DNA of 64,000 nt from an uncultured Candidatus Saccharibacteria bacterium (GTDB taxonomy: Bacteria > Patescibacteriota > Doudnabacteria > UBA920). The DNA lies in contig CAZEKH010000005.1 in assembly GCA_964512925.1 (NCBI GenBank), forward strand, positions 4,325 to 68,324, in the 5' to 3' direction. Both the position numbers and the translations under genes were made by a program. The notes beneath the pieces were generated by a model, which had not been told where the DNA came from, ran no database searches, and saw only the letters and a list, made by a program, of their open reading frames with translations. Of the stretch, positions 1 through 64,000 are shown piece by piece; within the stretch, counting starts at the first letter, position 1, and every line of letters begins with the position of its first letter.

Positions 1-864
1 GACGCGCTGGATAAACATCCAACTGTGTTTTCCAATATTTTTGTCAGTATGGTCAGGGTCGGGGATTTGGGCGGTAATTTGGACAAAAGTTTGGAATATT
101 TAAGCATCCAGCTGCACAGGGAAGCGGACTTAAAGAGCAAAGTCAAAGGCGCGATGATTTACCCGTCAGTCATTGTCGGGGCAATGATCGTGATAGGTGT
201 TTTGATGTCAATTTTTGTTTTACCCAACTTAACTTCAGTGTTTAAAGATTTTAAAACAGATTTGCCAGCAACCACCAGGGCGGTGATGGCTTTGGCTGAC
301 TTTATGAGCGCGCACGCGGTTTTGGCGATAGGCTCGATGATTGGAACTTTTGTGGGATTTTTTTTGTTTTTGCGCACCCAGTTGGGCCAGTTGGTTTTTG
401 ACAATGTGATGCTTCGTTTTCCTATCATAAATCCCATAGTAAAAAAAGTAAATTTGGCCAGGTTTTCCCGCATCTTGGGCTCGCTTTTAAAAAGCGGCAT
501 ACCCATTGTGCAGGGTTTGGAAGTATCCGCCGATTCTTTGGGTAATGTTTTGTATAAAAATCATTGCGCCAAGGCCGCTTTAAGCGTTAAGCTGGGAAAA
601 CCATTGGCAGAAAGTTTGGGCAGTAACACTTTGCTGTTTCCAGTTTTGGTATCGCAGATGCTTCAGGTAGGAGAAGAAAGCGGCACAGTGCAGGAAATAT
701 TGGAGCAACTGGCGGTGCACTACGAAGAAGAAGTGGATACGACCCTTCGCAATATGTCTTCCATAATAGAACCTTTGCTTTTGCTGGTCATCGGCGGGGT
801 GGTGGGGATTTTAGCTATGGCTTTGATCGCGCCGATATATAACATCAGCCAGAGCATTCAATAA
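1..864 (+). CDS. pilC: type IV pilus assembly platform protein, PilC/GspF family (5'-partial; frame is open to nt 1)
   Basis: ORF 25..864 continues in-frame to the window edge; polytopic membrane protein with a GspF-like C-terminal repeat; directly followed by pilM/pilN/pilO. Confidence 0.75.
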   Translation, partial: DALDKHPTVFSNIFVSMVRVGDLGGNLDKSLEYLSIQLHREADLKSKVKGAMIYPSVIVGAMIVIGVLMSIFVLPNLTSVFKDFKTDLPATTRAVMALADFMSAHAVLAIGSMIGTFVGFFLFLRTQLGQLVFDNVMLRFPIINPIVKKVNLARFSRILGSLLKSGIPIVQGLEVSADSLGNVLYKNHCAKAALSVKLGKPLAESLGSNTLLFPVLVSQMLQVGEESGTVQEILEQLAVHYEEEVDTTLRNMSSIIEPLLLLVIGGVVGILAMALIAPIYNISQSIQ

Positions 865-885
865 ATTTTGCTATACTAAATACAT

Positions 886-1941
886 ATGCTCTCGTTTTTA
901 AAACCAAATAAAAATATTTTCGGGCTTGATATCAGTCAGGGCTCTTTAAAAATCGTTGAACTTCAAAAGTTTGGAAAAAGCGTGGGCTTGAAGAGTTTTG
1001 CCCGCGCCGAGTTTCCAAAAGGTTTGGTGATTAACGATGTTGTGACGGATAACAAAGTTTTCGCCCATATCTTGTCCCAGACAATGCAGAAACCGCAATA
1101 CGGCAAATTGGATACCAACCGCGCGGTTGTGGGGATCCCGGAGTCCAAGTCTTTTGTCAGGGTTATACAGATCCCGCTTTTGACCGATAAAGAAATTGAG
1201 AACGCGGTCTTGTTTGAAGCTGAGAATTTTATCCCTATGCCGATTGACCAGGTTTATATGGATTGGCAAAAGCTCGGCGAATCTTCCGGCAAGCTGAATA
1301 TTTTGATAATCGCAACGCCAAAAGATTTTGTTGACAAATTGCTTTCGGTTTTAGACGAATGCGGGATCGTGGTGCAAGCTTTGGAGGCTGACTCGCAAAG
1401 CGTCAGGCGTTCGGTTTTAAGCCGTGAAAATAAGGAGACTCTGCTTATAGTTGACATAGAATCCGGGTCAAGCAATTTGGTGATGGTGGAAGACGGGCAT
1501 TTACAATTTACTTCGTCGGTTCCCATTGCCGGCAATAATTTTACCGACAGCATAGCCAAATCCCTTGGCGTGTCTTTTGCCAAAGCCGAAGAGATTAAGC
1601 AAAAAGTGGGAATTGCCAATACGGCGGACTATCCCAACATACAAATAGCTCTGTTGCCGACCTTGGGGAGCCTGACTGAAGAAATAAAAGGAATTTTAAA
1701 ATTTCACCGCGAGCACTATTCGCAAAAACCGGTTTCCAGGCTGGTTTTATGCGGCGGCGGTGCGCGGCTGAAAAATCTGCCCCAATATTTTTCCGAGCAA
1801 TTTTCACAAACAGAAAACATCCGTGTCGAACTCGGTAATCCGTGGATAAATTTTCCGGAAATCAAAAATATTCCCTTGGATAATACCGAAGTTTTGGATT
1901 TTACGGGAGCTATCGGGATGGCGATGAGGAATTTTAAATAA
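886..1941 (+). CDS. pilM: type IV pilus assembly protein PilM (actin-like ATPase fold)
   Basis: 351 aa; N-terminal 'FGLDISQGSLKIVEL' and C-terminal 'LVLCGGGARL' typical of PilM; operon context. Confidence 0.8.
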   Translation: MLSFLKPNKNIFGLDISQGSLKIVELQKFGKSVGLKSFARAEFPKGLVINDVVTDNKVFAHILSQTMQKPQYGKLDTNRAVVGIPESKSFVRVIQIPLLTDKEIENAVLFEAENFIPMPIDQVYMDWQKLGESSGKLNILIIATPKDFVDKLLSVLDECGIVVQALEADSQSVRRSVLSRENKETLLIVDIESGSSNLVMVEDGHLQFTSSVPIAGNNFTDSIAKSLGVSFAKAEEIKQKVGIANTADYPNIQIALLPTLGSLTEEIKGILKFHREHYSQKPVSRLVLCGGGARLKNLPQYFSEQFSQTENIRVELGNPWINFPEIKNIPLDNTEVLDFTGAIGMAMRNFK

Positions 1942-1942
1942 T

Positions 1943-2497
1943 ATGAAAACTATCAATCTGCTGCCAAAAAACCGCCAGGAAGAGCTATTTTACGCAAACA
2001 TTCTTTATGTTTTATATCGCGTGATTTTTGTTTCGTTTTTGTGTTTTTTCGCGGTGCTGTTCAGCCAGCTGGCAACCAAAGTTTATTTATCCCGCCAGGC
2101 GGAGGATTTGAAATCGCAGATAGAATTGCTAAAGCAAAAAGCCGGAGATAGGGATATAACGGTTTTAAAACAAAAAATTCTGGAAGTCAACCAAAACATT
2201 TCCGATTATAAGACTTTGGCGACCACTTTGCCAAAATGGTCAAAGGTCATTGCCAGATTTTCCCAAATGCCTCCGGAAGGACTGCTGGTCAATTCTATGG
2301 CCATAGACGTGAACAGAAAAACCATTACCATCACTGGTTTCAGCCCAACCCGCGAGCTGGTCATTGAGCTGTTTGAAAAAATCAAAGCCGACAAAGAGTA
2401 TTTTATGGATATAAATTATCCGTTTGAAAATGTTGCAAAGGCAACCGAGGTGTCTTTCCACTTTACTTTTTCGGTAAAAGAGGAGGCTTTAAAATAA
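1943..2497 (+). CDS. pilN: PilN-like fimbrial assembly protein
   Basis: 184 aa; starts 'MKTINLLPKNRQ', single N-terminal TM, coiled coil; 1-nt spacing after pilM. Confidence 0.65.
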   Translation: MKTINLLPKNRQEELFYANILYVLYRVIFVSFLCFFAVLFSQLATKVYLSRQAEDLKSQIELLKQKAGDRDITVLKQKILEVNQNISDYKTLATTLPKWSKVIARFSQMPPEGLLVNSMAIDVNRKTITITGFSPTRELVIELFEKIKADKEYFMDINYPFENVAKATEVSFHFTFSVKEEALK

Positions 2498-3049
2498 ATG
2501 AAAAGCATATCTTCTAAAAACAAAATTTTTATTTCTTTAGGCGCGTGGCTTTTAACCTGCTTATTTTTGTTTATGATAGGTTTTAGATATCTGGAAAATT
2601 CCAATACCAGAGCCTTTGAATTTAATGGCGCGCTTTTAAAAGAAGAGCGGCAGCTGAATTTGGAGAAAGAAAGCTACGAAAAAGCCAAAAAAGATTTAAC
2701 TGAGCTGGAAAAAAGACCCATCCAGCCAGAAAACTTTTTTAGTCGCGATACCACGCTTGTCAATGAAATCAAATATTTGGAAGATTTGGGGAAAAATCTA
2801 AATTTGGATTTACAGCTGTCCGGTATCAGCGGCACAATCGGCAACGCCGCAAAATCCGTATCTCACGGCGGGCTCTTGTCTGTTCCTTATAGTATCACTG
2901 CCAAAGGCAGTTTTGCCCAGCTGGCTAAGCTGGCAGAAAATTTGGAAAATATGCCTTTTTTAACCACTATCAACGGTATGACCATATATGCCGCCGAGTT
3001 AGGCAATGTTAATATGACCATCTCGTCTAATTTTTATTTGAAAAAATAA
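2498..3049 (+). CDS. PilO-like pilus assembly protein (bitopic, coiled-coil)
   Basis: 183 aa; N-terminal TM + coiled coil; abuts pilN stop. Confidence 0.45.
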   Translation: MKSISSKNKIFISLGAWLLTCLFLFMIGFRYLENSNTRAFEFNGALLKEERQLNLEKESYEKAKKDLTELEKRPIQPENFFSRDTTLVNEIKYLEDLGKNLNLDLQLSGISGTIGNAAKSVSHGGLLSVPYSITAKGSFAQLAKLAENLENMPFLTTINGMTIYAAELGNVNMTISSNFYLKK

Positions 3050-3051
3050 AT

Positions 3052-3342
3052 ATGCCTTCAATAGTTTTAAAATTTAAAAATTTCTTTTCAACTTCCAATG
3101 GCTTGCAAAAGCAATTAAGCTTGGTGTTTGTGGCTATGCTCTTGGCTGTGATATTTTTCTGCGGTTTTAGTATTAAGAGAAGTGTGGATTTGGTGTTGAA
3201 TGTGCCAGAAGCTCCGGTAGGAAAAAAACCCGGAGTCAGGGTGGATTTTCAGGGTTATGATGCTGTCATAGACAGAATGGAAAAAGTAAAAAAATTTACT
3301 CCGAATATTAAGATAGAACGCAATCCTTTCGGCGTAAAGTAG
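3052..3342 (+). CDS. small membrane protein, last gene of the pilus cluster (PilP-like?)
   Basis: 96 aa, one TM helix; tightly packed after pilO; followed by a terminator. Confidence 0.3.
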   Translation: MPSIVLKFKNFFSTSNGLQKQLSLVFVAMLLAVIFFCGFSIKRSVDLVLNVPEAPVGKKPGVRVDFQGYDAVIDRMEKVKKFTPNIKIERNPFGVK

Positions 3343-3362
3343 GCCTAAAGCCCACTAAATTT

Positions 3363-3392
3363 CCAGCCTTGTGTTTTGGGCTGGTTTTTTTT
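3363..3392 (+). terminator. rho-independent terminator of the pil cluster
   Basis: stem CCAGCC/GGCTGG followed by T8. Confidence 0.55.
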
Positions 3393-3460
3393 ATACTAAG
3401 CATACTGATTTAGTGGTTTTTGTGATTGGAGGTTTGGCTTTTTGCCCCGCTAAATTGTAT

Positions 3461-3537
3461 GTGTCCGTAGCTCATTTGGATAGAGCGCTTGGCTTCGAAC
3501 CAAGAGGTAGTAGGTTCAAATCCTACCGGACACACCA
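3461..3537 (+). tRNA. tRNA-Arg (anticodon TCG), CCA encoded
   Basis: acceptor GTGTCCG/CGGACAC; D arm GCTC..GAGC; anticodon stem CTTGG/CCAAG with loop CTTCGAA; T arm GTAGG-TTCAAAT-CCTAC; ACCA. Confidence 0.8.
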
Positions 3538-3565
3538 TTTTAATTTTCAAATTTAGCGGGGTGAA

Positions 3566-3623
3566 GATAGAGTGTTGGTCTTCGAAACCAGTTATATAGG
3601 TTCGATTCCTACTGAGAGCGCCA
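3566..3623 (+). pseudogene. 5'-truncated tRNA-like fragment (TCG anticodon loop, T arm and ACCA present; no 5' acceptor/D-stem partner)
   Basis: TTGGT-CTTCGAA-ACCAG anticodon arm, TAGG-TTCGATT-CCTA T arm, TGAGAGC-G-CCA 3' end; upstream sequence cannot pair with the 3' acceptor strand. Confidence 0.4.
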
Positions 3624-3698
3624 TAAATTCACACAGTTGGCAGTCGTGTTGTTTTGCCTTGAATATATTTTGAATATGGGCTAAAATACTGCTATTGT

Positions 3699-3774
3699 GG
3701 GCTGGTAGCTCAGTTGGTAGAGCAGTCGGCTCTTAACCGAAAGCGCGTGGGTTCGATCCCCACCCAGCCCACCA
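3699..3774 (+). tRNA. tRNA-Lys (anticodon CTT), CCA encoded
   Basis: GGGCTGG acceptor, GCTCAGTTGGTAGAGC D arm, anticodon loop CTCTTAA, GTGGG-TTCGATC-CCCAC T arm, CCAGCCC-A-CCA. Confidence 0.85.
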
Positions 3775-3921
3775 TAAAAAAATCAGATTTGTTATTTATA
3801 GATAGAATTTTAAAGGTTTTACAAGTCAGACACCATCTGAAAAGTAAAACTTTTTTGTTTTATTTATATGATAAGTGGTGTATAATAATTTTAAAAGTAG
3901 TAAAAATTTCTAGAAAAAAAT

Positions 3922-4575
3922 ATGGATAGAGCAGAATTTTTTCAAAACAGAGTTTATGAATTACCATCCCATATCTCGCAAGCTTATTTTACTGACTTGG
4001 GAAAAAGCTATCCCTACTTACCCGGCCTAAAGCAAGAAGAACCTTCAGTTAAAGTTTATAATGAATTGAGTAGCGGGACTGATATTTTAGCTTGGAAACT
4101 TAGTGAAAACCTAAATCCTGAACATCAGGTACTTGCTATGGAAGGTCCGATAGTTGAAGTAGCGGGACCCACACCTTTGGAATTTGAATATGGAAGTACA
4201 AATGATTTTTATAGCCTTAACATAAATAGTTTAAGGCAGGGTGCCGTAGTTACAAATATTGATGCAGAAGAAGGAGTAGATGTAAGAGCAGATGCGCTGC
4301 GTATGCCTTTTCGTGAGAAATCTGTAAAAGCTCTGGTCTGTTCCAGAATTGGTTTTCAACGAAACCCAAAAAAATTTGAGCAGATGTTTAGAGAAGCCGA
4401 AAGGGTGCTTAAAGAAAAAGGCTTGTTTTTTATACAAGGGATTTATTTTGAAAATTTTAAAAAGTTGCTTCAGAAAACAAACTTACAAATTATATTATAT
4501 GAGCTTAGGATTTCCACGGATAAATATCATAAAAAAACAGTTATGAGTTCTGATGCAGTGTTCCAGAAGCAATAA
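3922..4575 (+). CDS. class I SAM-dependent methyltransferase-like protein
   Basis: 217 aa; 'VLAMEGPIVEVAGPTP' Gly-rich motif and 'ADALRMPFREKSVKALVCSRIGF' methyltransferase post-I/II-like motifs. Confidence 0.45.
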   Translation: MDRAEFFQNRVYELPSHISQAYFTDLGKSYPYLPGLKQEEPSVKVYNELSSGTDILAWKLSENLNPEHQVLAMEGPIVEVAGPTPLEFEYGSTNDFYSLNINSLRQGAVVTNIDAEEGVDVRADALRMPFREKSVKALVCSRIGFQRNPKKFEQMFREAERVLKEKGLFFIQGIYFENFKKLLQKTNLQIILYELRISTDKYHKKTVMSSDAVFQKQ

Positions 4576-4743
4576 ACTTTTATAAATTGTGACTTACCTA
4601 TTTGGCGTCATTTGGGCCTCAGAGCTTAAAAGCTTGTTAGTTTGGTTGTTTGTTTTATAAAAAACATTCCCTTCGCCGTTTGTAGGAGTCGCATCTCCCC
4701 GCCTTTGGCGGGGGAATGACAATTTAAATGCTATATTGTTTGT

Positions 4744-5715
4744 ATGCTGTATTTACTTTTAGGGTCAGATGATTTTACGAAAAAACAATATGTACATAAT
4801 TTGGCTTTAGAAAAAAAGGCTGATTTGGTTGTGTTTGAGGCAGGGGAGGAAGTATCTACCCAAAAGATGCTTGAAACGGATTTGTTTTCCAAGCCTAAGG
4901 TTTTTGTTTTGCCAGCGCTTTTAGGGGTTTTGGAAGAACAAACTTTGGAAAAACTGATTAAATCTCCAAATGTCATAGCAATAAATACTGAAAGTTTGGA
5001 CAAAAGAAAAACTGAGAACAAAAAACTGTTAGAAAGGAAAGATGTTGTTATTCAAAATTTTGTGCTGCCCCACGGTAGAGAGTTGGACGGTTGGATATTA
5101 AAACATTTTAAAGATTTAGGCGGCCATATTTCAGCCGATGGAGCGGATGAATTGGCTAAAAGGCTTGGTCGGGATGAAGCTAAAGAAACTAAAGCGGGAG
5201 GAAAAGTTATAGCTGTGGAAGAAGTTTACAGTCTTTGGCAGGCGGACAGCGAAGTGAAAAAGCTTGTAGCTTTTTGCGGGGATAAAGTTTGTACAGCCGA
5301 AGATGTAAAAAGTTTGGTTGGCTTGGATATTGAAATTGACCCGTTTCGCATCACCAATGCCCTAGCTGACGGGAAGACCGAGGAAGCTTGGGAATATCTG
5401 GAAGGTTTTTTTAAAAACCAGGGATCTAGCGACCGTAAAGCTTTGTGCATTAACCTAAACGCCCTGCTGGCAGAACAGTTTCGTAATGTCTATATGGTTC
5501 AAGGATTTTTGCAGGAAAGGACTTCTGAAGAAGAAATTTTACAGCAAACAGGCTGGAAATCGGGAAGGCTGTTTGTGATGAAAAAGATAGCTGGCAAATT
5601 TAAACCGGAAAAAGTTTTAGAAACTCTTAAAAAACTCTCAGCCCTGGATATTGAGCTAAAAACCGGCTCAATGCCGGAAAGGGTGATGCTGGACTTGATA
5701 CTTGCGCAGTTGTAG
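4744..5715 (+). CDS. holA: DNA polymerase III delta subunit
   Basis: 323 aa; N-terminus 'MLYLLLGSDDF', length and helical C-terminus match HolA. Confidence 0.7.
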   Translation: MLYLLLGSDDFTKKQYVHNLALEKKADLVVFEAGEEVSTQKMLETDLFSKPKVFVLPALLGVLEEQTLEKLIKSPNVIAINTESLDKRKTENKKLLERKDVVIQNFVLPHGRELDGWILKHFKDLGGHISADGADELAKRLGRDEAKETKAGGKVIAVEEVYSLWQADSEVKKLVAFCGDKVCTAEDVKSLVGLDIEIDPFRITNALADGKTEEAWEYLEGFFKNQGSSDRKALCINLNALLAEQFRNVYMVQGFLQERTSEEEILQQTGWKSGRLFVMKKIAGKFKPEKVLETLKKLSALDIELKTGSMPERVMLDLILAQL

Positions 5716-5753
5716 ATATATTGCACAAATTACAAATTATACAAATATTAAAC

Positions 5754-5891
5754 TGTCATCCCGGCCAAAGTTAGACGCGAGCCGGGATCCAGGGTTTGTT
5801 ACTATATTTTTGATTCGATAATCACCTTTGGTCGTTGAAATTCGTAAACCATAACCTCACCCCTAACCCCATCTCCCATATGGGAGAGGGG
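5754..5891 (+). repeat. copy A of a ~140-bp direct repeat (5' hairpin ATCCCGG/CCGGGAT, 3' palindromic element CCTCACCCCTAACC + TCTCCCATATGGGAGA)
   Basis: aligns along its length with 6449..6594. Confidence 0.7.
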
Positions 5892-5938
5892 AAAAAAGGC
5901 ATTTTGAAAGCGCGACCGTACTGTGTCGATCGCGCTGG

Positions 5939-6319
5939 TTATTTTTTGCTTAGGGTTAGGTACACTTCCCATGCCAAATTCTTGATCGTGCAAGTACTTA
6001 AATGTACCTGGATATTTTGCACCCTGAGCGCACGATATAATTGACCATACAATAGGTGGAATTTGACATAATCCATAGAAAGGATTTCGCCTAACAGCGT
6101 ATCACCGGTGAGATCGTCCCACTTTTTTCCACTTACCCGCGACACGCACTCATAAACCGCTTGAACAACCATGAACTCTGTATTTTGAGCACGCAGGTCT
6201 TTGATCGCATCGTACCAGTTTTTAAGGTCTGGTCTGCCGGGGTTTTGGACAGCAATCTGTGCGGCACGCTTAGCTTTCATTATTTCCAGTATTTCCTTTG
6301 TCGGAAGTTTTGTATCCAT
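5939..6319 (-). CDS. hypothetical protein (126 aa) carried between the direct repeats
   Basis: internal ATG of ORF 5939..6334 preceded by GGGAGGAAAAATG Shine-Dalgarno; locally higher GC than surroundings. Confidence 0.45.
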   Translation of the reverse strand: MDTKLPTKEILEIMKAKRAAQIAVQNPGRPDLKNWYDAIKDLRAQNTEFMVVQAVYECVSRVSGKKWDDLTGDTLLGEILSMDYVKFHLLYGQLYRALRVQNIQVHLSTCTIKNLAWEVYLTLSKK

Positions 6320-6448
6320 TTTTCCTCCCATCAAGTGTTCTTAGCCACTCACGGCTAGTGTGTTGCCCGGGGTTCTGCCCGGGCTCAGTACAGTAGATAA
6401 TAGATTTTATAACAAGGGGTGAAAATAGGCAAGAGAGGGTAAAATGTC

Positions 6449-6594
6449 TGTCATCCCGGAATTTTTAAGGGAAGTTAAAAATATCCGGGATCCAGGGTTT
6501 ACTAATTTATTTTTGATTCTATTATTAACTTTGGTCATTGAAATACGGAAGTTATATCCTCACTCCTAACCCCATCTCCTATATGGGAGATTGG
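6449..6594 (+). repeat. copy B of the ~140-bp direct repeat
   Basis: same order of 5' hairpin, conserved core CCGGGATCCAGGGTTT..TTTTTGATTC and 3' CCTCACTCCTAACCCCATCTCCTATATGGGAGA element. Confidence 0.7.
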
Positions 6595-6599
6595 AAAAA

Positions 6600-6630
6600 C
6601 AAAAACCCCGAACTAAATCGGGGTTTTTAA
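6600..6630. terminator. bidirectional rho-independent terminator (AAAACCCCG..CGGGGTTTT) at the 3' end of typA
   Basis: 9-bp GC stem flanked by A-run and T-run. Confidence 0.55.
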
Positions 6631-6636
6631 GTAACA

Positions 6637-8472
6637 TTATCTCGCAGCTCTTTTCCTTTGATTCGGGTCCAGGATTTTTTTGCGGATTCTTATAGACAGG
6701 GGAGTTACTTCCATTAGTTCGTCCGGACCTATATACTCCATCGCAAAGTCCATAGTGACTGGCTTATGCGGGGTTAAGATGATGGCATCGTCTGCGCCTG
6801 AAGATCTCATATTGGTAAGTTTTTTGGTTTTGCAGACATTTAGTTCTATATCTTCGCTTAAAGCGTTTTGCCCGACTACCATACCCTGGTAAACTTCCAC
6901 GGCAGGACCTATAAACAAAGTTCCGCGTTCCTGGGCATTGTTAAGACCGTAAGCGTTCGATGTTCCGCTTTCTGAGGCTATGAGCGATCCGTGGTCGTTG
7001 GCGTGTTCGTCTATCTGGTGAGCTGGTTTGTAGCTGTCAAATAAATTATTCAAAATTACTGTGCCGCGGGTGCGGGTGAGCATCAGGTTTTTAAGGCCAA
7101 TCAGTCCGCGGGTGGGGATCAGATATTCTGCGTGGATTTCTCCGGAAGGAGTGGTTTCCATAGTCTGCAGTTCTCCGCCTCTTTTACCCATTTCTTCTAT
7201 CATCACGCCTTGGTACTCGCTGGGCACATCCACTGTGGCTATTTCATATGGCTCCATCCGCACCCCATTTTCTTCGTGGTAAATAACCTGGGGCTGGGAA
7301 ACCTGGAGTTCAAAGCCTTCACGGCGCATCTGTTCTATAAGAACCGCTAAATGTAGTTCTCCTCGGCCGGAAACTAAAAAGCTTTCCGCGCCTTCGGGCG
7401 ACGGGTCAACTTTCATAGCCACATTGGTTTCCAGCTCCTTGTCCAAGCGGTCGCGGATGTTTCTGGAAGTGACAAACTTTCCTTCGCGGCCCGCAAACGG
7501 GGAAGTGTTTACGCCGAAAGTCATCTTGATGGTAGGCGGCTCTATTTCCACCGGCGGCATAGAAACCGGGTTTTGGATGTCGGTTAAGGTGTCGCCGATA
7601 TGGATGTCGTCAAACCCGCCTATAGAGACAATGTCGCCGGCCACCGCTTCGTCCGCATCCACTTTTTTTAAGCCTTCGTACATCTGGAGGGCGGAAATTT
7701 TACCAGTGGTTTTTTCGCCGTTTGGCTTAACTTGGAGGATATTTTGCGCCTTGCTGATTTTGCCGGAAAATATTTTGCCTATACCCATCCTGCCTTTGTA
7801 GTTGTCGTAAGCCAGAGCTAAGACTTGCAAAGCAAACGGTTTGTCAGTCTCGGCAAAAGGCGCGGGGATGTATTTGATGATAGTTTCAAATAGTGGAGAG
7901 ATGTCAGGGGCAGCAGAATTTTTTATCTTCGCCAACAGGCTTTCCAAATTCAAGTCAGCCAAGCCTTTTACTCCGCTGGCGTAGATGATAGGGAAGTCGG
8001 TCTGTTCGTCATTGGCATTCAGCTTTACGAAGAGGTCAAAAGTTTTATTGATGGTTTCGTCAGGGTTTGAGCCTTCTTTGTCCACTTTGTTTATGACCAC
8101 TATGGCTTTCAGTCCCAGCTGTAAAGCTTTTTTTAAGACGAACTTTGTTTGAGGCATCGGACCTTCTTTGGCGTCAACCAAAAGAAGGACTCCGTCTGCC
8201 ATTTTCAAAGTCCTTTCCACTTCGCCGCCAAAGTCCGCGTGTCCCGGGGTGTCTACAATATTGATCTTTACCCCTTTATACACCAAAGATGCGTTTTTGG
8301 CCTTGATAGTGATCCCGCGTTCTCTTTCCAGATCCATACTGTCCATTATCAAATCCGCGGTGTCGTCATTTTTGACAGTCTGGGTTTGTTTCAGCATAGC
8401 GTCCACCAAAGTGGTTTTGCCGTGGTCAACGTGGGCAATGATGGCGATGTTTCTGATGTTGTCTCTTTTCAT
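6637..8472 (-). CDS. typA: translational GTPase TypA/BipA
   Basis: 611 aa; '[16 protein letters not shown]' G1, DTPGHADF G3, NKVD G4; EF-G-like domain order. Confidence 0.9.
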   Translation of the reverse strand: MKRDNIRNIAIIAHVDHGKTTLVDAMLKQTQTVKNDDTADLIMDSMDLERERGITIKAKNASLVYKGVKINIVDTPGHADFGGEVERTLKMADGVLLLVDAKEGPMPQTKFVLKKALQLGLKAIVVINKVDKEGSNPDETINKTFDLFVKLNANDEQTDFPIIYASGVKGLADLNLESLLAKIKNSAAPDISPLFETIIKYIPAPFAETDKPFALQVLALAYDNYKGRMGIGKIFSGKISKAQNILQVKPNGEKTTGKISALQMYEGLKKVDADEAVAGDIVSIGGFDDIHIGDTLTDIQNPVSMPPVEIEPPTIKMTFGVNTSPFAGREGKFVTSRNIRDRLDKELETNVAMKVDPSPEGAESFLVSGRGELHLAVLIEQMRREGFELQVSQPQVIYHEENGVRMEPYEIATVDVPSEYQGVMIEEMGKRGGELQTMETTPSGEIHAEYLIPTRGLIGLKNLMLTRTRGTVILNNLFDSYKPAHQIDEHANDHGSLIASESGTSNAYGLNNAQERGTLFIGPAVEVYQGMVVGQNALSEDIELNVCKTKKLTNMRSSGADDAIILTPHKPVTMDFAMEYIGPDELMEVTPLSIRIRKKILDPNQRKRAAR

Positions 8473-8490
8473 AGTTTTTCAATATAGTTT

Positions 8491-8528
8491 CCCTCCCCAA
8501 GAGTTGGGGAGGGTCAAGGGAGAGGTTG
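8491..8528. repeat. GC-rich nested palindromic element (CCCTCCCCAAGAGTTGGGGAGGG + TCAAGGGAGAGGTTG)
   Basis: perfect 8-bp inner inverted repeat; same family as 5855, 31889, 32284, 59848. Confidence 0.7.
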
Positions 8529-8728
8529 AATTAAAATTCAAATTTACGAATTAAACAAATTTGCAAATGGTTACAAATATTGAGATTAAAACAATAATAA
8601 TTATTTGTAATCATCTGTAAATTTGTCCACATTTGTATATTTGACCAATTTGTAACAATCAAAAACCCCCGCCTTTGGGGGCAAACTTCCATAATCTTAA
8701 GACATTTTTGGCAAAAAGTCAAATATTT

Positions 8729-8748
8729 TGGTATAATTTTGGTATAAT
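8729..8748 (+). promoter_or_regulatory. tandem extended -10 boxes (TGGTATAAT x2) in the typA / AI-2E divergent intergenic region
   Basis: ttTGGTATAATtttGGTATAATaa. Confidence 0.3.
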
Positions 8749-8817
8749 AAAAATGGATTAAAAGTAAAATTTACATTTTTATAGAATTTTATTATTGAAA
8801 TTAGACCTTGTATTTTT

Positions 8818-9861
8818 ATGTCATATAAAAAACCTCAAATTATCGGGTTCTTTGTTTTAGCTTCTATTGTGGGCTTGGTAGTGGCTATGATGTTTTGGCC
8901 GTTTTGGCAGATGCTGGTTTTAGCCGGCATTATATCCGTGATGTTCAGCCCCTTACACAAAAAACTTTTGGACAAATATCAAAAGCCGATTTTAGCCACT
9001 AGTCTGACCGTGGGCGCGGTTTTGGTGATTTTGATTTTGCCTTTATGGTTAGTTGGCCAGCTGCTCTTTAACGAGTTGGTAAAAGTCTACCAGTCCTTTC
9101 GTTTGGGGAATCTCTCTTTTGCTTCCGAAGCTTTTTCCCAAAGGCTCCCCGAGTCTTTGCAGCATTTGCTGGTAACCTTGAACAATGACTTTTCCAGTAT
9201 GGTTTCCAAATTCAGCAGCAATGCTTTTGACTTCATCTCCAGTATGCTGTCCAATGTAGCGGGATTTTTCTTGTCCCTGTTTTTATTGATATTTATGGTT
9301 TACTATTTTTTACGCGACCGCGAAAGAATCCGGGCTTTAGTTGTAGATTTGTCGCCCATCACTACCGGCGGCTATGAGCATGTGCTTTTAATGCGCTTGG
9401 AGGCTGCGATATCCGGAGTGGTAAAGGGCGCGTTTTTAACCGCTTTGATACAGGGCTTTTGCGCATTTATCGGGTTTTGGATTTTTGGCGTGCCAAGTCC
9501 GGTACTTTGGGGCGCGGTTACGGTTTTGGCAGCCTTGGTGCCAAACGTGGGCACTTCTTTGGCCTTGGTCCCTGCGGTTTTGTATTTGCTTATCTCAGGG
9601 CATACCGGGGCGGGTATTGGGCTTGGTATATATGGCGCTTTGATAGTCGGCACAATTGACAACATTGTGGGACCAAAACTCATAGGCAATCAGGCTAAGC
9701 TTCACCCGTTGTTGGTTTTGTTGTCCGTTTTGGGCGGAATTCAGCTGTTTGGTTTTCTGGGATTTTTGTTTGGCCCGATAATTTTGTCAGTGTTGGTTAC
9801 TTTGGTGGATATATATCGTGGCGACCTAAAACCGCAGATTGACAATAATTTGATTAATTAA
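8818..9861 (+). CDS. AI-2E family transporter (UPF0118/PerM-like permease)
   Basis: 347 aa, ~8 TM helices, family-typical architecture. Confidence 0.7.
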   Translation: MSYKKPQIIGFFVLASIVGLVVAMMFWPFWQMLVLAGIISVMFSPLHKKLLDKYQKPILATSLTVGAVLVILILPLWLVGQLLFNELVKVYQSFRLGNLSFASEAFSQRLPESLQHLLVTLNNDFSSMVSKFSSNAFDFISSMLSNVAGFFLSLFLLIFMVYYFLRDRERIRALVVDLSPITTGGYEHVLLMRLEAAISGVVKGAFLTALIQGFCAFIGFWIFGVPSPVLWGAVTVLAALVPNVGTSLALVPAVLYLLISGHTGAGIGLGIYGALIVGTIDNIVGPKLIGNQAKLHPLLVLLSVLGGIQLFGFLGFLFGPIILSVLVTLVDIYRGDLKPQIDNNLIN

Positions 9862-9879
9862 TTTAACTACTAACAACAG

Positions 9880-12555
9880 ATGTTCTGGCACCAACTTACA
9901 AAAACACAGTTAGAAAATGAACTTAAAACTAATTTTGAAACAGGACTTACTTCTGAAGAAGCGCAGGTTAGGCTTAAAAAATATGGGCTAAATGCTTTGC
10001 CCGAGGCGCCGAGAGAAACTTGGCTGACAGTCTTTTTATCCCAGTTTAAAAGCCCCTTAATATATATGCTAGTGGCTTGTTCACTGGTAGTTTTTTTACT
10101 TGGGGACTCGGCTGATGCCGGGATTATTTTGGTTGTGCTGATAATTAACGCGCTTATAGGCGCGTACCAGGAAGGTAAAAGCGGAAAAATACTGGAATCT
10201 CTAAAAAAATTGTCAAAGGCTGAAGCAACGGTTTTAAGGGATGGGCGCAAAGAAGTGGTGCAAGAGCAGTTGGTGGTGCCCGGCGATATTATGCTTCTCT
10301 CAGAAGGGCAAAAAATTGTAGCTGACGGCAGAGTCATCTTTAGTAGCAGCTTGGGTATGGACGAGTCTATGCTGACAGGGGAGTCCGGTTCAGTGATGAA
10401 AAATGAAGCTGTGTTGGCAGAAGAAGTTTTAAGCGCGGCGCAGAAGCATAATATGGTGTTTAAAGGCACAAATGTGTTAACCGGAGACGGTAAGGCTGTG
10501 GCAGTGGCAACAGGACAAAAAACGGAAATGGGCAAGATAGCCCAAAGTTTGATGCTGCCTCCTGAAGAAATTCCGCTACAAAAAAATATCCGGGCATTTT
10601 CCGAACTTTTGGTAAAAGTGGTTTCCGTGATCGGGGTTTTGGTTTTTGTTTTCGGCTTGCTGATAGGCCGGGATGCAAGGGAAATGTTTTCTTTGGTCGT
10701 GTCGTTGACGGTTTCTACCATTCCCGAAGGGTTGCCTTTGGTTTTAACCGTGATCTTGGCAACGGGCGTGTACAGGATGAGCAAAAAAAATGCTTTGGTA
10801 AAAAAGATGCAGGCTGTAGAAGCCCTGGGCCAGGCGGAAGTTATTGCCGTGGACAAGACCGGGACCATCACCAAAAACGAAATGATAGTAAAAAAACTTT
10901 TTTTAGGCGATAGGATTTATGAGGTTAGCGGGAGCGGCTATGAGCCGCAAGGCGGGGTGATGCTTGCCGGTGAAAGCAAAAATCACGATGAAGATGTTTT
11001 GTGGGCTGCGGTTTTGGGTTCTTTATCAACCAAAGGCGAAGCGATTTTTCAAGAAAACGAGAGTGTTTATAAAGTGGTGGGCGATCCGACCGAGGCGGCT
11101 GTTTCTGTGTTTGGCTCCAAATTGGGCAAAAGCAGAAGAGATCTTTTGACGGTTTTTAAGGAAGTGGAAGAAATACCTTTTGATTATAAAAACAAGTATC
11201 GGGCTGTGTATTTTGAGCACGGCGGAAAATATTTATGCGCGGTTTTGGGCGCCGCAGAAGTTTTGCATAAAAATAGCGACAAATTTTTATCGGCAGGACA
11301 GCAGAAAAAGATTTCCGCTTTGGAAAGTGAAAAAATAATCGCGGCTGAAGAAGAGTTTGCAGGCAGGGGACTAAGGGCAGTTGCTGTGGGGTATAAATGG
11401 TCGGATAAAAAAGATATAGAAAATGGGATTGTTAATCTTACTTTTGCCGGTATTTTTGGCATAGAAGATTCGGTCCGTCCTGAGGCTTTAGAAGCGGTAA
11501 AAAAAGCCAGGGAGCTTGGCGTAAAAATTGTGATGATAACCGGCGATCATAAGCAAACCGCAAGATCGATAGCCAAGGAAGCAGGGATTTTTTTTGAGGG
11601 TGATGAGATTATAACCGGACAAGAACTTGCCGCCGCCAGCGATGCAAATTTAATATCGCGTCTGGAAAAAACCTCGGTGTTTGCCCGCATTACCCCTGAA
11701 GATAAAATGCGAATAATAAATCTTTACAAGCGGGGCGGTAAGATAGTGGCAATGACCGGAGACGGGGTCAATGACGCTCCGTCTTTAGTAGCGGCTGATT
11801 TAGGCGTGGCAATGGGCAGGATTGGGACTGAGGTAGCCAAGGAAGCCGGGGATATCGTGCTTTTAGATGACAATCTGATGAGCATCGTATCTGCTATTTC
11901 CGAGGGTAGAGTTATGTATCGCAATATAAAAAAGACCTTGCAATTTATTTTCTCCACCGCCTCAGCCGCGCTTTTGACTATTGTGGCTTCTCTGGCTTTC
12001 AATATGCCTCTGCCTGTTTTGGCAGTTCAAATTTTGTGGCTCAATTTGGTTACGGATCCGCTTTTAGGTATTGCTTTGGCTACGGAAAAAAGCGAGCACA
12101 ATGCAGAAATGCGCCTTACAAAAGGCTTTTCTAAACATTTTGTGGACAAGCAGATGGCTATACATATGGTGTTGGTTTCAGTGGTGATGGCAGCTGGCAC
12201 TTTGTATTTATTTAACGTGTATAGACCGGTAAACGAAACTCTCGCGAGGTCGGTTGCGTTGACTGCATTGTGCGCTTTTCAGTGGGTAAATGCTTTTAAC
12301 TGCCGGTTTTTAGAACGCAGTATTTTGAGTGTTAGAATTTTCTCAAATAAACTTGTTTGGCTAGCATTTTTTATGAATATCGGCCTGCAGATTTTTGCTT
12401 TACATACCCCGTTTATGCAAAAAATATTAAAAACCCAAGGCCTCGGCAGCAGGGAATGGGTTTTTATAGCAGTTATATCTCTGGTTATAATTATATTGGA
12501 TGAAATTAGAAAATATTTTGTCAGAAGGCCTTACCGCAAAGTCGCGACTGTGTGA
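9880..12555 (+). CDS. cation-transporting P-type ATPase (Ca2+/Mg2+ type IIA-like)
   Basis: 891 aa; DKTGTIT phosphorylation motif, TGDGVNDAPSL hinge motif, 10 TM topology. Confidence 0.85.
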   Translation: MFWHQLTKTQLENELKTNFETGLTSEEAQVRLKKYGLNALPEAPRETWLTVFLSQFKSPLIYMLVACSLVVFLLGDSADAGIILVVLIINALIGAYQEGKSGKILESLKKLSKAEATVLRDGRKEVVQEQLVVPGDIMLLSEGQKIVADGRVIFSSSLGMDESMLTGESGSVMKNEAVLAEEVLSAAQKHNMVFKGTNVLTGDGKAVAVATGQKTEMGKIAQSLMLPPEEIPLQKNIRAFSELLVKVVSVIGVLVFVFGLLIGRDAREMFSLVVSLTVSTIPEGLPLVLTVILATGVYRMSKKNALVKKMQAVEALGQAEVIAVDKTGTITKNEMIVKKLFLGDRIYEVSGSGYEPQGGVMLAGESKNHDEDVLWAAVLGSLSTKGEAIFQENESVYKVVGDPTEAAVSVFGSKLGKSRRDLLTVFKEVEEIPFDYKNKYRAVYFEHGGKYLCAVLGAAEVLHKNSDKFLSAGQQKKISALESEKIIAAEEEFAGRGLRAVAVGYKWSDKKDIENGIVNLTFAGIFGIEDSVRPEALEAVKKARELGVKIVMITGDHKQTARSIAKEAGIFFEGDEIITGQELAAASDANLISRLEKTSVFARITPEDKMRIINLYKRGGKIVAMTGDGVNDAPSLVAADLGVAMGRIGTEVAKEAGDIVLLDDNLMSIVSAISEGRVMYRNIKKTLQFIFSTASAALLTIVASLAFNMPLPVLAVQILWLNLVTDPLLGIALATEKSEHNAEMRLTKGFSKHFVDKQMAIHMVLVSVVMAAGTLYLFNVYRPVNETLARSVALTALCAFQWVNAFNCRFLERSILSVRIFSNKLVWLAFFMNIGLQIFALHTPFMQKILKTQGLGSREWVFIAVISLVIIILDEIRKYFVRRPYRKVATV

Positions 12556-12660
12556 TATGTAGCGCGCCTCTTGTTTCAGAGTAAATGTTCTGTAGTGTTT
12601 CGTACGAGACCTTGTTTCATTTCATTATACTCGGTATGGCAAATAGTTCTTAAGATCTAT

Positions 12661-13218
12661 TTACTTTTTTATTGAGAATTTTTTATTCAGCCAGATTTCG
12701 CCAAGTATCCAAACCACCAAAAAAACACTGATTAAAGGGAGAATGATTTGAAAAGGCGAATTTGGCCAGGAAATGTTATGAGCGATATGGCGGTGGATGA
12801 AGCCGATGAACAAAGCTCCCCACCAGCCCGTTTGGGAGATGGCTGTGGTGAGGAAAATTCTAAATCTGAAAATTTTTGACAAGTTTTCATATTCTGAGGC
12901 TTTGCTCAAGCCTTTTTTTATCAGGTGCAGAAATATGCCATTTAAACCTAAGAGCGCAACTAAGAAAAGTTTAACCCAAGTGAGGTTGTCTATATATCCT
13001 TTAAGATAGATCAGATTAACTCCTGAAACCACCATTCCAAGCCAGCCGGCCCATATGAGGGGTTGGGTGATGGCAGCGGTTTTTTTCACTCTATCCAGTG
13101 AAATTTTTTTCCTCAGCATTAAAATTCCGGTGGCGTCTATAACCATAACTGAACCAAAACCTAAAATCAGGAAAGTTAAGTGGAAAAAAAGCGCGATATA
13201 AAAATGTAAAGAATCCAT
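12661..13218 (-). CDS. hypothetical integral membrane protein
   Basis: 185 aa, 5-6 predicted TM helices; convergent with the ATPase gene. Confidence 0.45.
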   Translation of the reverse strand: MDSLHFYIALFFHLTFLILGFGSVMVIDATGILMLRKKISLDRVKKTAAITQPLIWAGWLGMVVSGVNLIYLKGYIDNLTWVKLFLVALLGLNGIFLHLIKKGLSKASEYENLSKIFRFRIFLTTAISQTGWWGALFIGFIHRHIAHNISWPNSPFQIILPLISVFLVVWILGEIWLNKKFSIKK

Positions 13219-13245
13219 AGTTTATTTTTATTTTTCAGTTAATAA

Positions 13246-13254
13246 TGGTATAAT
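13246..13254 (+). promoter_or_regulatory. extended -10 (TGGTATAAT) 14 nt upstream of the zwf ATG (very short leader)
   Basis: aataaTGGTATAATtataccataaatttATG. Confidence 0.35.
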
Positions 13255-13268
13255 TATACCATAAATTT

Positions 13269-14732
13269 ATGGTTCAATCTGATTTGCATAAAGAAAAAGA
13301 AATATTAGAACCGACTGTACTGACGATTTTTGGCGCGACCGGGGATTTGTCTGCGGACTACTTGATCCCGACTATTTTTCATATGCATATTGAAGGGTTG
13401 TTGCCTAAAGATTTTAGGCTGGTTGCGGTGGGACGGAGAGATTTGACAGCTAAAACTTATCTGGATTTCATACTCAAAAAGTCAGCTGTGTTAAAAAATG
13501 TTACAGAGAAGCAAAAAAAGGCAATTTTAAAATTTTTAGAATACTATCAAGGCGATTTTGAGAAGCCGGAAAGCTTTTCCGGGCTAAATGAAGTTTTGTC
13601 AGCCCGGGAAAAACCGGCGCACAGGTGTTATAACCGACTTTACTATTTTGCCACCAGCCCGCAGCAGTTTTCCGGCATTGTTCATATTTTAAAAAACTTC
13701 GGTTTGTTGACGGCGTGCGCCGGGCACAAGCGGCAGGTTAGGGTTTTGGTTGAAAAGCCTTTTGGGTTTAACTTAAAGTCAGCCCAGGTTTTAAATCAGC
13801 TCCTTTTAAAGTATTTCTCCGAAGACCAAATATACCGCATTGACCACTATTTGGGCAAAGAAACGGTGCAGAATTTGATGGTGGTGAGATTTGCCAACAG
13901 TATTTTTGAACCTTTATGGAACCGTAGCCATATTGACCATATTCAGCTAAGTGTGGTTTATGACGATACGGTCAAAAATCGGGCTGAATATTTTGACCAG
14001 GCCGGGATAGTGCGGGATATTGTGCAAAATCATCTTTTACAAATGCTGGTTTTGATGACAATGGACGAGCCTAGGGAATTAACCGCTTCGCATATACGCG
14101 ATGAAAAACTTAAAATTTTAAACAGTTTAAGATCTTTTACCGGCGAGAGTTTAAAAACCGACTTGGTCAGAGGACAGTACGAAGGCTATATCAAAGATGT
14201 AAAAAATCTCGGAAGTCAAACTGAAACTTTTTTGGCAGCCAAAATGTTTATTGATTCGCCGCGCTGGCAGGATGTGCCTATTTATATAAAAACCGGAATG
14301 GCGATGAAGAAAAAAATCACGGAAATTTCAGTGCATTTTAAAGAACCGGTCAGATGTTTGTTTCAAGGGTGCGCTTCAAATGTGCTAACTTTTCGCATTC
14401 AGCCCGACGAATCTGTACGTTTAAGGCTTAACAACAAAATTCCGGGGTTTGGGATCAAGTTGCACCAAGGAGAGTATGAGTTTGGCTACAAAGAGGCATT
14501 TTTTACGGAAATTCCTCCCGCTTATGAGAGGCTACTTCTAGATTTTATGCAGGGCGATCAACGTTTGTTTATCCGTTCAGACGAAATTGAGGCTGCCTGG
14601 AAGTTTGTAGACAGCATTACGGAAAAATGGCAGTCATTGCCGTTGTATAAATATAAGAAAAAAAGTTCGGGTTTTTCTGAAGCTGAAGAACTAATAAAAA
14701 AAGATTTAAGGGATTGGCATACTAAACTATAA
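13269..14732 (+). CDS. zwf: glucose-6-phosphate 1-dehydrogenase
   Basis: 487 aa; 'IFGATGDLS' NADP-binding motif, 'RIDHYLGKE' active-site motif. Confidence 0.9.
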   Translation: MVQSDLHKEKEILEPTVLTIFGATGDLSADYLIPTIFHMHIEGLLPKDFRLVAVGRRDLTAKTYLDFILKKSAVLKNVTEKQKKAILKFLEYYQGDFEKPESFSGLNEVLSAREKPAHRCYNRLYYFATSPQQFSGIVHILKNFGLLTACAGHKRQVRVLVEKPFGFNLKSAQVLNQLLLKYFSEDQIYRIDHYLGKETVQNLMVVRFANSIFEPLWNRSHIDHIQLSVVYDDTVKNRAEYFDQAGIVRDIVQNHLLQMLVLMTMDEPRELTASHIRDEKLKILNSLRSFTGESLKTDLVRGQYEGYIKDVKNLGSQTETFLAAKMFIDSPRWQDVPIYIKTGMAMKKKITEISVHFKEPVRCLFQGCASNVLTFRIQPDESVRLRLNNKIPGFGIKLHQGEYEFGYKEAFFTEIPPAYERLLLDFMQGDQRLFIRSDEIEAAWKFVDSITEKWQSLPLYKYKKKSSGFSEAEELIKKDLRDWHTKL

Positions 14733-14751
14733 AATATTAATTATAAATCCA

Positions 14752-15945
14752 ATGGATTCACAAAATAACAATGTTTCCTCTGAGATGCAGGTAAATACTA
14801 ATCCGGAAATTGTAGCTCCAAACAAAAGTCGGTCTGTTAAGCTGATTGGAGCTGTGCTACTGCTTTTAGCTTTAGCAGGCGGCGCTTACGCGTATATTTT
14901 TAGTCCAAGCCGGGTTTGGTCAAAATTTGTTGCCGGATCGGCAATGCGGCAGGATTCTATGAAATCCAGTTTTTTGTTTTCATATTCTGATTCAGAAGAT
15001 GAAAAGTCGGAATTAGCAGAACCGGAGGCATCTTGGCTTAAAAATGTGAATTTTTCTTTGGCCGGCAACGGCTATCAGAGTTCCAAGGATTTAAACAATC
15101 CTCAGCTGGATATGAATTTTACATATAAATTGGGTAGTGGAAACAGTAATTTTTCCACGGGTATGAGAGTTTTAATGTTAAATCGGAATATTTATTTAAA
15201 TATCCAAGACAATCCATTGTTTATGGCTTTGGGCGGGATGGCTCAGGATGGAAAAAAATACGATTGGGTAAAAATGGATATTGAAGCGATGCAAAAAATG
15301 GCAGAAGAAGAAAATCCAGACAAGCCAAAAATGGATTTTGATTTTCAAAAGCAGGTTTTGGAATATCAGCAGGTTTTGTCCAAGCATATGCCGGGCGTTG
15401 TAACAACGGAGAAATTTTTAGGTAGAGAAAAAATTTCCGGCGTTCAGACATTGCATTTTAAAAACAAGGTTGATGGGGAAAAAATGCAAAATTTAGTTAA
15501 TGAATTATTTGCCGCTATGCTAAATCAGGTCTCGCAAAATACCGAAGTTTCTGCTGAAGAAAAGGAAAAAGCCAAAAAAACATTTGGCCAGGTGATGCAG
15601 GTGGTGGGTGAAAAGGGAAAAATTTTAAATTTAGAAACCTGGGTTGGGGCTAAAGACGGCAAGTTGTATAAGTTAAAGCTTGAGTCAAACGCCCCGTCTT
15701 TAAAGTCGCTTCTTTCCAGCCAAAACAACAATTCCGACTCCTCTTTGAGTCCCGAAGAGGAAGTTTTAGCGGCATTTAGGGCAGTAGAGTTTTCCGGTAA
15801 ATTCAGTTTTGAACAGGAAAATTCTGAATATGGCATAGAAAGGGAAATAAAAGAGCCTGATAATTTTATGGATTTGGTTGAGGTTTTAAGAAAGCAGCGA
15901 ACTCAATTTCAAGCGCCAGCCGGAGAAGGTTTGAGGGTTAACTGA
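14752..15945 (+). CDS. hypothetical secreted/membrane-anchored protein
   Basis: 397 aa; N-terminal TM/signal anchor (LIGAVLLLLALAGGAYA), Asn/Ser-rich. Confidence 0.45.
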   Translation: MDSQNNNVSSEMQVNTNPEIVAPNKSRSVKLIGAVLLLLALAGGAYAYIFSPSRVWSKFVAGSAMRQDSMKSSFLFSYSDSEDEKSELAEPEASWLKNVNFSLAGNGYQSSKDLNNPQLDMNFTYKLGSGNSNFSTGMRVLMLNRNIYLNIQDNPLFMALGGMAQDGKKYDWVKMDIEAMQKMAEEENPDKPKMDFDFQKQVLEYQQVLSKHMPGVVTTEKFLGREKISGVQTLHFKNKVDGEKMQNLVNELFAAMLNQVSQNTEVSAEEKEKAKKTFGQVMQVVGEKGKILNLETWVGAKDGKLYKLKLESNAPSLKSLLSSQNNNSDSSLSPEEEVLAAFRAVEFSGKFSFEQENSEYGIEREIKEPDNFMDLVEVLRKQRTQFQAPAGEGLRVN

Positions 15946-15950
15946 TTTTT

Positions 15951-16721
15951 ATGAAAATTGACGATACTTCATGGGGCAAAGTCGCAAGTTGGTATGATCA
16001 GCTGGTAGGTGATCCTGATTCCTACCAGGCAAAAGTCATCACGCCTAACTTGTTACGTGTTTTGAGTATAAAAAAGCGCGAAAAATTTTTAGACTTGGGC
16101 TGCGGCCAGGGTTTTTTTGCCAGATTGGCTTCTAAAGAAGGCGCAGAAGTTACAGGAGTGGATATTGCCGCAGAGCTGGTTCAGATAGCAAAAAAAAGCG
16201 CTGGCAAAAATGAAAAATATTTTGTTTCATCTGCGGATCAGCTAGGTTTTTTGCAGGACAAAATATTTGATTGCGCGGCAATTGTTTTAGCTTTGCAAAA
16301 TATAAAAAATTTGTCCGGCGCTTTAGCCGAAGTTTCCCGGGTCCTAAAGCCCGGTGGCAGACTGGCGGTGGTTTTAAACCACCCAACTTTCCGCGTTCCA
16401 GGCAAATCTGCTTGGGGTTTTGACCAGGCCAGAGGCTTGCAATACCGCAGGGTTGACAGTTATCTGTCAGAATTTTCCAAAGAAATAGATATGCATCCGG
16501 GCAAAGACTTGCCGCGTCCAAAAAAATATACCTATTCATTTCATAGGCCTTTGCAGGTGTATTTCAAAGAGTTTGTTAAAAACGGTTTTGTTGTTACAAG
16601 GCTGGAAGAATGGGTTTCCCATAAAAAGTCAGACAGCGGGCCGAAAGCCGCAGCTGAAAATCAAGCCAGAAAAGAGTTTCCTTTGTTTATGTGTTTAGAA
16701 TTAAGAAAAATTAAATTTTAA
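15951..16721 (+). CDS. class I SAM-dependent methyltransferase
   Basis: 256 aa; motif I 'LDLGCGQGFF', motif II/III spacing typical. Confidence 0.7.
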   Translation: MKIDDTSWGKVASWYDQLVGDPDSYQAKVITPNLLRVLSIKKREKFLDLGCGQGFFARLASKEGAEVTGVDIAAELVQIAKKSAGKNEKYFVSSADQLGFLQDKIFDCAAIVLALQNIKNLSGALAEVSRVLKPGGRLAVVLNHPTFRVPGKSAWGFDQARGLQYRRVDSYLSEFSKEIDMHPGKDLPRPKKYTYSFHRPLQVYFKEFVKNGFVVTRLEEWVSHKKSDSGPKAAAENQARKEFPLFMCLELRKIKF

Positions 16722-16734
16722 AGAGTTAACCCAG

Positions 16735-17067
16735 ATGGAAAGTGAAGCATTTGAGAGTACAATATCCCCAGAGCGAATAAAAGAGATTACTAACTTGGCT
16801 GATACAGATTGTAAAAAATTATATCAAGTGGTTTTGTCAAAGCTAAATTTGAAAAAAATGCCTGCTGGAATTTTTGAAAAAATACAGATGGAAAACGGGC
16901 AAGTTGTATTTTTACCAAGTATATACAATGTTAATGTGGATTTTCATCAAACTGCTTTTGGAATAATTTCAGAATCAACAAGATCTATGAATCAGCCCGA
17001 AGCTGCTATGTATATAAATCAATTTAATTATTTTGTGAATTTAGGTTGGCCGAGAAACATTCATTGA
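16735..17067 (+). CDS. hypothetical protein
   Basis: 110-aa ORF, no recognisable motif. Confidence 0.3.
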   Translation: MESEAFESTISPERIKEITNLADTDCKKLYQVVLSKLNLKKMPAGIFEKIQMENGQVVFLPSIYNVNVDFHQTAFGIISESTRSMNQPEAAMYINQFNYFVNLGWPRNIH

Positions 17068-17072
17068 CGAAT

Positions 17073-17354
17073 ATGAATATTGAACAAGAAATTGAAAAAA
17101 TCACTCAGCGGAATAAAAGGGTTGAAGAAGATAAAGCCTGGGAGACCAGTTTTTTTAGACGGGGATTTATAGCGGTTATTACTTATTTAGCTGCCTGGTC
17201 GTGGCTTATGCTGATTCACGAGCCGCTTTCTTTCCTAAAAGCTTTGGTTCCGGTGTTCGGTTTTTTAATTTCCACTTTTTCTTTGCCAATTTTAAAATCC
17301 AGATGGATAAAAAATCAACTTTCCAATTCGCGCGAATTGGAAAGTGAAAGGTAA
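17073..17354 (+). CDS. hypothetical small membrane protein (start chosen at internal Met of ORF 17046..17354)
   Basis: two predicted TM helices. Confidence 0.3.
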   Translation: MNIEQEIEKITQRNKRVEEDKAWETSFFRRGFIAVITYLAAWSWLMLIHEPLSFLKALVPVFGFLISTFSLPILKSRWIKNQLSNSRELESER

Positions 17355-17886
17355 ACCTATGGAAATCGCAGTATTTGGCGGGGGGTGTTTCTGGTGTACG
17401 GAAGCCATTTTTCAAAATCTAAAAGGCGTGTCAAAAGTCTTGCCTGGCTACGCAGGCGGGCAAAAACCCAATCCCACTTATGAAGAAGTCTGTGGCGGGA
17501 ATACCGGGTATGTGGAAGTTATTTATATTGAGTTTGATCCTGAATTTATAACATTTCTGGATCTTTTAAATGTATTTTTTGCCACGCACAATCCTACAAC
17601 TTTAAATAGGCAGGGAAATGATATAGGGGAGCAGTATGCTTCTGTGGTTTTTTACGCTAACGAAATTCAGAAAACAACAGCGGAAGAATATATAAAAAAA
17701 TTAAATCATGAGAAAACTTTTGACCAGGATATAGTGACAACAGTCAGACCTTTGGATAAGTTTTATGAAGCGGAAAATTACCATAAAAATTATTTTTTAC
17801 AAAACCAAAACCAGCCTTACTGCCAGGCAATTATCTCCCCCAAAGTCGCCAAATTCCGCCAAAAATTCACGCATTTGTTGAAATAA
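17344..17886 (+). CDS. msrA: peptide-methionine (S)-S-oxide reductase MsrA (alternative start at 17359, MEIAVFGGGCFW)
   Basis: 'FGGGCFWCTEAIF' catalytic Cys motif. Confidence 0.85.
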   Translation: MKGKPMEIAVFGGGCFWCTEAIFQNLKGVSKVLPGYAGGQKPNPTYEEVCGGNTGYVEVIYIEFDPEFITFLDLLNVFFATHNPTTLNRQGNDIGEQYASVVFYANEIQKTTAEEYIKKLNHEKTFDQDIVTTVRPLDKFYEAENYHKNYFLQNQNQPYCQAIISPKVAKFRQKFTHLLK

Positions 17887-17892
17887 GGAGCA

Positions 17893-17921
17893 TTTACAAA
17901 GTGTTTGAAATAGGGTATAAT
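17893..17921 (+). promoter_or_regulatory. sigma70-like promoter for rpsO (-35 TTTACA, 17-nt spacer, -10 TATAAT)
   Basis: cattTACAaagtgtttgaaatagggTATAATc; followed by a hairpin-forming leader GCGGC..GCCGC. Confidence 0.4.
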
Positions 17922-18011
17922 CTTTAGGTAAAAATTTATTAACTACGGATGAGTCTGTAATGCGGCATACAGAAACTGCGCCGCAATTCATCTCGTAAAA
18001 AGGAATTTGGT

Positions 18012-18287
18012 ATGTTAACACCCAAGGAAAAGAACGCGATCATTAAAAAGTTTCAAACTCATAAGGACGATACTGGCAGCCCGCAGGTTCAGGCAGCCAT
18101 ATTGACCGAAGAAATCGCCCGCGTATCCGAGCATTTAAAAGAACACAGAAAAGACAACCATTCCAGAAGGGGACTTTTGAAAATGGTAGGTAACCGCAGA
18201 CGCTTGCTTCGCTATTTGAAAAACGAAGACGAAAAAGCTTATTTGAAACTTATGGATAAGTTAAAATTAAAAGTAGCGGCTGAATAA
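18012..18287 (+). CDS. rpsO: 30S ribosomal protein S15
   Basis: 91 aa; '[15 protein letters not shown]...[16 protein letters not shown]' S15 signature. Confidence 0.9.
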
Positions 18288-18288
18288 A

Positions 18289-18690
18289 ATGGATTTGCAA
18301 AATATAAATACGGAAAATTTTGAAAAAAAATGGCTGAAGCTTTCAAGGCAAATTTGCCAGGCTATATATGTTAAGCCCGAAGCCCAGGAACTCAAAGCCA
18401 GCCTTCAGAAAAACGGATTTTTAAGCCTTGAAGAAAAAAGCAAATTTATAGATATTTGCGACAAGGTAAAATATGAAGTTATAGAAACCGAGTTTGGCAA
18501 GGAAGGGACTGAAGGCTATGTGGCTTTTAGCGCCGCCTGGAGGGAGTGGTTTCAGGACAAAGGTGTGGAAAGCCAAAAAAACAGAAGCCAGCGCGACAGT
18601 GTGGACCATATAATGTTTGGCAGCACCCCCGACCCGGAACAGTTTCTAATGCATTTTGAACAGGAAATCTTAGGAAGTATGAAAGAATAA
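18289..18690 (+). CDS. hypothetical protein
   Basis: 133 aa; translationally coupled to rpsO (1-nt gap). Confidence 0.4.
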   Translation: MDLQNINTENFEKKWLKLSRQICQAIYVKPEAQELKASLQKNGFLSLEEKSKFIDICDKVKYEVIETEFGKEGTEGYVAFSAAWREWFQDKGVESQKNRSQRDSVDHIMFGSTPDPEQFLMHFEQEILGSMKE

Positions 18691-18720
18691 AAAATTCCCC
18701 TTTAAAGGGGAATTTTATTT
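18691..18720. terminator. rho-independent terminator (AATTCCCCTTTAAAGGGGAATTTT + T-run)
   Basis: perfect 9-bp stem. Confidence 0.6.
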
Positions 18721-18794
18721 TATACACAGACACAAATTTTAGAGACTGTTAAATAATTATTCTGACATTCTTGAGAATGTCAGAATAATGTGGA

Positions 18795-20483
18795 TTATGT
18801 TTTTGGTTGGTCTTTGGTGAGGTCTAGGAGGGTTGTGGCGGTCAGGCCGCTGTTGATGGGGATGCTGAAGGCAAAGGTGGAACCCTTACCTTCGCCTTCG
18901 CTTTCCGCCCAGATTTTTCCTTTATGTTGTTCAATGATGATTTTGGCAACATAGAGTCCAAGTCCAAGACCGGCGCTGTGTTTGACTGATTCTTTGCCGC
19001 GGGAAAATTTTTGGAAAATCGAGGTTTTTTCTTGTTCGCTGACTCCTTTGCCCGAGTCTTTAACAGAAAAAACAATCTGTCCGTTTCTTTCGCAGATCGC
19101 GGCTGTAACCGAACCTTTGGGTGTGTATTTCAAGGCATTGTCGATGAGATTGTTCATAACCTGGCGGATTTTTTCTTTGTCCGCCATTACTTTCGGCAAA
19201 TTTTGTTCCGGTTTGATAAAATTGAAAAGAAGTTTTTTGTCCGTTGCCATCGGGATGAGTTGGTTAAAGGCCAGTTCTGCCAGCTCCAGCATATTGGTTT
19301 CCGTAAACAAAAATTCCATTTTGCCCCGCTCAATGCGCGAGACATTGAGCATATCTTCAATCAATGAAATAAGCCCGTTGTTGGTTTGGTGGATGATGTT
19401 TAGCTGTTTTTTTTGGTCATCGGTAAATGGGCCGTAGTCTCCGGCAAGCAGGGAAGACATATACCACTTGATGGTTGCTGGAGGAGTGCGGAGCTGGTGC
19501 GAGGCAATGGAAATAAATTCCGCTCGCGCCTGGTCCAGTATTTTTAACTGCTCATTGGCGCTTTGTAATTGCCAGGTTAAAAATTGTAATTGTTCTCTTT
19601 GTTTTACTTCGCGTTTTACGCTTTTAATGAGTAGAGAGCCCAAAATTCCAAGAAGTAACAAAGTCAGCACTACAATTATACGAACATTTTCAATGGACCT
19701 AATAAATAAAATACTAACTAAAAAGAACCAAATGGTTCCAACCAACACTTGAGTGCTTAAAACTTTTATGTTAAAACTTTGATACTTTACGACCAAATAT
19801 GATAAAAAGAAAACAAAAATTGGCATACCAATCAGCCCCGCTTGTGCCAATTGCCAGTTATCTGAAAAACTGCCGATAATATTTCCCCAGGAAAAGGCTA
19901 CTAAAAATAGTATTGAACCTGCTGAAAAAGTTTTAATTTCCTGGCTTCTGGAAGTTTTTTTGCTGAAAATGCCGAAAAATAAAATACTTAAAATAATTAT
20001 CAGCTCAATAAAGTATGTAAAATATTTTGCAATAATATTTTCAATCGCAGTGCAGTCCGAAAGGTTGATGCCTATTATGTTCCATTTGGTTGAAAGAAAA
20101 AAAACAATAGGAGCATAGCCCAGTAAAATTAAAATTTTATATTTATCCTTTAAATCTTGCTTTGTACTGAATATATAGGTTAAATAAAAAGTTAAAATGT
20201 AGATTGATGGCTCAATGAGGATTTGCAGTGACCAGAAAAACATAACATCTTTGGGGGAGTTGGTTGCCCATAAAACCAAATCAAAAAGGCTCCAGGCAGA
20301 AAACAGCAAACAGATAGAAAGTAAAATTAAGCTGATTTTTTCTCCTCTGGTTTTTATATAGACAATAGCGCCGGCAAAAATTGCTATGGCTATGGCGGGG
20401 ATATGGGAATAATAAAACAAGCTTGGGGTATTGCTGGAAAAAATAAAGTATTGAGCGGGTTCCCACGGACAAAAAATATCCAT
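18795..20483 (-). CDS. sensor histidine kinase with multi-TM N-terminal sensor domain
   Basis: 562 aa; H-box 'SHQLRTPPATI', G-box 'GLGLGLYVAKIII', N-terminal ~7 TM helices. Confidence 0.8.
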   Translation of the reverse strand: MDIFCPWEPAQYFIFSSNTPSLFYYSHIPAIAIAIFAGAIVYIKTRGEKISLILLSICLLFSAWSLFDLVLWATNSPKDVMFFWSLQILIEPSIYILTFYLTYIFSTKQDLKDKYKILILLGYAPIVFFLSTKWNIIGINLSDCTAIENIIAKYFTYFIELIIILSILFFGIFSKKTSRSQEIKTFSAGSILFLVAFSWGNIIGSFSDNWQLAQAGLIGMPIFVFFLSYLVVKYQSFNIKVLSTQVLVGTIWFFLVSILFIRSIENVRIIVVLTLLLLGILGSLLIKSVKREVKQREQLQFLTWQLQSANEQLKILDQARAEFISIASHQLRTPPATIKWYMSSLLAGDYGPFTDDQKKQLNIIHQTNNGLISLIEDMLNVSRIERGKMEFLFTETNMLELAELAFNQLIPMATDKKLLFNFIKPEQNLPKVMADKEKIRQVMNNLIDNALKYTPKGSVTAAICERNGQIVFSVKDSGKGVSEQEKTSIFQKFSRGKESVKHSAGLGLGLYVAKIIIEQHKGKIWAESEGEGKGSTFAFSIPINSGLTATTLLDLTKDQPKT

Positions 20484-20495
20484 TGATGTGTTTTA

Positions 20496-21428
20496 TTAGT
20501 TAGATAAATATAACAAATATGTGCCAATAATGATGATTCCAACAGAAATGAATTTGTGTAACAGGTGTTTATAAGATATTTTTTCGTTAAATAATTTAGG
20601 CAAGAATTTTGTTAACATAATGCCTTCTAAAAAAACAAATAGCGGTTGATAACTGGAAACCACTGATACAATAGCCACTGGCGCAAGGAGTGTGGCAAAA
20701 CTGTTAGCCAAATTGCCTAAAGTATAAAAACTTTCGCTGATTACATTTAAATACAAAACTTTATGGGATCCATTTTTTACTATGTTTTTAAATTCATCCC
20801 TGGATTTTTTAGATGAAATAAAAAAAATGCTGCCAAAAATAAAAATGCCAAAATACTGCCAAAAAGTGGAAATCCAGAAATTATCCGGAACTGTTGCGAG
20901 TTTGAAGCAGACATCGTTTAAAGCAAAAAGAAAAGATGAAAGAACGGCAAATAGTAAAGACGTGGTTTTGATTTTAAATTTATTTTCTATATCAATTTCA
21001 AAGGAGATAACAATAATGCCCAAAAGAATAATAAGCGAATATAAAATTTGCTGAGACTGAAGGGTTTCATTAAGAATAAAAAAACTTAAAAAATAAGCAA
21101 AAACAGGAGTTAGTTGAAGAAGGGCTACTACTATTGAAGCTTCTTCTATATCCATGGCTTTTAAATAAAAATAGAATGCCGCTGCCCCAAAAAAGCCGGT
21201 TACAATCAATAAAAAAAACTGAGACAAAGATACGCTAAAGATTTGTTGATGGAAAAAAATTGCGATGAAAGGCAGGATTAGCGCGGAAAAAAAAGTTGAA
21301 AACAAAATTATCGCATTTACGCCTTTGCCCGAGGGGAATTTATTTAACAGGTATTTGTCTATGTGATTTATGAAGCTCCAGAGAATTGGGGCAAGAATGG
21401 CGAAAAAAAACCAGTTAGGTTGATACAT
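20496..21428 (-). CDS. DMT-superfamily (EamA-like) transporter
   Basis: 310 aa, 10 TM, two-repeat architecture. Confidence 0.55.
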   Translation of the reverse strand: MYQPNWFFFAILAPILWSFINHIDKYLLNKFPSGKGVNAIILFSTFFSALILPFIAIFFHQQIFSVSLSQFFLLIVTGFFGAAAFYFYLKAMDIEEASIVVALLQLTPVFAYFLSFFILNETLQSQQILYSLIILLGIIVISFEIDIENKFKIKTTSLLFAVLSSFLFALNDVCFKLATVPDNFWISTFWQYFGIFIFGSIFFISSKKSRDEFKNIVKNGSHKVLYLNVISESFYTLGNLANSFATLLAPVAIVSVVSSYQPLFVFLEGIMLTKFLPKLFNEKISYKHLLHKFISVGIIIIGTYLLYLSN

Positions 21429-21849
21429 TGAGAGTGTTTTTAATTGATATATCTTTTAGCAGACTTTTTTCAAAAGTTGCTTTCGTCGCGAAATTTAAGT
21501 ATTTTGAGCGAAAACTTTGAAAAAACGTAAGATATCGGAGTTATCGCTGAGGCTTTTTTCAGAAGTTTGCAGCCAAAATACTTAAATTGCAGTTGAAATG
21601 TACTTTTGAAAGAGGTCTAGTGTAAAGTTTTCGTAACTACTATGGATTTGTTAATTGGGTTTTGATTTTTTACAATTTCAAAATTTTGTAAAATATAAGC
21701 GCGCAAATACAATAAAAAAATTGAAATTATCAAGGTTAAAATGCAAAAAAAATAAACAAGTTTTTTAGTATTTTGTTTCATTAATCCGATATAAAGTAAG
21801 TACAGAAGTATTATACCACTTTTTTTGCCAGGCATACTTTTTAAAAGTA

Positions 21850-21858
21850 TGGTATAAT
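21850..21858 (+). promoter_or_regulatory. extended -10 (TGGTATAAT) 6 nt upstream of the response-regulator ATG (leaderless-type)
   Basis: agtaTGGTATAATtttttt-ATG. Confidence 0.35.
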
Positions 21859-21864
21859 TTTTTT

Positions 21865-22260
21865 ATGTCTGAAAATAGCAAAATTACTATTCTTATAGCT
21901 GAGGATGACTTGGCTATGAGGGATATTTTAACTCATAAGCTGATCTCTAAGGGCTATGAAGTTTTGGCGGCAGAGAATGGCTTATCAGCTTGGGATGTTA
22001 TACAAAAACGGCAGCCGAATCTGGTTTTGACCGATCTGATGATGCCTGAGCTGGATGGCTTTGCGCTTTTAGAAAAAATCCGCAGCCATAAAGATGAACA
22101 TATTTCCAAATTGCCAGTAATTGTACTTTCCAATCTTTGGAGCAATCAGGATATACTGAAGGCTGAAAGTCTTGGGGTAAAGGCTTTTATGATAAAAGCC
22201 TACTTTACGCCGGAAGAGATTTATGCTAAAATCAATGAAGCTTTAGGAAAAGAAAATTAA
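21865..22260 (+). CDS. single-domain response regulator (CheY-like receiver)
   Basis: 131 aa; DD..D54-equivalent 'LVLTDLMMPELDG', K-site. Confidence 0.8.
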   Translation: MSENSKITILIAEDDLAMRDILTHKLISKGYEVLAAENGLSAWDVIQKRQPNLVLTDLMMPELDGFALLEKIRSHKDEHISKLPVIVLSNLWSNQDILKAESLGVKAFMIKAYFTPEEIYAKINEALGKEN

Positions 22261-22367
22261 CAGAATGGTTTGCGGGAACAGCGAAGGATTATGTGCATAG
22301 TCCTCGTCATCACGCAAAATCATTCTGAGAAAAGGATCTAAAAGCTCCAGCTTTTAGATAAACATAA

Positions 22368-24641
22368 ATGAGCAAACAGCAAATCTCATGCAAAGTCGGC
22401 GACAACGACTATGTTTTTGAAATTGGTCAGATAAAAACCCAGGCCAATGCCGGGGTAATAGCCCGTGTTGGCGACACTATGGTTTTAGCCACTACGGTAA
22501 TGTCCGACAAATCAAGAGAGGGAATAGATTTTTTCCCGCTTTTGGTTGATTATGAAGAAAGACTTTACGCCGCAGGAAAGATCAAAGGCAGTCGCTGGAT
22601 AAAAAGAGAAGGCCGGGCTACTGACGACGCTATACTAAAGGGGCGGGTGATTGACAGAACTTTGAGACCAATGTTTCCGGAAGGAATGCGCAATGATGTG
22701 CAGATAGTCGCCACCGTGTTGTCCATTGACGGGGTAAATGAACCAGATATGGTAGCGGTTAACGCGGCTTCTATGGCTTTGACTATTTCCGATGTGCCTT
22801 TTGACGGGCCTGTGGCAGCTGTGAGAGTTGGGAAAGTGGATGGTAAATATATAGTAAATCCGACTCACGAACAGCAGGAGGTTTCTTCTATGGACCTGAT
22901 AGTTTGCGGTACTTCAGACCATATCATAATGGTTGAGATGGGAGCAAAGCTTGTTTCTGAAGAGGAGATAGTGGAAGGAGTAAAGTTTGCCCAAACTCAT
23001 TTGGCTGTTTTGGTTAAATGCCAGTTGGATTTTGCAAAGCAGGTAGGCAAAGCCAAATCTGAGCCAATAATAGTCAAGCCAAATGAACAGGTTTACGAAA
23101 AAGTCAAAAGCTTTTTGACAGAAGAGAAGATTGAAGCCGCAGTTTATGTGCAAAATATGTATGAGCGCGATGAAAAAACCGCAAAGCTTTTTAAAGAAGT
23201 AGCTGAATTTGCCAAAAAGGAATTGGGAAGCATAGAGGGGGTCAGTGTGGAGAAAGAAGCCAATGCGGTAGCGGATAAAATTTTGAAAAAATATCAGCAA
23301 AAACAGATTTTGGAAAAAGAACGGAGAGTTGACGGCAGAAAGCTGACAGAAACCCGTCCGATTTTCTGCGAAGTCGGGGTACTGCCTCGCGTTCACGGTT
23401 CTGCTATCTTTACCCGTGGAGAAACTCAGGCTTTAACTACTGTGACTTTGGGAAGCCCTGGCGACGAACAAATGCTTGACGGAATGGAAGACCCGACAGA
23501 TGGACGTTCCAAGCGCTACATTCACCACTATAACTTTCCTGGCTACAGCGTTGGCGAGGTAGCTCCTTTAAGGGGTCCGGGCAGGCGTGAGGTTGGACAC
23601 GGTATGCTGGCTGAACGGGCTGTGGAAGTGGTGGTGCCGGAAAAAGAAGCTTTTCCTTATACTTTGCGACTGGTTTCAGAAATTATGTCTTCTAACGGGT
23701 CAACTTCAATGGCTTCTACTTGCGGTTCGACTTTGGCGCTTATGGACGCTGGCGTGCCTATCAAGCACATCATCGGCGGGTGCGCTATGGGTTTGGTAAT
23801 GGACGAGTCGGATACCAGTAAATACAAAGTTTTAACCGACATTGCCGGCATTGAGGACTTTAACGGGCATATGGATTTCAAAGTGACCGGTTCTGAAGAA
23901 GGCGTTACCGCCCTCCAGTTGGATATAAAAGTAAAAGGTTTGACTTGGCAGATTTTGGAAAAAGCTTTAGAGCAGGCTAAGCCAGCGCGCAACCATATAA
24001 TCGGGAAAATGAAAGAAGCGCTTCCCGCACCAAGAGCGGAAATGTCTCCTTACGCGCCAAGGATTGTTTCGTTTAAGATTAAGCCTGACAAAATCCGCGA
24101 AGTTATCGGTAGCGGTGGAAAAACTATAAACGAAATTATTGCAAATTGTCCTGGCGTTAAAATTGACATTGAAGATGACGGCTTGGTGATGATTACTTCA
24201 ACTGACTCAGAAAGCAGCAAAAAAGCTGTTGAGTGGGTACAAAATATAGTCAAAGAAGTTCAGCCTGGAGAAATTTATGATGGCAAAGTTACGAGGCTAA
24301 TGGACTTTGGCGCCTTTGTGGAAGTTTTGCCAGGAAAAGAAGGTTTGGTTCATATTTCCCAACTTGCCAATTACCGTGTTGCCAGGGTGGAAGACGTTGT
24401 CAATGTTGGCGATGCGCTGAAAGTCCAAGTTTCAGAGATTGACGAGCAGGGTAGGATCAACCTGACCCACAAACCCTTTGCGCCTGAGCCTACCCCAGAA
24501 CAGCTGGCCAAGTCCCAAAGTGGAGACTTTCATTCCAGCGGTGGTAGTCGTGGCGGTTTTGGTTCAAGACCTGGCGGCCACTCCCGCGGCGGGTTTGGCT
24601 CCCGTCCAAGCGGCCCCAGACCCCCGAGAAGAGACTATTAA
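22368..24641 (+). CDS. pnp: polynucleotide phosphorylase with Gly/Arg-rich C-terminal tail
   Basis: 757 aa; two RNase PH domains, KH and S1 domains; tail SGGSRGGFGSRPGGHSRGGFGSRP. Confidence 0.9.
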   Translation: MSKQQISCKVGDNDYVFEIGQIKTQANAGVIARVGDTMVLATTVMSDKSREGIDFFPLLVDYEERLYAAGKIKGSRWIKREGRATDDAILKGRVIDRTLRPMFPEGMRNDVQIVATVLSIDGVNEPDMVAVNAASMALTISDVPFDGPVAAVRVGKVDGKYIVNPTHEQQEVSSMDLIVCGTSDHIIMVEMGAKLVSEEEIVEGVKFAQTHLAVLVKCQLDFAKQVGKAKSEPIIVKPNEQVYEKVKSFLTEEKIEAAVYVQNMYERDEKTAKLFKEVAEFAKKELGSIEGVSVEKEANAVADKILKKYQQKQILEKERRVDGRKLTETRPIFCEVGVLPRVHGSAIFTRGETQALTTVTLGSPGDEQMLDGMEDPTDGRSKRYIHHYNFPGYSVGEVAPLRGPGRREVGHGMLAERAVEVVVPEKEAFPYTLRLVSEIMSSNGSTSMASTCGSTLALMDAGVPIKHIIGGCAMGLVMDESDTSKYKVLTDIAGIEDFNGHMDFKVTGSEEGVTALQLDIKVKGLTWQILEKALEQAKPARNHIIGKMKEALPAPRAEMSPYAPRIVSFKIKPDKIREVIGSGGKTINEIIANCPGVKIDIEDDGLVMITSTDSESSKKAVEWVQNIVKEVQPGEIYDGKVTRLMDFGAFVEVLPGKEGLVHISQLANYRVARVEDVVNVGDALKVQVSEIDEQGRINLTHKPFAPEPTPEQLAKSQSGDFHSSGGSRGGFGSRPGGHSRGGFGSRPSGPRPPRRDY

Positions 24642-24658
24642 AAAATAAATTTTAAAAA

Positions 24659-24690
24659 CAACCCGATGTAAAATCCGGGTTGTTTTGCTT
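24659..24690 (+). terminator. rho-independent terminator after pnp (CAACCCG..CGGGTTG + TTTT)
   Basis: 7-bp stem, 10-nt loop, T-run. Confidence 0.55.
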
Positions 24691-24725
24691 TATACTTTAT
24701 ACAAAATACTTTATACTATCTTAAT

Positions 24726-26027
24726 ATGCCGTATTTTGAGATTTTGAAAAAAGCAGAACTCACCCCAGTCCTCTCTTTAGAAAATAGAGGGAGTGATATA
24801 TTCCCCCCCTCTTTAAGCAAAGAGGGCGAAGGGGGAGTTTTGGGAGCTAGGACGGGCATCATCCATACCGCGCACGGGGATATAAAGACCCCGGCGTTTT
24901 TGCCTATTGGCACCAAAGGCGCGGTAAAGGCTGTGACGGCGGAGGAGCTGAAGTTTTGGGGCGCGGACATCATCCTTGCCAATACCTACCACCTTTGGCA
25001 GCGTCCGGGCGACGCTCTCATATATAAAGCCGGGGGGCTGCATAAATTTATGAACTGGCAAGGGCCTATCTTTACTGACTCCGGGGGGTTTCAGGTTTTC
25101 TCGCTCGCAAAAATGAGAAAAGTTTTAGAATTGGGCGTGCTGTTTCAGTTTGATTTAGACGGCAGGCAGGAACTTTTGTCGCCGGAAAAATCCGTTGATA
25201 TCCAAGCTAACTTAGGCAGCGACATCTGCCTCATACTGGATGATTTTCCGGGATATCCTTGGACTTATGAGCGAAGCAAAGAATCCATTGAGCTTACAAA
25301 CCGTTGGGCTGAAAGGGCGATAAAGGAGCATAAGAGAATAGTGACTGATGGCGACCCCATTAACCCCGGCCAAAAGCTGTGGGGGATAGTTCAGGGCGCA
25401 TCTTTTCCGGACTTAAGGGAAATGTCGGCTAAAGCAATGGTTCAGTTTGGATTTGAAGGCTTTGCCATTGGCGGCGTGGCCGTGGGCGAACCTCACGAGG
25501 AGATGATGAAAGCTGTGGAGGTTACCATACCGCATTTACCGGAAAATGCCCCAAAACATCTTTTGGGCGTCGGAACGCCTTTTGACATTGTTCAGGCAGT
25601 AGCGCGTGGCTGCGATACTTTTGACTGCGTGATCCCGACTAGGGAAGCTAGGCATGGAAGACTCTATATAAATAACAAATATCAAATTTCAAATAACAAA
25701 GCAGACAACCTCTCCCTTTCTCCCTCCCCTCATGAGGGGAGGGAAGGGGTGGGGTTGCAGTTTGAAGGCTATAGTACCATCAATATCTTCAACGAAAAGT
25801 TTAAAGAAGATTTTTCCACCATAGACGATCAGTGCGATTGCTATTTGTGCCAGAACCATACCAAGTCTTACCTTAGACATTTGTTTCAAACTGGCGAGCC
25901 TTTGGCGACAAGGCTTGCAACTATGCACAACCTGAAATTTTATTTAAACTTAATGGCTAAAATCAGGAAATCCATCCAATATGATTATTTTGATGAGATG
26001 GTCTTAAACTACAAAGAAATTAAATAG
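24726..26027 (+). CDS. tgt: queuine tRNA-ribosyltransferase carrying two inserted palindromic elements
   Basis: 433 aa; 'LANTYHL', 'DSGGFQV', 'GFAIGG', Zn site CxCxxC..H (DDQCDCYLCQNH...HL). Confidence 0.85.
   Translation: MPYFEILKKAELTPVLSLENRGSDIFPPSLSKEGEGGVLGARTGIIHTAHGDIKTPAFLPIGTKGAVKAVTAEELKFWGADIILANTYHLWQRPGDALIYKAGGLHKFMNWQGPIFTDSGGFQVFSLAKMRKVLELGVLFQFDLDGRQELLSPEKSVDIQANLGSDICLILDDFPGYPWTYERSKESIELTNRWAERAIKEHKRIVTDGDPINPGQKLWGIVQGASFPDLREMSAKAMVQFGFEGFAIGGVAVGEPHEEMMKAVEVTIPHLPENAPKHLLGVGTPFDIVQAVARGCDTFDCVIPTREARHGRLYINNKYQISNNKADNLSLSPSPHEGREGVGLQFEGYSTINIFNEKFKEDFSTIDDQCDCYLCQNHTKSYLRHLFQTGEPLATRLATMHNLKFYLNLMAKIRKSIQYDYFDEMVLNYKEIK
24757..24840. repeat. nested palindromic element inside tgt codons ~12-39 (CCCCCCCTCTTTAAGCAAAGAGGGCGAAGGGGGAG with outer arms AACTCACCCC/GGGGGAGTT)
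   Basis: ~84 nt, multiple of 3, encodes LTPVLSLENRGSDIFPPSLSKEGEGGVL absent from Tgt orthologs as remembered. Confidence 0.65.
25706..25757. repeat. nested palindromic element inside tgt (CAACCTCTCCC..CCCTCCCCTCATGAGGGGAGGG..AGGGGTGGGGTTG)
   Basis: perfect 8-bp inner arms, ~11-bp outer arms; lies in a ~36-aa segment extra relative to E. coli Tgt. Confidence 0.65.
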
Positions 26028-26145
26028 TTAAGACCCTGAGTTAATTGAAGGGTAGATAGTCTCGCAAAGCGAGATCGCGCTTTGTATGAAGAGATAAGAA
26101 ATTGGCAAAATTGGCTTATTTTGGTATACTTTTTTATATATTTAT

Positions 26146-26466
26146 ATGGCTGAAAAAATTCATTTGGATTTTTTATTAAAAAAGGATTTAGTTAAAATTC
26201 CAGATCAAAGTTTAAACCCTGAAGAACAGCTCAGAAGAAAACAGATTTTAGAGATGTTAAAAGAAGCCTCTGAAAGAGGACGAATCTCTCAAAGGGAATT
26301 AAAAATTTTACAGCTGTATCATTTAGAGCAGATGAAGCCAGTGGAAATTGCAAGAAGTGAAAATGTGCATAATTCAAAAATTCATGAGATATTAAAACGC
26401 GCTAATCAAAAGCTTCGTGAATATTTTTCAAAAAAAGGGATACAATCCCCAGAAGATATAATATAA
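26146..26466 (+). CDS. small sigma-70 region-4-like HTH protein
   Basis: 106 aa; 'ISQRELKILQLYHLEQMKPVEIARSENVHNSKIHEILKRANQKLR' resembles sigma r4 HTH. Confidence 0.4.
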   Translation: MAEKIHLDFLLKKDLVKIPDQSLNPEEQLRRKQILEMLKEASERGRISQRELKILQLYHLEQMKPVEIARSENVHNSKIHEILKRANQKLREYFSKKGIQSPEDII

Positions 26467-26533
26467 TTTTATAAACAACTCAGATTTGATGGGTCACGTT
26501 AGAAATTTAAAACTAAAAATAGTTAACTAAAAT

Positions 26534-27862
26534 ATGAGTGAAAATTTAAAAAAAAATCCAGGAGATATTTCTAACGGGATGGAAAAAATTGTCAGCCTCT
26601 GCAAGAGGCGGGGATTTGTATATCCGGGAAGTGAAATATACGGCGGGCTTGCTAACTCCTGGGACTACGGCCCCCTTGGAGTGGAACTTAAAAACAACAT
26701 CAAACAGCTGTGGTGGAAAAAGTTTGTCCAACAAAGGGACGACGTTGTGGGCTTGGACGCGGCTTTGATAATGAACCCCAAAGTTTGGGAAGCATCTGGC
26801 CACGTGGGAAATTTCAACGACCCAATGGTTGAGTGTAAAAATTGTCATGAACGGTATAGGGCTGACCATATAGATACTTCAAAGCCTTGCGCGAAATGCG
26901 GCAAAACTGTTTTTACAGAAAGCCAGCAGTTCAATATGATGTTTAAAACAAACCTGGGGCCAGTGGCGGATGAAAAATCTGTTGTTTACCTCCGTCCGGA
27001 AACCGCGCAGGGGATGTTTGTGAACTTTAAAAATGTTTTAAACACTTCCAGAAAGCAGCTGCCGTTTGGGATTGCCCAGATTGGTCCGGCTTTCCGTAAC
27101 GAGATTACGCCTGGAAATTTTATATTCCGCACCCGCGAGTTTGAGCAGATGGAAATTGAATTTTTTGTAAAACCCGAAGACTGGGAAAAGTGGTTTGAGT
27201 ATTGGCTTTCACAGCAAAAAGAGTGGCTTAAGGAATTGGGAATATTTGAGCAAGCTGTTTTTGTGGAAGTACCTGAAGCAGACAGGGCACACTATAGCAA
27301 GCGCAGCATAGACACCGAATACCTCTTTCCTTTTGGCCAGAAAGAACTTTATGGTTTGGCATATAGGACTGACTATGACCTAAAAGCCCATATGGAAAAG
27401 TCCGGTCAGAGTTTGGAGTATGTGGATCCCGTGACAGGGGAAAAAAGTGTACCACATTGCATTGAGCCTACTTGGGGCGTAAACAGAACCCTGCTTGCGG
27501 TTTTGTGTTCAGCTTACGACGAGTCTGACCCCGAAAATATAACTTTAAAACTTCCATACAAACTTGCACCTTACAAAGCCGCGGTTTTTCCACTTTTGAA
27601 AAACAAGCCGGAGTTGGTCTCTAAGGCAAAAGAAATTTACGACAGTTTGCGAAAAGATTTAACGGTTGCCTGGGATGACCGGGGCAACGTGGGAAAACGC
27701 TACTATAGTCAAGACGAAATTGGCACGCCCTTTTGCATAACTGTGGACTTTGACACCATAGAAAAAGACAATATGGTCACAGTTAGAAACCGCGACACCA
27801 AACAGCAGGAGAGGGTGAAGGTTGAGGAATTAAAGGAATATATTGTAAGGGAAATTAAATAA
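26534..27862 (+). CDS. glyQS: glycine--tRNA ligase (class II, alpha2 type)
   Basis: 442 aa; N-terminal 'RRGFVYPGSEIYGG...WDYGPLGVELK' GlyRS signature. Confidence 0.9.
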   Translation: MSENLKKNPGDISNGMEKIVSLCKRRGFVYPGSEIYGGLANSWDYGPLGVELKNNIKQLWWKKFVQQRDDVVGLDAALIMNPKVWEASGHVGNFNDPMVECKNCHERYRADHIDTSKPCAKCGKTVFTESQQFNMMFKTNLGPVADEKSVVYLRPETAQGMFVNFKNVLNTSRKQLPFGIAQIGPAFRNEITPGNFIFRTREFEQMEIEFFVKPEDWEKWFEYWLSQQKEWLKELGIFEQAVFVEVPEADRAHYSKRSIDTEYLFPFGQKELYGLAYRTDYDLKAHMEKSGQSLEYVDPVTGEKSVPHCIEPTWGVNRTLLAVLCSAYDESDPENITLKLPYKLAPYKAAVFPLLKNKPELVSKAKEIYDSLRKDLTVAWDDRGNVGKRYYSQDEIGTPFCITVDFDTIEKDNMVTVRNRDTKQQERVKVEELKEYIVREIK

Positions 27863-27866
27863 TATT

Positions 27867-28136
27867 ATGTTCGCAGAAATTTTACAAAGTACAGAAAAAA
27901 CCACTAATCCTAAAGTTGATTTTTTAGGCAATCAAGTCAGACTTGCTTACTTTACTTATGTTGAAAAGTATGGGGAGTTACCAAAAGATTTAAAAGACAA
28001 TTTAACAGAATTTTATTTAAAACTTGACCTTGCAAATATCGGTCAATATACTTTGGAAGGTTTAAAAAAAGATGCAGAGTTAATTTTAGTTAGTTTGAAT
28101 AAGCCAAACGTCCAGGATACTGCTTATACTGTATAA
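27867..28136 (+). CDS. hypothetical protein
   Basis: 89-aa ORF, 4 nt after glyQS. Confidence 0.3.
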   Translation: MFAEILQSTEKTTNPKVDFLGNQVRLAYFTYVEKYGELPKDLKDNLTEFYLKLDLANIGQYTLEGLKKDAELILVSLNKPNVQDTAYTV

Positions 28137-28161
28137 ATTTAAATTTTAATCTTGAAACATA

Positions 28162-28467
28162 ATGAATGAAGGCAAAAACAAGATAACATCAGAAATTTTT
28201 TGGGAAAGTTTTCAAACCAAAAATCCTGAATTAAAAAAGTGCCTCGCAGACCTTGATGCTTATCTGCAAGTAGTTGATTTTGATCAAGTTTCAGAAATTG
28301 ACAAAGAAAGATTTGTGGAGCTAAAAACTTCCATAAGTCAATTTATTGCAGATAAAGAAATACAACACGATCGGGAGGAGTTTGTTGATACTTGGACAAA
28401 AGAATTTGAAGAATTACAACAAAAATATGGAACACCAAAGGTTGCGGCAACTTCAGCAGGAAATTAA
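28162..28467 (+). CDS. hypothetical protein
   Basis: 101-aa acidic ORF. Confidence 0.3.
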   Translation: MNEGKNKITSEIFWESFQTKNPELKKCLADLDAYLQVVDFDQVSEIDKERFVELKTSISQFIADKEIQHDREEFVDTWTKEFEELQQKYGTPKVAATSAGN

Positions 28468-29635
28468 ATATCCTATTTTAGTAAAGAAAAAAGAAAACCT
28501 GGCCTATTTGACTGGCGAGGTTTTTGATTTGCGGACACAGGAGTATCTTTTGGTAAAACCGCTGAAGTACGCGGATAAACGCGGAAGCTATACAGGGGTT
28601 GTTGGGTTTGGCAGCGGTCTGGAAAAAATTTCCTGGGCGCCAAAGTCGGACACTTTATACAACATCGGAAAATATGTGAAAGGCTATGAGAAGTTAAATC
28701 TTGAATATGGGTTTACTTTGGGGGAACATAAGTACATAAAAAGCAAGATCAAGAATTTGAGATTGCAGGTAAAAGTCCAGCCGGAACATTCTCCGGTGGA
28801 TGAGATAAGGCAGATAAAGACCCCGGATGAAATATTGAAGATTAAAAAATCAATGGAAATAGTTAAACAGGTATACAAGTATACTAGGAAGCAAGCGGTG
28901 AAGAGCGGGATGACGGAAGCAATTTTGGCAAAATACATTGAAAATTTGGGTTTAAAGTTGGGGGCAGGCGAGCTGGCGTTTCCGGCCATAGTAGCAAGCG
29001 GTAAGAACGCGGCAATGCCACACCACGTACCTACGAAAAAAAGGTTGAAGCCGGGTGAAAGCATTATTTTGGATTTTGGTTTTTTGGCCGGAGGCCAATC
29101 CGCCACTGGCGGAAAATCTTCATCTAACTACTGCAGCGATTTTACTCGTACGGTTTTTATCAAAAAAGTTCCAAAAAAGCTGGAAATAGCTTATAATCAG
29201 GTGGAGAAAGCTTATTTAGGGAGTATGGAATACATTAACTCCCCCAACCCCCGCCCGAACGCCGCAGGCGGGCAGGCCTCTTTGAAAAAGAGGGAAAAAT
29301 TCACCATCTCCTCCTCTTTGACAAAGAGGAGGCAGGGAGGAGTTCGTGCAGAGGGTGTTTACCAAAAATCAGTCGAGATTTTAGCCGAAAAAAAACTGGA
29401 TAAATATTTTATCCACTCGCTTGGCCATGGTACCGGCCTTGAGATCCACGAAAGGCCTTATTTGGGTCCAAAGTCAAAAGACATTTTAAAAGAAGGAATG
29501 GTTTTCAGTATAGAACCTGGCGTGTATTTTCCCGAGTATGGAGGGGTTCGGATAGAAGATTTGGTCTATATGGAAAATGGAAAAGTAAAAAAATTTATAG
29601 AAGTACCAACAGATTTAAAGTCTAATATTTTATGA
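28427..29635 (+). CDS. M24 family metallopeptidase (Xaa-Pro aminopeptidase-like) with in-frame palindromic insertion; start uncertain (ORF opens at 28346)
   Basis: 'HSLGHGTGLEIHERP', 'FSIEPGVY', 'VRIEDLV' M24 metal-ligand motifs. Confidence 0.65.
   Translation: MEHQRLRQLQQEIKYPILVKKKENLAYLTGEVFDLRTQEYLLVKPLKYADKRGSYTGVVGFGSGLEKISWAPKSDTLYNIGKYVKGYEKLNLEYGFTLGEHKYIKSKIKNLRLQVKVQPEHSPVDEIRQIKTPDEILKIKKSMEIVKQVYKYTRKQAVKSGMTEAILAKYIENLGLKLGAGELAFPAIVASGKNAAMPHHVPTKKRLKPGESIILDFGFLAGGQSATGGKSSSNYCSDFTRTVFIKKVPKKLEIAYNQVEKAYLGSMEYINSPNPRPNAAGGQASLKKREKFTISSSLTKRRQGGVRAEGVYQKSVEILAEKKLDKYFIHSLGHGTGLEIHERPYLGPKSKDILKEGMVFSIEPGVYFPEYGGVRIEDLVYMENGKVKKFIEVPTDLKSNIL
29237..29344. repeat. composite palindromic element inside the M24 peptidase gene (three hairpins: CCGCCCG..CGGGC, CCTCTTTGAAAAAGAGG, CCTCCTCTTTGACAAAGAGGAGG; outer arms AACTCCCCC/GGGAGGAGTT)
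   Basis: 108 nt (36 codons) encoding NSPNPRPNAAGGQASLKKREKFTISSSLTKRRQGGV. Confidence 0.65.
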
Positions 29636-29949
29636 CACGCAATTTTGAGCAGGGTCCGAATCGGGACAGAACAAATAAAGAATGGCTAAAAGTTTTTTTG
29701 ATTAAACGACAAAATATTTTAGGTTTTGTTAAGCAAATATCGTCAAAAAGAAAGTTATTTGGGGCAGAAGCTGACACGCTTATAGAACAAGGTGTAAAGA
29801 TTTTAAGAACAATCAATGAAATTACCGCCGGTCTTTCGGTAAAAGCGTCTTTGTATCCTGGATTGACTGATTTTGCAACAACATTGAAAGAGTGTGAGCA
29901 GCTAGAACAGAATTTTAGATTGTATATCCACAAACAGTCAGAGATATAA
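29632..29949 (+). CDS. hypothetical protein
   Basis: 105 aa; overlaps the M24 peptidase stop by 4 nt. Confidence 0.3.
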   Translation: MTRNFEQGPNRDRTNKEWLKVFLIKRQNILGFVKQISSKRKLFGAEADTLIEQGVKILRTINEITAGLSVKASLYPGLTDFATTLKECEQLEQNFRLYIHKQSEI

Positions 29950-29970
29950 TTAATAATTAATTGCATTTTT

Positions 29971-30600
29971 ATGCCAGAGACGGATCATAACCACGGAGAG
30001 CAGCCTGCTTTGGATATAGAGACAATTGATACAAGATTGCATTTTTTAACATCGGAATTTAGCGCTTGGATGACTAGTCAAAAGGCAGCTGATCCTGATT
30101 TTTGGGGATCATACACAGATAGTAGAATTTTGGGACTTGTTTTGCAGATTAGGAATATTGAAAAAAATATTCGGGAAAATTCGAATTATCCAAACGAGGA
30201 GACTGTTAGTTTGATAGGAAGACAGATGGAGGCGGTAATGTCTGAATATAAAAAAGTATCAGAACAAAATTTGTCAGACAAAATAACAAGGCAAGAGTTA
30301 ACTAGGGTTTTTGGCGTTGAGTTGAGTTATATGGCAGATTTGGTGTTAAGTTGTTTGAAGAAAATTGACAAATATCATAGCACAGAGAATTCCCTAGGAT
30401 CAAAAACAGCTTGGGCTCAGTTATCTTGGAATCAAATAATGAAAAAAATTAAGCCTGAAAATGTTGAAGGTCCTAAGGCTGAGTTTATAAGCAGTTTGTC
30501 TAAAATAATCAGAATGATTTTAAAATTTAACAAAGAAAAAAAGATTATTTCTCAAAAAATAATCGAAAATCTGACAAGTTTTTTAGCATATAAAAATTAA
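29971..30600 (+). CDS. hypothetical protein
   Basis: 209 aa, no recognised motif. Confidence 0.35.
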   Translation: MPETDHNHGEQPALDIETIDTRLHFLTSEFSAWMTSQKAADPDFWGSYTDSRILGLVLQIRNIEKNIRENSNYPNEETVSLIGRQMEAVMSEYKKVSEQNLSDKITRQELTRVFGVELSYMADLVLSCLKKIDKYHSTENSLGSKTAWAQLSWNQIMKKIKPENVEGPKAEFISSLSKIIRMILKFNKEKKIISQKIIENLTSFLAYKN

Positions 30601-30611
30601 ACATTTTTTAA

Positions 30612-31877
30612 ATGATATTTACGAAAAAAGTTTTACCTAACGGTTTAAAGGTTATCGAAGTGCCGTCTAGTGACGCGGAAAGCGTGGTAGTGGATTTTTT
30701 TGTAAAGACCGGTTCGCGTTCGGAGACAGAAAAAGAAAATGGTATTTCCCATTTTCTTGAACATTTTTTGTTTAAAGGTAGTAAAAAGTATCCGACAGCA
30801 ATGGCTATTTCTTCCTTGGTTGACTCCATAGGCGGGGAAATGAATGCCAACACAGGTAAAGAACATACCCAGTTTTATATCAAAGCTGCCAGTAGGCATT
30901 TTAAACTGATATTTGAAGTTCTGACCGATATGATTCAAAACCCGCTTTTAGACCCAGCAGAATTGGAGCGGGAAAAAGGCGTGATAGTTGAAGAGATAAA
31001 TATGTACAAAGACACGCCAATGTACGAGATAGAAAATATACTGGAAGGGCAGATGTGGCAGGGGGACGCTTTAGGCAGGGACATTGCTGGAACCAAAGAA
31101 ACTGTGACCAAGTTTACCAGGGAAATGTTTTTAGACTATATAAATAGGCACTATCAAACTCCAAATATGCTGCTTGGGGTTTCCGGTAGCTACGATAAAA
31201 AAGTTTTAAATGATTTGATAAGCAAGTATTGGAAAAATTATCCGAAAAATAAATTTCATAATTGGACTAAAGCAGTAGACAGTCAAAATCAATATCGTCT
31301 GAAGGTTCAGTTTAAAGAAACCGAACAGGCGCACTTGGCATTAGGTTTCAAAGGTTTTAAATATGGAGACAAAAGAAACGCGGCGCAGTCTGTTCTTTCA
31401 GCCATACTGGGCGGCGGTATGTCCTCAAGGCTTTTTTCCGAAGTTAGGGAAAAAAGGGGCCTTGCTTACTATGTCCGTGCCAGCGGCGGGTCTTACCAGG
31501 ATACCGGCGTTTTTAACATTGGAGCTGGGGTGCAAATACCTAAAATAGAAGAAGCTATAAAAGTCATTTTAGACGAACTTGAAAAGATAAAAAGCATAAA
31601 AGTAGAAGACGCGGAACTTAAAAAAGCCAAAGAATTTATAAAAGGAAAATCGGCTTTGGCGTTAGAAGACAACCAGGTGCGCTTGGACTGGTTTTTGGAA
31701 GCCGCAGCTTTTAAGCCGGAAATCTTAACCCCCAAAGAAGCCTTTGCAAAAATAGACAAAGTAACTGCCTCAGACGTGCAAAAAGTTGCCAAAGATTTGT
31801 TTCAAAAAGAAAAACTGACTTTAGCGGTCATAGGGCCATATAAGGACGAGAAGGTTTTTGATAAATTAATAAAATAG
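30612..31877 (+). CDS. M16 family zinc peptidase (insulinase-like)
   Basis: 421 aa; inverted zinc motif 'HFLEHFLFKGS' (HxxEH). Confidence 0.8.
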   Translation: MIFTKKVLPNGLKVIEVPSSDAESVVVDFFVKTGSRSETEKENGISHFLEHFLFKGSKKYPTAMAISSLVDSIGGEMNANTGKEHTQFYIKAASRHFKLIFEVLTDMIQNPLLDPAELEREKGVIVEEINMYKDTPMYEIENILEGQMWQGDALGRDIAGTKETVTKFTREMFLDYINRHYQTPNMLLGVSGSYDKKVLNDLISKYWKNYPKNKFHNWTKAVDSQNQYRLKVQFKETEQAHLALGFKGFKYGDKRNAAQSVLSAILGGGMSSRLFSEVREKRGLAYYVRASGGSYQDTGVFNIGAGVQIPKIEEAIKVILDELEKIKSIKVEDAELKKAKEFIKGKSALALEDNQVRLDWFLEAAAFKPEILTPKEAFAKIDKVTASDVQKVAKDLFQKEKLTLAVIGPYKDEKVFDKLIK

Positions 31878-31888
31878 TTGTTAAATTT

Positions 31889-31925
31889 CCTCTCCAAGTT
31901 TGGAGAGGGGTTAGGGGAGAGGTTG
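31889..31925. repeat. nested palindromic element (CCTCTCCAAGTTTGGAGAGG + GGTTAGGGGAGAGGTTG) whose 3' arm supplies the SD for the next gene
   Basis: GGGGAGAGG ends 7 nt before the ATG at 31930. Confidence 0.65.
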
Positions 31926-31929
31926 TTGT

Positions 31930-32277
31930 ATGAAACGCAAGCCATATTTAGTACATAACGCAAAAAATTTAAGAACGCGTTCAACTATATGGGAAACAAA
32001 ACTTTGGCAATATTTGAGAGGCGGTAGATTTTTTGATTATAAATTTAAAAGACAAGTTGCTATAGAAAAGTATATCGTAGATTTTTGTTGCAATGAAAAA
32101 AAGTTGATCATTGAGTTGGATGGGAGTGGATATCAATTTTCAGAAAAAGATAAAATTCGTGATAAATTTTTTGAAGGGCTAGGTTATAAAATCTTACGTA
32201 TTTGGAATAATGATATTGACAATAATTTTGACGGGGTTCCATTAAGAATTAAACAAAATTTCGATGAAAAAAAATAA
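31930..32277 (+). CDS. DUF559/Vsr-like endonuclease-domain protein
   Basis: 115 aa; 'FKRQVAIEKYIVDFCC...LIIELDGSGY...RDKFFEGLGYKILRIWNND' matches the DUF559 restriction-endonuclease-like fold pattern. Confidence 0.6.
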   Translation: MKRKPYLVHNAKNLRTRSTIWETKLWQYLRGGRFFDYKFKRQVAIEKYIVDFCCNEKKLIIELDGSGYQFSEKDKIRDKFFEGLGYKILRIWNNDIDNNFDGVPLRIKQNFDEKK

Positions 32278-32283
32278 ACAAAA

Positions 32284-32329
32284 ACAACCTCTCCAGGCCT
32301 CCGGCCACCCTCCCCAAACTTGGGGAGGG
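32284..32329. repeat. palindromic element (CAACCTCTCCAGGCCTCCGGCCA + CCCTCCCCAAACTTGGGGAGGGG) immediately 5' of nfo
   Basis: GGGGAGGGG arm lies ~9 nt upstream of the ATG giving MAVGCHVSAAGG. Confidence 0.65.
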
Positions 32330-32338
32330 GAAAGCGGT

Positions 32339-33388
32339 ATGGCTGTGGGTTGTCATGTTTCTGCGGCAGGCGGAGTGTGGAATGCGCCGAAGAATGCAAA
32401 GGATTTAAACTGCGAAACTTTCCAGATATTTACCCGTCCGCCTATGGGCGGACCTGCGCCGAAAATAGACCAGGAGGGAGTAGAGAAATTTAAGATGGAG
32501 ATGGAGAAGTATTATTCTTCATTCCATACAGAAGATGCAGAACCCCTCCCAACCTCCCCTTTGGTAAAGGGGAGGGGTAAGGTAGGTTCCCCCTCTTTTT
32601 CAAAGAGGGGGTTAGGGGGAGTTGGTTTTGTTGTTCACTGCCCGTACATTGTAAATTTTGGTTCAGCAAAGAAAACTACTTTTCACGGATCTATTTCTAT
32701 AGTTTCTGAAGAACTAAAAAGGGCTAATTCGCTTGGAGCTCGGTTTGTTATGACTCACTTAGGCAGCTTTAAGGATTTGGGCCAGGAAAAAGGTATGGTG
32801 CAGGCGCAAAAAGGTTTGGAAGAGGTTTTAAAAAAGTACGAAAGTTCTATAAAAAACAAACAGCCCTCCCAATTTCTTTTAGAGATAGCGGCAGGACAAG
32901 GTGAAGTTATAGGTGATACTTTTGAGGAACTGGCCGAGCTTATGGAGCCGCTAAAAAAATACAAAACTTTCGGGGGAATCTGCTTTGACACTCAGCATGC
33001 TTGGTCTTCGGGATATGATATAACCAAAAGCGAATGGGTAAAACAATTTGAGAAGACTATTGGCCTAAAATGGCTGCGGATGAGCCATATAAACGACTCT
33101 AAAGTTGATTTAGGCGGCAAAAAAGACCGTCACGAGCATATTGGCGAGGGGAAGATAGGAGAAAAGGGGATATATAATTTTATTCGAAATTTAAAATTGA
33201 ACCTGCCTGTCGGCAAGGCAGGGATTGAAGATTTAAACACCCTCTCTACCCGAAGCGGGTCCCTTCTCTCCCAGAAGGGAGAGATTAATAATGTTGTCTT
33301 TGACTCTTTTGCCTTGATTTTAGAAACTGAACATGATAAAGTGAAAACAGACATAAAAATCTTAAAAAAATTAAGGGAAAAAATATAA
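32339..33388 (+). CDS. nfo: endonuclease IV (AP endonuclease family 2) with two in-frame palindromic insertions; longer ORF opens at 32264
   Basis: 'VGCHVSAAGGV', 'ICFDTQHAWSSGYD', 'RMSHINDSK..DRHEHIGEGKIG', 'ALILETE' match Nfo metal-ligand blocks. Confidence 0.8.
   Translation: MAVGCHVSAAGGVWNAPKNAKDLNCETFQIFTRPPMGGPAPKIDQEGVEKFKMEMEKYYSSFHTEDAEPLPTSPLVKGRGKVGSPSFSKRGLGGVGFVVHCPYIVNFGSAKKTTFHGSISIVSEELKRANSLGARFVMTHLGSFKDLGQEKGMVQAQKGLEEVLKKYESSIKNKQPSQFLLEIAAGQGEVIGDTFEELAELMEPLKKYKTFGGICFDTQHAWSSGYDITKSEWVKQFEKTIGLKWLRMSHINDSKVDLGGKKDRHEHIGEGKIGEKGIYNFIRNLKLNLPVGKAGIEDLNTLSTRSGSLLSQKGEINNVVFDSFALILETEHDKVKTDIKILKKLREKI
32541..32625. repeat. double-hairpin element inside nfo (CCTCCCCTTTGGTAAAGGGGAGG and CCCCCTCTTTTTCAAAGAGGGGG)
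   Basis: 85 nt encoding PLPTSPLVKGRGKVGSPSFSKRGLGGVG between conserved KY..S and (I/V)xxH..Y(L/I)xN(L/F)G blocks. Confidence 0.7.
33201..33288. repeat. triple-hairpin element inside nfo (CCTGCC..GGCAGG, ACCCGAAGCGGGT, TCTCTCCCAGAAGGGAGAGA)
   Basis: ~88 nt encoding LPVGKAGIEDLNTLSTRSGSLLSQKGEI, extra relative to E. coli Nfo between GEGxIG and ILETI blocks. Confidence 0.6.
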
Positions 33389-33522
33389 AATGGAAACAAA
33401 TAGAGAAATTAGTCCTGCAAGTGTGGAAAATAGCCCTGAAGCTCAATTGCAAAAATTGGAAAACAACAGGCAGACATTGGTATCAGTTATCGAGGGATTG
33501 GAAAGGTCTGGTAACTAATATG

Positions 33523-33723
33523 GATGAAAATTTGAAAAAGGTTATTGCTTTGGTGCAAAAATCCGATCTTGACCAGACAATAAAAGATATCCTGGTTCGC
33601 GACCTTTCACAAGACGGTCTAAATGACTTTATGAAAGAGCAGATAAAAGCTTACTGCTTGTCTGAAATAGAAAAGATAGATGCTGAAATAGAAGAAGTAA
33701 AGAAAATATTAGACGAAAAATAA
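33523..33723 (+). CDS. hypothetical small protein (internal start of ORF 33421..33723)
   Basis: 67 aa acidic helical; region also holds two other <60-aa ORFs (33390, 33727). Confidence 0.25.
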   Translation, partial: DENLKKVIALVQKSDLDQTIKDILVRDLSQDGLNDFMKEQIKAYCLSEIEKIDAEIEEVKKILDEK

Positions 33724-33896
33724 TGTATGAAAGAAAAAGAGTTTTTGGAATTTCAGATTGACCCAGAAACCGAAGCCGTATTAACAGATCCTATACGACT
33801 AAAAGAGCAAAGAAAGAGAGTTGTTGCGACAGGACACGAGCCTTCAGAAGCCAAAATGCTTGGTGAAAAAGGGATGTATGATGAAGATGAGAAATA

Positions 33897-33955
33897 AACA
33901 AAACCCCCTCCTAGCCTCCCCCATTTAGGGGAGGAAGGGTATAGGGGTTTTTGTT
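33897..33955. repeat. long imperfect palindromic element (AAAACCCCCTCCTAGCCTCCCCCATTTAGGGGAGGAAGGGTATAGGGGTTTT) followed by T-run; probable terminator
   Basis: inner CCTCCCCC/GGGGGAGG arms, outer AAAACCCC/GGGGTTTT arms. Confidence 0.55.
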
Positions 33956-34009
33956 TTTTACCTATTATATGGTAAAATTACCATATAATTTGCGGCATTT
34001 GTTTAATTT

Positions 34010-35047
34010 GTGAATAGTGAATATATGAAATATCACGAGCTGGAAAGTTCAACTAAAGTAATTCTAAAGGTGATTTTTGCGGGACTGGCGCTGGCTTTTT
34101 TGTGGCAGATACGAGATATTTTGCTTTTGCTTTTGTTATCCCTTATATTTGCTTCGGCTATGGACCCGATGGTCGGGTATTTTCGGGAAAAAGGCGTACC
34201 CAGGGCTGTTTCCGTGCTTTCAGTTTATGTTTTAGTATTAGGCTTAGGGGGTTTGGTTTTGGCTATGGTGGTACCAGCGGTTTTAGAACAGATAAATTTA
34301 TTTTCCAGTTCTTTGCCAATATATTTAGGGCGGATACAGGAAAGTTTTGGTATAAATCTCAACGGCGATTTCCTTCAAACTATTCAGAATTTTTTTAACA
34401 GCACAAGTCAAGCGGGAGTGGTGAGCGGAACTTTTGGGGTGTTTAGCGGATTTTTTAGCTTTATCACAGTTTTGGTTATCTCGTTTTACCTGGTGGCGGA
34501 AGAGCGGGGGATGAAAAAGTTTGTTTCCGCGCTTTTGCCGGAACATCATCATGAGTTTACTTTAGGACTTTTAGAAAAAGTACAAAAAAAGATGGGGCTC
34601 TGGGTTTTAGGCCAGCTCATACTTAGCCTTTCTATTTTTGCTCTAACTTTGGTGGGGTTGATGTTAGTCGGTGTCATTTATGGAAAGGGTTTTGACAACC
34701 CTATTGTAGCCAATGCTTTGTTTTTAGCTTTGCTGGCAGGAGTTTTAGAGATAGTGCCTTACATTGGTCCATTTGTTTCGGCAATACCGGCTTTGATAAT
34801 TGCTTTTGTCATAAGTCCGGCTTTGGCTTTGGCAGTGGGAATTTTGTATTTGTTTATCCAAAAAATGGAAGGTTATGTTTTGGTGCCTAAAGTTATGGAG
34901 CGTACAGTCGGCACTTCGCCTTTGGCAGTTTTAGTCGCTTTGCTTGTCGGTTTTAAGCTGGCGGGTATTTTGGGGCTTTTGATTTCCATTCCTTTAGTTT
35001 CCGCAGCAACAGTGGTTTTTAACGAATTTATGGCGGAGAGGAAGTAA
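34010..35047 (+). CDS. AI-2E family transporter (second paralog)
   Basis: 345 aa, 8 TM, same family architecture as 8818..9861. Confidence 0.7.
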   Translation: MNSEYMKYHELESSTKVILKVIFAGLALAFLWQIRDILLLLLLSLIFASAMDPMVGYFREKGVPRAVSVLSVYVLVLGLGGLVLAMVVPAVLEQINLFSSSLPIYLGRIQESFGINLNGDFLQTIQNFFNSTSQAGVVSGTFGVFSGFFSFITVLVISFYLVAEERGMKKFVSALLPEHHHEFTLGLLEKVQKKMGLWVLGQLILSLSIFALTLVGLMLVGVIYGKGFDNPIVANALFLALLAGVLEIVPYIGPFVSAIPALIIAFVISPALALAVGILYLFIQKMEGYVLVPKVMERTVGTSPLAVLVALLVGFKLAGILGLLISIPLVSAATVVFNEFMAERK

Positions 35048-35103
35048 AATTTTTTTAAACTAAAATATTAAACCCCATAATTTATGGGAAAGGAACAAAC
35101 AAT

Positions 35104-35478
35104 ATGAATATAGAAAACAATATTGGAAAAGGTGTAGAAATAAAGGGTGAAAAGAGAAAAATGGTTAAATTTTATGTATATACTGTGGATGGAGAGATTG
35201 CTGATATTTGGGCTACTAGCATAAAAGACGCAAGAAGAGAAGCTGATAGAATTTGGGCAGAAAAGGGTAAGATAGATTACGAAAAACTTCCTGAGAGACA
35301 AAAGTTTTTGGCAAGCCAAAAAGATAATTTAATCATTTCAGCGAAACTACAAGACTCTTCTGGGTTTGGAGAATCAGCAGTTGCTGATACCAAGGAATGG
35401 GAGCATTTAATTTGGGGTGAAGGTGGATTTATACATGATGATGGTTCAGTTGAACTTGCTCCTGATAAAGATAGATAA
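35104..35478 (+). CDS. hypothetical protein
   Basis: 124-aa ORF. Confidence 0.3.
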   Translation: MNIENNIGKGVEIKGEKRKMVKFYVYTVDGEIADIWATSIKDARREADRIWAEKGKIDYEKLPERQKFLASQKDNLIISAKLQDSSGFGESAVADTKEWEHLIWGEGGFIHDDGSVELAPDKDR

Positions 35479-35535
35479 GCGTACTTTAATTATTTTTCAG
35501 CATTGCTGATGAGTTAGAATTATTCTAGTGCTAGA

Positions 35536-37131
35536 ATGAATAGATTTTACCTTACAACCACCCTTCCATACGTAAATTCAGACCCTCACTTGGGGTTTGC
35601 TTTGGAAATGGTTTTGGCGGACACAATAGTTCGGTTTCAAAAATTGCAGGGTAAGGAAGTTTTTTTTAATACAGGCACAGACGAGCATGGTCTTAAGATA
35701 TATCAAAAAGCTTTAGAACGAGGTATAAGCCCAAAAGAGTACTGCGACGAATATGCAGAAAAATTTAAACAGCTGATGCCAGCTTTGGGGGTTTTGCCGG
35801 AGATACATTTCATACGCACCACGGACGAACACCATATAAAAGCCTGTCAGGAGTTTTGGAAACTGGTAGATAAAAATGGCTACATAGAAAAGAAAAATTA
35901 TAAGGTCAAATATTGCGTTGGCTGCGAGCTGGAAAAAACTGAAAGCGATCTGTCAGAAGAAGGAAAATGTTTAGTGCACCCGCATTTGGAAATAGAGATT
36001 CGCGAAGAGGAAAATTATTTTTTTAAGTTTAGCGCTTTCCAAAAACCGCTTTTAGAACTTTATGAAAAACAGCCGGATTTTGTTGTGCCGGATTTTCGGT
36101 TTAACGAGATTAGAGAGTTTGTAAAAAATGGACTTTCTGACTTTTCTATCTCGCGGCTTAAAGAAAAAATGCCCTGGGGCGTGCCTGTGCCGGGCGACGA
36201 CAACCACGTTATGTATGTCTGGTTTGACGCGCTTATAAACTATGTTTCAACGTTGGGTTGGCCAGAATACCACCCCTTTAATTCCCCTCCTATTTTAGGA
36301 GGGGAGGGCCAGAATGGCGGGGAGGTTAGTAATTTATTTCAAGAATTCTGGGGGACAAAAGAAAACCCTAACGGAATACAAATTGCAGGCAAGGACAACC
36401 TCCGTCAGCAGTCTGCTATGTGGCAGGCAATGCTTATGGCTGCGGGCCTGCCGAACAGTAAACAAATCATCATCCACGGCTTTATTAACTCCGGGGGGCA
36501 GAAAATGTCCAAATCTTTGGGCAATGTAGCGGATCCTTATAAAATAATTGAAGATTTAAAAATAAAAGGATTGAATAAACAACAGGCGACAGACGCGCTT
36601 CGGTATTATTTACTCAAAGAAATTCCTACTTTTGAAGACGGGGACTACACTTGGGATAGGTTTTTGGAAGTCTATAACTCCGACCTTGCCAACGGCATTG
36701 GCAACCTAACAAGTAGGATTTTGAAAATGAGCATAGCTAATTCAATTTTTCTCTCTCCAGGCGTGGAGAGAGTCCCCGACTCGTCCGCCAAAGCTTTAGC
36801 GGAGGAGGAAGGGGGAGAGAGGTCGCATGATAGTAATTCCCCAAACGATCAAAAAATTAAAGAGTTTATTTCCTCTTACCACTTAAAACTCGCTCTTGAA
36901 GAAATCTGGAAAGATATAAAATTCTGCGATGAATACATTCAAAAAGAAGAACCATTTAAAGTCGTTAAAGTAGACCCGGAAAAAGCAAAAAAGCAGATAG
37001 AGTTTTTACTTGGTAAACTAAAAGAGATAGCAGAAAACCTGCAGCCGTTTTTACCAGACACTTCCCAGCAAATAACAAACAGTTTAAAACCGCTTTCGGG
37101 AGAAATTCCACGGTTGTTTCCGAGGATATAA
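35536..37131 (+). CDS. metG: methionine--tRNA ligase (short form) with two in-frame palindromic insertions
   Basis: 531 aa; 'TTTLPYVNSDPHLG' HIGH-type motif, 'KMSKSLGNV'. Confidence 0.9.
   Translation: MNRFYLTTTLPYVNSDPHLGFALEMVLADTIVRFQKLQGKEVFFNTGTDEHGLKIYQKALERGISPKEYCDEYAEKFKQLMPALGVLPEIHFIRTTDEHHIKACQEFWKLVDKNGYIEKKNYKVKYCVGCELEKTESDLSEEGKCLVHPHLEIEIREEENYFFKFSAFQKPLLELYEKQPDFVVPDFRFNEIREFVKNGLSDFSISRLKEKMPWGVPVPGDDNHVMYVWFDALINYVSTLGWPEYHPFNSPPILGGEGQNGGEVSNLFQEFWGTKENPNGIQIAGKDNLRQQSAMWQAMLMAAGLPNSKQIIIHGFINSGGQKMSKSLGNVADPYKIIEDLKIKGLNKQQATDALRYYLLKEIPTFEDGDYTWDRFLEVYNSDLANGIGNLTSRILKMSIANSIFLSPGVERVPDSSAKALAEEEGGERSHDSNSPNDQKIKEFISSYHLKLALEEIWKDIKFCDEYIQKEEPFKVVKVDPEKAKKQIEFLLGKLKEIAENLQPFLPDTSQQITNSLKPLSGEIPRLFPRI
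36268..36327. repeat. palindromic element inside metG (CCCCTCCTATTTTAGGAGGGG) flanked by 8-bp direct repeat GCCAGAAT
   Basis: encodes FNSPPILGGEGQNGGEVS; GCCAGAAT at ~36261 and ~36309. Confidence 0.6.
36749..36822. repeat. composite element inside metG (CTCTCTCCAGGCGTGGAGAGAG, CCGCCAAAGCTTTAGCGG, G-rich tail AGGAGGAAGGGGGAGAGAGG)
   Basis: 74 nt encoding LSPGVERVPDSSAKALAEEEGGERS. Confidence 0.55.
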
Positions 37132-37134
37132 AAT

Positions 37135-37797
37135 ATGCCTGATAAATATAAAACAATAGATCAAGCAAATTTTGAGCTAACTCAAAAAAAAGATTTAGCA
37201 AAAAAAATAACCAAACCTTTGAAAGCGGCATTTTTAGCATTGATGGATGAGCTTTCTGCAGACTTAAATAAACAGTCGGTGATAAATACAGAAAAACAAA
37301 TTTCTTTATTAAGGGTGGGGAGAAGAGCGGATCGGGATGGTTTAAGAAGTGAATATTTTAAGTTAAATTTTGAAGGGAAAGATTATTTTGTAAAAAAAAT
37401 TTATAAAAATTTTTCCCGATATGGGGGAGGCTCCCAAGAAGTTGAGGGAATGCAAGTGGCTAAAGAACTACTAAAGGATTATCCTTGGATTGAAATTCCA
37501 GACTATCAGCTCGGCTATTTTGACGGAAAAAATTCATACTTAATAAGTTCATGGAATCCTGCACTTGAAATTGATTTGGAGCAGTATTTAAAATATAAAA
37601 TTCCTAAAACAGAAAAAAATTGGAAAACGGTTCATGAAATAAAAAAAAGAGTGGGGTTAGTTTCAGAAAGATTGGAATATAAGTTTTCAGATCTAGAAGA
37701 TTATAATATATCGTATGATCCTAAAACAGATAAGTTAATACTTTTTGACTTAAAGTATTTAAAAAAACCCATTAAGAATTTTCAAACCAGTAAATGA
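37135..37797 (+). CDS. hypothetical protein
   Basis: 220 aa; 4 nt after metG stop. Confidence 0.4.
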   Translation: MPDKYKTIDQANFELTQKKDLAKKITKPLKAAFLALMDELSADLNKQSVINTEKQISLLRVGRRADRDGLRSEYFKLNFEGKDYFVKKIYKNFSRYGGGSQEVEGMQVAKELLKDYPWIEIPDYQLGYFDGKNSYLISSWNPALEIDLEQYLKYKIPKTEKNWKTVHEIKKRVGLVSERLEYKFSDLEDYNISYDPKTDKLILFDLKYLKKPIKNFQTSK

Positions 37798-37873
37798 GCC
37801 TTTGATAAAAAAATCGGCGGAGTCGGTTTGGGCTTGTTGCAACAAAAGCCCGCACCTTCTCCGCCAGGAGCTG

Positions 37874-38128
37874 TCAAATATTTGCGATGTTCTTTTTCGC
37901 TTGTTTTCTTGCTTCCAGCTCCTCCTTTTTGTAAGTTTTGTTCACGCGCATTTTTGGTGCTTTTTTTGCACCTTGAGGGATCCAAATCACTTTCAGACTG
38001 ACCCCGTCTTCTTCCACAACCAGCACTGTTCCGGCTGGCATTCGGTCGGGAACACCATCAAGCATGAAATAAGACACACCCACCTTTATTTTCTGTTTTT
38101 TGATCGACATACACATCCTTTGCCTCAA
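37874..38128 (-). CDS. hypothetical small basic protein
   Basis: 84-aa ORF (alt start MSIKKQKI); divergent from tatD; perfect palindrome GCCTCAAGTTGAGGC just upstream. Confidence 0.3.
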   Translation of the reverse strand: MRQRMCMSIKKQKIKVGVSYFMLDGVPDRMPAGTVLVVEEDGVSLKVIWIPQGAKKAPKMRVNKTYKKEELEARKQAKKNIANI

Positions 38129-38163
38129 GTTGAGGCTGAATAATTATAATTTATAAATTTTTT

Positions 38164-39219
38164 TTGTCAATGCTAATCGACACCCACGCTCACATTAACT
38201 TTAAAGCTTATGAAGACGACGCAGAGGAAGTTTTGCGCAGGGCTTTTGAGAGTGGGGTTATGGTTATAAACGTGGGGACGCAGTTGGACACTTCAGAGCA
38301 GTCTGTTAGGCTTGCTGAGAGGTACTCTAAAAAAAATATCCCTCCTCACTCCTCCCTTAATTTAAGGGAGGAAGCAGCACAATTACCCCCTCTTAAGGTA
38401 AGAGGGGGTCAGGGGGGTGATATTAAGGCGGTTTATTCCGTAGTTGGACTTCATCCCGTTCATACTTACTCCCAGCACGTAGACGAAGAAGAGAGTCATT
38501 TTAAAACGCGGGAAGAAAAGTTTGACTATGAGGCGTATAAAAAATTGGCACAAAATGATTTGGTGGTGGGGATTGGGGAATGTGGACTTGATTATTTTAG
38601 ATTGAAGATTGATGATTTAAGATTGCCAATAGAACAAATTAAAGAAAATCAGAAACAGGCATTTATGCAACAGGTGAGGCTGGCAAAGGAACTAAACAAA
38701 GCTTTGGTCATACACTGTAGGCCTTCGGAGGGGACGAGTGATGCGTATGAAGATATACTGGCAATTCTGGATTCAGAATTGCAAATTTCAAATATCAAAT
38801 TACAAAATTCAACAAACTCCGCTACACCCTCTACCCTAAACCCTAATCCCTTTCGTTTTGAGATCCACTCTTTTACTGGTACCCCCGACATAGTCCAAGA
38901 GTTTTTAAAGCGTGGCGCGTATGTGGGGCTAAATGGTATAATTACATTCGGAGACCGAAAATCAAAAAATATAGCGACGTCCGCCTCGGGCGGAGATAAG
39001 AGTGGAAACATGGACAATGTTTTGAAAACTGTCCCTTTAGACCGTATTGTCCTTGAAACTGACAGCCCGTATCTTACGCCAAAACCAAACCGGGGCAAAA
39101 GAAACGAGCCTTCCTATGTCCGTTTTGTTGCCGAACATATTGCTCAAGTAAAAAATATAGATTTTGCCCAAGTCGAAGAGCAAACCACAAAAAACGCAAT
39201 TAATTTGTTTAAGTTATAA
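38164..39219 (+). CDS. tatD: TatD-family metal-dependent DNase/hydrolase with in-frame palindromic insertion
   Basis: 351 aa; 'IDTHAHIN', 'VGLHP', 'IGECGLDY', 'ALVIHCR', 'LETDSPYL' TatD blocks. Confidence 0.8.
   Translation: MSMLIDTHAHINFKAYEDDAEEVLRRAFESGVMVINVGTQLDTSEQSVRLAERYSKKNIPPHSSLNLREEAAQLPPLKVRGGQGGDIKAVYSVVGLHPVHTYSQHVDEEESHFKTREEKFDYEAYKKLAQNDLVVGIGECGLDYFRLKIDDLRLPIEQIKENQKQAFMQQVRLAKELNKALVIHCRPSEGTSDAYEDILAILDSELQISNIKLQNSTNSATPSTLNPNPFRFEIHSFTGTPDIVQEFLKRGAYVGLNGIITFGDRKSKNIATSASGGDKSGNMDNVLKTVPLDRIVLETDSPYLTPKPNRGKRNEPSYVRFVAEHIAQVKNIDFAQVEEQTTKNAINLFKL
38335..38424. repeat. nested double-hairpin element inside tatD (CTCCCTTAATTTAAGGGAG, CCCCCTCTTAAGGTAAGAGGGGG; outer arms AATATCCCTCC/GGGGGGTGATATT)
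   Basis: 90 nt = 30 codons encoding KKNIPPHSSLNLREEAAQLPPLKVRGGQGGDIKA between RYS and VYSVVGLHP. Confidence 0.7.
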
Positions 39220-39223
39220 ATTT

Positions 39224-39691
39224 ATGGGAGAAAAACCAGATTTTTTAAGGACTGAATTTATGGCTGGGGCTAAAAGTCCAAGAGAACAGATTGAAAGAAC
39301 AATAGAACATCAGAAAGATTTGCTTTATAACATTAGTTTAAAGATTGCTGAAAAATCTGTTGATGGAAATAAAAGTACCTATGAATGGGTTCAAAATAGA
39401 CATAAATTTATATTCGAAAAAGAACTAAAATTAGCAAATACTTTTACACTTACGTCAGGGGATGAGAAATGGGAAAATCATTTAAGTACACCAATTGCTG
39501 GGCAACTTAGAGTTACAACCTTTAAAGGTGGAGAATATGCTCAAGTTGTGTCCTCCTATGGTTTTTTAAAAGTTCTGGATACACACATAACAAATTTAGA
39601 AACAGGAAAAACCGATGAGGAAATTAAAGAATATTTAATTGAAAAAGTTAAGGATATATTGGAGAATTGGGCATTGTTAATGCCAGAATAA
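39224..39691 (+). CDS. hypothetical protein (internal start of ORF 39164..39691, just after tatD stop)
   Basis: 155 aa. Confidence 0.35.
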   Translation: MGEKPDFLRTEFMAGAKSPREQIERTIEHQKDLLYNISLKIAEKSVDGNKSTYEWVQNRHKFIFEKELKLANTFTLTSGDEKWENHLSTPIAGQLRVTTFKGGEYAQVVSSYGFLKVLDTHITNLETGKTDEEIKEYLIEKVKDILENWALLMPE

Positions 39692-39774
39692 TTATAAAGT
39701 TAACTATTCAAAAAAAAATTAAAAACCCACTGCGCTGCGACGTGAAATTTAGGGACAAAACTTTTTTAATAAAA

Positions 39775-42393
39775 ATGTCAAGTAGATATAATCCACAGAA
39801 AATTGAAACTAAGTGGCCCTCCTACGCTAAAGCTACGAAGGGCAGGCAAAAGGTTTCTAAATATAAACCCCAGGAAATTGAACGTAAGTGGCAGTCACTG
39901 TGGTTTAAGAAGAAGCCTTTTTCTGCTGTGGAAAATAAGAGAAAGAAAAAATACATTTTAGTTGAGTTTCCTTACCCTTCGGGAGCGGGTTTACATATGG
40001 GGCACTTAAGGCCGTATGTGGCGGCAGATGTAACTGCTAGGTTTTTGCGCCTTACCGGGCATGAGGTTTTGTTTCCTATGGGCTGGGACGCGTTTGGGCT
40101 GCCGGCGGAAAACTACGCCATAAAAATGGGAGTGCACCCGACCATAACCACCAAGAAAAATGTGGCGAACGCAAAAAAACAAATGTTGTCGTGGGGGCTT
40201 TCTTTTGACTGGAAAAGGGAGATAAACACAACTGACCCTAACTACTACAAATGGACGCAGTGGTTGTTTTTGCAATTTTTCAAAAAAGGTTTGGCGTTTG
40301 AAAAAACCGGACTTATAAACTGGTGTCCAAAAGACAAGACAGGGCTTGCCAACGAAGAAGTAATAGACGGCAAATGCGAACGCTGCGGAACAGTAGTTGA
40401 AAAAAAAGAACTTCGCCAATGGTACCTAAAAATCACAGACTACGCTGAGAAATTATTAGCTGGTCTAAAGGATTTAACCGAATGGCCTGAAGCAGTCAAG
40501 CTTCAGCAGGAAAATTGGATAGGGAAAAAGACGGGCATAAACATTACATATGAGATTGAAGGTAAAAACAAAACAATAACTTGTTTTACCACGCGTCCTG
40601 ATACTAATTTTGGCGCAACTTTTATCGTTATTGGTCCTGAGCATCCTTTGATACAGCAAAATGAACTTGGTATTCAGAACTATGACGAAGTTAAAAGGTA
40701 TATCGAAAAAGCAAAGGAACAGACTGAGCAAGACAGGACTGCGGAGAATCGCAAAAAAACAGGAGTCTTTACTGGGCTATATTGCATAAATACTTTAAAT
40801 AACTACAAGATGCCTTTGTATGTAGCAGATTATGTTCTTGGAAATGTGGGCACAGGGGCTGTGGTCGGGGTGCCTGGGCACGACAAACGGGATTTTGAGT
40901 TTGCGCAAGTTTTTGGTATTGAAGTAAAAAGAGTTGTGCAAAAAAATGTAGACGATACTGGAATTATTGACCATATAGACAAGGTTCAAGAAGAAGAAGG
41001 GAAGATGGTAAATTCCGGTTTCTTAAATGGGCTTGATATTCACGAGGCCACTGAGAAAATAATGGACTATATGGAAAGTGAGGGTTATGGTAAAAGAGTT
41101 ACCAACTACAAACTCCGTGACTGGGTGTTTTCGCGCCAGCGTTACTGGGGAGAGCCGATACCTTTAATTCATTGCGATCCGCCAGCTGGCGGATGTGGCG
41201 TTGTGGCTGTACCGGAAAAAGATTTACCGGTTAAACTTCCAAATGTAAAAAAATACGAACCGACGGGAACAGGAGAGTCGCCGCTGGCTGGCATAGACAA
41301 ATGGGTAAATACCAAATGCCCGAAGTGCAAAGGCCCGGCTAAAAGGGAAACCAACACCATGCCTCAGTGGGCGGGCAGCTCGTGGTATTGGCTTAGGTAT
41401 TTGGACCCTAAAAATACCAAAACTTTTTCCGACATAAAAAAACAGAAATATTGGACACCGGTAGATGTGTATTTTGGCGGGATGGAACACACGACTTTAC
41501 ATTTGCTTTATTCACGTTTTTGGAATTTGTTTTTATACGACCAAAAGCTGGTTACAGAAAAAGAACCTTACAAGAGGCGTTTTCCGCACGGGATAATTTT
41601 GGGCCCAGATGGGGAAAAAATGTCTAAGAGTAGAGGCAACGTGGTGGATCCGCAGAAATTGGTCAAAGAATTTGGCGCTGACGCGGTACGTATGTATCAG
41701 CTGTTTTTAGGTCCTCACGGGGATATGATTGCTTGGAATGACCAGGGGATAGTCGGAGTGAAAAGGTTTTTGGATAGAGTTTGGAGTTGGGCACAGCAAT
41801 TGAATATTGAAGATATAAGATTGAAGATTGTAGACAGTGAGATAGTAGAACGGGAGATAAACAAACTGGTTAAGAAAATCACTGAGGACTTGGAAGCAAT
41901 GCGGTTTAATACCTGTATTTCGGCTTTTATGTCGTTTTTAAATGAAGTCAAAGACGAGCAAGTGTCTTTAGAAACAGTTAGAAAGTTTTTGATTCTTTTG
42001 AGCCCGTTTGCGCCGCATATTGCTGAAGAACTACTTGAGAGAGTTAGAGAGTTAGAGAGTAAGAGGGTGAGTAGATCAGTTAATCAGACAATCAGTAAAT
42101 CAGAAAGTCAGAAAGTCAAAACAAAACTCCCTCCAACCCCCTCTTTGTCAAAGAGGGGGAGCAAGGGGGAGTTCGCAGAGTGGCCTCAGTGGGACGAGAG
42201 TAAAATTTTAGAAGCTACAGCAGAGATCATCGTCCAGGTTAACGGCAAAGTCAAAGGCAAGGTAGTTGTGCCAAACCAAAGCAGTGAAGAAGTGGTAAAA
42301 GAAGCTATGCTGAAACTCCCGCAGTTTTCGTCTCTTGGTGAAATAAAAAGAACAATCTATGTGCCCAATAGACTTATTAACTTAGTTATTTAG
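39775..42393 (+). CDS. leuS: leucine--tRNA ligase; start uncertain (ORF opens at 39667)
   Basis: 'PYPSGAGLHMGHLRPY' HIGH motif, 'GEKMSKSRGNVVDP' KMSKS, CP1 editing domain, C-terminal 'QVNGKVKGKVVV'. Confidence 0.9.
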   Translation: MSSRYNPQKIETKWPSYAKATKGRQKVSKYKPQEIERKWQSLWFKKKPFSAVENKRKKKYILVEFPYPSGAGLHMGHLRPYVAADVTARFLRLTGHEVLFPMGWDAFGLPAENYAIKMGVHPTITTKKNVANAKKQMLSWGLSFDWKREINTTDPNYYKWTQWLFLQFFKKGLAFEKTGLINWCPKDKTGLANEEVIDGKCERCGTVVEKKELRQWYLKITDYAEKLLAGLKDLTEWPEAVKLQQENWIGKKTGINITYEIEGKNKTITCFTTRPDTNFGATFIVIGPEHPLIQQNELGIQNYDEVKRYIEKAKEQTEQDRTAENRKKTGVFTGLYCINTLNNYKMPLYVADYVLGNVGTGAVVGVPGHDKRDFEFAQVFGIEVKRVVQKNVDDTGIIDHIDKVQEEEGKMVNSGFLNGLDIHEATEKIMDYMESEGYGKRVTNYKLRDWVFSRQRYWGEPIPLIHCDPPAGGCGVVAVPEKDLPVKLPNVKKYEPTGTGESPLAGIDKWVNTKCPKCKGPAKRETNTMPQWAGSSWYWLRYLDPKNTKTFSDIKKQKYWTPVDVYFGGMEHTTLHLLYSRFWNLFLYDQKLVTEKEPYKRRFPHGIILGPDGEKMSKSRGNVVDPQKLVKEFGADAVRMYQLFLGPHGDMIAWNDQGIVGVKRFLDRVWSWAQQLNIEDIRLKIVDSEIVEREINKLVKKITEDLEAMRFNTCISAFMSFLNEVKDEQVSLETVRKFLILLSPFAPHIAEELLERVRELESKRVSRSVNQTISKSESQKVKTKLPPTPSLSKRGSKGEFAEWPQWDESKILEATAEIIVQVNGKVKGKVVVPNQSSEEVVKEAMLKLPQFSSLGEIKRTIYVPNRLINLVI
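42036..42173. repeat. composite insertion in leuS 3' region: tandem GAGAGTTA and AATCAG/AAGTCAG repeats followed by nested palindrome AACTCCCTCC..CCCCCTCTTTGTCAAAGAGGGGG..GGGGGAGTT
   Basis: encodes ERVRELESKRVSRSVNQTISKSESQKVKTKLPPTPSLSKRGSKGE between conserved APHIAEEL and WPxWDE blocks. Confidence 0.65.
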
Positions 42394-42486
42394 GTTTTTG
42401 ATTTTAGTATCGAACAAAAACAAATACAATGACAAACTTAAGAAATAAATCTTTCAATCTTAAATCATTAAATCATAAATTTTAAA

Positions 42487-43635
42487 GTGCTTCTAAATTT
42501 CCATCTTCCATCCTATTTCACCAAAAGCGTAAAAAAAGAAATTGGCGAACTTTATGCCCATAGCGCCATACTAAATATGGCATCTTCAATGATGCTTTTG
42601 TTTGAACCGATTTTTTTGTACGCGGTTTTGGGTTTTTCCATAAACCAGGTAATGCTGTTTACCGCTATCGTCTACGGGGTTTATATTGTTTTTATCCCTT
42701 GGGGAGGAAAAATCGCTTCCTTTTACGGGTACAAACACGCCATAGCATTAAGCGTGCCGTTCCAAATCATCTACTGGGCAATGCTTATAGCTTCGCAGGA
42801 TGCGAGCCATCTGGCTTTTGCCGCGGGCATATTTTACGGACTTTCCAAATCTTTATATTGGCCTGGATTTCATAGCCTGATGGCCAGGTATGCTGACCAG
42901 GGACAAGTGGGACGCGAGTTTGGCGTGGTTTACGCGCTTATAAGCATCACTCATATAGCCGGGCCGTTTTTGGCCGGATATATATCCCAAAATTTTGGCT
43001 TTACTGCCAGCTTTATAATCGTAATGATACTTCAAGCAGGAAGCCTTTTGCCTTTATTTAAGGCAAAGGAAGTTTTTTTGCCAAAGGTATATAGCTATAG
43101 TCAGACTTTGGCTTTGTATCGGCAGTTTCCGAAAAAAGCATTGGGCTACTTGGGTTTTGGGGAAGAAATGCTGGTCTTAAACATTTGGCCGATATTCATA
43201 TACATTGTAGTGAAAAACTACGAAGAAGCTGGACTTTTGGCCACTGGCTCAAGCCTTGTCGCCGCGCTCTTGGCTTTAATAGTTGGAAAAATTACGGACC
43301 AATACTCAAAAAGAATTCTCATAAAACTAGGAGCTTTTTTTACAGCAATGATTTGGATTGCAAGATACATAGCCAATTCCGCAGGTACTGTTTTTGCAAC
43401 TGACACCATGTCACGCGCCAGTAAGGAGATGGCTTTCATACCGATTTCCACTGCCACCTACATCCGCGCGGAAAATACCCACGTGGTGCCGTATGTGGTA
43501 TTCTTTGAACAGAGTTTGGCAATTGGCAAACTCCTTGCCTGTATCCTTGGCATAATTATATTCTCGCTTACTGGCAGTTTTATGGCTTTGTTTGTGCTCG
43601 GTGCTTTGTTTAGTTTGCTTTATATGTTTATTTAA
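42487..43635 (+). CDS. MFS-type transporter
   Basis: 382 aa, ~12 TM helices. Confidence 0.5.
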   Translation: MLLNFHLPSYFTKSVKKEIGELYAHSAILNMASSMMLLFEPIFLYAVLGFSINQVMLFTAIVYGVYIVFIPWGGKIASFYGYKHAIALSVPFQIIYWAMLIASQDASHLAFAAGIFYGLSKSLYWPGFHSLMARYADQGQVGREFGVVYALISITHIAGPFLAGYISQNFGFTASFIIVMILQAGSLLPLFKAKEVFLPKVYSYSQTLALYRQFPKKALGYLGFGEEMLVLNIWPIFIYIVVKNYEEAGLLATGSSLVAALLALIVGKITDQYSKRILIKLGAFFTAMIWIARYIANSAGTVFATDTMSRASKEMAFIPISTATYIRAENTHVVPYVVFFEQSLAIGKLLACILGIIIFSLTGSFMALFVLGALFSLLYMFI

Positions 43636-43697
43636 TAGCAGTTAGTAAGTAGTGGTTAGGGGTTAGGCTAGAATGATAGAAAATAGAGTTAAAAAAT

Positions 43698-44510
43698 ATG
43701 AAAGAAAAATCAAGATTAAAACCAAATGAATTATTTTTTTCTGAAAGAAGTGCGGTTGCCAGGGAGATTTTAGCTTCAAGAAATCTTGAAAGAAGTTATT
43801 CAAAAACCAATAATGAGTTTGAAATTTACAGGGATGCAATTGATTATATTGTGGGCATGGGTGGTTTAAGTCATGCGTTAAAACAAGCAAAAGATGTAGA
43901 AGGTTTGAATGTTTTAGACTTGGGTGCTGGATCAACTAAAGCAATATCGCAGTTTAGAGATTCAGAGTTTGGCAAGGGTTTAAATTTCTACGCCACAACT
44001 TTATCGCATAACTCGGCTATTTCTGAGAATTTGGGGAATGAAAATACAGCTATAACATCTATAGAATCTTTTAGATCAAAAAATATTCCTATGTCGGGTT
44101 ATGGATTGGTAATGAGTAATCATGGATTTGGCTATTCCGATAAACTAGGTCTGGCTACAGGAAATTTAAAAAACTTATTAGTTGATGGGGGGGTGTTTAA
44201 AGCAAGTATGCCTTACGATTATATAGTTAGAAAAGAAACTAGGTATGGTGATTTAATTCATAAAGAACCTGAAGTAATATATAAAATTTTACAAGAAGCA
44301 GGATTTGATGTTTTTTTGGCTAAACACGTTTTTGATGGTAATGATAATTTTGCAGTTATCACAGCTGTTAAAAATGGTAATAGCGGTTCCGCGAGAGTTA
44401 TTTATGAGGCAGATCTTTCTGACTATCTCAATCAGGCTAGAAAATTAGCTGTATCCCAGAAAGATATTGAATTTTTAGATAATCTGATAAGCCAAAACCA
44501 ACCTAATTAA
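43698..44510 (+). CDS. putative SAM-dependent methyltransferase
   Basis: 270 aa; 'LNVLDLGAGSTKA' motif I-like. Confidence 0.4.
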   Translation: MKEKSRLKPNELFFSERSAVAREILASRNLERSYSKTNNEFEIYRDAIDYIVGMGGLSHALKQAKDVEGLNVLDLGAGSTKAISQFRDSEFGKGLNFYATTLSHNSAISENLGNENTAITSIESFRSKNIPMSGYGLVMSNHGFGYSDKLGLATGNLKNLLVDGGVFKASMPYDYIVRKETRYGDLIHKEPEVIYKILQEAGFDVFLAKHVFDGNDNFAVITAVKNGNSGSARVIYEADLSDYLNQARKLAVSQKDIEFLDNLISQNQPN

Positions 44511-44595
44511 ATGAAAAAAAATAAATTCCAAATTAAATATCAGAGCATGGAGTGGTAGTTTTTGTTTGGCTTAAAGTTTTAGGCATAACATTAAG

Positions 44596-44618
44596 ATTCC
44601 CGTTTTCACGGGAATGAC
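44596..44618. repeat. TCCCG/CGGGA hairpin element (GATTCCCGTTTTCACGGGAATGAC) in the glyA leader
   Basis: same GGGAATGAC family as 4712, 48621, 49393. Confidence 0.5.
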
Positions 44619-44629
44619 AATAAGGACAT

Positions 44630-45880
44630 ATGAATTATCCAAACATCAAAAACCAAGATCCCAAACTTTACGAAATAATCAAACGCGAAGAGCAGAGGCA
44701 GAAAGAAGGTATAGAGCTTATCGCTTCGGAAAATTATGTTTCTCCGGCAGTTTTGGAAGCTATGGGCAGTATACTAACCAACAAATATTCAGAAGGCTAC
44801 CCGGGAAAAAGATATTATGGCGGCAATGAAGTTATAGACGAGGCGGAAAATTTGGCCATAGAAAGAGCTAAGCAGCTATTTCAGGCAGAGCATATAAACG
44901 TCCAGCCGCTGTCCGGCAGTCCCGCAAACCTCGCAGTTTATATGGCGCTTTTAAATCCTGGCGACAAAGTATTAGGCTTTTCCTTAGATCAGGGAGGGCA
45001 CTTGTCCCACGGACATCCTATGAATTTTTCCGGAAAGTTATATACCATAATCCCGTATTTTGTAAAAAAAGAAACTGAAGTCATAGATATGGACGAAGTG
45101 GAAGCAATAGCTTTACGCGAAAAACCGAAGATGATCTTGGCGGGTTTTTCTGCCTACTCACGTTCTTTGGATTGGAAAAGGTTTAGGGAAATAGCGGACA
45201 AGGTTGGAGCGTACTTATTTGCCGACATAGCGCACATAGCCGGGCTGATTGCCGGAAAGCAGCTTGAAAATCCTGTTCCTTACTGCGATGTGGTTTCTAC
45301 AACTACTCATAAAACTTTGCGTGGGCCAAGAGGGGCGATGATTATGTGTAAAGAAAAATTTGCATCAGCTATCGATAAAGCAGTTTTTCCGGGAGTGCAA
45401 GGCGGACCGCACGACCATATAAACGCAGCTAAAGCAGTTTCTTTTTTGGAAGCCTTAAGACCGGAATTTCAGGAGTATTCCAAACAAGTAATTTTGAACG
45501 CTCAGGCTTTGTCGTCAGTGCTTATTGGTAAAGGTTATAAAATTATTTCTGGCGGTACAGACAACCACCTGATGCTTGTGGATTTATTCGGCTCAAAAGG
45601 CATAACCGGAAAAGAAGGGGAGAAGGCTTTAGAAAGTGTTGGTATTTCCATAAACAAAAATATGGTTCCTTACGACACAAGAAAGCCTCTAGATCCTTCT
45701 GGTATTCGGCTTGGCACACCTGCGCTTACCACCCGCGGATGCAAAGAAGAAGATATAAAAATTGTTGCGGAGTTGATAGATAAGAGTTTAATGAACAAAG
45801 ATAATGCAGAAAAACTGAAATCCATAAAACAGGAAGTTAAGGAATTTTCACTTAAATTTCCTGTTCCCGCGATAGATTAA
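44630..45880 (+). CDS. glyA: serine hydroxymethyltransferase
   Basis: 416 aa; 'ELIASENY', PLP-Lys region '[12 protein letters not shown]'. Confidence 0.9.
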
Positions 45881-45989
45881 GGTTAAATACTACCATACCA
45901 CATAGTATTGTAGTATTTAACGAATAAAAAAATATATTAAATAATTTAAATCCGATATATTTAGTATTTGAAAAGTATGTCGCTGTTTT

Positions 45990-46796
45990 ATGGTCAATAA
46001 TTTATTTCAAAGTTTTATTTTAGGAGCGGTTCAGGGGCTTGGTGAGTTTTTGCCTATTTCTTCTTCCGGGCATTTGGTGCTTGTCCATGCGTTGTTTAAA
46101 AAAGATTTAGGTCTGGGTTTTGACGTTATGCTCCACTTAGGAACTCTTATTGCAGTCGTCTTTTATTTCAGGCAAGATATTTTAAACATGGCCCGCGGGT
46201 TTTGGCACAGTCTTTTTAGAAAGACAAGAGATTTAAGTAGTATTTACCAAAAATTACCCATAATGGTTCTAGTCGCCACACTGCCGGCGGTTATTTTTGG
46301 AATAATCTTAAAACCATACGCGGAAACAATATTTAGAAACCCGGTTTTAGTAGCCCTTTCTTTAGCTGTTTTTGGTATTGTGATTTGGCTTTCTGAAAAA
46401 TTCGGTAAAAAAAGTTTAGATTTAAACAGCATTACTTTGAAGAGCGCTTTGGTTATTGGTTGGTTTCAGGCTTTGGCAATTGTTCCCGGAGTTTCCAGAA
46501 GCGGCGCAACTATTGCGGCCGCTATGTTTTTGGCATATAAACGGCCAGACGCAGCGCGCTTTAGTTTTTTGCTTTCATTGCCAATAATTTTTGGCGCTGT
46601 GCTTGTTGAAGCTAATAATATTGAGCTTTCTGAAATAAATTTAGAATTAGCAGTAGGTTTTATTAGCTCCCTGTTTTTTGGTTTTTTTGCTATTAAATAT
46701 TTACTTAAATATATTTCAAAAAACAGCTTCAATGTTTTTGTCTGGTATAGGCTCGCTTTGTCAGGTTTGATTTTATTGGTATATTATTTAAAATAA
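45990..46796 (+). CDS. uppP: undecaprenyl-diphosphate phosphatase
   Basis: 268 aa; 'GLGEFLPISSSGHL' and 'PGVSRSGATI' BacA motifs. Confidence 0.85.
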   Translation: MVNNLFQSFILGAVQGLGEFLPISSSGHLVLVHALFKKDLGLGFDVMLHLGTLIAVVFYFRQDILNMARGFWHSLFRKTRDLSSIYQKLPIMVLVATLPAVIFGIILKPYAETIFRNPVLVALSLAVFGIVIWLSEKFGKKSLDLNSITLKSALVIGWFQALAIVPGVSRSGATIAAAMFLAYKRPDAARFSFLLSLPIIFGAVLVEANNIELSEINLELAVGFISSLFFGFFAIKYLLKYISKNSFNVFVWYRLALSGLILLVYYLK

Positions 46797-46813
46797 TCAC
46801 CTTAAAAAGATTG

Positions 46814-46849
46814 CTGTCAATCGTAACACATATGTGTCATAGTTGACAG
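46814..46849. promoter_or_regulatory. nested palindrome CTGTCAA..ACACATATGTGT..TTGACAG upstream of the PAP2 gene
   Basis: shares GTCAA-N-CACATATGTG-N-TTGAC architecture with 50263..50294. Confidence 0.35.
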
Positions 46850-46882
46850 GAATTTGTTTTGATGGGAATTTGAATTGAAATT

Positions 46883-47413
46883 ATGAACATTGATTTTTCA
46901 GATCAACAATATTTAGCCTGGCAGGGGAGACTGAAATCGGATAAAATTTTCCGATTGTTTTGGACTTTTTGCGCGGTGTACTTGGTAGGAGTGTTTTATC
47001 TGTCGGCGATATTTTTACTTTTTCAAGAACATAGGCGGATGCTGGTTCTGTCTGTTATTTCTTTTGTTCTGGCTAGGCTGATTTTTTCTGAGATCGTATA
47101 TCTGTTTTACAAAAGACAAAGGCCTTTTCAGCGTCTTGGGTTTTTGCCTCCCTTTTCGCCTTTGTTTTTGAGCGTGAATTTAAAACGTCCCGACAGTATG
47201 CCTTCTGGCCACGCTGCCAGTTTGGTTGCTGTGAGTTTGGTTTGCTGGTATTTTTTCCCTATTGTCGGAAGTTTGGGGTTCATTGCCTCAGTTTTAAATT
47301 CTATGGGTAGAGTGGTGTGGGGATATCATTATAACTCTGACATTTTAGCTGGTTGGGTTTTGGGCTTTTTAACCAGCGGTTTTGTGCTTTACCTAATGGA
47401 AAGAATTTGGTAA
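46883..47413 (+). CDS. PAP2-family phosphatase (type 2 phosphatidic acid/undecaprenyl-PP phosphatase fold)
   Basis: 176 aa; 'PSGHAA' and 'YHYNSD' PAP2 motifs. Confidence 0.7.
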   Translation: MNIDFSDQQYLAWQGRLKSDKIFRLFWTFCAVYLVGVFYLSAIFLLFQEHRRMLVLSVISFVLARLIFSEIVYLFYKRQRPFQRLGFLPPFSPLFLSVNLKRPDSMPSGHAASLVAVSLVCWYFFPIVGSLGFIASVLNSMGRVVWGYHYNSDILAGWVLGFLTSGFVLYLMERIW

Positions 47414-47429
47414 AATAAGGTTTAGTTTG

Positions 47430-47513
47430 GGCCGAGTGGTGGAATGGCAGACACAAACGACTCAAAATCGTTCGCTTAACGGCATGAGGGTTCGACTCCC
47501 TCCTCGGCCACCA
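47430..47513 (+). tRNA. tRNA-Leu (anticodon CAA), long variable arm, CCA encoded
   Basis: GGCCGAG acceptor, anticodon arm AACGA-CTCAAAA-TCGTT, variable arm CGCTTAACGGCATG, T arm GAGGG-TTCGACT-CCCTC. Confidence 0.85.
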
Positions 47514-47533
47514 AAATTATTTAAAATAAACAG

Positions 47534-48538
47534 ATGGACAGTGTTATTCCTGTTACACAAATACCACAAAATTCTACTAACGAATCTTCGAATTCGCTTG
47601 TTCCTTCAGGATACCCTGGAACTGCTACAACGCAGGATTTTTTAGCAAATGACAACCCGTTTCAGCCCCAAGTTCCTAATGCGCTTAAAGCGGAAGAAAA
47701 AAATCTTTCTGAAGACAGAGTTTCTTACGCTGACGCAAAAATCCAGGAAATTGAAGTTTCTAAAATAGTTGCCAACCCTTTCCAGCCAAGAAAAACTTTT
47801 AACCCGGAGGCTTTAAAGGAGTTGGCTGATTCTATCCGCGAACACGGGGTGATTCAGCCTTTGGTGGTTACCGAAACACCAAATGGTTATGAAATTGTGG
47901 TAGGGGAAAGGCGTTTTCGGGCAAGCCAGCTGGCTGGTCTTTTGAAAGTTCCAGCTATCGTAAAAAGCCAGATGGTGGACCAGACTAAGCTGGAAGTAGC
48001 GCTCATAGAAAACATCCAAAGGCAGGAGTTAAATCCTATAGAAGAAGCGATGGCCTATGACAGGCTAATGAAGACTTTTGACTTGACCCAAGACCAGGTG
48101 GCAAAGAAAGTTGGAAAGTCGAGGCCCGCAGTTGCCAACACTGTCAGGCTCTTAAACCTGCCTGCGGAAATCCAAAGAGCTTTGATAGAAGGCAAAATCA
48201 CCGAAGGGCACGCCAGGGCGCTTTTGGGGCTCATAGACAAAGACAAGATGCTTTTAATGTTTCAGAAGATCCAGGAAGAAGGTTTAAATGTGCGCCAGGT
48301 GGAGCTGAAAGTCCGCGAGCTTTCCATCCGCAGGCGGATGGACGCGGCAATGCCCGACCCAAAGCTGATGGCGCTTGAAACCGAGCTTCGCGGCCGTTTG
48401 GGCACCCAGGTGAAGATCCAAAAACAAGGCACCGGCGGCAGGATCACTATAGAATATTTTTCCGAAGACGAGCTAAATGAGATCATCCATAAAATGGCAG
48501 AAAATAAAAATCAGGATAGCCAATATTTAACGGTTTAA
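47534..48538 (+). CDS. parB: ParB/Spo0J chromosome partitioning protein with ~60-aa low-complexity N-terminal extension
   Basis: 'IVANPFQPRKTF', 'GVIQPLVVTE..YEIVVGERRFRA' ParB box, HTH 'QVAKKVGKSRPAVANTVRLL'. Confidence 0.85.
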   Translation: MDSVIPVTQIPQNSTNESSNSLVPSGYPGTATTQDFLANDNPFQPQVPNALKAEEKNLSEDRVSYADAKIQEIEVSKIVANPFQPRKTFNPEALKELADSIREHGVIQPLVVTETPNGYEIVVGERRFRASQLAGLLKVPAIVKSQMVDQTKLEVALIENIQRQELNPIEEAMAYDRLMKTFDLTQDQVAKKVGKSRPAVANTVRLLNLPAEIQRALIEGKITEGHARALLGLIDKDKMLLMFQKIQEEGLNVRQVELKVRELSIRRRMDAAMPDPKLMALETELRGRLGTQVKIQKQGTGGRITIEYFSEDELNEIIHKMAENKNQDSQYLTV

Positions 48539-48620
48539 AACATATATCCTTGGCCTTTGATTTTTAAGCTTTTTCAGATTTTACCTATTTTTTTAAGTGC
48601 TTTTTATCTCAGTCTCTGTT

Positions 48621-48644
48621 GTCATTCCCGCGAAAGCGGGAATC
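48621..48644. repeat. TCCCG/CGGGA hairpin element (GTCATTCCCGCGAAAGCGGGAATC)
   Basis: 8-bp perfect stem. Confidence 0.5.
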
Positions 48645-48704
48645 TAAGTTTGAGAGAATTTTCGGTACTAACAGATATAAACTGTTTTTCTGTGGAAAAC
48701 TGCA

Positions 48705-48733
48705 TTTGACAAGTTTTTGCTAGGGGTATAATA
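48705..48733 (+). promoter_or_regulatory. near-consensus sigma70 promoter (TTGACA-N15/17-TATAAT)
   Basis: gcatTTGACAagtttttgctaggggTATAATat. Confidence 0.55.
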
Positions 48734-48739
48734 TATATA

Positions 48740-48893
48740 AAATCTATGCAAAGAAATTTTTCCCACAACCTCATTATTTCTCTCCCGGTCGTCAAGACCT
48801 GGGTGTTTAAAATGCGGGGTAGTGTGGGAAAGAAAAGATAACAGTAGTATAAGTAAAGTTTCCACACCATACCCCGCAAAGAGCGGGTTTTTT
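48740..48893 (+). ncRNA. candidate ~150-nt small RNA between the consensus promoter and an intrinsic terminator (identity unknown)
   Basis: no credible ORF or SD; TTTCCCACAACC pairs GGTAGTGTGGGAAA with alternative partner TTTCCACACC; terminator CCCCGC-AAAGA-GCGGG + T7 at 48871..48893. Confidence 0.35.
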
Positions 48894-49010
48894 TCTGGGT
48901 AAGAGAAACTTAGAGAAATAGAATGTTAGAGAATTAGAGAGATAGAGTGTTAGAGAGGAAGAAAGTTAGCAAAGTAGATAAAATGAACTTTAAAAATTTT
49001 TTGTAGTTTT

Positions 49011-49128
49011 ACCCCCTCTCCCGTGTGGGAGAGGGTTGGGGTGAGGTTTCAGCGATGGTAATAAAACCAAGGTTTGTTATTATCAAACATTATTACCTCA
49101 CCCTAGCCCTCTCCGTGATCGGAGAGGG
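49011..49128. repeat. symmetric composite of two palindromic elements in opposite orientation around an AT-rich inner hairpin
   Basis: CCCTCTCCCGTGTGGGAGAGGG+TTGGGGTGAGGT ... ACCTCACCCTAGC+CCTCTCCGTGATCGGAGAGG. Confidence 0.65.
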
Positions 49129-49475
49129 AATCTGAAAAAGGCTTGAAATATTTATTATTTGTTCTTTAAAACTTAACACCAACCGCCCACAAAAGTTTTT
49201 CCAACAATTGATTTACTGATTATCAGATATTCTGATCAACTTGGAACTTCTTTTGTGTGCAGTCCGTTTGTTTTTATTTCTTTTCCTCCCGCTGGTCGGG
49301 ACGGACACAAGATGGAATCTCATTCCAAAGCACATAAAAACAAAAAAGGCACACGAAAGTTTGGGCAGATCTTGGCTTACCAGCCACTAAAAAATCCCGT
49401 TTTCAAAATTCGGGATTCTGCCCATAGCTATCCGGGCCGCGCAATTTGCTGGCCCATTCGTTCGAGGAGGAAAAA

Positions 49476-49679
49476 GTGGATAGACCAAAGGCATCCACGG
49501 GTGTTGGTCAAAAATTTTGTCAAAGTTGTCGTAGAACTTCAACTTTCATCACCGTGCAAGGTGACGGACATGAGATTGAAGTTTGTGAAAACTGTTTGAC
49601 AAACGGCGAACCAATATCTAGATTCAACGATCCGGATTATGCTTCGGATGTATCGGCCATGAGACTAATCATGGTCTAA
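49476..49679 (+). CDS. hypothetical small zinc-ribbon protein (GTG start after GGAGG SD)
   Basis: 67 aa; CQSC..(17)..CENC; locally GC-rich patch. Confidence 0.3.
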   Translation: MDRPKASTGVGQKFCQSCRRTSTFITVQGDGHEIEVCENCLTNGEPISRFNDPDYASDVSAMRLIMV

Positions 49680-49808
49680 CCAGCAACAGACTTAAAGAGC
49701 AAGTACTTGGGTAGTACCCTGCAATTATACCGCTCTTCAGGTCTTAACCCCGGGGTTCACCAGCTGACCACCATCGGCTAGTGGATCCCGGGCCACTCAA
49801 TTTTTTCT

Positions 49809-49846
49809 TCCTCTCCGTTATCGGAGAGGGTAGGGTGAGGTAACGG
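49809..49846. repeat. palindromic element (CCTCTCCGTTATCGGAGAGG + GTAGGGTGAGGTAACGG)
   Basis: same family, reverse orientation. Confidence 0.65.
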
Positions 49847-50013
49847 ACTCAAAATTCAAATCAGATTTATAAATCATTTAAACTTAAAATCCCCATTTTG
49901 GTTGGGAATGACGGAAAAAACATAAAAATTTCATACCCCCAAAAACCTATTAAATTTTTTGATAAGTTCTTGGGCGCATGAAAGCGCTCGATATTGGTTT
50001 TGTTGGAGGAACA

Positions 50014-50169
50014 ATGAGTGACACTAAACCGCAGGAGCCTGCAATTCGCGCCACAAATAAGGGTCTTAAAAAACCCCGACCACATTACGAGGTCGTAGTA
50101 CACCCGGAAACCCGGAGTGTGGATGTGATCCTAAAACCGTGCGAAGAATGCAAAACCTGCAAGACCTGA
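50014..50169 (+). CDS. hypothetical small Cys-rich protein (C-terminal CEECKTCKT)
   Basis: 51 aa from internal ATG with GGAGGAACAATG SD; followed by strong terminator. Confidence 0.35.
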   Translation: MSDTKPQEPAIRATNKGLKKPRPHYEVVVHPETRSVDVILKPCEECKTCKT

Positions 50170-50179
50170 CAGGTTTTTA

Positions 50180-50252
50180 GGCAGAGCCGCTACTAATTTA
50201 GTCTTTCTTAGACTTTTTTAGCAGAGGCTCTGCCACTATTTTTTTTATTTTT
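50180..50252 (+). terminator. long nested hairpin GGCAGAGCC..AGTCTTTCTTAGACT..GGCTCTGCC followed by T-rich run
   Basis: 9-bp outer stem + inner palindrome + TTTTTTTTATTTTT. Confidence 0.55.
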
Positions 50253-50262
50253 AAATTCGGGT

Positions 50263-50294
50263 GTCAAACTAGTCACATATGTGACTAGTTTGAC
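50263..50294. promoter_or_regulatory. perfect 32-bp palindrome GTCAAACTAGTCACATATGTGACTAGTTTGAC
   Basis: fully self-complementary; architecture shared with 46814..46849. Confidence 0.4.
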
Positions 50295-50308
50295 AGAGGT
50301 TGGGTTTT

Positions 50309-50330
50309 TGGTTGGGATGCTTTGGAATCC
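50309..50330 (-). pseudogene. degenerate copy of the tRNA-Pro 3' terminus
   Basis: TTTTTGGTTGGGATGCTTTGGAATCC vs tRNA TTTCTATGGTCGGGATGCTGGGAATCG. Confidence 0.4.
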
Positions 50331-50452
50331 TTTTCGCTGCGACTCGTAGCCGGGGCGTTATACTCAAGCATTCCAAATAGTCGTGCTTTTCTCATGCACT
50401 TCGATTCCAATAATTTTTATACCAAATAAAAAATACCGAAATTATTTCGGTA

Positions 50453-50473
50453 TTTTTTATTTGGTCGGGATGC
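50453..50473 (-). pseudogene. copy of the tRNA-Pro 3' terminus (acceptor 3' strand + CCA + flanking T-run), 20/21 identical
   Basis: TTTTTTATTTGGTCGGGATGC vs TTTTTTCTATGGTCGGGATGC at 50560..50580; then a non-tRNA hairpin CCCCGAC..GTCGGGG. Confidence 0.5.
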
Positions 50474-50568
50474 CCCGACGACCACTTCGTGATGTCGGGG
50501 TAAACTGGGTATTTCCAACAACCTATAACCATAGAAAAAAGCGCGACACAAGAACACACTTTTTTCTA

Positions 50569-50642
50569 TGGTCGGGATGCTGGGAATCGAACCCAGACTA
50601 CATCCACCCCATGGACGCGTACTACCACTATACTACATCCCG
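50569..50642 (-). tRNA. tRNA-Pro (anticodon GGG), CCA encoded
   Basis: reverse complement: CGGGATG acceptor, D arm GTAT-AGTGGTA-GTAC, anticodon arm CGTCC-ATGGGGT-GGATG, T arm CTGGG-TTCGATT-CCCAG, CATCCCG-A-CCA. Confidence 0.8.
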
Positions 50643-50720
50643 ATTTAAACCTTAGATTAACGATGACTTATAAACTATTTTGTTCAGGTGCTTGTCCGCC
50701 GAAGCCTCGGCGAAGGAGGA

Positions 50721-50744
50721 TACTACCACTATACTACATCCCGA
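50721..50744 (-). pseudogene. 24-nt exact copy of the tRNA-Pro 5' portion (acceptor + D arm), no T arm
   Basis: TACTACCACTATACTACATCCCGA identical to 50620..50643; then hairpin CGCCGAAGCCTCGGCG. Confidence 0.5.
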
Positions 50745-50793
50745 ATTGCAAAACAGATAATATTCTAACAAAACTTAAAGTTATGGGCAAATG

Positions 50794-50802
50794 TGGTATA
50801 AT
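50794..50802 (+). promoter_or_regulatory. extended -10 (TGGTATAAT) 6 nt before the maf ATG (leaderless-type)
   Basis: aaatgTGGTATAATttttct-ATG. Confidence 0.35.
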
Positions 50803-50808
50803 TTTTCT

Positions 50809-51384
50809 ATGCCAAAACAACTGGTTTTAGCTTCAGCCTCGCAGACCCGCAAAGAAATGCTTGATATTTTGGGTCTAAAATATAAAGTCATCCCCAGCAA
50901 GTTTGAGGAGGATTTGTCTTTAAAAATGCCGGCAGAACAGCTGGCAGTATTTTTAGCTAAAGGCAAGGCTATGGAAGTAGCTTATAGGGTGAAAAATGCG
51001 GTAGTAGTTGGAGCGGATACTTTGGCATCGTTTCGGGGAAAAGTTTTAGGCAAGCCCCACACGCCTAAAAAAGCCTTTGAAATGCTAAAAATGCTTTCAG
51101 GGCAAACTCATTTTGCCATAACAGGGCTTTGCCTAGTTGATACAGAAAATAAAAAAACATTTGCCAAAGCTTATACAGTAAAAGTTACTTTTAGGGAGTT
51201 AAGCGACAGCGAGATAAAAAGTTATATAAAAACCAAACAGCCTCTGGACAAAGCCGGAGCTTATGAGATCCGCGGTCGGGGCGCTGCATTTGTCCAAAGG
51301 TTGGAAGGGGAATACACCACAGCTGCGGGCATGCCTTTGTCCGCTTTTTGCGAAGAAGTAAAAAAGTTTGGGGTAAAACCATAG
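50809..51384 (+). CDS. maf: Maf-like nucleoside-triphosphate pyrophosphatase (start at second Met of ORF 50791..51384)
   Basis: 'LVLASASQTRKEML', 'VVGADTL', Maf fold motifs. Confidence 0.8.
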   Translation: MPKQLVLASASQTRKEMLDILGLKYKVIPSKFEEDLSLKMPAEQLAVFLAKGKAMEVAYRVKNAVVVGADTLASFRGKVLGKPHTPKKAFEMLKMLSGQTHFAITGLCLVDTENKKTFAKAYTVKVTFRELSDSEIKSYIKTKQPLDKAGAYEIRGRGAAFVQRLEGEYTTAAGMPLSAFCEEVKKFGVKP

Positions 51385-51430
51385 CTCTTTACGGAGTACG
51401 GATTGGCACGAATAGCGGATTATTATTAGG
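51385..51430. repeat. post-stop repeat TCTTTACGGAGTACGGATTGGCACGAATAGCGGATTATTATT
   Basis: second copy at 52823..52870 directly after another TAG stop. Confidence 0.55.
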
Positions 51431-51470
51431 ACTTTCGCTTATAATTGGATCCTATAAGTAATAAAAAATT

Positions 51471-52286
51471 ATGAGAAGATTGGCAACACAGACATTTGAA
51501 GCTTTATATCCAGGCCTGAAGGATAGTTTGGCAAGGGAATCCCTTAGGTCAATGTTAGAGTTAAGCAAGAAAAGCGGCGATAGGGCTCTTGATGTATATC
51601 CAAAAATATTTTGGGATAAATGGAATATAAGGCCTGAAATAAACATTGGAGATGAGGATAAAAAAAGATTATTGAAGGAAAAAGGTGTTATAATTTCCAA
51701 TCATCCGGGAATTTTGGATGTGCCTTTAATTCTTGAAGCTTTAAAGGATGAGAGTGGGAAAGTCAGAAGAAATGTGAAAATATTTATTAACTCAGAAAAC
51801 TACCCTATTTTTTCTGAGTATTTAGGTAAAGAATATTTTTTGGAAGCAAAAAGAGATTATCCTGACGCCAAAGCTCAATTGGATATAGCCATAGATTTTG
51901 TGCGGGACGGTGGAATATTCTTGATTTTTCCCAGCGGAGGTAATGAGCAGTTAAACAATGATCCTTTAGAGTTTAGATCGGGTTTTTCCTATTTGGTGGA
52001 TAAGTTAGATTCTGACACTATGATATTTGGTTTTAAGATAAACACTGACGACTTCAGGCGATTATCCTTCAAAGGAGGCGGTATGTTGCCTAGAAGCGTT
52101 GTTGCAGGGATGCATATGGTAAAAGGAACTCCAAACATAAATATGTTTAGAGGCAAAAAGCGAATCAGGATGGAAGGAAAATATTCTAAGGCTTTTGAGT
52201 GGAAAGAGGTTGTAAGGGGCAAAAATTTGATGGTAGATAAAAACCAGTCACACACTCAGCATTATCAGGAAAAATTTAAAATATGA
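51471..52286 (+). CDS. putative lysophospholipid acyltransferase-family protein
   Basis: 271 aa; 'NHPGILD' (HX4D) and 'FPSGG' motifs. Confidence 0.45.
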   Translation: MRRLATQTFEALYPGLKDSLARESLRSMLELSKKSGDRALDVYPKIFWDKWNIRPEINIGDEDKKRLLKEKGVIISNHPGILDVPLILEALKDESGKVRRNVKIFINSENYPIFSEYLGKEYFLEAKRDYPDAKAQLDIAIDFVRDGGIFLIFPSGGNEQLNNDPLEFRSGFSYLVDKLDSDTMIFGFKINTDDFRRLSFKGGGMLPRSVVAGMHMVKGTPNINMFRGKKRIRMEGKYSKAFEWKEVVRGKNLMVDKNQSHTQHYQEKFKI

Positions 52287-52822
52287 TAATAAAAGGAAAA
52301 AAGGTAAATCTGAGAACTGTGAGACTGTCAGATGCGGAGAATTTCGTAAAGTGGTTTAACGATCCCGAAGTGAACAAGTTTGTGTTTGTGCGGCAAATGA
52401 ATTTAAAAGAAGAAAAGAAGTTCATCAGAGAAAGGCTAAAAGGCAAAACCAAACAAAACCAGGTATTTTTTTGCATTGATACCAAAGACGGCGTACATAT
52501 CGGCAGTACTTCGCTGGAAATAAAAAGCCAAAGGTTAAAAGTGGCGGGTTTTGGGATAATCGTCGGCGATAAGAATTATTGGAACCAAGGCTATGGCACT
52601 GAAGCGGCCAGGCTGATTTTGGATTATGGGTTTACAAATTTGAAACTGCATCGGGTGGACTTGGATGTTTATGATTACAATAAGAGAGCCTTAAAAGTTT
52701 ACAAAAAATTGGGTTTTAAGGTTGAAGGCAGAAAAAGAGAAACGAATTTGTATAATGGCAAGTATTATGATGCTATATATATGGGAATGCTGAGTAGGGA
52801 ATGGAATGGGATTAAAACATAG
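52283..52822 (+). CDS. GNAT-family N-acetyltransferase (RimJ/RimL-like)
   Basis: 179 aa; 'VNLRTVRLSDAE' N-terminus, 'QGYGTEAARLILDYGF' motif A. Confidence 0.75.
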   Translation: MIIKGKKVNLRTVRLSDAENFVKWFNDPEVNKFVFVRQMNLKEEKKFIRERLKGKTKQNQVFFCIDTKDGVHIGSTSLEIKSQRLKVAGFGIIVGDKNYWNQGYGTEAARLILDYGFTNLKLHRVDLDVYDYNKRALKVYKKLGFKVEGRKRETNLYNGKYYDAIYMGMLSREWNGIKT

Positions 52823-52870
52823 GTCTTTACGGAGTACGGATTTGTACGGATATACGGATTATTATTTTAG
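52823..52870. repeat. post-stop repeat, copy 2 (TCTTTACGGAGTACGGATTTGTACGGATATACGGATTATTATT)
   Basis: aligns with 51385..51430 including preceding AAAACATAG. Confidence 0.55.
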
Positions 52871-52962
52871 ATATTAGGCGTAAGTCTTTAGTGATATTGC
52901 TAATTATGAGCGCGTGGCATAGCAGGTGGACATTCGTCGGGTAAAAATATATAATAAGCTCT

Positions 52963-54252
52963 ATGTTAGAGCATTTGTTTACCAACATAAAAGTCGGTTT
53001 TTTTCTTAGCCTTAGGCAGATAAAAAGATCCAGCAAAGGTACGACTTTGCTGATCATTTTTATAATGACTTTGACTTTTTTAAACCTGGTCGTGGTCAAT
53101 GGTATTTTGGTTGGGCTTTTAACCGGTTCTTTTAACCAGTTTCGCGCCAGGTATTCAGGGGACATCTTGGTTACTGCGCAGGATCGTTTGGAATACATAG
53201 AAAAAAGCCAGCAACTTATAACTTTAGCAAAAGCGCAAAAAGGCGTTTTGGCAGTTTCGGAACGAACTGTGGTCAACGGCAAAATCCGCGCGGACTTAAG
53301 TAAAAACCCCTCTGGCAAGGAAAGCCCGAACGAAAACGGCGGCTCCATAGTTGGTATAAATCCTGACGATGAAGACCAGGTAACTGGCCTTTCCCAGCTG
53401 ATGCTTAAAGGCGAGGCGCTTAGGCCGGGCGATGAAGGTTATATACTCATAGGCGCTAGTTTGATCAAAGAATATTCCAGCTTTGCGGATGCCAATTTTC
53501 CGGGTTTTACTATTTTGCGCGGCATAAAAGTGGGGGACAAAGTCAGGTTGACGGTTAATATAAAAACTTTGGAAGGCCTTCAAACAGCCAGTAAAGAGTT
53601 GGTGGTTAAGGGAATTGTTAAAAGCAAGGTAGACCAGGTTTCCCAGAGATCTTTTGTGCTAAATTCCGAACTTAGAAAAATCCTTTCCAATTCAGATTTG
53701 AACGTGCAGGAGATTGCCATAAAAACTTTGCCTGAAAATACCCAAGAAGTTTTAGCTTCGCTGAAAGCCTCTTCAGATCTTTCAAAGGTGAGAGTTCAGC
53801 TTTCAGCTGAGGCTGTACCGTCATTTCTTAGGCAGATTGCCCAGACTTTCGGCATCCTGGGCAATGTGATAGGCGGCATTGCTTTGGTGGTGGCATCCAT
53901 CACAATTTTTATTGTTATTTTTATCAATGCCGTAACCAGAAAAAAATATATCGGCATATTAAAAGGAATCGGTATTGAATCTTCAGCTATACAGATCGCT
54001 TACGTTTTCCAGGCTTTATTTTATGGATTTTTAGGCAGTTTGTTTGGTTTTTTGACTGTGTTTTTATGGCTTAGGCCGTTTTTTGACAAACATCCTTTGG
54101 ACTTTCCTTTTTCGGACGGGATTTTGGAAGCAACTGTCCCAGGCGCCCTTATCCGCGCTGGCATCCTGATGCTGATTACTTTGTTTGCCGGGCTTATACC
54201 CGCCAGGATAATTGTAAAGAAAAATACTTTAGATTCGATATTAGGAAGATAA
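52963..54252 (+). CDS. ABC transporter permease, FtsX-like (MacB/LolE type)
   Basis: 429 aa; N-terminal TM, large periplasmic domain, 3 C-terminal TM. Confidence 0.75.
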   Translation: MLEHLFTNIKVGFFLSLRQIKRSSKGTTLLIIFIMTLTFLNLVVVNGILVGLLTGSFNQFRARYSGDILVTAQDRLEYIEKSQQLITLAKAQKGVLAVSERTVVNGKIRADLSKNPSGKESPNENGGSIVGINPDDEDQVTGLSQLMLKGEALRPGDEGYILIGASLIKEYSSFADANFPGFTILRGIKVGDKVRLTVNIKTLEGLQTASKELVVKGIVKSKVDQVSQRSFVLNSELRKILSNSDLNVQEIAIKTLPENTQEVLASLKASSDLSKVRVQLSAEAVPSFLRQIAQTFGILGNVIGGIALVVASITIFIVIFINAVTRKKYIGILKGIGIESSAIQIAYVFQALFYGFLGSLFGFLTVFLWLRPFFDKHPLDFPFSDGILEATVPGALIRAGILMLITLFAGLIPARIIVKKNTLDSILGR

Positions 54253-54321
54253 AAGTTTGTATATTGTATTTTGTATTAAGTATAATGCAAAATACATAAT
54301 ACTTTATACTCTATACTAGTT

Positions 54322-54996
54322 ATGATCAAAGCAACCAACATTATAAAAACTTATGTGTCAGGAGAAGTGGTCACTCCGGTTTTAAAAGGAGTGTCTTTGG
54401 AAATTTCCGGAGGGGAGTTTGTGGCGATCATCGGACCTTCTGGCGCGGGCAAATCAACTTTGATGTACCAGTTGGGTCTTTTGGACCACCCTACTTCAGG
54501 CGAAATATATATTGATTCAGTTGAAGTAACTTCCAAAGAAAGTTCGGAGCGAACTAAGTTTCGCTTAAATTACCTGGGTTATGTGTTCCAGGACTATGCG
54601 CTGATGCCTGAGCTGACAGCTATTGAAAATGTAGCAGTCCCGATGCTGATGCAGGGTATGGAAAAATACGAGGCATATGAAAAGTCAACAATTTACCTAA
54701 AAAAAGTGGGTTTAGAGGGTAAGGAAAACAGCTTGCCGAACCAGTTGTCCGGCGGACAACAGCAGAGGGTTTCCATTGCCCGCGCCATAGCTCACGAACC
54801 CAAGATTTTGTTTGCGGACGAGCCGACAGCCAATCTTGATACCCAGACTTCCAGGGAAGTTTTAAAAGTATTTTTAGAGCTTCATAAAACAGGACAGACC
54901 ATCGTAATGGTGACGCACGAACAGGAGTTTGCCGAAATGGCCGGACGTATCATTGAACTTAAAGATGGTAATATAGTTTCTGATCGGAAGAAATAG
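54322..54996 (+). CDS. ABC transporter ATP-binding protein (MacB/LolD type)
   Basis: 'GPSGAGKST' Walker A, 'LSGGQQQRVSIARA' signature, 'ILFADEPT' Walker B. Confidence 0.85.
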   Translation: MIKATNIIKTYVSGEVVTPVLKGVSLEISGGEFVAIIGPSGAGKSTLMYQLGLLDHPTSGEIYIDSVEVTSKESSERTKFRLNYLGYVFQDYALMPELTAIENVAVPMLMQGMEKYEAYEKSTIYLKKVGLEGKENSLPNQLSGGQQQRVSIARAIAHEPKILFADEPTANLDTQTSREVLKVFLELHKTGQTIVMVTHEQEFAEMAGRIIELKDGNIVSDRKK

Positions 54997-55080
54997 ACAT
55001 ATTAACAAGGAATCTGCAGGTGTGTTATACTATTGAGTGCGAGAAAAGGTCGATAAGTTATATTAACTTTTTGAAAAAAA

Positions 55081-55446
55081 ATGACAAAAAAATTAGCAAT
55101 GGTTTTCGGGGTAGTTTTTGTGCTTGTTGGTTTGTTGGGATTTGTTTCCAATCCGATAGTCGGAGAAGGAAAAATTTTTCACACCAACCTTGCTCATAAC
55201 TTGGTGCACATTCTTTTAGGAGCAGTTTTGTTGTTAGGTATGAACAAGGGCGCTATGGTTTTGAAAGTTGTTGGCGCAGTGTACCTTTTAGTTGCCGTTT
55301 TGGGTTTTGTGATGGGCGGAGATATGCTTTTGGGACTGGTTGAGATAAACAGCGCGGATAACTGGCTTCATTTGGTTTTGGGTGTTGTGCTTTTTGCCTC
55401 CTCATTTGCAGGAGAATCAAATAGTTCTGCAGCACCACAAATTTAG
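55081..55446 (+). CDS. small membrane protein (DUF4383-like)
   Basis: 121 aa, 4 TM, 'GLLGF' motif. Confidence 0.45.
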   Translation: MTKKLAMVFGVVFVLVGLLGFVSNPIVGEGKIFHTNLAHNLVHILLGAVLLLGMNKGAMVLKVVGAVYLLVAVLGFVMGGDMLLGLVEINSADNWLHLVLGVVLFASSFAGESNSSAAPQI

Positions 55447-55454
55447 TTTTTAAA

Positions 55455-55487
55455 CAAAACCCCGCGAAAAATGCGGGGTTTTGTTGT
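55455..55487 (+). terminator. rho-independent terminator (AAAACCCCGCGAAAAATGCGGGGTTTT)
   Basis: 8-bp GC stem + T-run. Confidence 0.6.
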
Positions 55488-55496
55488 TTACAATCT

Positions 55497-56528
55497 ATGG
55501 GAATTTTTTTTAAAAAATATTTAATTTATATAATCCTGGTTTTTTTAGCGATTTTGTTTGTTTCAAAAGTCGTAGTTTTAAGGCAACCCAAAGAAAGTAT
55601 CGCGCCTGTCGGGCAAGTAGAAAAAAAATTTTATTCCATAAATGGACTGGAAGTTTCCAAAGAAGTATCCGTAAAAAGGCCTTTTGCTGTGATGGTGGAA
55701 AACCATCCGGACTCTCGCCCTCAGTCTGGGTTGTCAGCGGCGGATGTGGTCTATGAGACTTTGGCAGAAGGCGGTATAACCAGATTTTTAGCCCTTTACC
55801 AATCCGAAAATGCTGCGGAAATTGGACCTGTTAGAAGCGCGCGGGACTATTTTGCCGAGATTGCGGATGAGTGGGGCGCGGTATATGCCCACGTGGGTGG
55901 GAGTAATGAAGTTATCGCTGAACTAAAAGCAGGGAAGTATAAAAATGTATTTGACTTAAATGAATATTTTAGCGGCCAATATTTTTTTCGAAAAGAAGGG
56001 GTTCAGGCTCCCCACAATGTTTTTACTACTTCTAAACTTTTAGAAAAGGCTCGTGAAGAAAAGAAAATTTCCGATTTGCTTGAAAACCGGAAATTTTGGA
56101 AATTTAAAGCTGATTTTACTTCTGCCAGCAGCACAGTTTCAAAAATCCAAGTGGATTTCTCCAGACCAGGGTATGAAGTTTTATGGCATTACGATCAAAA
56201 CGCCAATAGTTATCTGAGGGATATATATTTTGAGCCTGATATAGATTTGGTCAACAAGAAAAGAATTGAAGCAAAAAATGTGATTGTTATGTTGGTTGAA
56301 GCAAAACAAGTACCTAAAGATCCTTTACTTAGAATAAATATGGATTTGTTTTCCGGCGGCAAGGCCTTGGTATTTTTAGACGGCCAAGTACAAATAGGGC
56401 AGTGGAAGAAAGAAAATGGCAAGACTGTTTTTTTAGATGAAAAAGGATTGGAGTTTAACTTGAACAGGGGTAAGATTTGGATTGAAGTTTTGCCGAAAGA
56501 CAGAGAAAAATATTTGGTTTGGGAGTAG
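55497..56528 (+). CDS. DUF3048-domain lipoprotein-like protein (YerB-like)
   Basis: 343 aa; 'RPFAVMVENHPDSRPQSGLSAADVVYETLAEGGITRF' matches the DUF3048 core. Confidence 0.55.
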   Translation: MGIFFKKYLIYIILVFLAILFVSKVVVLRQPKESIAPVGQVEKKFYSINGLEVSKEVSVKRPFAVMVENHPDSRPQSGLSAADVVYETLAEGGITRFLALYQSENAAEIGPVRSARDYFAEIADEWGAVYAHVGGSNEVIAELKAGKYKNVFDLNEYFSGQYFFRKEGVQAPHNVFTTSKLLEKAREEKKISDLLENRKFWKFKADFTSASSTVSKIQVDFSRPGYEVLWHYDQNANSYLRDIYFEPDIDLVNKKRIEAKNVIVMLVEAKQVPKDPLLRINMDLFSGGKALVFLDGQVQIGQWKKENGKTVFLDEKGLEFNLNRGKIWIEVLPKDREKYLVWE

Positions 56529-56576
56529 CATTTATATGTTATAATATAAATCTTTAAGCATTAACATAAATATAAA

Positions 56577-56759
56577 ATGCCACAACTTTCTTGCAAAACA
56601 ATGGGCGTGTCCGGGTGCGATTTTACAGCCCACGGAGAAACAGACGAAGAAGTAGTTTCAAATCTGATCAGCCACGCCAGAGAGGCTCATGCTGATATTG
56701 TTTCCGAAAAAGACGACGAAACGCTTTCCGGCGAAATGATGCCTAACATCAGCGAATAA
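56577..56759 (+). CDS. DUF1059-family small protein
   Basis: 60 aa; 'LSCKTMGVSGCDFTAHGETDEE...HAREAHA'. Confidence 0.5.
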   Translation: MPQLSCKTMGVSGCDFTAHGETDEEVVSNLISHAREAHADIVSEKDDETLSGEMMPNISE

Positions 56760-56770
56760 AATCGCATAAA

Positions 56771-56797
56771 AAAATTCCTCCTAAAGGAGGAATTTTT
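56771..56797. terminator. bidirectional rho-independent terminator (AAATTCCTCCTAAAGGAGGAATTTTTT)
   Basis: 9-bp stem flanked by A- and T-runs; convergent genes. Confidence 0.6.
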
Positions 56798-56814
56798 TGA
56801 AGTGAAATGAGAAT

Positions 56815-56988
56815 TTATTTAGCTTTAGCCTTGGTTTTGATGCATCTTGTGCAGGCTTTGACTCTTTTTCCGTCAAATATCGCGTATTGGAGGTTTGGCA
56901 GGAGTCTTCTTATGGAAGGCCTCATAGAGTGGGAACGTTTGATGGTTCGGCTATAGATTTTACCGCAGACTGCGCACATTCTTGGCAT
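56815..56988 (-). CDS. rpmB: 50S ribosomal protein L28 (start MPRMCAVCGK within ORF 56815..57051)
   Basis: 'CAVCGK..RSHS...RRLLPNLQ' L28 signature. Confidence 0.7.
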   Translation of the reverse strand: MPRMCAVCGKIYSRTIKRSHSMRPSIRRLLPNLQYAIFDGKRVKACTRCIKTKAKAK

Positions 56989-57005
56989 AAAGTTATTGAA
57001 AATTT

Positions 57006-57037
57006 TCCGCCAGAGGCGGATCCCGCCTTGCGGGAAA
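57006..57037. repeat. double hairpin TCCGCCAGAGGCGGA + TCCCGCCTTGCGGGA + A-run (GGATCCCGCYTTGCGGGAAAA motif, copy 1)
   Basis: motif recurs twice in tandem at 59762..59809. Confidence 0.5.
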
Positions 57038-57105
57038 AAATTAAAAATCAAAATGTAAAATTATTACTTTGTATAGATTAACATAGTTTGGTATAATGGT
57101 CAAGG

Positions 57106-57216
57106 TTTAGGCAATTGACCTAATTATTCTAATTACCCTAATTGACCTAAACAATCCCCAATGTTCAAAGTATTATTTGTTTAGAATAATTAGGTGAATT
57201 AGAAATTAGGAATTTA
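57106..57216. repeat. ~110-bp AT-rich inverted-repeat element (CTAATTATTCTAATT..CTAATTGACCTAAACAATCC..TTAGAATAATTAGG..AGAAATTAGG) in 5' leader of the M50 protease gene
   Basis: second copy at 62381..62476. Confidence 0.55.
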
Positions 57217-57251
57217 CAGTAAAAATTTTTTATAAAATCTAATATTTATAA

Positions 57252-57884
57252 ATGGATCTAATCATCACTTTCGCTATCCTTTTGTTTTCCGCCATCGTGC
57301 ATGAGGTCTCGCACGGGCTGATGGCTGAATATTTGGGCGACCCGACAGCCAGGCAGGAGGGCAGGATAACCCTAAACCCAATCTCCCACATAGACCCTTT
57401 TGGTAGCATAATTTTGCCCGCGCTTTTGTATTTTGGTTCCGCGGGATTTGCGCCTTCTCAGCGCGTTGTTTTTGGCTATGCCAAACCCGTGCCCGTGGAT
57501 ATGTACAGGCTTACAAGGTTTAAAAGCCGGCAGTGGGGGTTTGCTTTGGTCAGTTTTGCCGGACCTTTTTCAAACCTAGTGTTAGCTGTGTTTTTTGCTT
57601 TGCTTATAAAAATAGGACTGGTGAACGAAATTTCCGCCCCGATCTTAGTGTCCGCTATTGTTATAAACCTCTCTTTAGCTATTTTTAACCTCATCCCTAT
57701 ACCACCTTTGGATGGCAGTAAAATTCTACTGGCTTTTTTGCCCTATGAATCTTGGTATGTAAAGGCTTTGCAGTTTGAACGTTTCGGATTTATTTTAATA
57801 TATGTTTTCATTAGTAGTGGAATAATGGATCGCATCCTTTGGCCTGTGGTAGACGCGTTTTTCCGGTTTTTTGGACTAGGTTGA
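57252..57884 (+). CDS. site-2 protease family (M50) zinc metalloprotease
   Basis: 210 aa; 'HEVSHG' HExxH in TM1, 'LNPISHIDPFG', LDG motif. Confidence 0.7.
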   Translation: MDLIITFAILLFSAIVHEVSHGLMAEYLGDPTARQEGRITLNPISHIDPFGSIILPALLYFGSAGFAPSQRVVFGYAKPVPVDMYRLTRFKSRQWGFALVSFAGPFSNLVLAVFFALLIKIGLVNEISAPILVSAIVINLSLAIFNLIPIPPLDGSKILLAFLPYESWYVKALQFERFGFILIYVFISSGIMDRILWPVVDAFFRFFGLG

Positions 57885-58039
57885 CATTTTAAAGAAAAAA
57901 GTTATAATATAGGTAACTAAATACAGAAACCATTCACAGATCACAGATAGGTTCAGATAGCACAGATCAAAAAGATTTGTAAAATTTGCTCCAATTTGTG
58001 TATTTGTGAATAATAACCTTATTTAGTCGAGTTTTTGGG

Positions 58040-58105
58040 AATACCACCCCGCCCTGCGGGCACCCCTCCTATATTTAGGCGGGGAAAATCCGAAAGGTTT
58101 CCGGA
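58040..58105. repeat. hairpin cluster in rpsL leader (CCCGCCCTGCGGG, CCCCTCCTATATTTAGGCGGGG, ATCCGAAAGGTTTCCGGAT)
   Basis: CCCCTCCTAT(A)TTTAGG core identical to metG element at 36281. Confidence 0.45.
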
Positions 58106-58189
58106 TAGTACCAAAAAAGCGAAGTAGACAAGAACTGATTGTCGATCAGTTTTTATTGTGTCAATAGACTTAACATTTAAGGAAAAACT

Positions 58190-58603
58190 ATGCCAACAAT
58201 CAACCAGTTAGTCAGGCGAGGACGAAGCCCGCTTAAAGCCAAGAGAAAGTCTCCGGCTTTGCAGTTTCGTATGAACCTTTTAAAAAACAGGGAAGTGCCG
58301 ATGAAAACAGGAATTCCGTTTATGCGCGGAGTGTGCCTGAAAGTGTATACCACTACGCCAAAAAAGCCGAACTCGGCTTTGCGTAAAGTTGCCAAGGTCA
58401 AACTGACCAATGGAATGGAAGTTATCGCGTACATCCCAGGGGTTGGCCACAACCTCCAGGAACACTCAGTGGTAATGATCCGCGGCGGACGCGTTAAAGA
58501 TTTGCCTGGTGTCAGGTACCATATTGTTCGCGGAAAACTAGATACTCTCGGAGTCGACGGGAGAAAGAGATCAAGAAGCAAATACGGAACCAAAAGAAAG
58601 TAA
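58190..58603 (+). CDS. rpsL: 30S ribosomal protein S12 with ~15-aa insertion after the PAL motif
   Basis: 'PTINQLVR', '[16 protein letters not shown]', '[25 protein letters not shown]'. Confidence 0.9.
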
Positions 58604-58684
58604 ATCAGTAAAATCAGATATTAGTAAATCAGATCATTTTTTACTGATCTACTGATAAACTGACAAACTGATAACTAAAAACTT

Positions 58685-59269
58685 ATGCCAAGAAAATCAC
58701 GAAATTACGACAAACATGTGCCAGAACCGGATCCGAAATACGGGTCGGTTAAATATGCCAAGTTTATCAATTACATCATGGAGCGCGGAAAGAAAAATGT
58801 TGCGCGCAAGATTTTTTACGATGCTTTGGATATAGTGGAAGAGAAAGTTAAAGCTTTGCAGCCGCAGGGCGGGGCTAAAACAGGTGCCCCTGCAAAAGCC
58901 GGCGCAGATAAAACCGGAGAAAAACCGGCAAAAGAAGAAAAGACTGTGGCTTTGGACGGCCGCCAAGTTTTTGATATTGCTTTGAAGAATGTGGGCCCCT
59001 TGATGGAACTAAAAAGCCGCCGCGTAGGCGGAGCTAACTACCAGGTTCCTATGGAAGTTGTTGAACCAAGAAGAACAGTTCTCGCTATGCGCTGGATACT
59101 GGCTTCCTGCCGCGCCAAAAAAGGCGTGCCAATGGCAATGAGACTGGCTACTGAAATTGTGGATGCTTACCAGAAACAGGGAGCTTCCATCAAAAAGCGT
59201 GAAGATGTGCACCGTATGGCAGAAGCCAACAAAGCCTTTGCCCACTTTGCAAGGTTTAACCGCAGATAA
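58685..59269 (+). CDS. rpsG: 30S ribosomal protein S7 with ~32-aa Ala/Lys/Gly/Pro-rich insertion
   Basis: 'KSRRVGGANYQVP', 'ALAMRWI', 'KKREDVHRMAEANKAFAHF'. Confidence 0.9.
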   Translation: MPRKSRNYDKHVPEPDPKYGSVKYAKFINYIMERGKKNVARKIFYDALDIVEEKVKALQPQGGAKTGAPAKAGADKTGEKPAKEEKTVALDGRQVFDIALKNVGPLMELKSRRVGGANYQVPMEVVEPRRTVLAMRWILASCRAKKGVPMAMRLATEIVDAYQKQGASIKKREDVHRMAEANKAFAHFARFNRR

Positions 59270-59485
59270 ACTACAGAACTACGAATTTGGAAACACTACA
59301 GATACCTACAGAAGTAAAGGAAGTATTTAGATATAGTGTTCGAATTTACGAATAGGACGAATCTGCGAATGATTGCGAATAAGATTTTCTTGATGATACT
59401 TTGATGAAAAGTATGAAAAAATAATAAAAAAAGTCCCACACCCGTCCGTTGAGTGAAACGAGTGTGGGGGCAGGAAAAGTGGTTT

Positions 59486-59635
59486 CTATAGAAAATCTGC
59501 TAGATATCGTGCCACGCCATAGGATGCTAGTACCTTGAAGGTCCATACAGCGACGGTTATCGGTTTTTCCTTCCAGCAGACGACGGTTATTATCACACCG
59601 TAAAACAAACCTGACTGGATGTAGTTTGGGTCCAT
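59486..59635 (-). CDS. hypothetical 50-aa membrane peptide with AAGGAG SD
   Basis: internal Met of ORF 59486..59710; preceded by CTTTACAAAACTCTCTCTCTGATATTTTT box shared with gene 62104..62316. Confidence 0.35.
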   Translation of the reverse strand: MDPNYIQSGLFYGVIITVVCWKEKPITVAVWTFKVLASYGVARYLADFL

Positions 59636-59761
59636 TAAATACTCCTTTTCAGGAGTAAAAATATCAGAGAGAGAGTTTTGTAAAGGCTGGTAGGAAATTT
59701 TGAACAACAAATTTTAAATCAAATTTGAATTTCAAAATTCATTGAAAATTGTCCGGCAAAG

Positions 59762-59809
59762 TCGGATCCCGCTTTGCGGGAAAATCGGATCCCGCTTTGC
59801 GGGAAAAAT
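59762..59809. repeat. tandem 24-bp direct repeat (TCGGATCCCGCTTTGCGGGAAAA x2), each a TCCCGC/GCGGGA hairpin
   Basis: two adjacent identical units; related single unit at 57021..57037. Confidence 0.65.
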
Positions 59810-59847
59810 TGTAAAATTAAAAAATTGAAAATTAATTAAATACTTAT

Positions 59848-59884
59848 CAACCTCTCCCTGGCCCTCCCCAGGTCTTGGGGAGGG
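59848..59884. repeat. nested palindromic element (CAACCTCTCCCTGG + CCCTCCCCAGGTCTTGGGGAGGG) 18 nt upstream of fusA
   Basis: perfect 8-bp inner inverted repeat. Confidence 0.7.
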
Positions 59885-59902
59885 AAACTATAAAGCAAAT
59901 CT

Positions 59903-62026
59903 ATGGCACGCGAATATTCTATTGAAGTTACTAGAAATATTGGTATCATTGCGCACATTGATGCTGGTAAAACCACTACTACGGAAGGTGTGCTTTTTAA
60001 CACTGGGCAAAAACACAAGATCGGAGCGGTGCACGAAGGCGAAACCACGACTGACTGGATGGAGCAGGAAAAAGAGCGCGGTATAACCATCACCGCGGCT
60101 GCTATCACCTGTTACTGGACCCCTCAGCACGTAAAGCTGGCTCCGGAAACTAAATATAAGATCAACATCATTGACACTCCGGGTCACGTGGATTTTACCG
60201 TGGAAGTGGAACGCAGTTTACGAGTTTTGGACGGCGCAGTTACCGTGTTTGACGGAAAAATGGGCGTGGAGCCGCAATCTGAAACTGTGTGGAGGCAGGC
60301 TGACAAATACGGCGTGCCGCGCATTTGCTCTATCAACAAAATCAACCAAACCGGCGGGGACTTTTACAAGTCTTTGGATTCTATCCATAAACGACTGTCT
60401 CCCAATGCAATGCCAATACAAATCCCGGTTGGGTTTGAAAAAGACATTTGCGGCGTGGTGGATTTGATCCAGATGAAGTCTTACACCTATAAGGATTACA
60501 CGGATAAGCAATTTATAGTCGGCGAAATACCGGCAGATATGTTGGAAAAAGCAAAAGAATGGAGAAATAAACTGGTTGAAAAAGTGGTTGAGTACGACGA
60601 TGCGATGATGGAAAAGTATCTAAGCGGAGTTGAGCTGACTGAAAACGAGCTTTTAACCACCATTCGCAAAGCCACCCAGTCCGGCCAGTTTTTCCCGGTA
60701 ATCGGCGGCGACAACCGCGGTATCATCGTGCAGATGATGCTGGACGCGGTGGTAAACTTCCTTCCAAGCCCGGTAGACCGTGGCCCAGTGAAGGGCGTAA
60801 ATCCGGATACCGAAGCTGAAGAAATAAGAAAGCCGTCTGACGACGAGCCGTTTTCAGCTCTGGCTTTTAAAATCGCCACCGATCCTTTTGTGGGACGACT
60901 GGCTTTCTTCCGCGTATACTCCGGCCATTTGGAAGCTGGAAACTATATTTTGAACGCAACCACCGGCAACAAAGAGCGCGTGGGACGTATCGTGCGGATG
61001 CGCGCCAACGAAAGAGATGAAGTAAAAGAAGTTTTTGCCGGCGACATCTGCGCTTTAGTCGGACCTAAAGATACATTGACAAGCCACACTTTGTGCGACG
61101 AAAAGCATCCTATACTTTTGGGCGCTATCAAATTTGCTGATCCGGTTATCTCTATGTCTATTGAACCGAAGACCAAGGCTGACCAGGAAAAGATGGGTAT
61201 TGCGATGCAGAAGCTGGCGGAAGAAGATCCGACTTTTAAAGTCTCTACCAACGAAGAAACCCAGCAGACTATCATCGCGGGTATGGGCGAACTGCACCTA
61301 GAAATTTTAGTGGACAGGATGCGCCGCGAGTTTAAGGTGGAAGCCAATGTCGGGGAGCCGGAAGTGGCATATAAAGAAACTATCAAAAAGACCGCAGAAG
61401 CTGAAAGCAAATACATCCGCCAGTCTGGCGGACGCGGACAGTACGGCCACGTATACCTTCGCATTGAACCTCAGGAACGCGGCAAGGGGTATGAATTCTT
61501 GGACGAGATCGTGGGCGGTGTGATCCCGAAAGAATACATCAAGCCAATAGATAAAGGCATCCAGGAGTCTGCGGCCAACGGCGTTATTGCCGGATATCCT
61601 TTGGTTGACTTTAAGATCGCTTGTTATGACGGAAGCTACCACGAAGTTGACTCTTCGGAAATGGCTTTCAAAATCGCGGCGTCCAAGGGACTTCAGGAAG
61701 TTGCTAAGAGGGCAGACCCCATCCTTCTTGAGCCAATTATGAAAGTGGAAGTTATTACCCCGGAAGCCAATATGGGAGATGTTATAGGCGACCTAAACGC
61801 CAAACGCGCAAAAATAGACGAGATGACTGACAGAATGCATCTTAAAGTCATCAAAGCTCAGGTGCCTTTGGCTGAAATGTTCGGTTATGCTACAACCTTG
61901 AGAAGCATGACTCAGGGACAAGCTTCCTATACTATGGAATTTGACCACTACGAAGAAGTAGGAAAAAATATCACTGCCAAAATAGTAGAAAAGAGGCAGG
62001 GGATAAATGTGAGAAAGGGCATGTAA
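59903..62026 (+). CDS. fusA: elongation factor G
   Basis: 707 aa; 'AHIDAGKTT', 'DTPGHVDF', 'NKID' (as NKIN), domains II-V. Confidence 0.92.
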
Positions 62027-62103
62027 ATAGCAGGGGGTAGGGTTTAGGATGTATTAAAAAAACGGGCCAGGTAACTACCGGACCCGCGTTGGGAACGACA
62101 CCG

Positions 62104-62316
62104 TTATAATTCGATGTCATAGAGCACAATGGCATTTCGTGAACCAACCTGTCCGATATCACGCACAACCGTAGTTTGATCTAGCATTTTGGCCAATGCT
62201 TTGCGTGCGAGTTTGGGTGACTTGCCCGGTATTAAAGCTATTGTTGCTGTTGTACTTTTTCTTTTTCTTTGTTTTCTTTGTCCCACAGTTGTAAACAAGA
62301 AAATGTAAAGAGGCAT
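62104..62316 (-). CDS. hypothetical small basic protein antisense within the fusA-tuf spacer
   Basis: 70 aa; AAGGAGTTCGC-ATG SD; upstream CTTTACAAAACCCCTCTCTCTGATATTTTT box; T-run after hairpin downstream. Confidence 0.4.
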   Translation of the reverse strand: MPLYIFLFTTVGQRKQRKRKSTTATIALIPGKSPKLARKALAKMLDQTTVVRDIGQVGSRNAIVLYDIEL

Positions 62317-62380
62317 GCGAACTCCTTTTCTCGATCATTCTAAAAATATCAGAGAGAGGGGTTTTGTAAAGACTTTGTTG

Positions 62381-62476
62381 AATTATTCTAATTATTCTAA
62401 TTGACCTAAACAAATCCTAAAATTGGAGTTTAGAAATTATTTAGAATAATCAGAAATTAGGTCAATTAGAAATTTA
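62381..62476. repeat. ~95-bp AT-rich inverted-repeat element, copy 2 (CTAATTGACCTAAACAAATCC ... TTAGGTCAATTAG) ending 5 nt before the ATG at 62482
   Basis: terminal 13-bp inverted repeat; aligns with 57106..57216. Confidence 0.55.
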
Positions 62477-62481
62477 CTTTT

Positions 62482-62841
62482 ATGTCCTCACTTCAAGACA
62501 TCATCAAAATAGCTAAGACTGAAAAAGGGAAGTTTTTTGTGATGGATGAAAAGGGCGAGGCAAAACTAGTTATACTGCCTTTTGAGGAGTACCAAAAGCT
62601 GTTGTTAGGAAAGTTAAAAGAACAGGTGCAGGATGTGGAAAAGATCAACGAAGAGATAACCAAAGCTCAGATAGAAAGCGGACAGGTCAATGTGGAAAGG
62701 TATTTGGTTTCAAAGCCAAAGGTTCAAGAAAACTTTCGGGCGTTTACTCAGCCCAAAGTTGAAACTGCGGACTTGCGCGAGGAAGTCATAGACCCCAGTT
62801 TTGACTTCGAAGCCCCGAAAATGGACTTGGACAGTTTTTGA
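62482..62841 (+). CDS. hypothetical protein
   Basis: 119 aa acidic ORF. Confidence 0.4.
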   Translation: MSSLQDIIKIAKTEKGKFFVMDEKGEAKLVILPFEEYQKLLLGKLKEQVQDVEKINEEITKAQIESGQVNVERYLVSKPKVQENFRAFTQPKVETADLREEVIDPSFDFEAPKMDLDSF

Positions 62842-63053
62842 CAGAATGCGGAAAATATTTTAAAATTCATTTGTAAAAATTAATTAATTCTACTTTAAAA
62901 ATCTAAACGGATTTTGTTCCTGGATTCGTCCCGATGTACATCGGGATAAAAAAGAGATCCCCTTGGCACTGCTGCCCAATCGATAGGCGGTGGTGACTAG
63001 GGAATCTCGGACAGAGCCTGAAAAAGATTTTAAAATTAGACCAAAGGAAAAAA

Positions 63054-64000
63054 ATGGCAGACAAGTTTGATAGAAGCAAAGTGCACGTCAACGTCGGAAC
63101 CATCGGTCACGTTGACCACGGAAAAACCACTTTGACAGCCGCGATCACTTCCGTGCTCGCAAGAAAGTATTCCGACATTAAGACCAAAGCTTACGACCAG
63201 ATCGACAACGCTCCGGAAGAAAAAGCCCGCGGTATTACCATCAACACCGCTCACGTCGAGTACCACTCTGAAAAGAGACACTATGCCCACGTGGACTGTC
63301 CTGGTCACGCTGACTATATCAAGAACATGATCACCGGCGCCGCCCAGATGGACGGAGCTATCTTGGTTGTTTCAGCAACAGACGGACCAATGCCTCAGAC
63401 CCGCGAACACATCTTGCTCGCTCGTCAGGTGGGCGTGCCTTATATCGTGGTGTTTATGAACAAATGCGATATGGTGCAGGACAAAGAGCTTTTGGACTTG
63501 GTTGAGGAAGAAATCCGCGACCTTTTGACCAAATACGAATTCCCAGGCAAAGACACCCCGATCATCAGGGGATCTGCTTTGAAAGCTTTGGAAGGCGACA
63601 CTTCTGAAATGGGCGAAGGCGCTATTATGAAGCTGGTTGAAGCTTTGGATACTTTCATCCCGGATCCGGTTCGCGACACTGAAAAGCCATATTTGATGCC
63701 TATTGAAGACATCTTCTCCATAGAAGGACGCGGCACAGTGGTAACAGGAAGAATAGAACGCGGTACAGTCAATGTCGGCGATGAAATCGAAATCGTCGGT
63801 ATAAGGCCAACTTCCAAAACCGTAGTTACCGGTATTGAAATGTTTAACAAACAGTTAGACTCTGGTATGGCGGGGGACAACGCAGGAGTACTGCTTCGCG
63901 GCACTAAAAAAGAAGAAGTTGAGCGCGGCCAGGTTTTGGCCAAGCCAGGTTCTATCACCCCGCATACTGATTTTGAAGCTGAAATCTATGTTTTGACCAA
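63054..64000 (+). CDS. tuf: elongation factor Tu (3'-partial, runs off window end)
   Basis: '[32 protein letters not shown]', 'DCPGHADY', 'NKCD' G-motifs; no stop in frame before nt 64000. Confidence 0.92.

Follow-up and report, generated by a model that had tools for sequence, protein, structure and literature searches.

The GC-rich palindromic elements scattered through the window (the whole 64,000-nt stretch of DNA analysed here, which has a composition of ~40% GC and a Candidatus Doudnabacteria-like source) share a core module that, judged by its sequence, is the BoxC/PIT/TM intrastrand-triplex motif of E. coli. Genes for DUF559 endonucleases are associated with modules of this type, and one such gene lies in the window between two copies. 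The solo copies are probably miniature, non-autonomous derivatives of a DUF559-linked selfish element, where we infer both the mobilisation by DUF559 and the translation of the inserts.

Architecture and identity of the elements

The elements span 35–110 nt and can be read as one three-block module: a C/T arm, a short loop, the complementary G/A arm, a linker of 1–7 nt and a second G/A block in mirror order. The outer block had been described as one half of an imperfect inverted repeat, and it does have a Watson-Crick partner, but each outer block also repeats the neighbouring hairpin arm in mirror order, which is why the elements end in AAC...GTT. Because of this mirror block a single strand could form a hairpin to which purines add a third strand. 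The third block is present on one side in ‘half’ modules and on both sides in the ‘full’ copies found within genes, so that the latter have the motif on both strands.

A GC-rich inverted repeat was present at 19/19 of the coordinates given in the original prediction, and the repeat family is real: the window holds 15 perfect GC-rich hairpins with a C/T 5′ arm (stem of at least 7, loop of 3–10), against 0.15 expected from dinucleotide shuffles, and the same scan of the window found none with purine-first polarity. Three-block motifs, that is, a hairpin plus a mirror purine block, number 21 in the window against 0.03 expected, and the terminal 10-mer GGAGAGGTTG occurs there in 5 copies against 0.12 expected. 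The sequence family had not been recognised at first, yet a covariance model (R1) built only from 12 published E. coli BoxC copies aligns the copies as a family, with 8 window matches at E<0.05, 19 at E<0.5 and a best match of E=4e-8. In the aligned copies 98.8% of cells are paired and 6/10 pairs show compensatory double changes (matched by 0/500 shuffles); this covariation always retains the pyrimidine on the 5′ side, and the third block follows the arm sequence in mirror order. Exact modules (35-nt patterns) are found in many phyla, and some of these, too, are in frame within genes, namely those for ValRS, AspRS and Fpg.

The motif was described in E. coli in 1992, 2000 and 2015, successively as BoxC (Bergler 1992), PIT elements (Hoyne/Maher 2000) and TM/TMECO (Holder et al. 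2015; PMC4666352). Its triplex is stable in vitro, and in E. coli, where all copies are intergenic, the motif is a marker of variable regions (PMC4666352).

Intergenic copies

The sites divide into 10 coding and 9 intergenic, so that about half do lie in ORFs, with the frame kept, as had been claimed; intergenic DNA is nevertheless ~4-fold over-represented (9/19 sites in 17% of the DNA, p=0.002). The single architecture proposed for all 19 copies is typical of ~16/19, the sites at 33201, 36749 and 58040 being atypical and that at 6558 a decayed copy. ‘Both orientations’ applies to the asymmetric half elements only, of which there are 4 per strand.

The nearest match to E. coli BoxC is the half element at 49011..49048 (plus strand; R1 37.3 bits, E=4.1e-8). 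It is the left member of an inverted pair whose right member, at 49094..49128 on the minus strand (R1 E=2.8e-6), lies across a 45-nt spacer and had been overlooked. The half element at 5853..5891 (minus; R1 E=0.0038) reads AACCTCACCCC TAA CCCCATCTCCC ATAT GGGAGAGGGG on the plus strand and has its hairpin followed by the mirror purine block when read on the minus strand; this copy sits within a 115-nt direct repeat (D1, 5782-5896), whose second copy (6485-6599, 83% identical) contains a decayed half element of the same type (6556..6594, minus; R1 E of only 5.1). The gap between the divergent typA and AI-2E transporter genes holds the half element 8491..8528 (plus; R1 E=0.0053, 7 triads, terminal 10-mer), which reads CCCTCCCCAA GAG TTGGGGAGGG TCAA GGGAGAGGTTG. 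Directly upstream of the DUF559 gene, 31889..31925 (plus; triads, terminal 10-mer) is a half element with the reading CCTCTCCA AGTT TGGAGAGG GGTTA GGGGAGAGGTTG, a perfect mirror repeat centred on TTA. Further intergenic copies are a full element at 33897..33956 (no strand assigned; R1 E=0.34), reading AACAAAACCCCCTCC TAG CCTCCCC CATTTA GGGGAGG ... GGGGTTTTTGTTT, and half elements at 49809..49842 (plus; R1 E=0.022, 7 triads) and, 19 nt upstream of fusA, at 59848..59884 (minus; R1 E=4.1e-5, terminal 10-mer). Upstream of rpsL, 58040..58084 (no strand assigned) is degenerate and a doubtful member, with 8/9 pairs only and no R1 match.

In-frame copies in conserved genes

The ten coding sites, all in frame and on the plus strand, belong to tgt, map, nfo, metG, tatD and leuS, and comparison with orthologs shows that these copies are insertions. 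Syntenic orthologs (77–83% identical) either lack them or have other hairpins in the same position. The same inserts were found in two independent assemblies (L001, L002) and are therefore not assembly artefacts. We found no target-site duplication and no precise empty/filled pair from near-identical strains, the closest relative being 83% identical in Tgt.

Near the N-terminus of Tgt, the two-hairpin composite 24757..24840 (triads on both strands; outer ends AACTCACCCC...GGGGGAGTT) encodes ELTPVLSLENRGSDIFPPSLSKEGEGGV; it is missing in most of 25 orthologs, and 3 have other inserts at that site. The second Tgt site, 25706..25758, is a full element (R1 E=5.5e-4 on plus, 0.063 on minus) reading CAACCTCTCCC TTTC TCCCTCCCCT CATG AGGGGAGGGA A GGGGTGGGGTTG and encoding DNLSLSPSPHEGREGVGL, with 34 aa in place of a 2-residue turn of the solved TGT. 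Its outer arms are common to the window and the relatives L004 and L125, while the inner hairpins differ and are still perfect; L003 is without the element. In methionine aminopeptidase (map), the composite 29237..29346 (triads on both strands) consists of an outer block, a mixed GC hairpin, two pyrimidine-first hairpins (29277-29293 and 29310-29332) and the outer block GGGAGGAGTT; the insert is missing in L003, and L004 has another element in its place.

Endonuclease IV (Nfo) carries three sites, at all of which the inserts are missing in both L003 and L004: a full element directly downstream of the DUF559 gene (32284..32352, hairpin 32308-32329), which forms an N-terminal extension; a composite of a full and a half module (32541..32623, peptide EPLPTSPLVKGRGKVGSPSFSKRGLGGV; R1 E=1.6e-4 at 32589 and 0.045 at 32543 on minus); and atypical inserts at 33202..33283 (R1 E=0.47), made up of a 21-nt CCTGCCT hairpin and a weak pyrimidine-first module at 33260-33280. 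MetRS holds an element at 36268..36330 (9 triads, peptide YHPFNSPPILGGEGQNGGEV), where L004 has an unrelated insert, and an atypical composite at 36749..36824, supported by its fold and by its absence from L004, which reads CTCTCTCCA GGCG TGGAGAGAG followed by a TCCGCC-type hairpin and the outer block GGGGGAGAGAGG. The two-hairpin composite in TatD (38335..38424; triads, peptide NIPPHSSLNLREEAAQLPPLKVRGGQGGDI) accounts for about 37 extra residues relative to solved TatD/YcfH. In the linker before the C-terminal domain of LeuRS, the full element 42125..42173 (triads on both strands), reading AACTCCCTCC AA CCCCCTCTTT GTC AAAGAGGGGG AGCAA GGGGGAGTT, belongs to an insert of 38 residues, against 3 in the solved Mycoplasma LeuRS.

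That copies come in multiples of 3 nt holds for the net inserts relative to orthologs, which are whole codons, but not always for the recognisable palindromic core; at the second nfo site, 83 nt of the 102-nt insert form the core and the remaining 19 nt are other sequence. Open frames exceed those of controls (66/108 vs 51.5), a modest effect with z about 3. Small hairpin inserts of another sequence type are also in frame.

Association with DUF559 genes

The gene bracketed by two copies, which the original prediction had missed, encodes a 115-aa DUF559 endonuclease of the YcjD family (Vsr/EDxHD-like PD-(D/E)XK) at 31930..32277 on the plus strand (Pfam PF04480, E=1.7e-33; also NCBIfam PRK09767 and PDB 3hrl). 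The bracket is formed by the inverted, perfect 10-mers GGAGAGGTTG (31916-31925) and CAACCTCTCC (32285-32294), which also end three solo copies in the window.

The association extends to 80 metagenomic DUF559 loci, picked by protein alone as the best-scoring relatives of Bacteroidota-type queries and thus not a random sample of DUF559. Pyrimidine-first hairpins occur there at 4.74/kb within 200 nt of the gene vs 0.23/kb beyond, a ~20-fold enrichment, while other GC hairpins are only 1.4-fold enriched; 61/80 loci have a hairpin within 200 nt, and 127/170 matches to the E. coli model fall within this distance. Where modules lie on both sides they are inverted in 28/36 loci, and the gene is flanked by the third blocks in some cases and by the hairpins in others. 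A BoxC hairpin lies on the stop codon of E. coli ycjD, followed 170 nt later by a full BoxC. In a Ferruginibacter LeuRS and in another ORF, module-DUF559-module is in frame, with outer ends as in the solo copies of the window. The location of the DUF559 gene differs among relatives, and for each DUF559 gene there are ~20 solo copies in the window and 23 in E. coli K-12.

Proposed mechanism and alternatives

We propose that the full selfish element would consist of two inverted modules around a DUF559 endonuclease gene, and that the nuclease, or the repair of its breaks, may copy modules into new sites. Copies landing in genes would survive only if the net insertion is a whole number of codons, if it falls in a surface turn, linker or terminus, and if it brings no stops, which pyrimidine-only and purine-only arms would favour. 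The inserts would then be translated as Pro/Ser/Leu ... Gly/Glu/Arg loops. Several points count against this reading. DUF559 genes homing into modules that already existed would produce the association just as well; the window protein reads ELDGSGYQF where ELDGSQH is conserved in homologs, with the His absent at that position; DUF559 is present in only 4/120 loci selected for the motif; and Holder et al. found no mobile-element link in E. coli (PMC4666352).

In an unlikely alternative, the modules would be structural DNA motifs selected by the host in their own right, for instance as triplex or cruciform sites of replication pausing or recombination, and DUF559 would be a homing parasite and passenger. 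The association data give no direction, solo copies far exceed DUF559 genes both in the window and in E. coli K-12, the motif's triplex is stable in vitro and marks variable E. coli regions, and the two placements of the gene, between third blocks or between hairpins, are expected from insertion into two kinds of pre-existing pairs. Such host selection leaves unexplained, however, the tgt, leuS, metG and nfo copies that relatives lack and the in-frame module-DUF559-module in LeuRS with its solo-copy ends; experiments in E. coli found no function, with promoter, terminator and polymerase effects absent in vivo (summarised in PMC4666352).

We regard as quite improbable a role at the RNA level (for example mRNA stabiliser, terminator, attenuator or sequestration of a Shine-Dalgarno-like GGAGG), with in-gene copies as by-products. 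Stems are indeed perfect and covarying, purine arms look like ribosome-binding sites, the block upstream of DUF559 stands at Shine-Dalgarno distance from the ATG, and several copies directly precede or follow genes. An RNA hairpin, however, has no need for a conserved mirror purine block, and according to PMC4666352 RNA does not form purine-motif triplexes. The hairpins of the window copies have no U-runs downstream, relative to transcription the copies are divided 4 and 4 between the strands, Rfam returned no match for them, and PIT elements lack promoter or terminator activity in E. coli (PMC4666352).

Recurrent local replication errors (template switching, quasi-palindrome correction) in an AT-rich genome, with no mobile family and no enzyme, seem very improbable as the source. 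Quasi-palindrome correction could yield same-site elements with differing yet perfect inner hairpins, and the in-frame small hairpin inserts of the other sequence type fit as well; but template switching yields inverted, not mirror, repeats, and would account neither for identical 10-mer ends at five sites, the lack of purine-first hairpins, the E. coli match at E=4e-8 and exact 35-nt patterns in many phyla, nor for the 20-fold clustering around DUF559. Finally, true relatives of Rickettsia palindromic elements (RPEs; Ogata et al. 2000), or low-complexity Pro/Gly-rich linkers evolving at the protein level, would suit in-frame, loop-like peptides in conserved genes but are hardly credible given identical DNA modules on both strands and in intergenic DNA (already a contradiction), DNA conserved while peptides vary by frame, a size of 35–110 nt with palindromy as the sole resemblance to RPEs, and occurrence in many phyla.

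Comparison with known systems

The window elements and BoxC/PIT/TM share the three blocks (C/T arm, G/A arm, mirror G/A block) with T opposite A, a length of 34–38 nt, TTA/TTG-type linkers and inverted pairs; the window copy at 49014 (CCCTCTCCCGTGTGGGAGAGGGTTGGGGTGAGG) and an E. coli copy (CCCTCTCCCTGTGGGAGAGGGCCGGGGTGAGGG) are nearly identical. They differ in that E. coli copies are reported as always intergenic and without a link to mobile genes, whereas in the window half of the sites lie within essential genes with the frame kept, ‘full’ copies or multi-hairpin composites are numerous, and copies bracket DUF559.

RPEs measure 100–150 bp and are known only from Rickettsia and relatives; they are not known to be homopurine/homopyrimidine or to have a mirror third block or a partner gene. 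The behaviour likened to theirs in the original prediction is borne out: both are in-frame palindromic repeats in conserved genes, at surface positions, absent from orthologs and with intergenic copies too. Sequence similarity is nil, and kinship was rejected on size (35–110 vs 100–150 nt), sequence and distribution over many phyla.

REP/REPIN-RAYT systems likewise consist of short hairpin repeats, often in inverted pairs, that outnumber the single-copy gene they flank, the same logic as we propose for the modules and DUF559. The RAYT enzymes belong to the HUH/Y1 transposases (IS200/IS605 type), and REPs are extragenic and not known as triplex motifs. The DUF559 fold, in contrast, is PD-(D/E)XK (Vsr-like), and DUF559 has been grouped with Vsr and the I-Bth0305I structure 3r3p in one PD-(D/E)XK family (PMC3424549). 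The EDxHD/Vsr-like homing endonucleases (I-Bth0305I; ‘fractured genes’, Dassa 2009; Taylor 2011) are also small selfish nuclease genes that invade conserved genes. The known examples are carried by group I introns or lie between split inteins, so that the host product does not retain them, whereas here the nuclease domain, or the flanking modules alone, are in frame without intron or intein.

Mitochondria of yeast and other fungi contain GC clusters, and Magnusiomyces has ‘byp’ elements; both are GC-rich palindromic mini-elements in the genes of AT-rich genomes, with nested insertions. They resemble the window elements as GC-rich palindromic invaders of genes but are organellar, and byp breaks the frame and is bypassed by ribosomes, whereas the frames of the window copies stay open, which argues for translation of the inserts.

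Architecture of the GC-rich hairpins

GC-rich inverted repeats are found at all 19 of the positions listed in the original prediction, and a count of perfect hairpins (stem of at least 7, loop of 3–10) gave 15 GC-rich ones with a pyrimidine 5′ arm versus 0.15 in dinucleotide shuffles, which confirms that a palindromic family extends across the window. The same scan of the window returned no perfect hairpin with the purine arm first. The window is ~40% GC and its genes lie mostly on the plus strand; since the polarity of a palindrome is the same on the other strand, the pyrimidine-first asymmetry belongs to the family itself and does not reflect gene orientation. The list itself needs some correction: the copies at 33201, 36749 and 58040 are atypical or degenerate, the one at 6558 is a decayed duplicate within a 115-nt direct repeat, and a copy at 49094–49128 (minus strand), the inverted partner of 49011–49048 (plus strand) across a 45-nt spacer, had been overlooked. 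The 115-nt repeat (5782–5896 and 6485–6599, 83% identical) ends in each copy with a BoxC-type half element (a hairpin with a mirror purine block on one side), and its copies surround a 131-aa minus-strand ORF (5939–6334), which had no match in Pfam or NCBIfam and may represent either a duplicated gene end or a further cargo gene.

Each unit combines a perfect 7–10-bp hairpin, made of a C/T arm, a 3–5-nt loop and a G/A arm, with another purine block that follows after a linker of 1–7 nt (frequently TTA or TTG), as in CCCTCTCCC GTGT GGGAGAGGG TT GGGGTGAGG. Modules are 34–39 nt long and composites 49–110 nt. The intergenic copies are half units, four on each strand; copies within genes have the extra block on both sides (AACCTCTCCC ... 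GGGGAGAGGTT), making them full elements, or are two-hairpin composites. Beyond their mutual complementarity, the outer blocks mirror the adjacent hairpin arm, with T allowed opposite A (AAAGAGGGGG then GGGGGAGTT; AAAGGGGAGG then GGAGGGGTT). Arm variants in other genomes are likewise mirrored, GGGAAGGG by GGGATGGG and GGGGAAAGG by GGATAGGGG, and we rely on such explicit examples, as our own-versus-cross covariation means are biased by the pre-selection of the 'own' set.

Other repeats are also present. A second small GC-hairpin family, TCCGCC-NNN-GGCGGA (also TTGGCC-GGA-GGCCAA and TCCCGC-CTT-GCGGGA), forms short in-frame inserts at 29086–29115 (map), 38976–38990 (tatD) and 36785–36803 (metG) and tandem copies in intergenic DNA at 57005–57035 and 59752–59805; its insert peptides AGGQSATGGKSS and TSASGGDKSG are missing in relatives or solved homologs. 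AT-rich intergenic direct-repeat pairs (8537–8579 with 59339–59381, and 57122–57161 with 62381–62420; 77–88% identical) lie 5′ of genes, one pair adjoining the elements at 8491 and 59848, and could be shared promoter or leader sequences.

The repeats belong to the BoxC/PIT/TM family

In E. coli the BoxC repeat has been described twice more, under the names PIT element and, later, G/C-rich intrastrand triplex motif or TM (Holder et al. 2015, PMC4666352). The TM definition asks for a pyrimidine arm, its complementary purine arm and another purine-rich block that runs antiparallel to that purine arm, with loops of 1–6 nt and G*G, A*A or T*A triads; in vitro it forms a hairpin with a purine third strand, and it has been found in >260 genomes, with no known function (PMC4666352). 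A scan of the window for this three-block pattern, in which the second loop could reach 7 nt (a length needed by two of the 21 instances, 31889 and 33245), identified 21 G-rich instances with at least 7 triads versus 0.03 in shuffles. They include the typical listed copies, and the full in-gene copies are positive on both strands.

A covariance model made only from 12 published E. coli TMECO sequences (36-nt copies) recovers the window copies with E-values from 4.1e-8 to 0.022: 4.1e-8 (49014), 2.8e-6 (49094) and 4.1e-5 (59849), followed inside genes by 1.6e-4 (32589, nfo) and 5.5e-4 (25722, tgt), with further matches at 0.0038, 0.0053 and 0.022. Among the 19 window matches with E<0.5, 98.8% of cells are paired and 6 of the 10 pairs show double changes, always C-G to U-A, a level reached by none of 500 shuffles. 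An Rfam scan of the window gave four tRNAs and no match to the elements. On sequence criteria, then, the repeats that had been presented as an unrecognised family are BoxC/PIT/TM. The family is known and very widespread, since not only does the E. coli model match here but exact modules occur in many phyla: scanning for the exact pattern with one genome per species gave at least 120 loci, with Chloroflexota, Bacteroidota, Cyanobacteria, Ignavibacteria, Armatimonadota, Patescibacteria, Planctomycetota, Acidobacteriota and some Proteobacteria among the matches listed. A formerly nameless repeat is thus one ~35-nt DNA motif that E. coli shares with candidate-phyla bacteria, cyanobacteria and Bacteroidota.

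The mirror block speaks for a structure at the DNA level; purine-motif triplexes are stated not to form in RNA (PMC4666352). A role as terminator or promoter can be dismissed, as the elements lack T-runs and occur in both orientations, and published tests in E. coli were negative (PMC4666352).

In-frame copies in essential genes

Half of the sites in the window are true in-frame insertions in essential genes: tgt (2 sites), methionine aminopeptidase, nfo (3), metG (2), tatD and leuS. The inserts are absent from orthologs or solved homologs, so the suggestion that the copies insert in frame as Rickettsia palindromic elements do holds as a description of behaviour. The Tgt N-terminal insert is missing in most of 26 aligned orthologs, three others having unrelated inserts at the same point, and Map, Nfo, MetRS and TatD are shorter in the syntenic loci of two relatives (L003 and L004), with clean gaps at the elements in both protein and DNA alignments. 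The second Tgt insert puts 34 residues in place of a turn of just 2 in solved TGT, the LeuRS insert 38 residues versus 3 in Mycoplasma LeuRS, in the linker preceding the C-terminal domain, and TatD has ~37 extra residues compared to solved structures; alignments to solved structures were used since the AlphaFold2 model of Tgt (from the 26-sequence alignment) had a mean pLDDT of 50 and was unusable. The window Tgt shares 70–83% identity with Candidatus Doudnabacteria and other Patescibacteria proteins, and the gene with its inserts is identical in two independent read-set assemblies, therefore the inserts are not assembly artefacts.

At Tgt site 2 the outer arms ACAACCYCTC ... GAGAGGTTGCA are common to the window and to the relatives L004 and L125, yet the inner hairpins differ among the three while staying perfect, and are more numerous in the relatives; a further relative, L126, has elements with other outer arms there and L003 has none. 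By this comparison the site is old and repeatedly remodelled. Some Tgt orthologs (P0072, P0093, P0109, P0027 and P0008; columns 400–500 of the ortholog alignment A1) have a different recurrent in-frame insert encoding ...DPPSPRLRRTAPDS..., sometimes accompanied by a duplicated EGYSTIDIR host segment, apparently one more family of GC-rich palindromic repeats in Patescibacteria.

Site density is ~4-fold higher in intergenic DNA (9/19 sites in 17% of the sequence, p=0.002). The idea that the elements are open in all six frames owing to their pure C/T and G/A arms held only in part: open frames number 66 out of 108, versus 51.5±4.9 in random control segments, and the stops come from loops and linkers. 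This distribution fits a scenario where most coding insertions were lost and the whole-codon, stop-free ones survived. From the kept frames and the lack of stops the inserts are probably translated, with GSDIFPPSLSK, ADNLSLSPSPHEGR and LPPTPSLSK as predicted peptides spanning them. Exact modules also lie in frame in ValRS (Candidatus Uhrbacteria), AspRS (Cytophagales), Fpg (Saccharibacteria), an ABC exporter, a PatG protease, a CCA/poly(A) polymerase and an adenylate cyclase. The motif therefore goes beyond intergenic DNA and remodels essential proteins (Tgt, MetAP, Nfo, MetRS, LeuRS and TatD here; ValRS, AspRS and Fpg elsewhere), which is relevant for annotation, for alignments and for interpreting the 'insertions' typical of candidate-phyla proteins. 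Our literature search turned up no relevant work on palindromic elements of CPR bacteria or on the peptides encoded here (NLTPNP, PSPKGEG and others).

Two host genes call for a comment. The putative start of leuS, as called mechanically, is a TTG that precedes the first ATG (~39769; region 39667–39870) by ~35 codons, and the resulting ORF overlaps the one at 39164–39691. In L003 (10608–12050), the closest relative, the MetRS at the metG position is far more divergent than in the window and L004, suggesting gene replacement at a conserved position.

Inverted modules bracket DUF559 genes

The ORF at 31930–32277 encodes a DUF559 protein (PF04480, E=1.7e-33), with the YcjD family as its top NCBIfam match and a match to PDB 3hrl at E=5.7e-18. 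A published classification places this fold together with Vsr and the EDxHD homing endonuclease I-Bth0305I (PMC3424549). From the family core D..E.D..H, residues D51, E62 and D64 are conserved; the window protein reads ELDGSGYQF versus ELDGSQH in homologs, and lacking the conserved histidine it is possibly inactive. A perfect inverted 10-mer flanks the gene, GGAGAGGTTG 4 nt before the ATG and CAACCTCTCC 7 nt past the stop; the 10-mer occurs five times in the window versus 0.12 expected, and the other three occurrences are ends of solo copies, i.e. elements without the gene (8519, 25706 and 59848).

In relatives DUF559 genes are found at other positions, always adjoining pyrimidine-first hairpins, and they are present in four motif-selected loci of other phyla among the at least 120 matches listed. 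Modules abut the gene on both sides in L084 (a Cyclobacteriaceae contig), and in L103 the domain sits in frame inside a larger ORF between two full modules. In the LeuRS of Ferruginibacter (L033) the entire arrangement AACCTCACCCC-hairpin ... DUF559 ... hairpin-GGGTGAGGT is in frame, with unit ends resembling the solo in-gene copies. Minus its nuclease part, such a module-DUF559-module unit would be exactly the two-hairpin in-gene composite of the window. The close homologs of the window protein are mostly free-standing Patescibacteria proteins of 110–130 aa, some with N-terminal extensions that are translated hairpins. Many homologs (P0123–P0235) come from 0.5–1 kb contigs, some clusters having 20–40 member sequences, as expected if gene and flanks are repeated and break assemblies. 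Directly 5′ of the DUF559 gene in L084 (3550–3790) there are four tandem ~62-nt units, each with a half element (AACCTGTCCCCCGGCCCCTCTCCGAGGCGGAGAGGGG...), and similar arrays exist in three further loci (L144, L149 and L182).

The association was tested independently on 80 metagenomic loci picked by DUF559 peptide patterns alone (from a three-sequence alignment), which are a biased sample of DUF559. Pyrimidine-first GC hairpins per kb fall from 5.56 at 0–100 nt from the DUF559 match to 3.94 at 100–200 nt, 0.76 at 200–400 nt and 0.13 at 1.6–3.2 kb; other GC-rich hairpins are enriched 1.4-fold near the gene and AT-rich ones 0.5-fold. A pyrimidine-first hairpin lies within 200 nt in 61 of the 80 loci, on both sides in 44, and 127 of 170 matches to the E. 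coli-derived model (E≤0.01) fall into this zone, which makes up ~10% of the flanking DNA. Of 36 two-sided loci, 28 have their two nearest modules in inverted orientation, and both layouts are seen, with third blocks or with hairpins toward the gene. Hence the modules bracket DUF559 genes far above chance, inverted, in several phyla. In E. coli K-12 itself the DUF559 gene ycjD (b1289), a neighbour of fabI, has a BoxC-type hairpin across its stop codon, and 170 nt beyond that hairpin lies a full BoxC, copy no. 9 in Holder et al. (PMC4666352). The last ~25 nt of ycjD (gaatattctccagcaccgtctcc) are duplicated ~100 nt downstream, between gene and BoxC (L207, K-12 1351330–1351465), possibly as a remnant of a second DUF559 3′ end. 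No paper linking DUF559 or ycjD to BoxC was found in our literature search.

A possible unrecognised selfish element

Since 1992 no function (PMC4666352) or origin of BoxC/PIT/TM has been known. We put at about even chances a model in which, across bacteria, these motifs belong to an unrecognised selfish element, both as the inverted modules at its ends and as its non-autonomous progeny, with an endonuclease of DUF559 (YcjD-family, Vsr-like) as its sole gene. Arms made only of pyrimidines or only of purines would allow the modules, and even the entire cassette, to lodge in frame in essential genes such as those of aminoacyl-tRNA synthetases without an intron or intein. The nuclease would mobilise the modules, or use them as homing sites, and the solo copies would be miniature derivatives. 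As in a MITE family, terminal inverted repeats are common to the gene-carrying element and the solo copies (the 10-mer in the window, the ends in L033); no target-site duplication is evident at the alignable boundaries, the relatives being too distant for exact empty sites. The main rival runs in the reverse direction, with the nuclease gene homing into modules that were already present. The tight and orientation-specific association offers the first testable candidate for a partner enzyme of BoxC/PIT elements, and a first hypothesis on what E. coli YcjD and the large DUF559 family do. Neither the in-gene lifestyle nor the DUF559 partnership seems to have been described so far, and both open a 30-year-old question to experiment.

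Comparison with known systems

REP/REPIN repeats, which have a GTAG-type head beside the hairpin, lie on either side of a Y1/HUH (RAYT) transposase that mobilises them. In the scanned part of the window ORFs the flanked gene is DUF559 (PF04480) and not a Y1 transposase, and the GTAG head is absent, so on these points the elements differ from that system. The Rickettsia palindromic elements are families (RPE-1 to RPE-8) with 100–150-bp palindromic consensus sequences. By this description the window elements are set apart, with modules of 34–39 nt, composites of 49–110 nt and a Patescibacteria host; they share the behaviour, in-frame insertion into conserved genes and absence from orthologs, but not descent. 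E. coli K-12 has 23 TM copies, five as inverted pairs (PMC4666352), and closely spaced inverted pairs are likewise found in the window (49011/49094) and in the loci L021, L055, L063 and L084 of other genomes. The E. coli copies are reported as always intergenic and without mobile-element association (PMC4666352), whereas 10 of the 19 window sites are in frame in genes, the intergenic location being a reported property of the E. coli copies and not part of the TM definition.

Follow-up and report, generated by a model that had tools for sequence, protein, structure and literature searches.

The two direct repeats that bracket a single open reading frame between holA and typA in this Patescibacteria genome are each a composite of two described and widespread intergenic motifs, an Ssn-type hairpin and a triplex-type (TM) motif. 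The hairpin arms are spread pan-bacterially, and the holA-typA interval is variable in its gene content. The repeats are probably NIME/BIME-like mosaic intergenic units, specific to this genome, that lie at a recombination-prone hotspot for accessory genes. The window denotes the entire 64-kb stretch of DNA analyzed; the locus contains the following features.

4744-5715, plus strand: holA, DNA polymerase III delta subunit, the left anchor (PF21694, E=2e-15; homologues at most 58% identical)
5753-5898, plus strand: mosaic repeat unit A, consisting of SRM hairpin, AT-rich spacer, reverse TM motif, and A-run
5753-5792, plus strand: SRM/NTS-like hairpin of unit A, CTG-TC-ATCCCGG, 17-nt loop (CC..AG class), CCGGGAT-C-CAG
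5793-5854, plus strand: AT-rich spacer of unit A, about 80% identical to the spacer of unit B
5855-5891, minus strand: triplex-type motif of unit A, CCCCTCTCCC-ATAT-GGGAGATGGGG-TTA-GGGGTGAGG
5909-5936, no strand assigned: hairpin AGCGCGA..TCGCGCT, 3 nt beyond the ORF126 stop
5939-6319, minus strand: ORF126, orphan, all-helical, 126 aa, with a Shine-Dalgarno (SD) sequence GGGAGG at 6324-6329
6365-6384, no strand assigned: hairpin GCCCGGG-GTTCTG-CCCGGGC, within what is presumably the 5' leader of ORF126
6404-6432, minus strand: promoter-like site for ORF126 (TTGCCT-17-TAAAAT), a match in a consensus scan only
6448-6599, plus strand: mosaic repeat unit B, the second copy, in direct orientation relative to unit A
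6448-6495, plus strand: SRM/NTS-like hairpin of unit B, CTG-TC-ATCCCGG, 25-nt loop with its own stem (AA..AT class), CCGGGAT-C-CAG
6558-6594, minus strand: triplex-type motif of unit B, more degenerate, CCAATCTCCC-ATATA-GGAGATGGGG-TTA-GGAGTGAGG
6600-6629, minus strand: intrinsic terminator of typA
6637-8472, minus strand: typA/bipA, the right anchor (PF00009 and PF21018)
8491-8525, plus strand: TM-like motif directly upstream of typA

A sequence-only reading of this DNA had described two direct repeats of about 140 bp, and these are real, at 5753-5898 and 6448-6599. Units A and B are 83% identical over an ungapped alignment of 115 nt (5782-5896 versus 6485-6599; E=2e-30 when unit A is compared with unit B by blastn), with mismatches scattered along the whole unit and no identical core between divergent arms. 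The conserved core reported for both copies is present as a pattern that occurs twice in the window, as against 0.00 expected from shuffled sequences, and the 5' hairpin and the 3' palindromic element (5868-5891 and 6571-6594) were likewise recovered. Part 1 of each unit, CTGTCATCCCGG-loop-CCGGGATCCAG, forms a hairpin that belongs to the NTS/SRM (dRS3-like) class; its 12-nt 5' arm, CTGTCATCCCGG, is identical in unit A (5753-5764) and unit B (6448-6459). Part 3, on the minus strand, is CCCTCTCCC..GGGAGAGGG..GGGTGAGG, which falls in the TM_ECO/PIT class of "intrastrand triplex" motifs, and these two parts are separated by some 60 nt of AT-rich spacer. A 41-aa ORF at 6444-6569 that gene callers accept is a spurious product of the repeat motifs.

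Elements of both types also occur elsewhere in the window, singly, in pairs, or in a further unit.

4666-4720, minus strand: single SRM-type hairpin, long-looped (TTGTCATTCCC...GGGAATG), between a methyltransferase-like ORF and holA; ssDNA fold of -11.5 kcal/mol
31889-31924, minus strand (the orientation of its blastn match to unit A): isolated TM-type motif, with its G-rich side on the plus strand
44596-44618, minus strand: isolated dRS3/NTS-type hairpin (GTCATTCCCGTGAAAACGGGAATC), from the hairpin finder
48620-48647, plus strand: near-canonical Neisseria-type NTS (TGTCATTCCCGCGAAAGCGGGAATCTAA), with 2 mismatches to the published NTS (PMC11893778)
49012-49046 and 49096-49128 (span 49012-49128): inverted pair of TM motifs
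49790-49922, minus strand: third unit of the same architecture, with a degenerate SRM-like hairpin, AT-rich spacer, reverse TM motif, and A-run

In total, the 64 kb contain five clear SRM hairpins and one degenerate copy, every one of them intergenic. TM-like motifs number about 10, compared with 0 in 100 Markov shuffles, and all repeat elements in the window are intergenic except for one TM motif at 25709-25754.

The NTS/SRM hairpin of Neisseria is an ssDNA target of the GIY-YIG nuclease SsnA, and in both Neisseria and Wolbachia the motif is bound and cut by a small GIY-YIG Ssn as ssDNA only (PMC11893778). Published hairpins are 20 to 50 nt long, and a GTC upstream is needed for cleavage and a C after the palindrome for binding, which gives the motif an orientation (PMC11893778). 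Membership in the class further entails a copy on either side of a single-domain GIY-YIG (cd10448) gene and overrepresented, multicopy occurrence in the genome. Both copies at holA-typA contain an inverted repeat of this length that is able to fold in ssDNA: the spans from arm to arm are 31 nt (5758-5788) and 39 nt (6453-6491), or 36 and 44 nt with the GTC and C flanks, and both read TGTC-ATCCCGG...CCGGGAT-C-CAGG, with GTC 5' of the palindrome and C immediately after it. The folds predicted for ssDNA have energies of -9.5 kcal/mol in unit A and -13.4 kcal/mol in unit B (z of -4.9 for the latter). The published SRM string, HGTCWYN(0-2)YYVSBRHN(0-5)WNVSBRGN(0-2)RNCYNB, has no literal match in the window, the 48620 copy differing from it at the final base only; because this string allows only N(0-5) for the loop, which is 17 nt in unit A and 25 nt in unit B, the membership of the units in the NTS/SRM class rests on their flanks and arms. 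The literal dRS3 sequence (ATTCCC-N8-GGGAAT) is confined in the window to 44596-44615 and 48624-48643, the hairpins of units A and B having ATCCCGG-N17/25-CCGGGAT instead.

The arms ATCCCGG/CCGGGAT are identical in the two units, and the loops are unrelated, falling into the two commonest loop classes (26/127 each). Across the hairpin arms and their flanks there are no changes in 28 nt, whereas the remainder of the unit has diverged by about 20%. By our own estimate, 28 unchanged nucleotides would occur by chance with P ~0.002, which argues for constraint or conversion acting on the hairpin.

The TM motif in E. coli marks unusually rearranged intergenic sites, and the formation of triplexes in vivo is unsupported even in that species (PMC4666352). 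Like TM_ECO, the motif is intergenic, multicopy, and overrepresented within the window. When compared with the consensus, CCCTCNCCC-N3-6-GGGNGAGGG-N3-GGGNGAGGG, the inverted pair at 49012-49046 and 49096-49128 matches with at most 4 substitutions; units A and B require an indel as well and are thus variants. Their deviations comprise an extra G and the replacement of CTCTCC by ATCTCC in one arm, and the copy in unit B is weak (-5 kcal/mol). The motif at 49096-49128 is preceded by CCAAGGTTTGTTATTAT, which resembles the start of the unit A spacer.

The spacer, so far, is private to the genome studied: its pattern has no matches in the JGI metagenomes, and a pattern combining the hairpin flank with the spacer has one, which lies inside an unrelated ORF and was taken as chance. 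Additional copies of the 140-bp unit with other cargo, which the sequence-only reading would have had us look for, were found in neither the window nor the JGI metagenomes. Units A and B are the only full-length units in the 64 kb, and the spacer of the unit at 49790-49922 is barely alignable to theirs. Since only two full units are visible, a "family of mosaic units" is built from two good and two degenerate copies. The same order of SRM, spacer, and reverse TM was also seen in a Hyphomicrobium MAG (L041), but an SRM next to a TM is scarce elsewhere, occurring at 3 of 117 distinct arm loci among the matches listed, and for this reason the juxtaposition is perhaps accidental.

The distribution of the hairpin arms is far broader than that of the units. 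A search with GTCATCCCGG-N10-40-CCGGGATCCAGGG against contigs from one genome per species recovered at least 118 loci across many phyla, including two Parcubacteria MAGs, whereas about 0.5 would be expected by chance (or at most about 5 were all genomes GC-rich, by our own calculation). Among the matches listed, 49 of the 117 distinct arm loci have a second, inverted copy downstream, separated from the first by a median of 24 nt. In at least three loci (L029, L071, and L098), inverted copies of the same hairpin flank a single-domain GIY-YIG gene, and a fourth such gene is present in L107; the proteins from L029 and L071 match PF01541 with E=1e-15 to 1e-16. A home-made three-sequence profile detected nothing below E=0.8 for Ssn/GIY-YIG among the stop-to-stop ORFs of 40 aa or more in the 64-kb window, and because no ssn gene lies within the 64 kb, we can only infer the involvement of a nuclease at holA-typA. 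The 16-mer CCGGGATCCAGGGTTT matched viral contigs at six places, all GC-rich and at chance level, and these were discarded.

Between the repeats, the 126-aa minus-strand ORF and its GGGAGG SD are where they had been reported, as is a palindrome, the hairpin at 6365-6384. ORF126 is plausibly a gene, and a complete orphan, judging from its codon usage and from searches with its sequence. Its codon score is 0.060 per codon, as opposed to -0.28 to -0.46 in the other five frames, and falls about 1.8 SD under that of the genes in the window (0.145 ± 0.046). The protein belongs to no family in Pfam, PHROGs, NCBIfam, or PADLOC (the sole entry, from PHROGs, is at chance level, E=0.032). A word search over 5.8 billion proteins returned only ORF126 itself, a full HMMER search of 1.84 billion representatives added three marginal long repetitive proteins that were judged spurious, and tblastn found nothing in phages, plasmids, or nine relatives. 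A single-sequence AF2 model has a pLDDT of 60.7, and Foldseek comparisons of this model with PDB and BFVD yielded nothing below E=1. The middle segment (5899-6447) has no significant match to the rest of the window by self-blast. The hairpin at 5909-5936 is possibly a terminator for ORF126, for read-through from holA, or for both, a role that we infer from the sequence because the terminator scan did not call it. An elevated local G+C content had also been claimed, but ORF126 (0.433) is not unusual among the genes of the window (0.416 ± 0.039), and typA is richer (0.45 to 0.53), so the G+C argument for a foreign origin fails.

The identification of holA and typA as the neighboring genes is borne out by their Pfam matches, and the relatives of typA at 77 to 78% identity are named Doudnabacteria/Patescibacteria. 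Directly upstream of holA is a pil operon. Nine Patescibacteria relatives keep holA and typA (typA alone in L138) yet bear unrelated gene sets between them, in an interval of 1 to 7 kb where complete. In L138, whose TypA is the closest (82%), a different gene follows typA after 34 nt, and the contig stops before holA. An SRM-type hairpin adjoins typA in four relatives (L003, L134, L007, and L132). A candidate SRM after holA in L003 was rejected because it is the -35/-10 promoter of the gene that follows, an arrangement also found in L005. The comparison with relatives that had been proposed for finding an empty holA-typA junction turned up unrelated cargo instead, with no empty or single-unit junction among the relatives examined. 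Because the interval is variable and ORF126 has no homologue in the collections searched, a cassette-like, lineage-specific insertion is a fair description of the locus.

The alternative in the sequence-only reading, mobilization of this cassette by a MITE, is not supported. A composite in which two copies of a 145-bp nonautonomous element carried ORF126 into the holA-typA junction would explain why a single orphan ORF at a variable locus is bracketed by direct repeats, and the hairpin is known elsewhere from inverted doublets and from an IS-like arrangement around a small nuclease gene (PMC11893778, discussion). However, the ends of the unit, CTGTCATCC... and ...GGGGAAAAAA, are not inverse complements, so that terminal inverted repeats are absent; nor is a target-site duplication present in the flanking sequences (ATATTAAA / GGCATTTT and AAAATGT / CAAAAACC). 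The copies are direct rather than inverted, are just 83% identical, and differ in their hairpin loops; no third full copy exists in the 64 kb, and none in the JGI metagenomes apart from the one chance match; no transposase is nearby, the neighbors being holA and typA; and the parts of the unit occur independently of one another. Such an origin is therefore unlikely, and the outcome comes close to what had been named as the contrary finding, a common intergenic element, in that the unit splits into two pan-bacterial intergenic motifs. That the repeats are instead attL and attR of a small integrated element, produced when its recombination site was duplicated on integration, is very improbable: direct repeats do bound a foreign-looking segment, and neisserial filamentous phages integrate at dRS3-type hairpins (PMC1797815), but the 557-bp insert neither contains nor adjoins an integrase or phage gene, the scattered mismatches leave no identical core flanked by divergent arms, and ORF126 is unmatched in phage and plasmid collections.

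Two further explanations were weighed. The units could be small structured RNA genes or cis-acting RNAs (a 3' UTR or terminator module), paralogues that flank the ORF by chance, as might be suggested by the plus-strand hairpin and T-run that follow both units (5909-5936 and then TTATTTTTT; 6600-6629), by RNA fold z scores of -2.9 for unit A and -3.4 for the minus strand of unit B, and by the retention of the hairpin stem with a variable loop. Against such a role, which we regard as improbable, Rfam 15 contains no family that reaches its gathering score here: at this threshold the whole window yields only four tRNAs, and matches at 5650-6700 with E<10 are at chance level, the best scoring 26.5 bits where 55 are required. 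Outside the two hairpins, moreover, A and B are predicted to fold differently, the conserved pieces are DNA motifs present in both orientations at hundreds of unrelated intergenic sites, and the RNA form of the motif is not bound by SsnA (PMC11893778). Plain local history, in which slippage or unequal recombination duplicated an intergenic region and the ORF is noncoding filler or a decaying gene, would fit the orphan status of ORF126, its low codon score (~1.8 SD), its low-confidence structure model, and the age of the repeats implied by 83% identity. This account is doubtful given that the ORF126 frame scores far above the other five and is preceded by a GGGAGG SD and a promoter-like site, and that no substitution falls within the 28 nt formed by the hairpin arms and their flanks, relative to ~20% divergence elsewhere (P ~0.002).

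If the repeats are mosaic intergenic units at a recombination-prone hotspot, then ORF126 might have arrived, or one of the units been duplicated, by recombination at such a repeat, generating a unit-gene-unit layout that corresponds to "NTS-gene-NTS." Selection or conversion would have kept the hairpin arms, with loops of differing classes. Were an Ssn-type nuclease encoded by the genome, plus-strand ssDNA, whether incoming or replicating, would be cut beside both hairpins, and such cutting would uncouple the cassette from flanking homology, modulating its exchange. More speculatively, and with little confidence, the SRM-spacer-TM units could be cassette-exchange boundary elements equivalent to neisserial NIME/NTS arrays, with an Ssn encoded elsewhere cutting incoming DNA at the two same-strand hairpins and thereby controlling which accessory genes are swapped or retained between holA and typA. 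Patescibacteria (CPR) are thought to take up DNA via type IV pili, and the pil operon near holA is noted in this connection. If true, the consistent coupling of a nuclease hairpin to a triplex-forming motif would constitute a new two-part recombination module.

Should the mosaic-unit interpretation be right, NTS/SRM hairpins and TM motifs also inhabit the tiny genomes of Patescibacteria, where both merge into mosaic units that mark holA-typA as a conserved hotspot for accessory genes. The locus, with two same-strand hairpins and one orphan gene, would then offer a small, concrete test case for asking whether motifs of this kind influence gene exchange outside Neisseria. Such motifs also call for caution during annotation, as they yield spurious small ORFs and mimic the ends of mobile elements.

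Among known systems, the hairpins resemble NTS/SRM and its nuclease SsnA (Chenal et al., Nat Commun 2025, PMC11893778) in being oriented, with GTC 5', C 3', and a CAG tail, in their length (36 to 44 nt, inside the stated 20 to 50 nt), and in their arms, ATCCCGG/CCGGGAT being a one-step variant of ATTCCCGC/GCGGGAAT. Both are multicopy and intergenic, here in a "motif-gene-motif" layout, and arms identical to these flank GIY-YIG genes in other genomes. They differ in that the loops here are 17 to 25 nt and the published degenerate pattern is unmatched, that the hairpins of A and B are direct whereas those around ssn genes and in doublets are inverted, that the bracketed gene is not ssn (and no ssn occurs within 64 kb), and that Patescibacteria, to which the host MAG belongs, are absent from the main text of PMC11893778.

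The dRS3/NIME arrangement (Bentley et al. 2007, PMC1797815) likewise alternates GC-rich hairpins with AT-richer repeat segments of ~50 to 150 bp beside genes that vary between relatives, and these repeats are proposed recombination substrates. The locus has a hairpin with a ~100-bp repeat segment in a variable neighborhood, and two literal dRS3 copies occur elsewhere in the window; unlike NIME, there is a single unit at each end of the gene rather than a multiunit array, and the units end in a second, unrelated TM motif rather than in another dRS3. With TM_ECO/PIT (Holder et al., NAR 2015, PMC4666352), the motif shares the three-block purine/pyrimidine design given above, a TTA second loop, and an intergenic, multicopy distribution that at times includes inverted pairs and is linked to rearranged loci, but here its spacing from an SRM hairpin is fixed.

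MITEs and composite transposons also border cargo genes with short noncoding repeats; the units differ from them in having no terminal inverted repeats, target-site duplication, or matching autonomous IS, and in their low copy number and 17% divergence. Integron cassettes and integrative elements are set apart by the adjacent integrase and the identical core in their repeats, both of which are lacking here. REP sequences are species specific, in contrast to the arms of the SRM hairpin, which are conserved across phyla, and the enzyme associated with REP/BIME and REPIN-RAYT systems of enterobacteria and pseudomonads is the Y1 HUH transposase TnpA_REP rather than a GIY-YIG Ssn. In other respects the parallel with these systems is extensive: both consist of short, oriented, dispersed intergenic hairpins that are often arranged as inverted doublets, both are tied to a small nuclease- or transposase-like gene that is present once and has these hairpins on either side, and both form mosaic elements with other motifs.

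The interval between holA and typA contains two direct repeat copies, units A and B, that are 83% identical over 115 ungapped nt (blastn, E=2e-30) and open with the same 12 nt, CTGTCATCCCGG, without a difference. The sequence-only reading had assigned these repeats a 5' hairpin, a conserved core and a 3' palindrome, and all three were recovered: the hairpin is present in both copies, a degenerate core pattern occurs twice in the window versus 0.00 times expected from shuffles, and the palindrome was found by inverted-repeat analysis. Its 126-aa minus-strand ORF (ORF126) also holds, with GGGAGG at 6324-6329, as does the hairpin GCCCGGG-GTTCTG-CCCGGGC (6365-6384) between the copies, but the supposed elevation of local GC content does not, the value for ORF126 being 0.433 versus 0.416±0.039 for 30 long genes of the window, with typA richer still.

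4744-5715, plus strand: holA (PF21694)
5753-5898: unit A
5939-6319, minus strand: ORF126
6448-6599: unit B
6637-8472, minus strand: typA (PF00009 and PF21018)

A 41-aa ORF (6444-6569) lying wholly within unit B is annotated as a gene in a Logan assembly of the same locus (L001, 291-416), almost certainly a false prediction produced by the repeat; with loops that differ by 8 nt in length, unit A lacks a corresponding frame.

The hairpins resemble a class described by Chenal et al. (2025, PMC11893778). In Neisseria, the dRS3 repeat (ATTCCC-N8-GGGAAT) belongs to a longer, oriented motif, NTS (CGTCATTCCCGCGMAVGCGGGAATCYRG); related hairpins of 20 to 50 nt, the "Ssn-related motifs" (SRM), flank genes belonging to a GIY-YIG family (cd10448). 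NTS is bound and cut by SsnA solely as single-stranded DNA (ssDNA) and solely on the motif strand; binding depends critically on the C right after the palindrome, and cutting on the three bases that precede the palindrome. The action of SsnA on NTS lowers transformation by NTS-flanked DNA in N. meningitidis (PMC11893778). Units A and B both read TGTC-ATCCCGG...CCGGGAT-C-CAGG, and therefore both critical flanks are present; their ssDNA folds have energies of -9.5 and -13.4 kcal/mol. Because the published degenerate SRM string allows only 0- to 5-nt loops, it has no matches in the window, and the label "SRM-type" therefore rests on arms and flanks. Other hairpins in the window are as follows.

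4666-4720: long-loop hairpin, just upstream of holA
44596-44618: dRS3-type hairpin
48620-48647: near-canonical NTS with two mismatches
49880-49912: degenerate hairpin

The last ~40 nt of the units match further intergenic sites of the window on their own (31889-31924, 49008-49048 and 49801-49841; blastn). The minus strand of unit A reads CCCCTCTCCC-ATAT-GGGAGATGGGG-TTA-GGGGTGAGG, which, judged by its sequence, is the design of the TM_ECO "intrastrand triplex motif" (TM), CCCTCNCCC-N3-6-GGGNGAGGG-N3-GGGNGAGGG. TM_ECO is known from more than 260 genomes and, in E. coli, invariably lies between genes; it at times forms inverted pairs and is associated with loci rearranged between strains, and a stable triplex in vivo is not supported (Holder et al. 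2015, PMC4666352). A tolerant regular expression found six TM motifs in the window versus 0 in 100 Markov shuffles, and variants in units A and B, at 31889 and at 49810 bring the total to about ten. All repeat elements of the window are intergenic except that at 25709-25754, a palindrome made up of two TM-like motifs that overlap (CCCTCCCC-TCATGA-GGGGAGGG...), which lies within a 433-aa ORF (24726-26027) that may be a fusion of two genes.

Each unit is thus a mosaic, ordered as an SRM-type hairpin (plus strand), an AT-rich spacer of ~60 nt, a TM motif (minus strand) and an A-run. At 49790-49922 (unit C), the minus strand repeats this order with a degenerate hairpin and a barely alignable spacer, and a partial version lies at 49040-49145. 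Juxtaposition of SRM and TM is rare (3 of 117 distinct arm-pattern matches listed); in a Hyphomicrobium MAG, 33 nt separate an SRM from a reverse TM. The spacers of units A and B have no match in JGI metagenomes, and the sole match to a hairpin-plus-spacer pattern lies inside an unrelated ORF and is taken as due to chance. Hairpin arms and flanks show 0 substitutions in 28 nt between units A and B versus about 20% divergence elsewhere in the unit, and we estimate the probability of 28 unchanged nucleotides at about 0.8^28 = 0.002. The two loops are unrelated and belong to classes CC..AG and AA..AT, the two commonest across bacteria (26 of 127 matches listed for each). Thus, the hairpins are maintained or replaced independently of the remaining unit.

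When the arms alone (GTCATCCCGG-N10-40-CCGGGATCCAGGG) were scanned in one genome per species (596 Gb), at least 118 stretches matched, against a chance expectation that we calculate at about 0.5, rising to no more than about 5 were every genome GC-rich. The matches listed come from Alpha-, Beta-, Gamma- and Deltaproteobacteria, Bacteroidota, Balneolales, Chloroflexota, Actinomycetota, Elusimicrobia and Binatia, and also from two Parcubacteria MAGs. In 49 of 117 distinct matches listed, an inverted partner ending in GGRATGAC follows at a median distance of 24 nt. Inverted hairpins enclose a gene of ~100 aa in L029, L071 and L098; the proteins encoded in L029 and L071 show matches to the GIY-YIG domain (PF01541, E=1e-15 to 1e-16), and L107 carries a fourth such GIY-YIG-type gene. 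In a Candidatus Parcubacteria MAG (L128, 115-444), two identical 52-nt inverted SRM hairpins form the ends of a 330-bp element whose 214-nt AT-rich interior has no ORF, a MITE/REPIN-like form of the hairpin. Parcubacteria CG1_02_58_44 (L017, 280-640) has two tandem SRM doublets, in each of which GTCATCCCGG..CCGGGATCCAG precedes an inverted partner of the GTCGTCCCGG type; together they make up a short, NIME-like array in this CPR genome. A match in a Methanoregulaceae archaeon MAG lies in coding-like sequence and may be due to chance, and the GC-rich appearance of the flanks of three matches (L031, L074 and L083) in a "Klebsiella pneumoniae" MAG suggests mis-binning.

The codon-usage log-likelihood of ORF126 is 0.060 per codon, versus 0.145±0.046 for long genes of the window, -0.04±0.08 for shadow ORFs and -0.28 to -0.46 for the remaining five frames of the ORF. 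With this score, a strong Shine-Dalgarno sequence (GGGAGG) and a promoter-like site, ORF126 is probably a real gene, somewhat unusual in its codon usage. Searches of Pfam, PHROGs, NCBIfam and PADLOC gave no significant homologue, phage and plasmid collections no match, and a full HMMER search of 1.84 billion representatives no credible match; among 5.8 billion clustered proteins ORF126 matched only itself (the source contig and two Logan assemblies, of SRR14271336 and SRR14271332, whose locus is identical). Its single-sequence AF2 model is all-helical, of low confidence (pLDDT 60.7) and without a fold match. ORF126 is not a GIY-YIG protein.

TypA relatives at 77 to 78% identity carry the taxon names Candidatus Doudnabacteria or Patescibacteria group, and HolA relatives reach 58% at most. 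Both genes were seen in seven relatives, in the order pil operon (seen upstream in four of the seven), holA, variable block, typA (convergent with holA) and, in the majority, a gene for an AI-2E transporter. No two relatives have the same variable block.

L007: three ORFs, preceded by a HicAB-like pair
L003: eight ORFs, DinB among them
L134: seven ORFs, DinB among them
L132: IS fragments (DDE_3, rve)
L133: PadR/PspC-type genes
L135: four small ORFs (DUF5684, DUF1059)
L137: copper-resistance cluster

The HicB/HicA-like pair of L007 (7060-7470), a putative toxin-antitoxin system read from the DNA, is uncalled in the record of this 949-kb relative. In two further relatives the contig ends early, after typA and what we read as a DUF305-like gene in L138 and short of typA in L005. 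Neither ORF126 nor the 145-bp unit was found in any of these nine, nor was the empty holA-typA junction that the sequence-only reading had proposed to look for. In L003, L134 and L007, typA has an SRM-type hairpin just beyond its 3' end, and in L132 one on its 5' side; none was seen at the typA junction of L133, L135, L137 or L138. The hairpins of L003 (6783-6825) and L132 (14427-14472), on opposite sides of typA, have the same 26-nt loop (AAAATTTATATTGCTATTAAATTTAT).

Elsewhere in the window, a gene-poor stretch of ~2 kb (48540-50560) is dense in repeats, among them the NTS at 48620-48647, an inverted TM pair (49012-49128) and unit C. A run of AGAGNNTT-like units with an 8-nt period lies at 48904-48967. 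A second small orphan ORF (49446-49679), zinc-ribbon-like (CxxC..CxxC) and without a Pfam match above cutoffs, has TM motifs in inverted orientation on both sides. Downstream of it, 49750-49798 has short words in common with the presumed ORF126 leader (6343-6384), namely GCCACTCA, CGGCTAGTG, CCCGGGGTTC and CCCGGGC, arranged differently and below blastn significance. The 3' end of tRNA-Pro (50569-50642, minus strand) plus a T-run (TTTTTT.TATGGTCGGGATGC) is present in three repeats within 50300-50642 (at 50300, 50453 and 50560), which look like att-site scars of successive integrations beside the tRNA gene.

The evidence best supports reading the holA-typA interval as an accessory-gene hotspot in which a NIME/BIME-like mosaic repeat, composed of two known, widespread intergenic motifs, borders a lineage-specific gene on both sides. 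The MITE-mobilised insertion proposed from sequence, or a composite transposon, is unlikely, given that terminal inverted repeats and target site duplication are absent, the copies diverge by 17% and no further full copy was found in the window or in JGI metagenomes. We give little credence to a functionless duplication, which poorly fits the perfectly kept hairpin arms. That the units are an sRNA gene is quite improbable, with no Rfam support and with conserved parts that are DNA motifs found elsewhere in both orientations, and an att pair, with no integrase in or beside the insert, is very improbable.

The two motif classes are already published, as is the concept of mosaic repeats beside variable genes; what appears new is that the NTS/SRM and TM classes occur in a Patescibacteria genome, that the hairpin has a long-loop form and that SRM, spacer and TM make up a fixed unit. 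The arrangement of unit, gene and unit could have arisen when incoming DNA recombined at a resident unit, or when a unit was duplicated and later diverged. No Ssn-type gene lies within the 64-kb window; if the genome has such a nuclease, both plus-strand hairpins would be cut in ssDNA, by analogy with the neisserial "NTS-gene-NTS" arrangement. The analogy is weakened by the orientation of the hairpins, which is direct rather than inverted, and by the fact that only two good units are visible.

Follow-up and report, generated by a model that had tools for sequence, protein, structure and literature searches.

The question raised by this locus is why a gene for tRNA guanosine(34) transglycosylase (Tgt) carries two strong palindromes within its reading frame, and whether these belong to the enzyme or to a repeat that happens to occupy it. 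The stretch of DNA analysed (64 kb, hereafter the window) comes from a Doudnabacteria-type CPR bacterium, and the initial annotation had read the ORF at 24726..26027 as Tgt with two in-frame palindromic insertions. Profile score, orthologue alignment and folding bore this out. The gene and its two elements are:

24726..26027, + strand: tgt, encoding tRNA guanosine(34) transglycosylase of 433 aa (TIGR00430 profile), host of two elements
24756..24842, no strand: tgt site-1 element, type B, double hairpin, residues ~13-38, composed of arm GAACTCACCCC, hairpin 1, hairpin 2 (CCCCTCTTT/AAAGAGGG) and arm GGGGGAGTT
25706..25757, no strand: tgt site-2 element, type A, 17 codons in a variable linker (residues 315-347), composed of arm CAACCTCTCCC, hairpin TCCCTCCCCT-CATG-AGGGGAGGGA and arm GGGGTGGGGTTG

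The ORF scored 443 bits against the TIGR00430 Tgt profile (cutoff 306.75) and matched Tgt structures in the PDB at E 1e-101. An AF2 model built with 120 orthologues (pLDDT 80.6, pTM 0.84), taken in place of an earlier, unusable run with 34 orthologues (pLDDT 48.6), was matched by Foldseek to Z. mobilis TGT with a TM score of 0.90 and an rmsd of 2.6 Å, satisfying the criterion of a TIM-barrel fold with a C-terminal zinc subdomain. Residues D118, D172/D173, D300, C370, C372, C375 and H401 showed no variation across the 120 orthologues, and the catalytic Asp and CxCxxC...H positions aligned with those of the Z. mobilis and E. coli enzymes; the catalytic role of D118, D172/D173 and D300 and the zinc-binding role of CxCxxC...H are those which we take to be established in the Tgt literature. 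Judged by sequence comparison and the predicted structure, the ORF encodes a bona fide bacterial Tgt, the enzyme being otherwise intact apart from the inserts. Two independent SRA assemblies (L002 and L003) matched the window identically over 4.7 and 3.7 kb including tgt, and the insert-bearing sequence is therefore no assembly artefact.

Insert 1 had been assigned to codons 12-39 with the peptide LTPVLSLENRGSDIFPPSLSKEGEGGVL; the peptide was correct, but the codon span is 24759-24842, 2 nt from the 24757..24840 given originally. At this site 100/120 orthologues have a linker of 6 aa, a net gain of 26 codons for the window gene, and a further 18 have 11-42 aa with unrelated palindromic sequences; in L084 the site is occupied by a single-hairpin version. 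The palindrome of insert 2 lies exactly where it had been reported (25706-25757), but the extra length relative to E. coli is ~32 aa rather than ~36 aa, as measured over the segment from GRLYI to GY, which exceeds that of both E. coli and Z. mobilis (query 316/351 = E. coli 281/284). Only 17 codons of this excess are palindrome and 10-12 aa more are a linker common to Doudnabacteria Tgt; on the evidence of the alignment, site 2 owes some of its extra length to an older linker found across the lineage. Across orthologues the length of site 2 ranges from 5 to 99 aa, and in other lineages the same two sites hold different palindromes. Both segments had been described as strong nested palindromes and they beat shuffled sequences in both folding tests, with -41.0 and -39.2 kcal/mol, z ~ -3.9 and 0/200 shuffles as good in one, and z -5.0 (insert 1) and -7.2 (insert 2) in the other. 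The insertion reading would have been refuted had these residues been conserved Tgt sequence, which they are not: the full form of insert 1 occurs in window Tgt alone among the 120 orthologues, and insert 2 in one other (P0020/L085). Alignment thereby supports both as insertions relative to solved Tgt structures and most close orthologues, with the frame kept. The dispersed family described below (at least 16 window copies, many in other genes), the other palindromes at the same tgt sites elsewhere and the older linker at site 2 were absent from the initial annotation.

Orthologue alignment and structural model placed both inserts, which most orthologues lack, at the tips of beta-hairpins. Residues 15-37 at site 1 lie between strands E4-9 and E42-48 and residues 324-342 at site 2 at the tip of the hairpin E312-320/E345-353, both with pLDDT <50; the insert residues themselves are predicted to be disordered (pLDDT 29-46). 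Between the window and L085 the site-2 element is identical at 47/52 positions, as against 48% identity at tgt third codon positions, so this element is not decaying neutrally. The 25 nearest Tgt cores were all 86-88% identical in a star-like arrangement, which gave no basis for polarising insert gains and losses.

The arm and hairpin motifs of the two tgt inserts recur at 14 or more further sites in the window, which holds at least 16 related nested palindromes, each an outer arm pair around one or two C-rich/G-rich hairpins. Nine or ten of these copies sit within the reading frames of housekeeping genes (M24 peptidase, nfo, metG, tatD and leuS). The elements measure ~36-90 nt and are G/C-rich, with a polypyrimidine left and a polypurine right hairpin arm, and the outer arms are of two types, CAACCTCTCC.../...GGAGAGGTTG (type A) and AACTCCCCC.../...GGGGGAGTT (type B). 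The copies outside tgt, together with a nuclease-like gene that two of them enclose, are:

8488..8530, - strand: type-A half element (arm and hairpin) in the typA leader, with ~55 nt in common with the fusA leader copy
29275..29344, no strand: type-B element in frame in the M24 peptidase gene (28346..29635)
31886..31925, no strand: type-A half element (hairpin and arm GGGGAGAGGTTG) directly upstream of the DUF559 gene
31930..32277, + strand: DUF559 gene (PF04480, Vsr/EDxHD-like endonuclease fold), candidate cognate enzyme, bracketed by type-A elements with arms inward
32285..32330, no strand: type-A element (arm CAACCTCTCC, small hairpin and CCCTCCCC hairpin) on the downstream side of DUF559, in the nfo leader
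32540..32625, no strand: type-B double-hairpin element in frame in nfo, with the peptide EPLPTSPLVKGRGKVGSPSFSKRGLGGV, homologous to the tgt site-1 peptide
33202..33284, no strand: palindromic insert of 26 aa near the nfo C-terminus
33900..33951, no strand: intergenic type-A-like element followed by a T run (terminator-like)
36270..36325, no strand: element in frame in metG (35536..37131), with the peptide HPFNSPPILGGEGQNGGE
38336..38423, no strand: type-B double-hairpin element in frame in a TatD-family gene (38164..39219)
42124..42173, no strand: type-B single-hairpin element in frame in leuS (39667..42393), with the peptide KLPPTPSLSKRGSKGEF
49012..49130, no strand: intergenic doublet of hairpin and arm GGGGTGAGGT, a 47-nt spacer, and arm ACCTCACCC and hairpin, with the layout of the DUF559 bracket without a gene
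49808..49843, no strand: intergenic type-A half element
59848..59887, + strand: type-A half element in the fusA leader

The tgt inserts aligned over their full length with the copies in nfo, tatD and leuS, in the typA and fusA leaders and in the DUF559 flanks, and stems were kept by paired changes between copies (CCCTCCCC/GGGGAGGG, CCCTCTCC/GGAGAGGG and CCTCCTC/GAGGAGG). The peptides PPSLSKEGEGGV of tgt, SPSFSKRGLGGV of nfo and TPSLSKRGSKGE of leuS are homologous; since this holds for the element peptides of tgt and nfo, the two are read in the same frame relative to the element. In the double-hairpin type-B copies (tgt, nfo and tatD) two of the three sense frames contain stops, and each copy is read in an open frame. 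Orthologous nfo proteins begin at ATG 32339, after the leader element. The nfo (32540..32625) and M24 inserts are missing in L001; in L085 the same sites are filled by different elements, that in nfo being shorter. No target-site duplication could be established from filled and empty sites in L001, L086 and L084, the flanks being too diverged, and no clean empty/filled pair of sites at high nucleotide identity was found, so that movement is not demonstrated. Copies are quite divergent from one another, and clustering by genome-wide subfamily rather than by locus is already partly seen. The downstream flank of DUF559 has the same arm and stem as the tgt site-2 element. A CRISPR or TIGR array was ruled out, the copies being dispersed and not arrayed.

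In 760 kb of Doudnabacteria-like loci, 79 hairpins with a pyrimidine-rich and a purine-rich arm were counted where shuffled sequences led us to expect 0.3, and the same count in 654 kb of other bacteria gave 0. Long ORFs contained 65 of the 79 (82%), at an ORF coverage of 0.88; with Doudnabacteria genomes ~88% coding, most copies fall in genes. By these counts, it is in a subset of Doudnabacteria (Patescibacteria/CPR) that the repeat family has multiplied.

We therefore favour, with a probability of roughly 0.8, the reading that the tgt inserts are copies of a dispersed palindromic repeat family tolerated in frame in surface loops, their translation being inferred from the intact frames. To survive, a copy would need a length divisible by three and a host frame that runs stop-free through the element, and the P/S/L...G/E/K/R peptide that the element encodes would have to sit in a tolerant surface loop; both steps are inferred. 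In Tgt two turns would be tolerant, that of the N-terminal beta-hairpin and that of the hairpin preceding the zinc subdomain. Transcription and translation of the inserts would then yield disordered loops on a Tgt that is otherwise intact, as with the Rickettsia palindromic elements (RPE), although no transcript or peptide data are available.

RPE are the closest analogue. In a published summary, RPE (Ogata et al. 2000 Science 290:347) are described as palindromes dispersed in a small gene-dense genome and lying in frame in unrelated housekeeping genes, with a recognisable peptide per family, insertion points that fit the fold (surface loops) and no transposase encoded by the element (PMC10969869). 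The Doudnabacteria elements satisfy the corresponding criteria of many dispersed copies in one genome and of in-frame position in unrelated genes with a family peptide (twice each in tgt and nfo, and in M24 peptidase, metG, tatD and leuS; translation inferred); that of surface insertion points is satisfied as well, shown for Tgt only, where the rest of the model is intact. They differ in host (Patescibacteria as opposed to Alphaproteobacteria) and in size (RPE ~100-150 bp) and, unlike RPE, have G/C-rich polypyrimidine/polypurine hairpins inside an arm pair, are modular (one or two inner hairpins) and strike the same gene sites repeatedly with different subfamilies. On the strength of a host outside Rickettsiales and a different length and composition, rather than of a direct comparison with the RPE-1..10 consensus sequences, they are classed as an analogue of RPE and not a member. 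A bracketed candidate enzyme gene of the DUF559 kind has, to our knowledge, not been described for RPE.

The palindromes might instead be RNA or DNA signals selected in place, with the peptides as a by-product: mRNA stabilisers or processing sites, pause or attenuation sites, leader or Shine-Dalgarno elements, terminators, or a REP/BIME-like protein site. Such a role would fit the conservation of the site-2 element far above that of neutral sites and the paired changes in the stems, and also the position of the same element in the typA and fusA leaders, in both 18 nt from the ATG, the GGGGAGGGG of the element that precedes the nfo start and the resemblance of 33900-33951 to a terminator. However, orthologues at equal distance vary freely in whether a given site is occupied, which is unexpected for a required signal, and sense and antisense folding were near equal across elements except at site 2 (-37.8 vs -31.6), giving no RNA-strand signature. 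In a terminator scan the tgt copies were not terminator-like, and an Rfam scan of the window returned four tRNAs only, with no family matching the elements. A signal function could hold for some intergenic copies but leaves those within genes unexplained, and we regard it as unlikely. An origin of each hairpin at its own locus, by template switching, quasi-palindrome mutation or slippage in tolerant loops and without any single family, would account for the diversity of copies, the differing loops and the unseen target-site duplication. It is nevertheless very improbable, given that distant loci have arms, stems and even flanking bases in common (tgt site 2 and the DUF559 downstream flank; the ~55 nt of typA and fusA), that the same architecture occurs in contigs of 33-65% GC and that the hairpins were lacking from the other bacteria searched.

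The alternative that the inserts are adaptive, lineage-specific Tgt loops, for instance for contact with a partner or tRNA, the palindromic DNA being incidental, draws on their position at exposed hairpin tips and on the repeated occupation of both sites within the clade. We give it hardly any weight: sequence and length at both sites vary between close relatives, most of which have no site-1 insert, the same DNA motif occurs in unrelated genes and intergenic DNA, and the loops are predicted to be disordered. Removal or skipping of the segments before the mature protein is made, by intron, intein or ribosomal bypass, was considered because the in-gene copies fold at -37 to -45 kcal/mol. Strong hairpins of this sort within coding sequence are associated with bypassing, yeast mitochondria and their GC-rich 'byp' elements being the case in point. 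The frame is nonetheless kept and stop-free in all in-gene copies inspected, 9-10 from the window as well as those of L085 and L084, while most elements have stops in other frames; bypass or splicing would need neither property, which makes this the explanation we can least credit. An intein was rejected at 17-28 aa as far too short, and an intron as no intron family was detected (Rfam).

The DUF559 gene is the sole nuclease-like gene tied to the repeats, and its bracket consists of inward-facing copies of the tgt site-2 element. Its product scored 115.2 bits against Pfam PF04480 (cutoff 20.6, E 1.7e-33), and the profile matched 3HRL (E 2e-28) and the I-Bth0305I domain 3R3P (E 5.5e-4); no transposase, integrase or RAYT (Y1_Tnp) family was found among the 56 window ORFs, which represent 64 kb of this genome only. 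The bracket was also found in L001, L005, L006, L028 and L085 (six genomes with the window), and arm type tracks DUF559 lineage, with CAACCTCTCC in the window, L006, L028 and L085 and CCACCTCCC in L001 and L005; the arms covary (GGTTGCA/TGCAACC vs GGTGGTA/TACCACC). The flanks are all the copies seen in L001 and L005, with zero hairpins elsewhere in 12-21 kb. More generally, flanking inverted repeats were present at 29/59 testable DUF559 loci (49%) as against 23/357 control ORFs (6%; Fisher p 9e-15), and those inspected had the same hairpin-plus-arm layout in contigs spanning the GC range given above. We found no paper linking DUF559 to palindromic repeats, save for the enrichment of DUF559 proteins among predicted inversion targets, that is, genes between inverted repeats (PMC9881135).

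We tentatively infer, at somewhat less than even odds and without activity data, that type-A elements are the cognate DNA of this small DUF559 (Vsr/EDxHD-like) endonuclease. By nicking or cutting the repeat in its folded or cruciform form, the enzyme would drive copying, homogenisation or movement of the repeat in the style of RAYT and REP/REPIN. In the window protein E-x-D-G-x-x-H is not intact: its sequence is ELDGSGY, and a 3-aa gap stands where four homologues and 3HRL have the His; the motif is intact in the homologues of L001, L005, L006 and L085. Without the conserved His of ELDGxxH, the window protein may be inactive. No DUF559 gene with type-B arms was seen, which leaves tgt site 1 without a candidate enzyme. 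An initial test of DUF559 presence against hairpin count (p 1e-5) was partly circular, the flanks having been counted; with DUF559 flanks removed, hairpin density in DUF559-bearing loci was only weakly higher (p 0.035). A strict blastn-short search with the DUF559-flanking repeat, an insensitive test, gave mostly zero further copies per locus, and zero in the window too, and was not relied on. Copies in the window that strict blastn misses are a mark of divergence within the family.

Likenesses to REP/REPIN-RAYT systems (PMC3116915, PMC3337134) include short imperfect palindromes, inverted doublets with a spacer (49012-49130 is REPIN-like), a small gene lying between repeats of its own type, an apparent covariation of repeat type and gene lineage, and a mostly conserved chromosomal position of the bracketed gene in related genomes. 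REPs are extragenic, whereas the Doudnabacteria copies lie predominantly in ORFs. The GTAG/CGTC tag at the palindrome foot that is a feature of REPs (PMC3733652) was present within 8 nt in 2/18 hairpins only, so this criterion was not met, and RAYT is an HUH Y1 transposase as opposed to the PD-(D/E)XK/Vsr-like DUF559 protein bracketed here, the chemistry of which would differ. Vsr-like (EDxHD) homing endonucleases such as I-Bth0305I (PMC3239194, PMC2677866) have the E-x-D-G-x-x-H motif in common with the DUF559 profile, and in both cases a small nuclease gene is found in association with selfish DNA. Enzymes of the I-Bth0305I type have a single cognate site for homing and are encoded in group I introns or between the halves of split inteins, unlike the DUF559 gene, which is free-standing between palindromes that are also dispersed, with no intron or intein present. 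Bacterial MITEs and small intragenic repeats (ERIC, Correia/NEMIS, BOX and cyanobacterial MITEs; PMC10969869) are likewise short and non-autonomous with inverted-repeat ends and occasional in-frame fusion. MITEs are usually IS-derived, mostly intergenic and accompanied by target-site duplications, whereas neither an IS parent nor duplications were found for the Doudnabacteria elements.

Essential genes carrying 'selfish' palindromes in frame have for 25 years been a curiosity of Rickettsia, and we know of no enzyme identified behind such palindromes. That the phenomenon recurs at a comparable or greater density in CPR/Patescibacteria, an unrelated lineage with reduced genomes for which no paper describing in-frame palindromic repeats was found, suggests a general outcome where a palindromic repeat spreads in a genome nearly without intergenic space. 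With DUF559, a very common domain whose function is unknown, there is now a candidate enzyme open to test. Its gene is repeat-bracketed in many bacteria, which could explain both the function of DUF559 and the maintenance of the repeats. A more doubtful extension is that nested C-rich/G-rich palindromes form a widespread class, so far without a name, whose cognate enzymes are the small free-standing DUF559 endonucleases. Enzyme and repeat would then form a second RAYT-REPIN-like partnership of distinct mechanism, expanded into the coding sequence of gene-dense CPR genomes, where it would continually remodel the surface loops of Tgt, aminoacyl-tRNA synthetases, repair nucleases and other essential enzymes. 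In CPR MAGs, protein length variation, low-complexity 'P..G.G' loops and mis-called starts can be repeat copies and not lineage-specific domains. The predicted tryptic peptides across the tgt inserts are GSDIFPPSLSK and EGEGGVLGAR, and ADNLSLSPSPHEGR.

The product of tgt scored 443 bits against TIGR00430 (cutoff 306.75) and matched the E. coli and Z. mobilis Tgt structures with E-values of 1e-101 to 1e-98. In the structure alignments, residue 41 aligned to E. coli residue 13, giving 28 additional N-terminal residues, and residues 316/351 aligned to E. coli 281/284, giving approximately 32 additional residues ahead of the zinc site. The initial annotation had proposed in-frame palindromic insertions in both segments; the first peptide was recovered at codons 12–39, with coordinates 2 nt off, and the second palindrome proved to be placed exactly. 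The features concerned are:

24726–26027, + strand, tgt, encoding 433 amino acids
24756–24842, tgt site 1, type-B element
25706–25757, tgt site 2, type-A element

Both segments are indeed palindromic, folding far better than shuffled sequences in two tests (−41.0 and −39.2 kcal/mol at z about −3.9 in the first, where none of 200 shuffles did as well; z −5.0 and −7.2 in the second), and contained inverted-repeat arms, for example TCCCTCCCCTCA/TGAGGGGAGGGA with 100% complementarity. Since two independent SRA assemblies were nucleotide-identical to the window across the tgt region, an assembly artefact was ruled out as the source of the inserts.

The proteins nearest to the window Tgt were from Candidatus Doudnabacteria and Patescibacteria MAGs. 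In an alignment of 120 orthologues (74–84% identical overall, with a core identity of 86–88% for the nearest 25), the FEILK-ARTG linker comprised 6 amino acids in 100 sequences and 11–42 in 18, the latter with quite different sequences (HPLPNPPPKGEG..., SSDNAPTGRGVPSGRG..., DSPATISKEIEAGKS...). Site 1 is therefore a net insert of 26 codons. The GRLYI-to-GY linker varied from 5 to 99 amino acids (mode 13–15) and is about 3 in Firmicutes and E. coli; site 2 is thus a 52-nt palindrome within a linker already 10–12 amino acids longer clade-wide. These linker lengths demonstrate that both segments are insertions relative to orthologues, as had been suggested.

An AF2 model of Tgt based on the 120 sequences (pLDDT 80.6, pTM 0.84; an earlier model from 34 sequences was unusable) superposed on Z. 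mobilis TGT in Foldseek with a target-normalised TM score of 0.90 and an rmsd of 2.6 Å. Its two longest low-confidence stretches, residues 15–37 and 324–342, correspond to the two inserts, which connect the strands of the beta-hairpins E4-9/E42-48 and E312-320/E345-353. On the basis of this model the inserts are exposed and probably disordered loops. The catalytic aspartates and the CxCxxC...H zinc ligands were invariant in the alignment, and the enzyme core looks intact. The inserts thus lie at hairpin tips of an otherwise conserved enzyme.

Insert DNA from seven other fetched tgt loci (L004, L006, L009, L013, L016, L018 and L028) was also strongly palindromic and carried the same motifs. Locus L084 had a single-hairpin form of the site-1 element at the same position, and L085 a related hairpin that was missed by the public gene call. 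In L085 (9040–10307) the public Tgt call (P0020) begins at an internal ATG, with the true start about 70 nt upstream; the skipped 5' part holds the site-1 element, and two further hairpin elements (8924–8946 and 9003–9025) lie in the leader. The site-2 elements of L085 and the window were identical at 47 of 52 positions, against 66–75% identity for the surrounding tgt core and only 48% at third codon positions. From this high similarity despite near-saturated synonymous sites, we infer that copies are constrained or kept homogeneous rather than drifting junk, possibly because other copies serve as templates for re-copying or gene conversion, or because genomes exchange them.

The tgt inserts were identified as copies of a dispersed, lineage-restricted palindromic family. 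The motif CCCTCCCC occurred 10 times in the window (1.5 expected), and relatives of the site-1 hairpin motif were present at 32590 and 42138. Scanning for G/C-rich hairpins and inspecting the candidates gave at least 16 elements, aligning as two subfamilies with identical architecture:

Type A: left arm CAACCTCTCCC; a spacer, then CCCTC(C/T)CC-loop-GG(G/A)GAGGG; right arm GGGGTG(A/G)GGTTG
Type B: left arm (G)AACTCCCYCC; one or two hairpins of the CCCCCTCTTT/AAAGAGGGGG kind; right arm GGGGGAGTT

Half elements consisting of one arm and a hairpin were present too. Copies inside genes were found in tgt (two), nfo (two, with one further copy in the leader), metG, leuS, an M24 peptidase gene and a TatD-family gene; intergenic copies flanked a DUF559 gene, occupied the leaders of typA and fusA, and lay at 33900, at 49808 and, as a doublet, at 49012–49130. 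The inserts keep frame and avoid stops: the reading frame was kept by all in-gene copies in the window, and of the three sense frames of the double-hairpin type-B copies only one is free of stops, the one that the host gene reads. Homologous element peptides appear as PPSLSKEGEGGV in Tgt, SPSFSKRGLGGV in Nfo and TPSLSKRGSKGE in LeuRS. Different genomes hold different family members at the tgt, nfo and M24 sites; in syntenic comparison the nfo and M24 inserts were missing from L001, and in L085 both sites were occupied as in the window by inserts of different sequence and length. The M24 peptidase (28346–29635) has an additional 11-amino-acid insert, LAGGQSATGGKSS, missing in L001 and L085.

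The typA (8488–8530, − strand) and fusA (59848–59887) leaders have about 55 nt in common, a type-A half element followed by AAACTATA, and in both GGGGAGGG ends exactly 18 nt ahead of the ATG; the two genes may share a regulatory leader, as opposed to each having received an insertion by chance. The nfo ORF is listed from 32264, and orthologues begin at ATG 32339 (MAVGCHV). With that start the element at 32285–32330 belongs to the leader and supplies, with GGGGAGGGG, the sole Shine-Dalgarno-like motif ahead of the ATG; the presence of a repeat copy can therefore cause a start codon to be miscalled.

A census across the fetched loci counted hairpins whose left arm is C-rich, made up of pyrimidines only and at least 7 nt long.

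Hairpin census
Doudnabacteria-like loci: 760 kb, 79 hairpins, 0.3 expected from shuffles
Other bacteria, fetched with the same Tgt query: 654 kb, 0 hairpins, 0.0 expected from shuffles

Long ORFs contained 65 of the 79 (82%), with an ORF coverage of 88% in these loci. The family has expanded in a lineage-specific manner, without avoidance of coding sequence. Its distribution was patchy: the window had 18 hairpins, 20 kb of L085 had 13, and about 20 other Doudnabacteria loci had none by this criterion.

An Rfam search gave no family matching the elements, and a terminator scan did not indicate terminator-like tgt copies. Sense and antisense strands folded about equally, hence there is no RNA-strand signature. 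The tgt inserts are too short for an intein, and the strict conservation of an open, uninterrupted frame speaks against both splicing and ribosomal bypass. The elements lacked REP-type GTAG/CGTC tags, and none of the 56 ORFs of the window contained a transposase, integrase or RAYT domain. Rickettsia palindromic elements (RPE; PMC10969869) represent functionally the same phenomenon; the window elements occur in a different phylum and are shorter, modular and G/C-rich. They are classed as an analogue and not as members of the RPE families or of REP/RAYT, since defining features were lacking when tested. Our literature search found no report of in-frame palindromic elements in CPR/Patescibacteria.

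The single nuclease-like gene associated with the repeats (31930–32277) encodes a DUF559 protein (PF04480, E 1.7e-33). A profile of this protein and four homologues matched 3HRL, an endonuclease-like protein of N. gonorrhoeae (E 2e-28), and 3R3P, the catalytic domain of I-Bth0305I (E 5.5e-4), a Vsr-like homing endonuclease (PMC3239194, PMC3424549). Because it has Tyr and a 3-residue gap where the four homologues and 3HRL carry the His of ELDGxxH, the window protein may, judging from sequence, be catalytically dead. The gene is bracketed by repeats:

Upstream: hairpin, then GGGGAGAGGTTG
Downstream: CAACCTCTCC, then hairpin

The downstream half shares both its arm and its stem with the tgt site-2 element. 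Homologues in L006, L028 and L085 had the same bracket, and in L001 and L005 both arms were altered in concert (GGTGGTA/TACCACC). The doublet at 49012–49130 has the bracket layout with a 47-nt spacer in place of the gene. Its position is the GlyRS/M24 peptidase interval in five related genomes; in the window it is found between the M16 peptidase gene and nfo.

Scanning metagenomes with an alignment of the five proteins provided 80 additional DUF559 loci. For each gene tested, an inverted repeat (z>4) was sought between the two 160-nt stretches that flank it upstream and downstream.

Flanking inverted repeats
DUF559 genes with enough flank: 29/59 (49%)
Control ORFs, same loci: 23/357 (6.4%)

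The difference was significant (Fisher p 9e-15). The flank repeats inspected, examples only, had the same hairpin-plus-arm layout on contigs of 33–65% GC, often with nearly the same sequence (CCCTCTCC-loop-GGAGAGGG beside GGGGTGAGGT). The clearest transposon-like cassette seen was in L145 (4880–5480), a metagenomic DUF559 gene between 117-nt, about 93% identical terminal inverted repeats, each including a CCCTCTCCC.../...GGGAGAGGG palindrome. In an independent published screen, DUF559 proteins were over-represented, with an odds ratio of 14, among the predicted targets of programmed inversion, meaning genes flanked by inverted repeats (PMC9881135). RAYT-REP partnerships were defined by such a pattern of a gene flanked by repeats (PMC3337134). 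We found no paper tying DUF559 to a repeat family. The tgt finding is of moderate interest; what would surprise a specialist is the association with DUF559, provided that it holds.

We infer that the inserts are translated as loops and that survival of a copy depends on a length of 3n, an open frame and a tolerant loop, a filter that would explain 'hot spots' of insertion. More speculatively, copying might be initiated by a DUF559 nuclease acting on an extruded arm-hairpin-arm structure; a circularised 'hairpin-arm-gene-arm-hairpin' cassette would create exactly an arm-hairpin-arm junction. Alternatively, DUF559 could be a small mobile gene targeting palindromes already present. Loci bearing DUF559 had only weakly more hairpins when its own flanks were excluded (p 0.035), and none of the DUF559 genes in the loci examined had type-B arms.

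Directly 5' of the leuS element (42090–42125) is a heptad-like coding repeat, AATCAGN x5–6 (peptide VNQTISKSESQKVKTK), and A-rich short-period repeats also precede tgt site 2 (25668–25700) and its counterparts in L084, L085 and L086; such repeats may be an older insertion layer or a target preference. Ribosomal protein S7 (58685–59269; 194 amino acids), on which the 148-position Pfam profile is spread across residues 6–183, may also be insert-bearing. The PNPase gene (22368–24641) encodes a Gly/Ser/Arg-rich C-terminal tail (24500–24641; SGGSRGGFGSRPGGHSRGGFGSRPSGPRPPRRDY). A 2.2-kb region without long ORF or Rfam hit (48540–50790) contains the repeat doublet, the half element at 49808–49843 and three long, perfect or near-perfect AT-rich palindromes (50180–50234, 50262–50295 and 50421–50465) adjoining tRNA-Pro (50569–50642). 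Between the EamA transporter and response-regulator genes lies an AT-rich pair of 34-nt inverted repeats (21492–21588) with 79% complementarity and a separation of 29 nt; it has no relation to the G/C-rich family.
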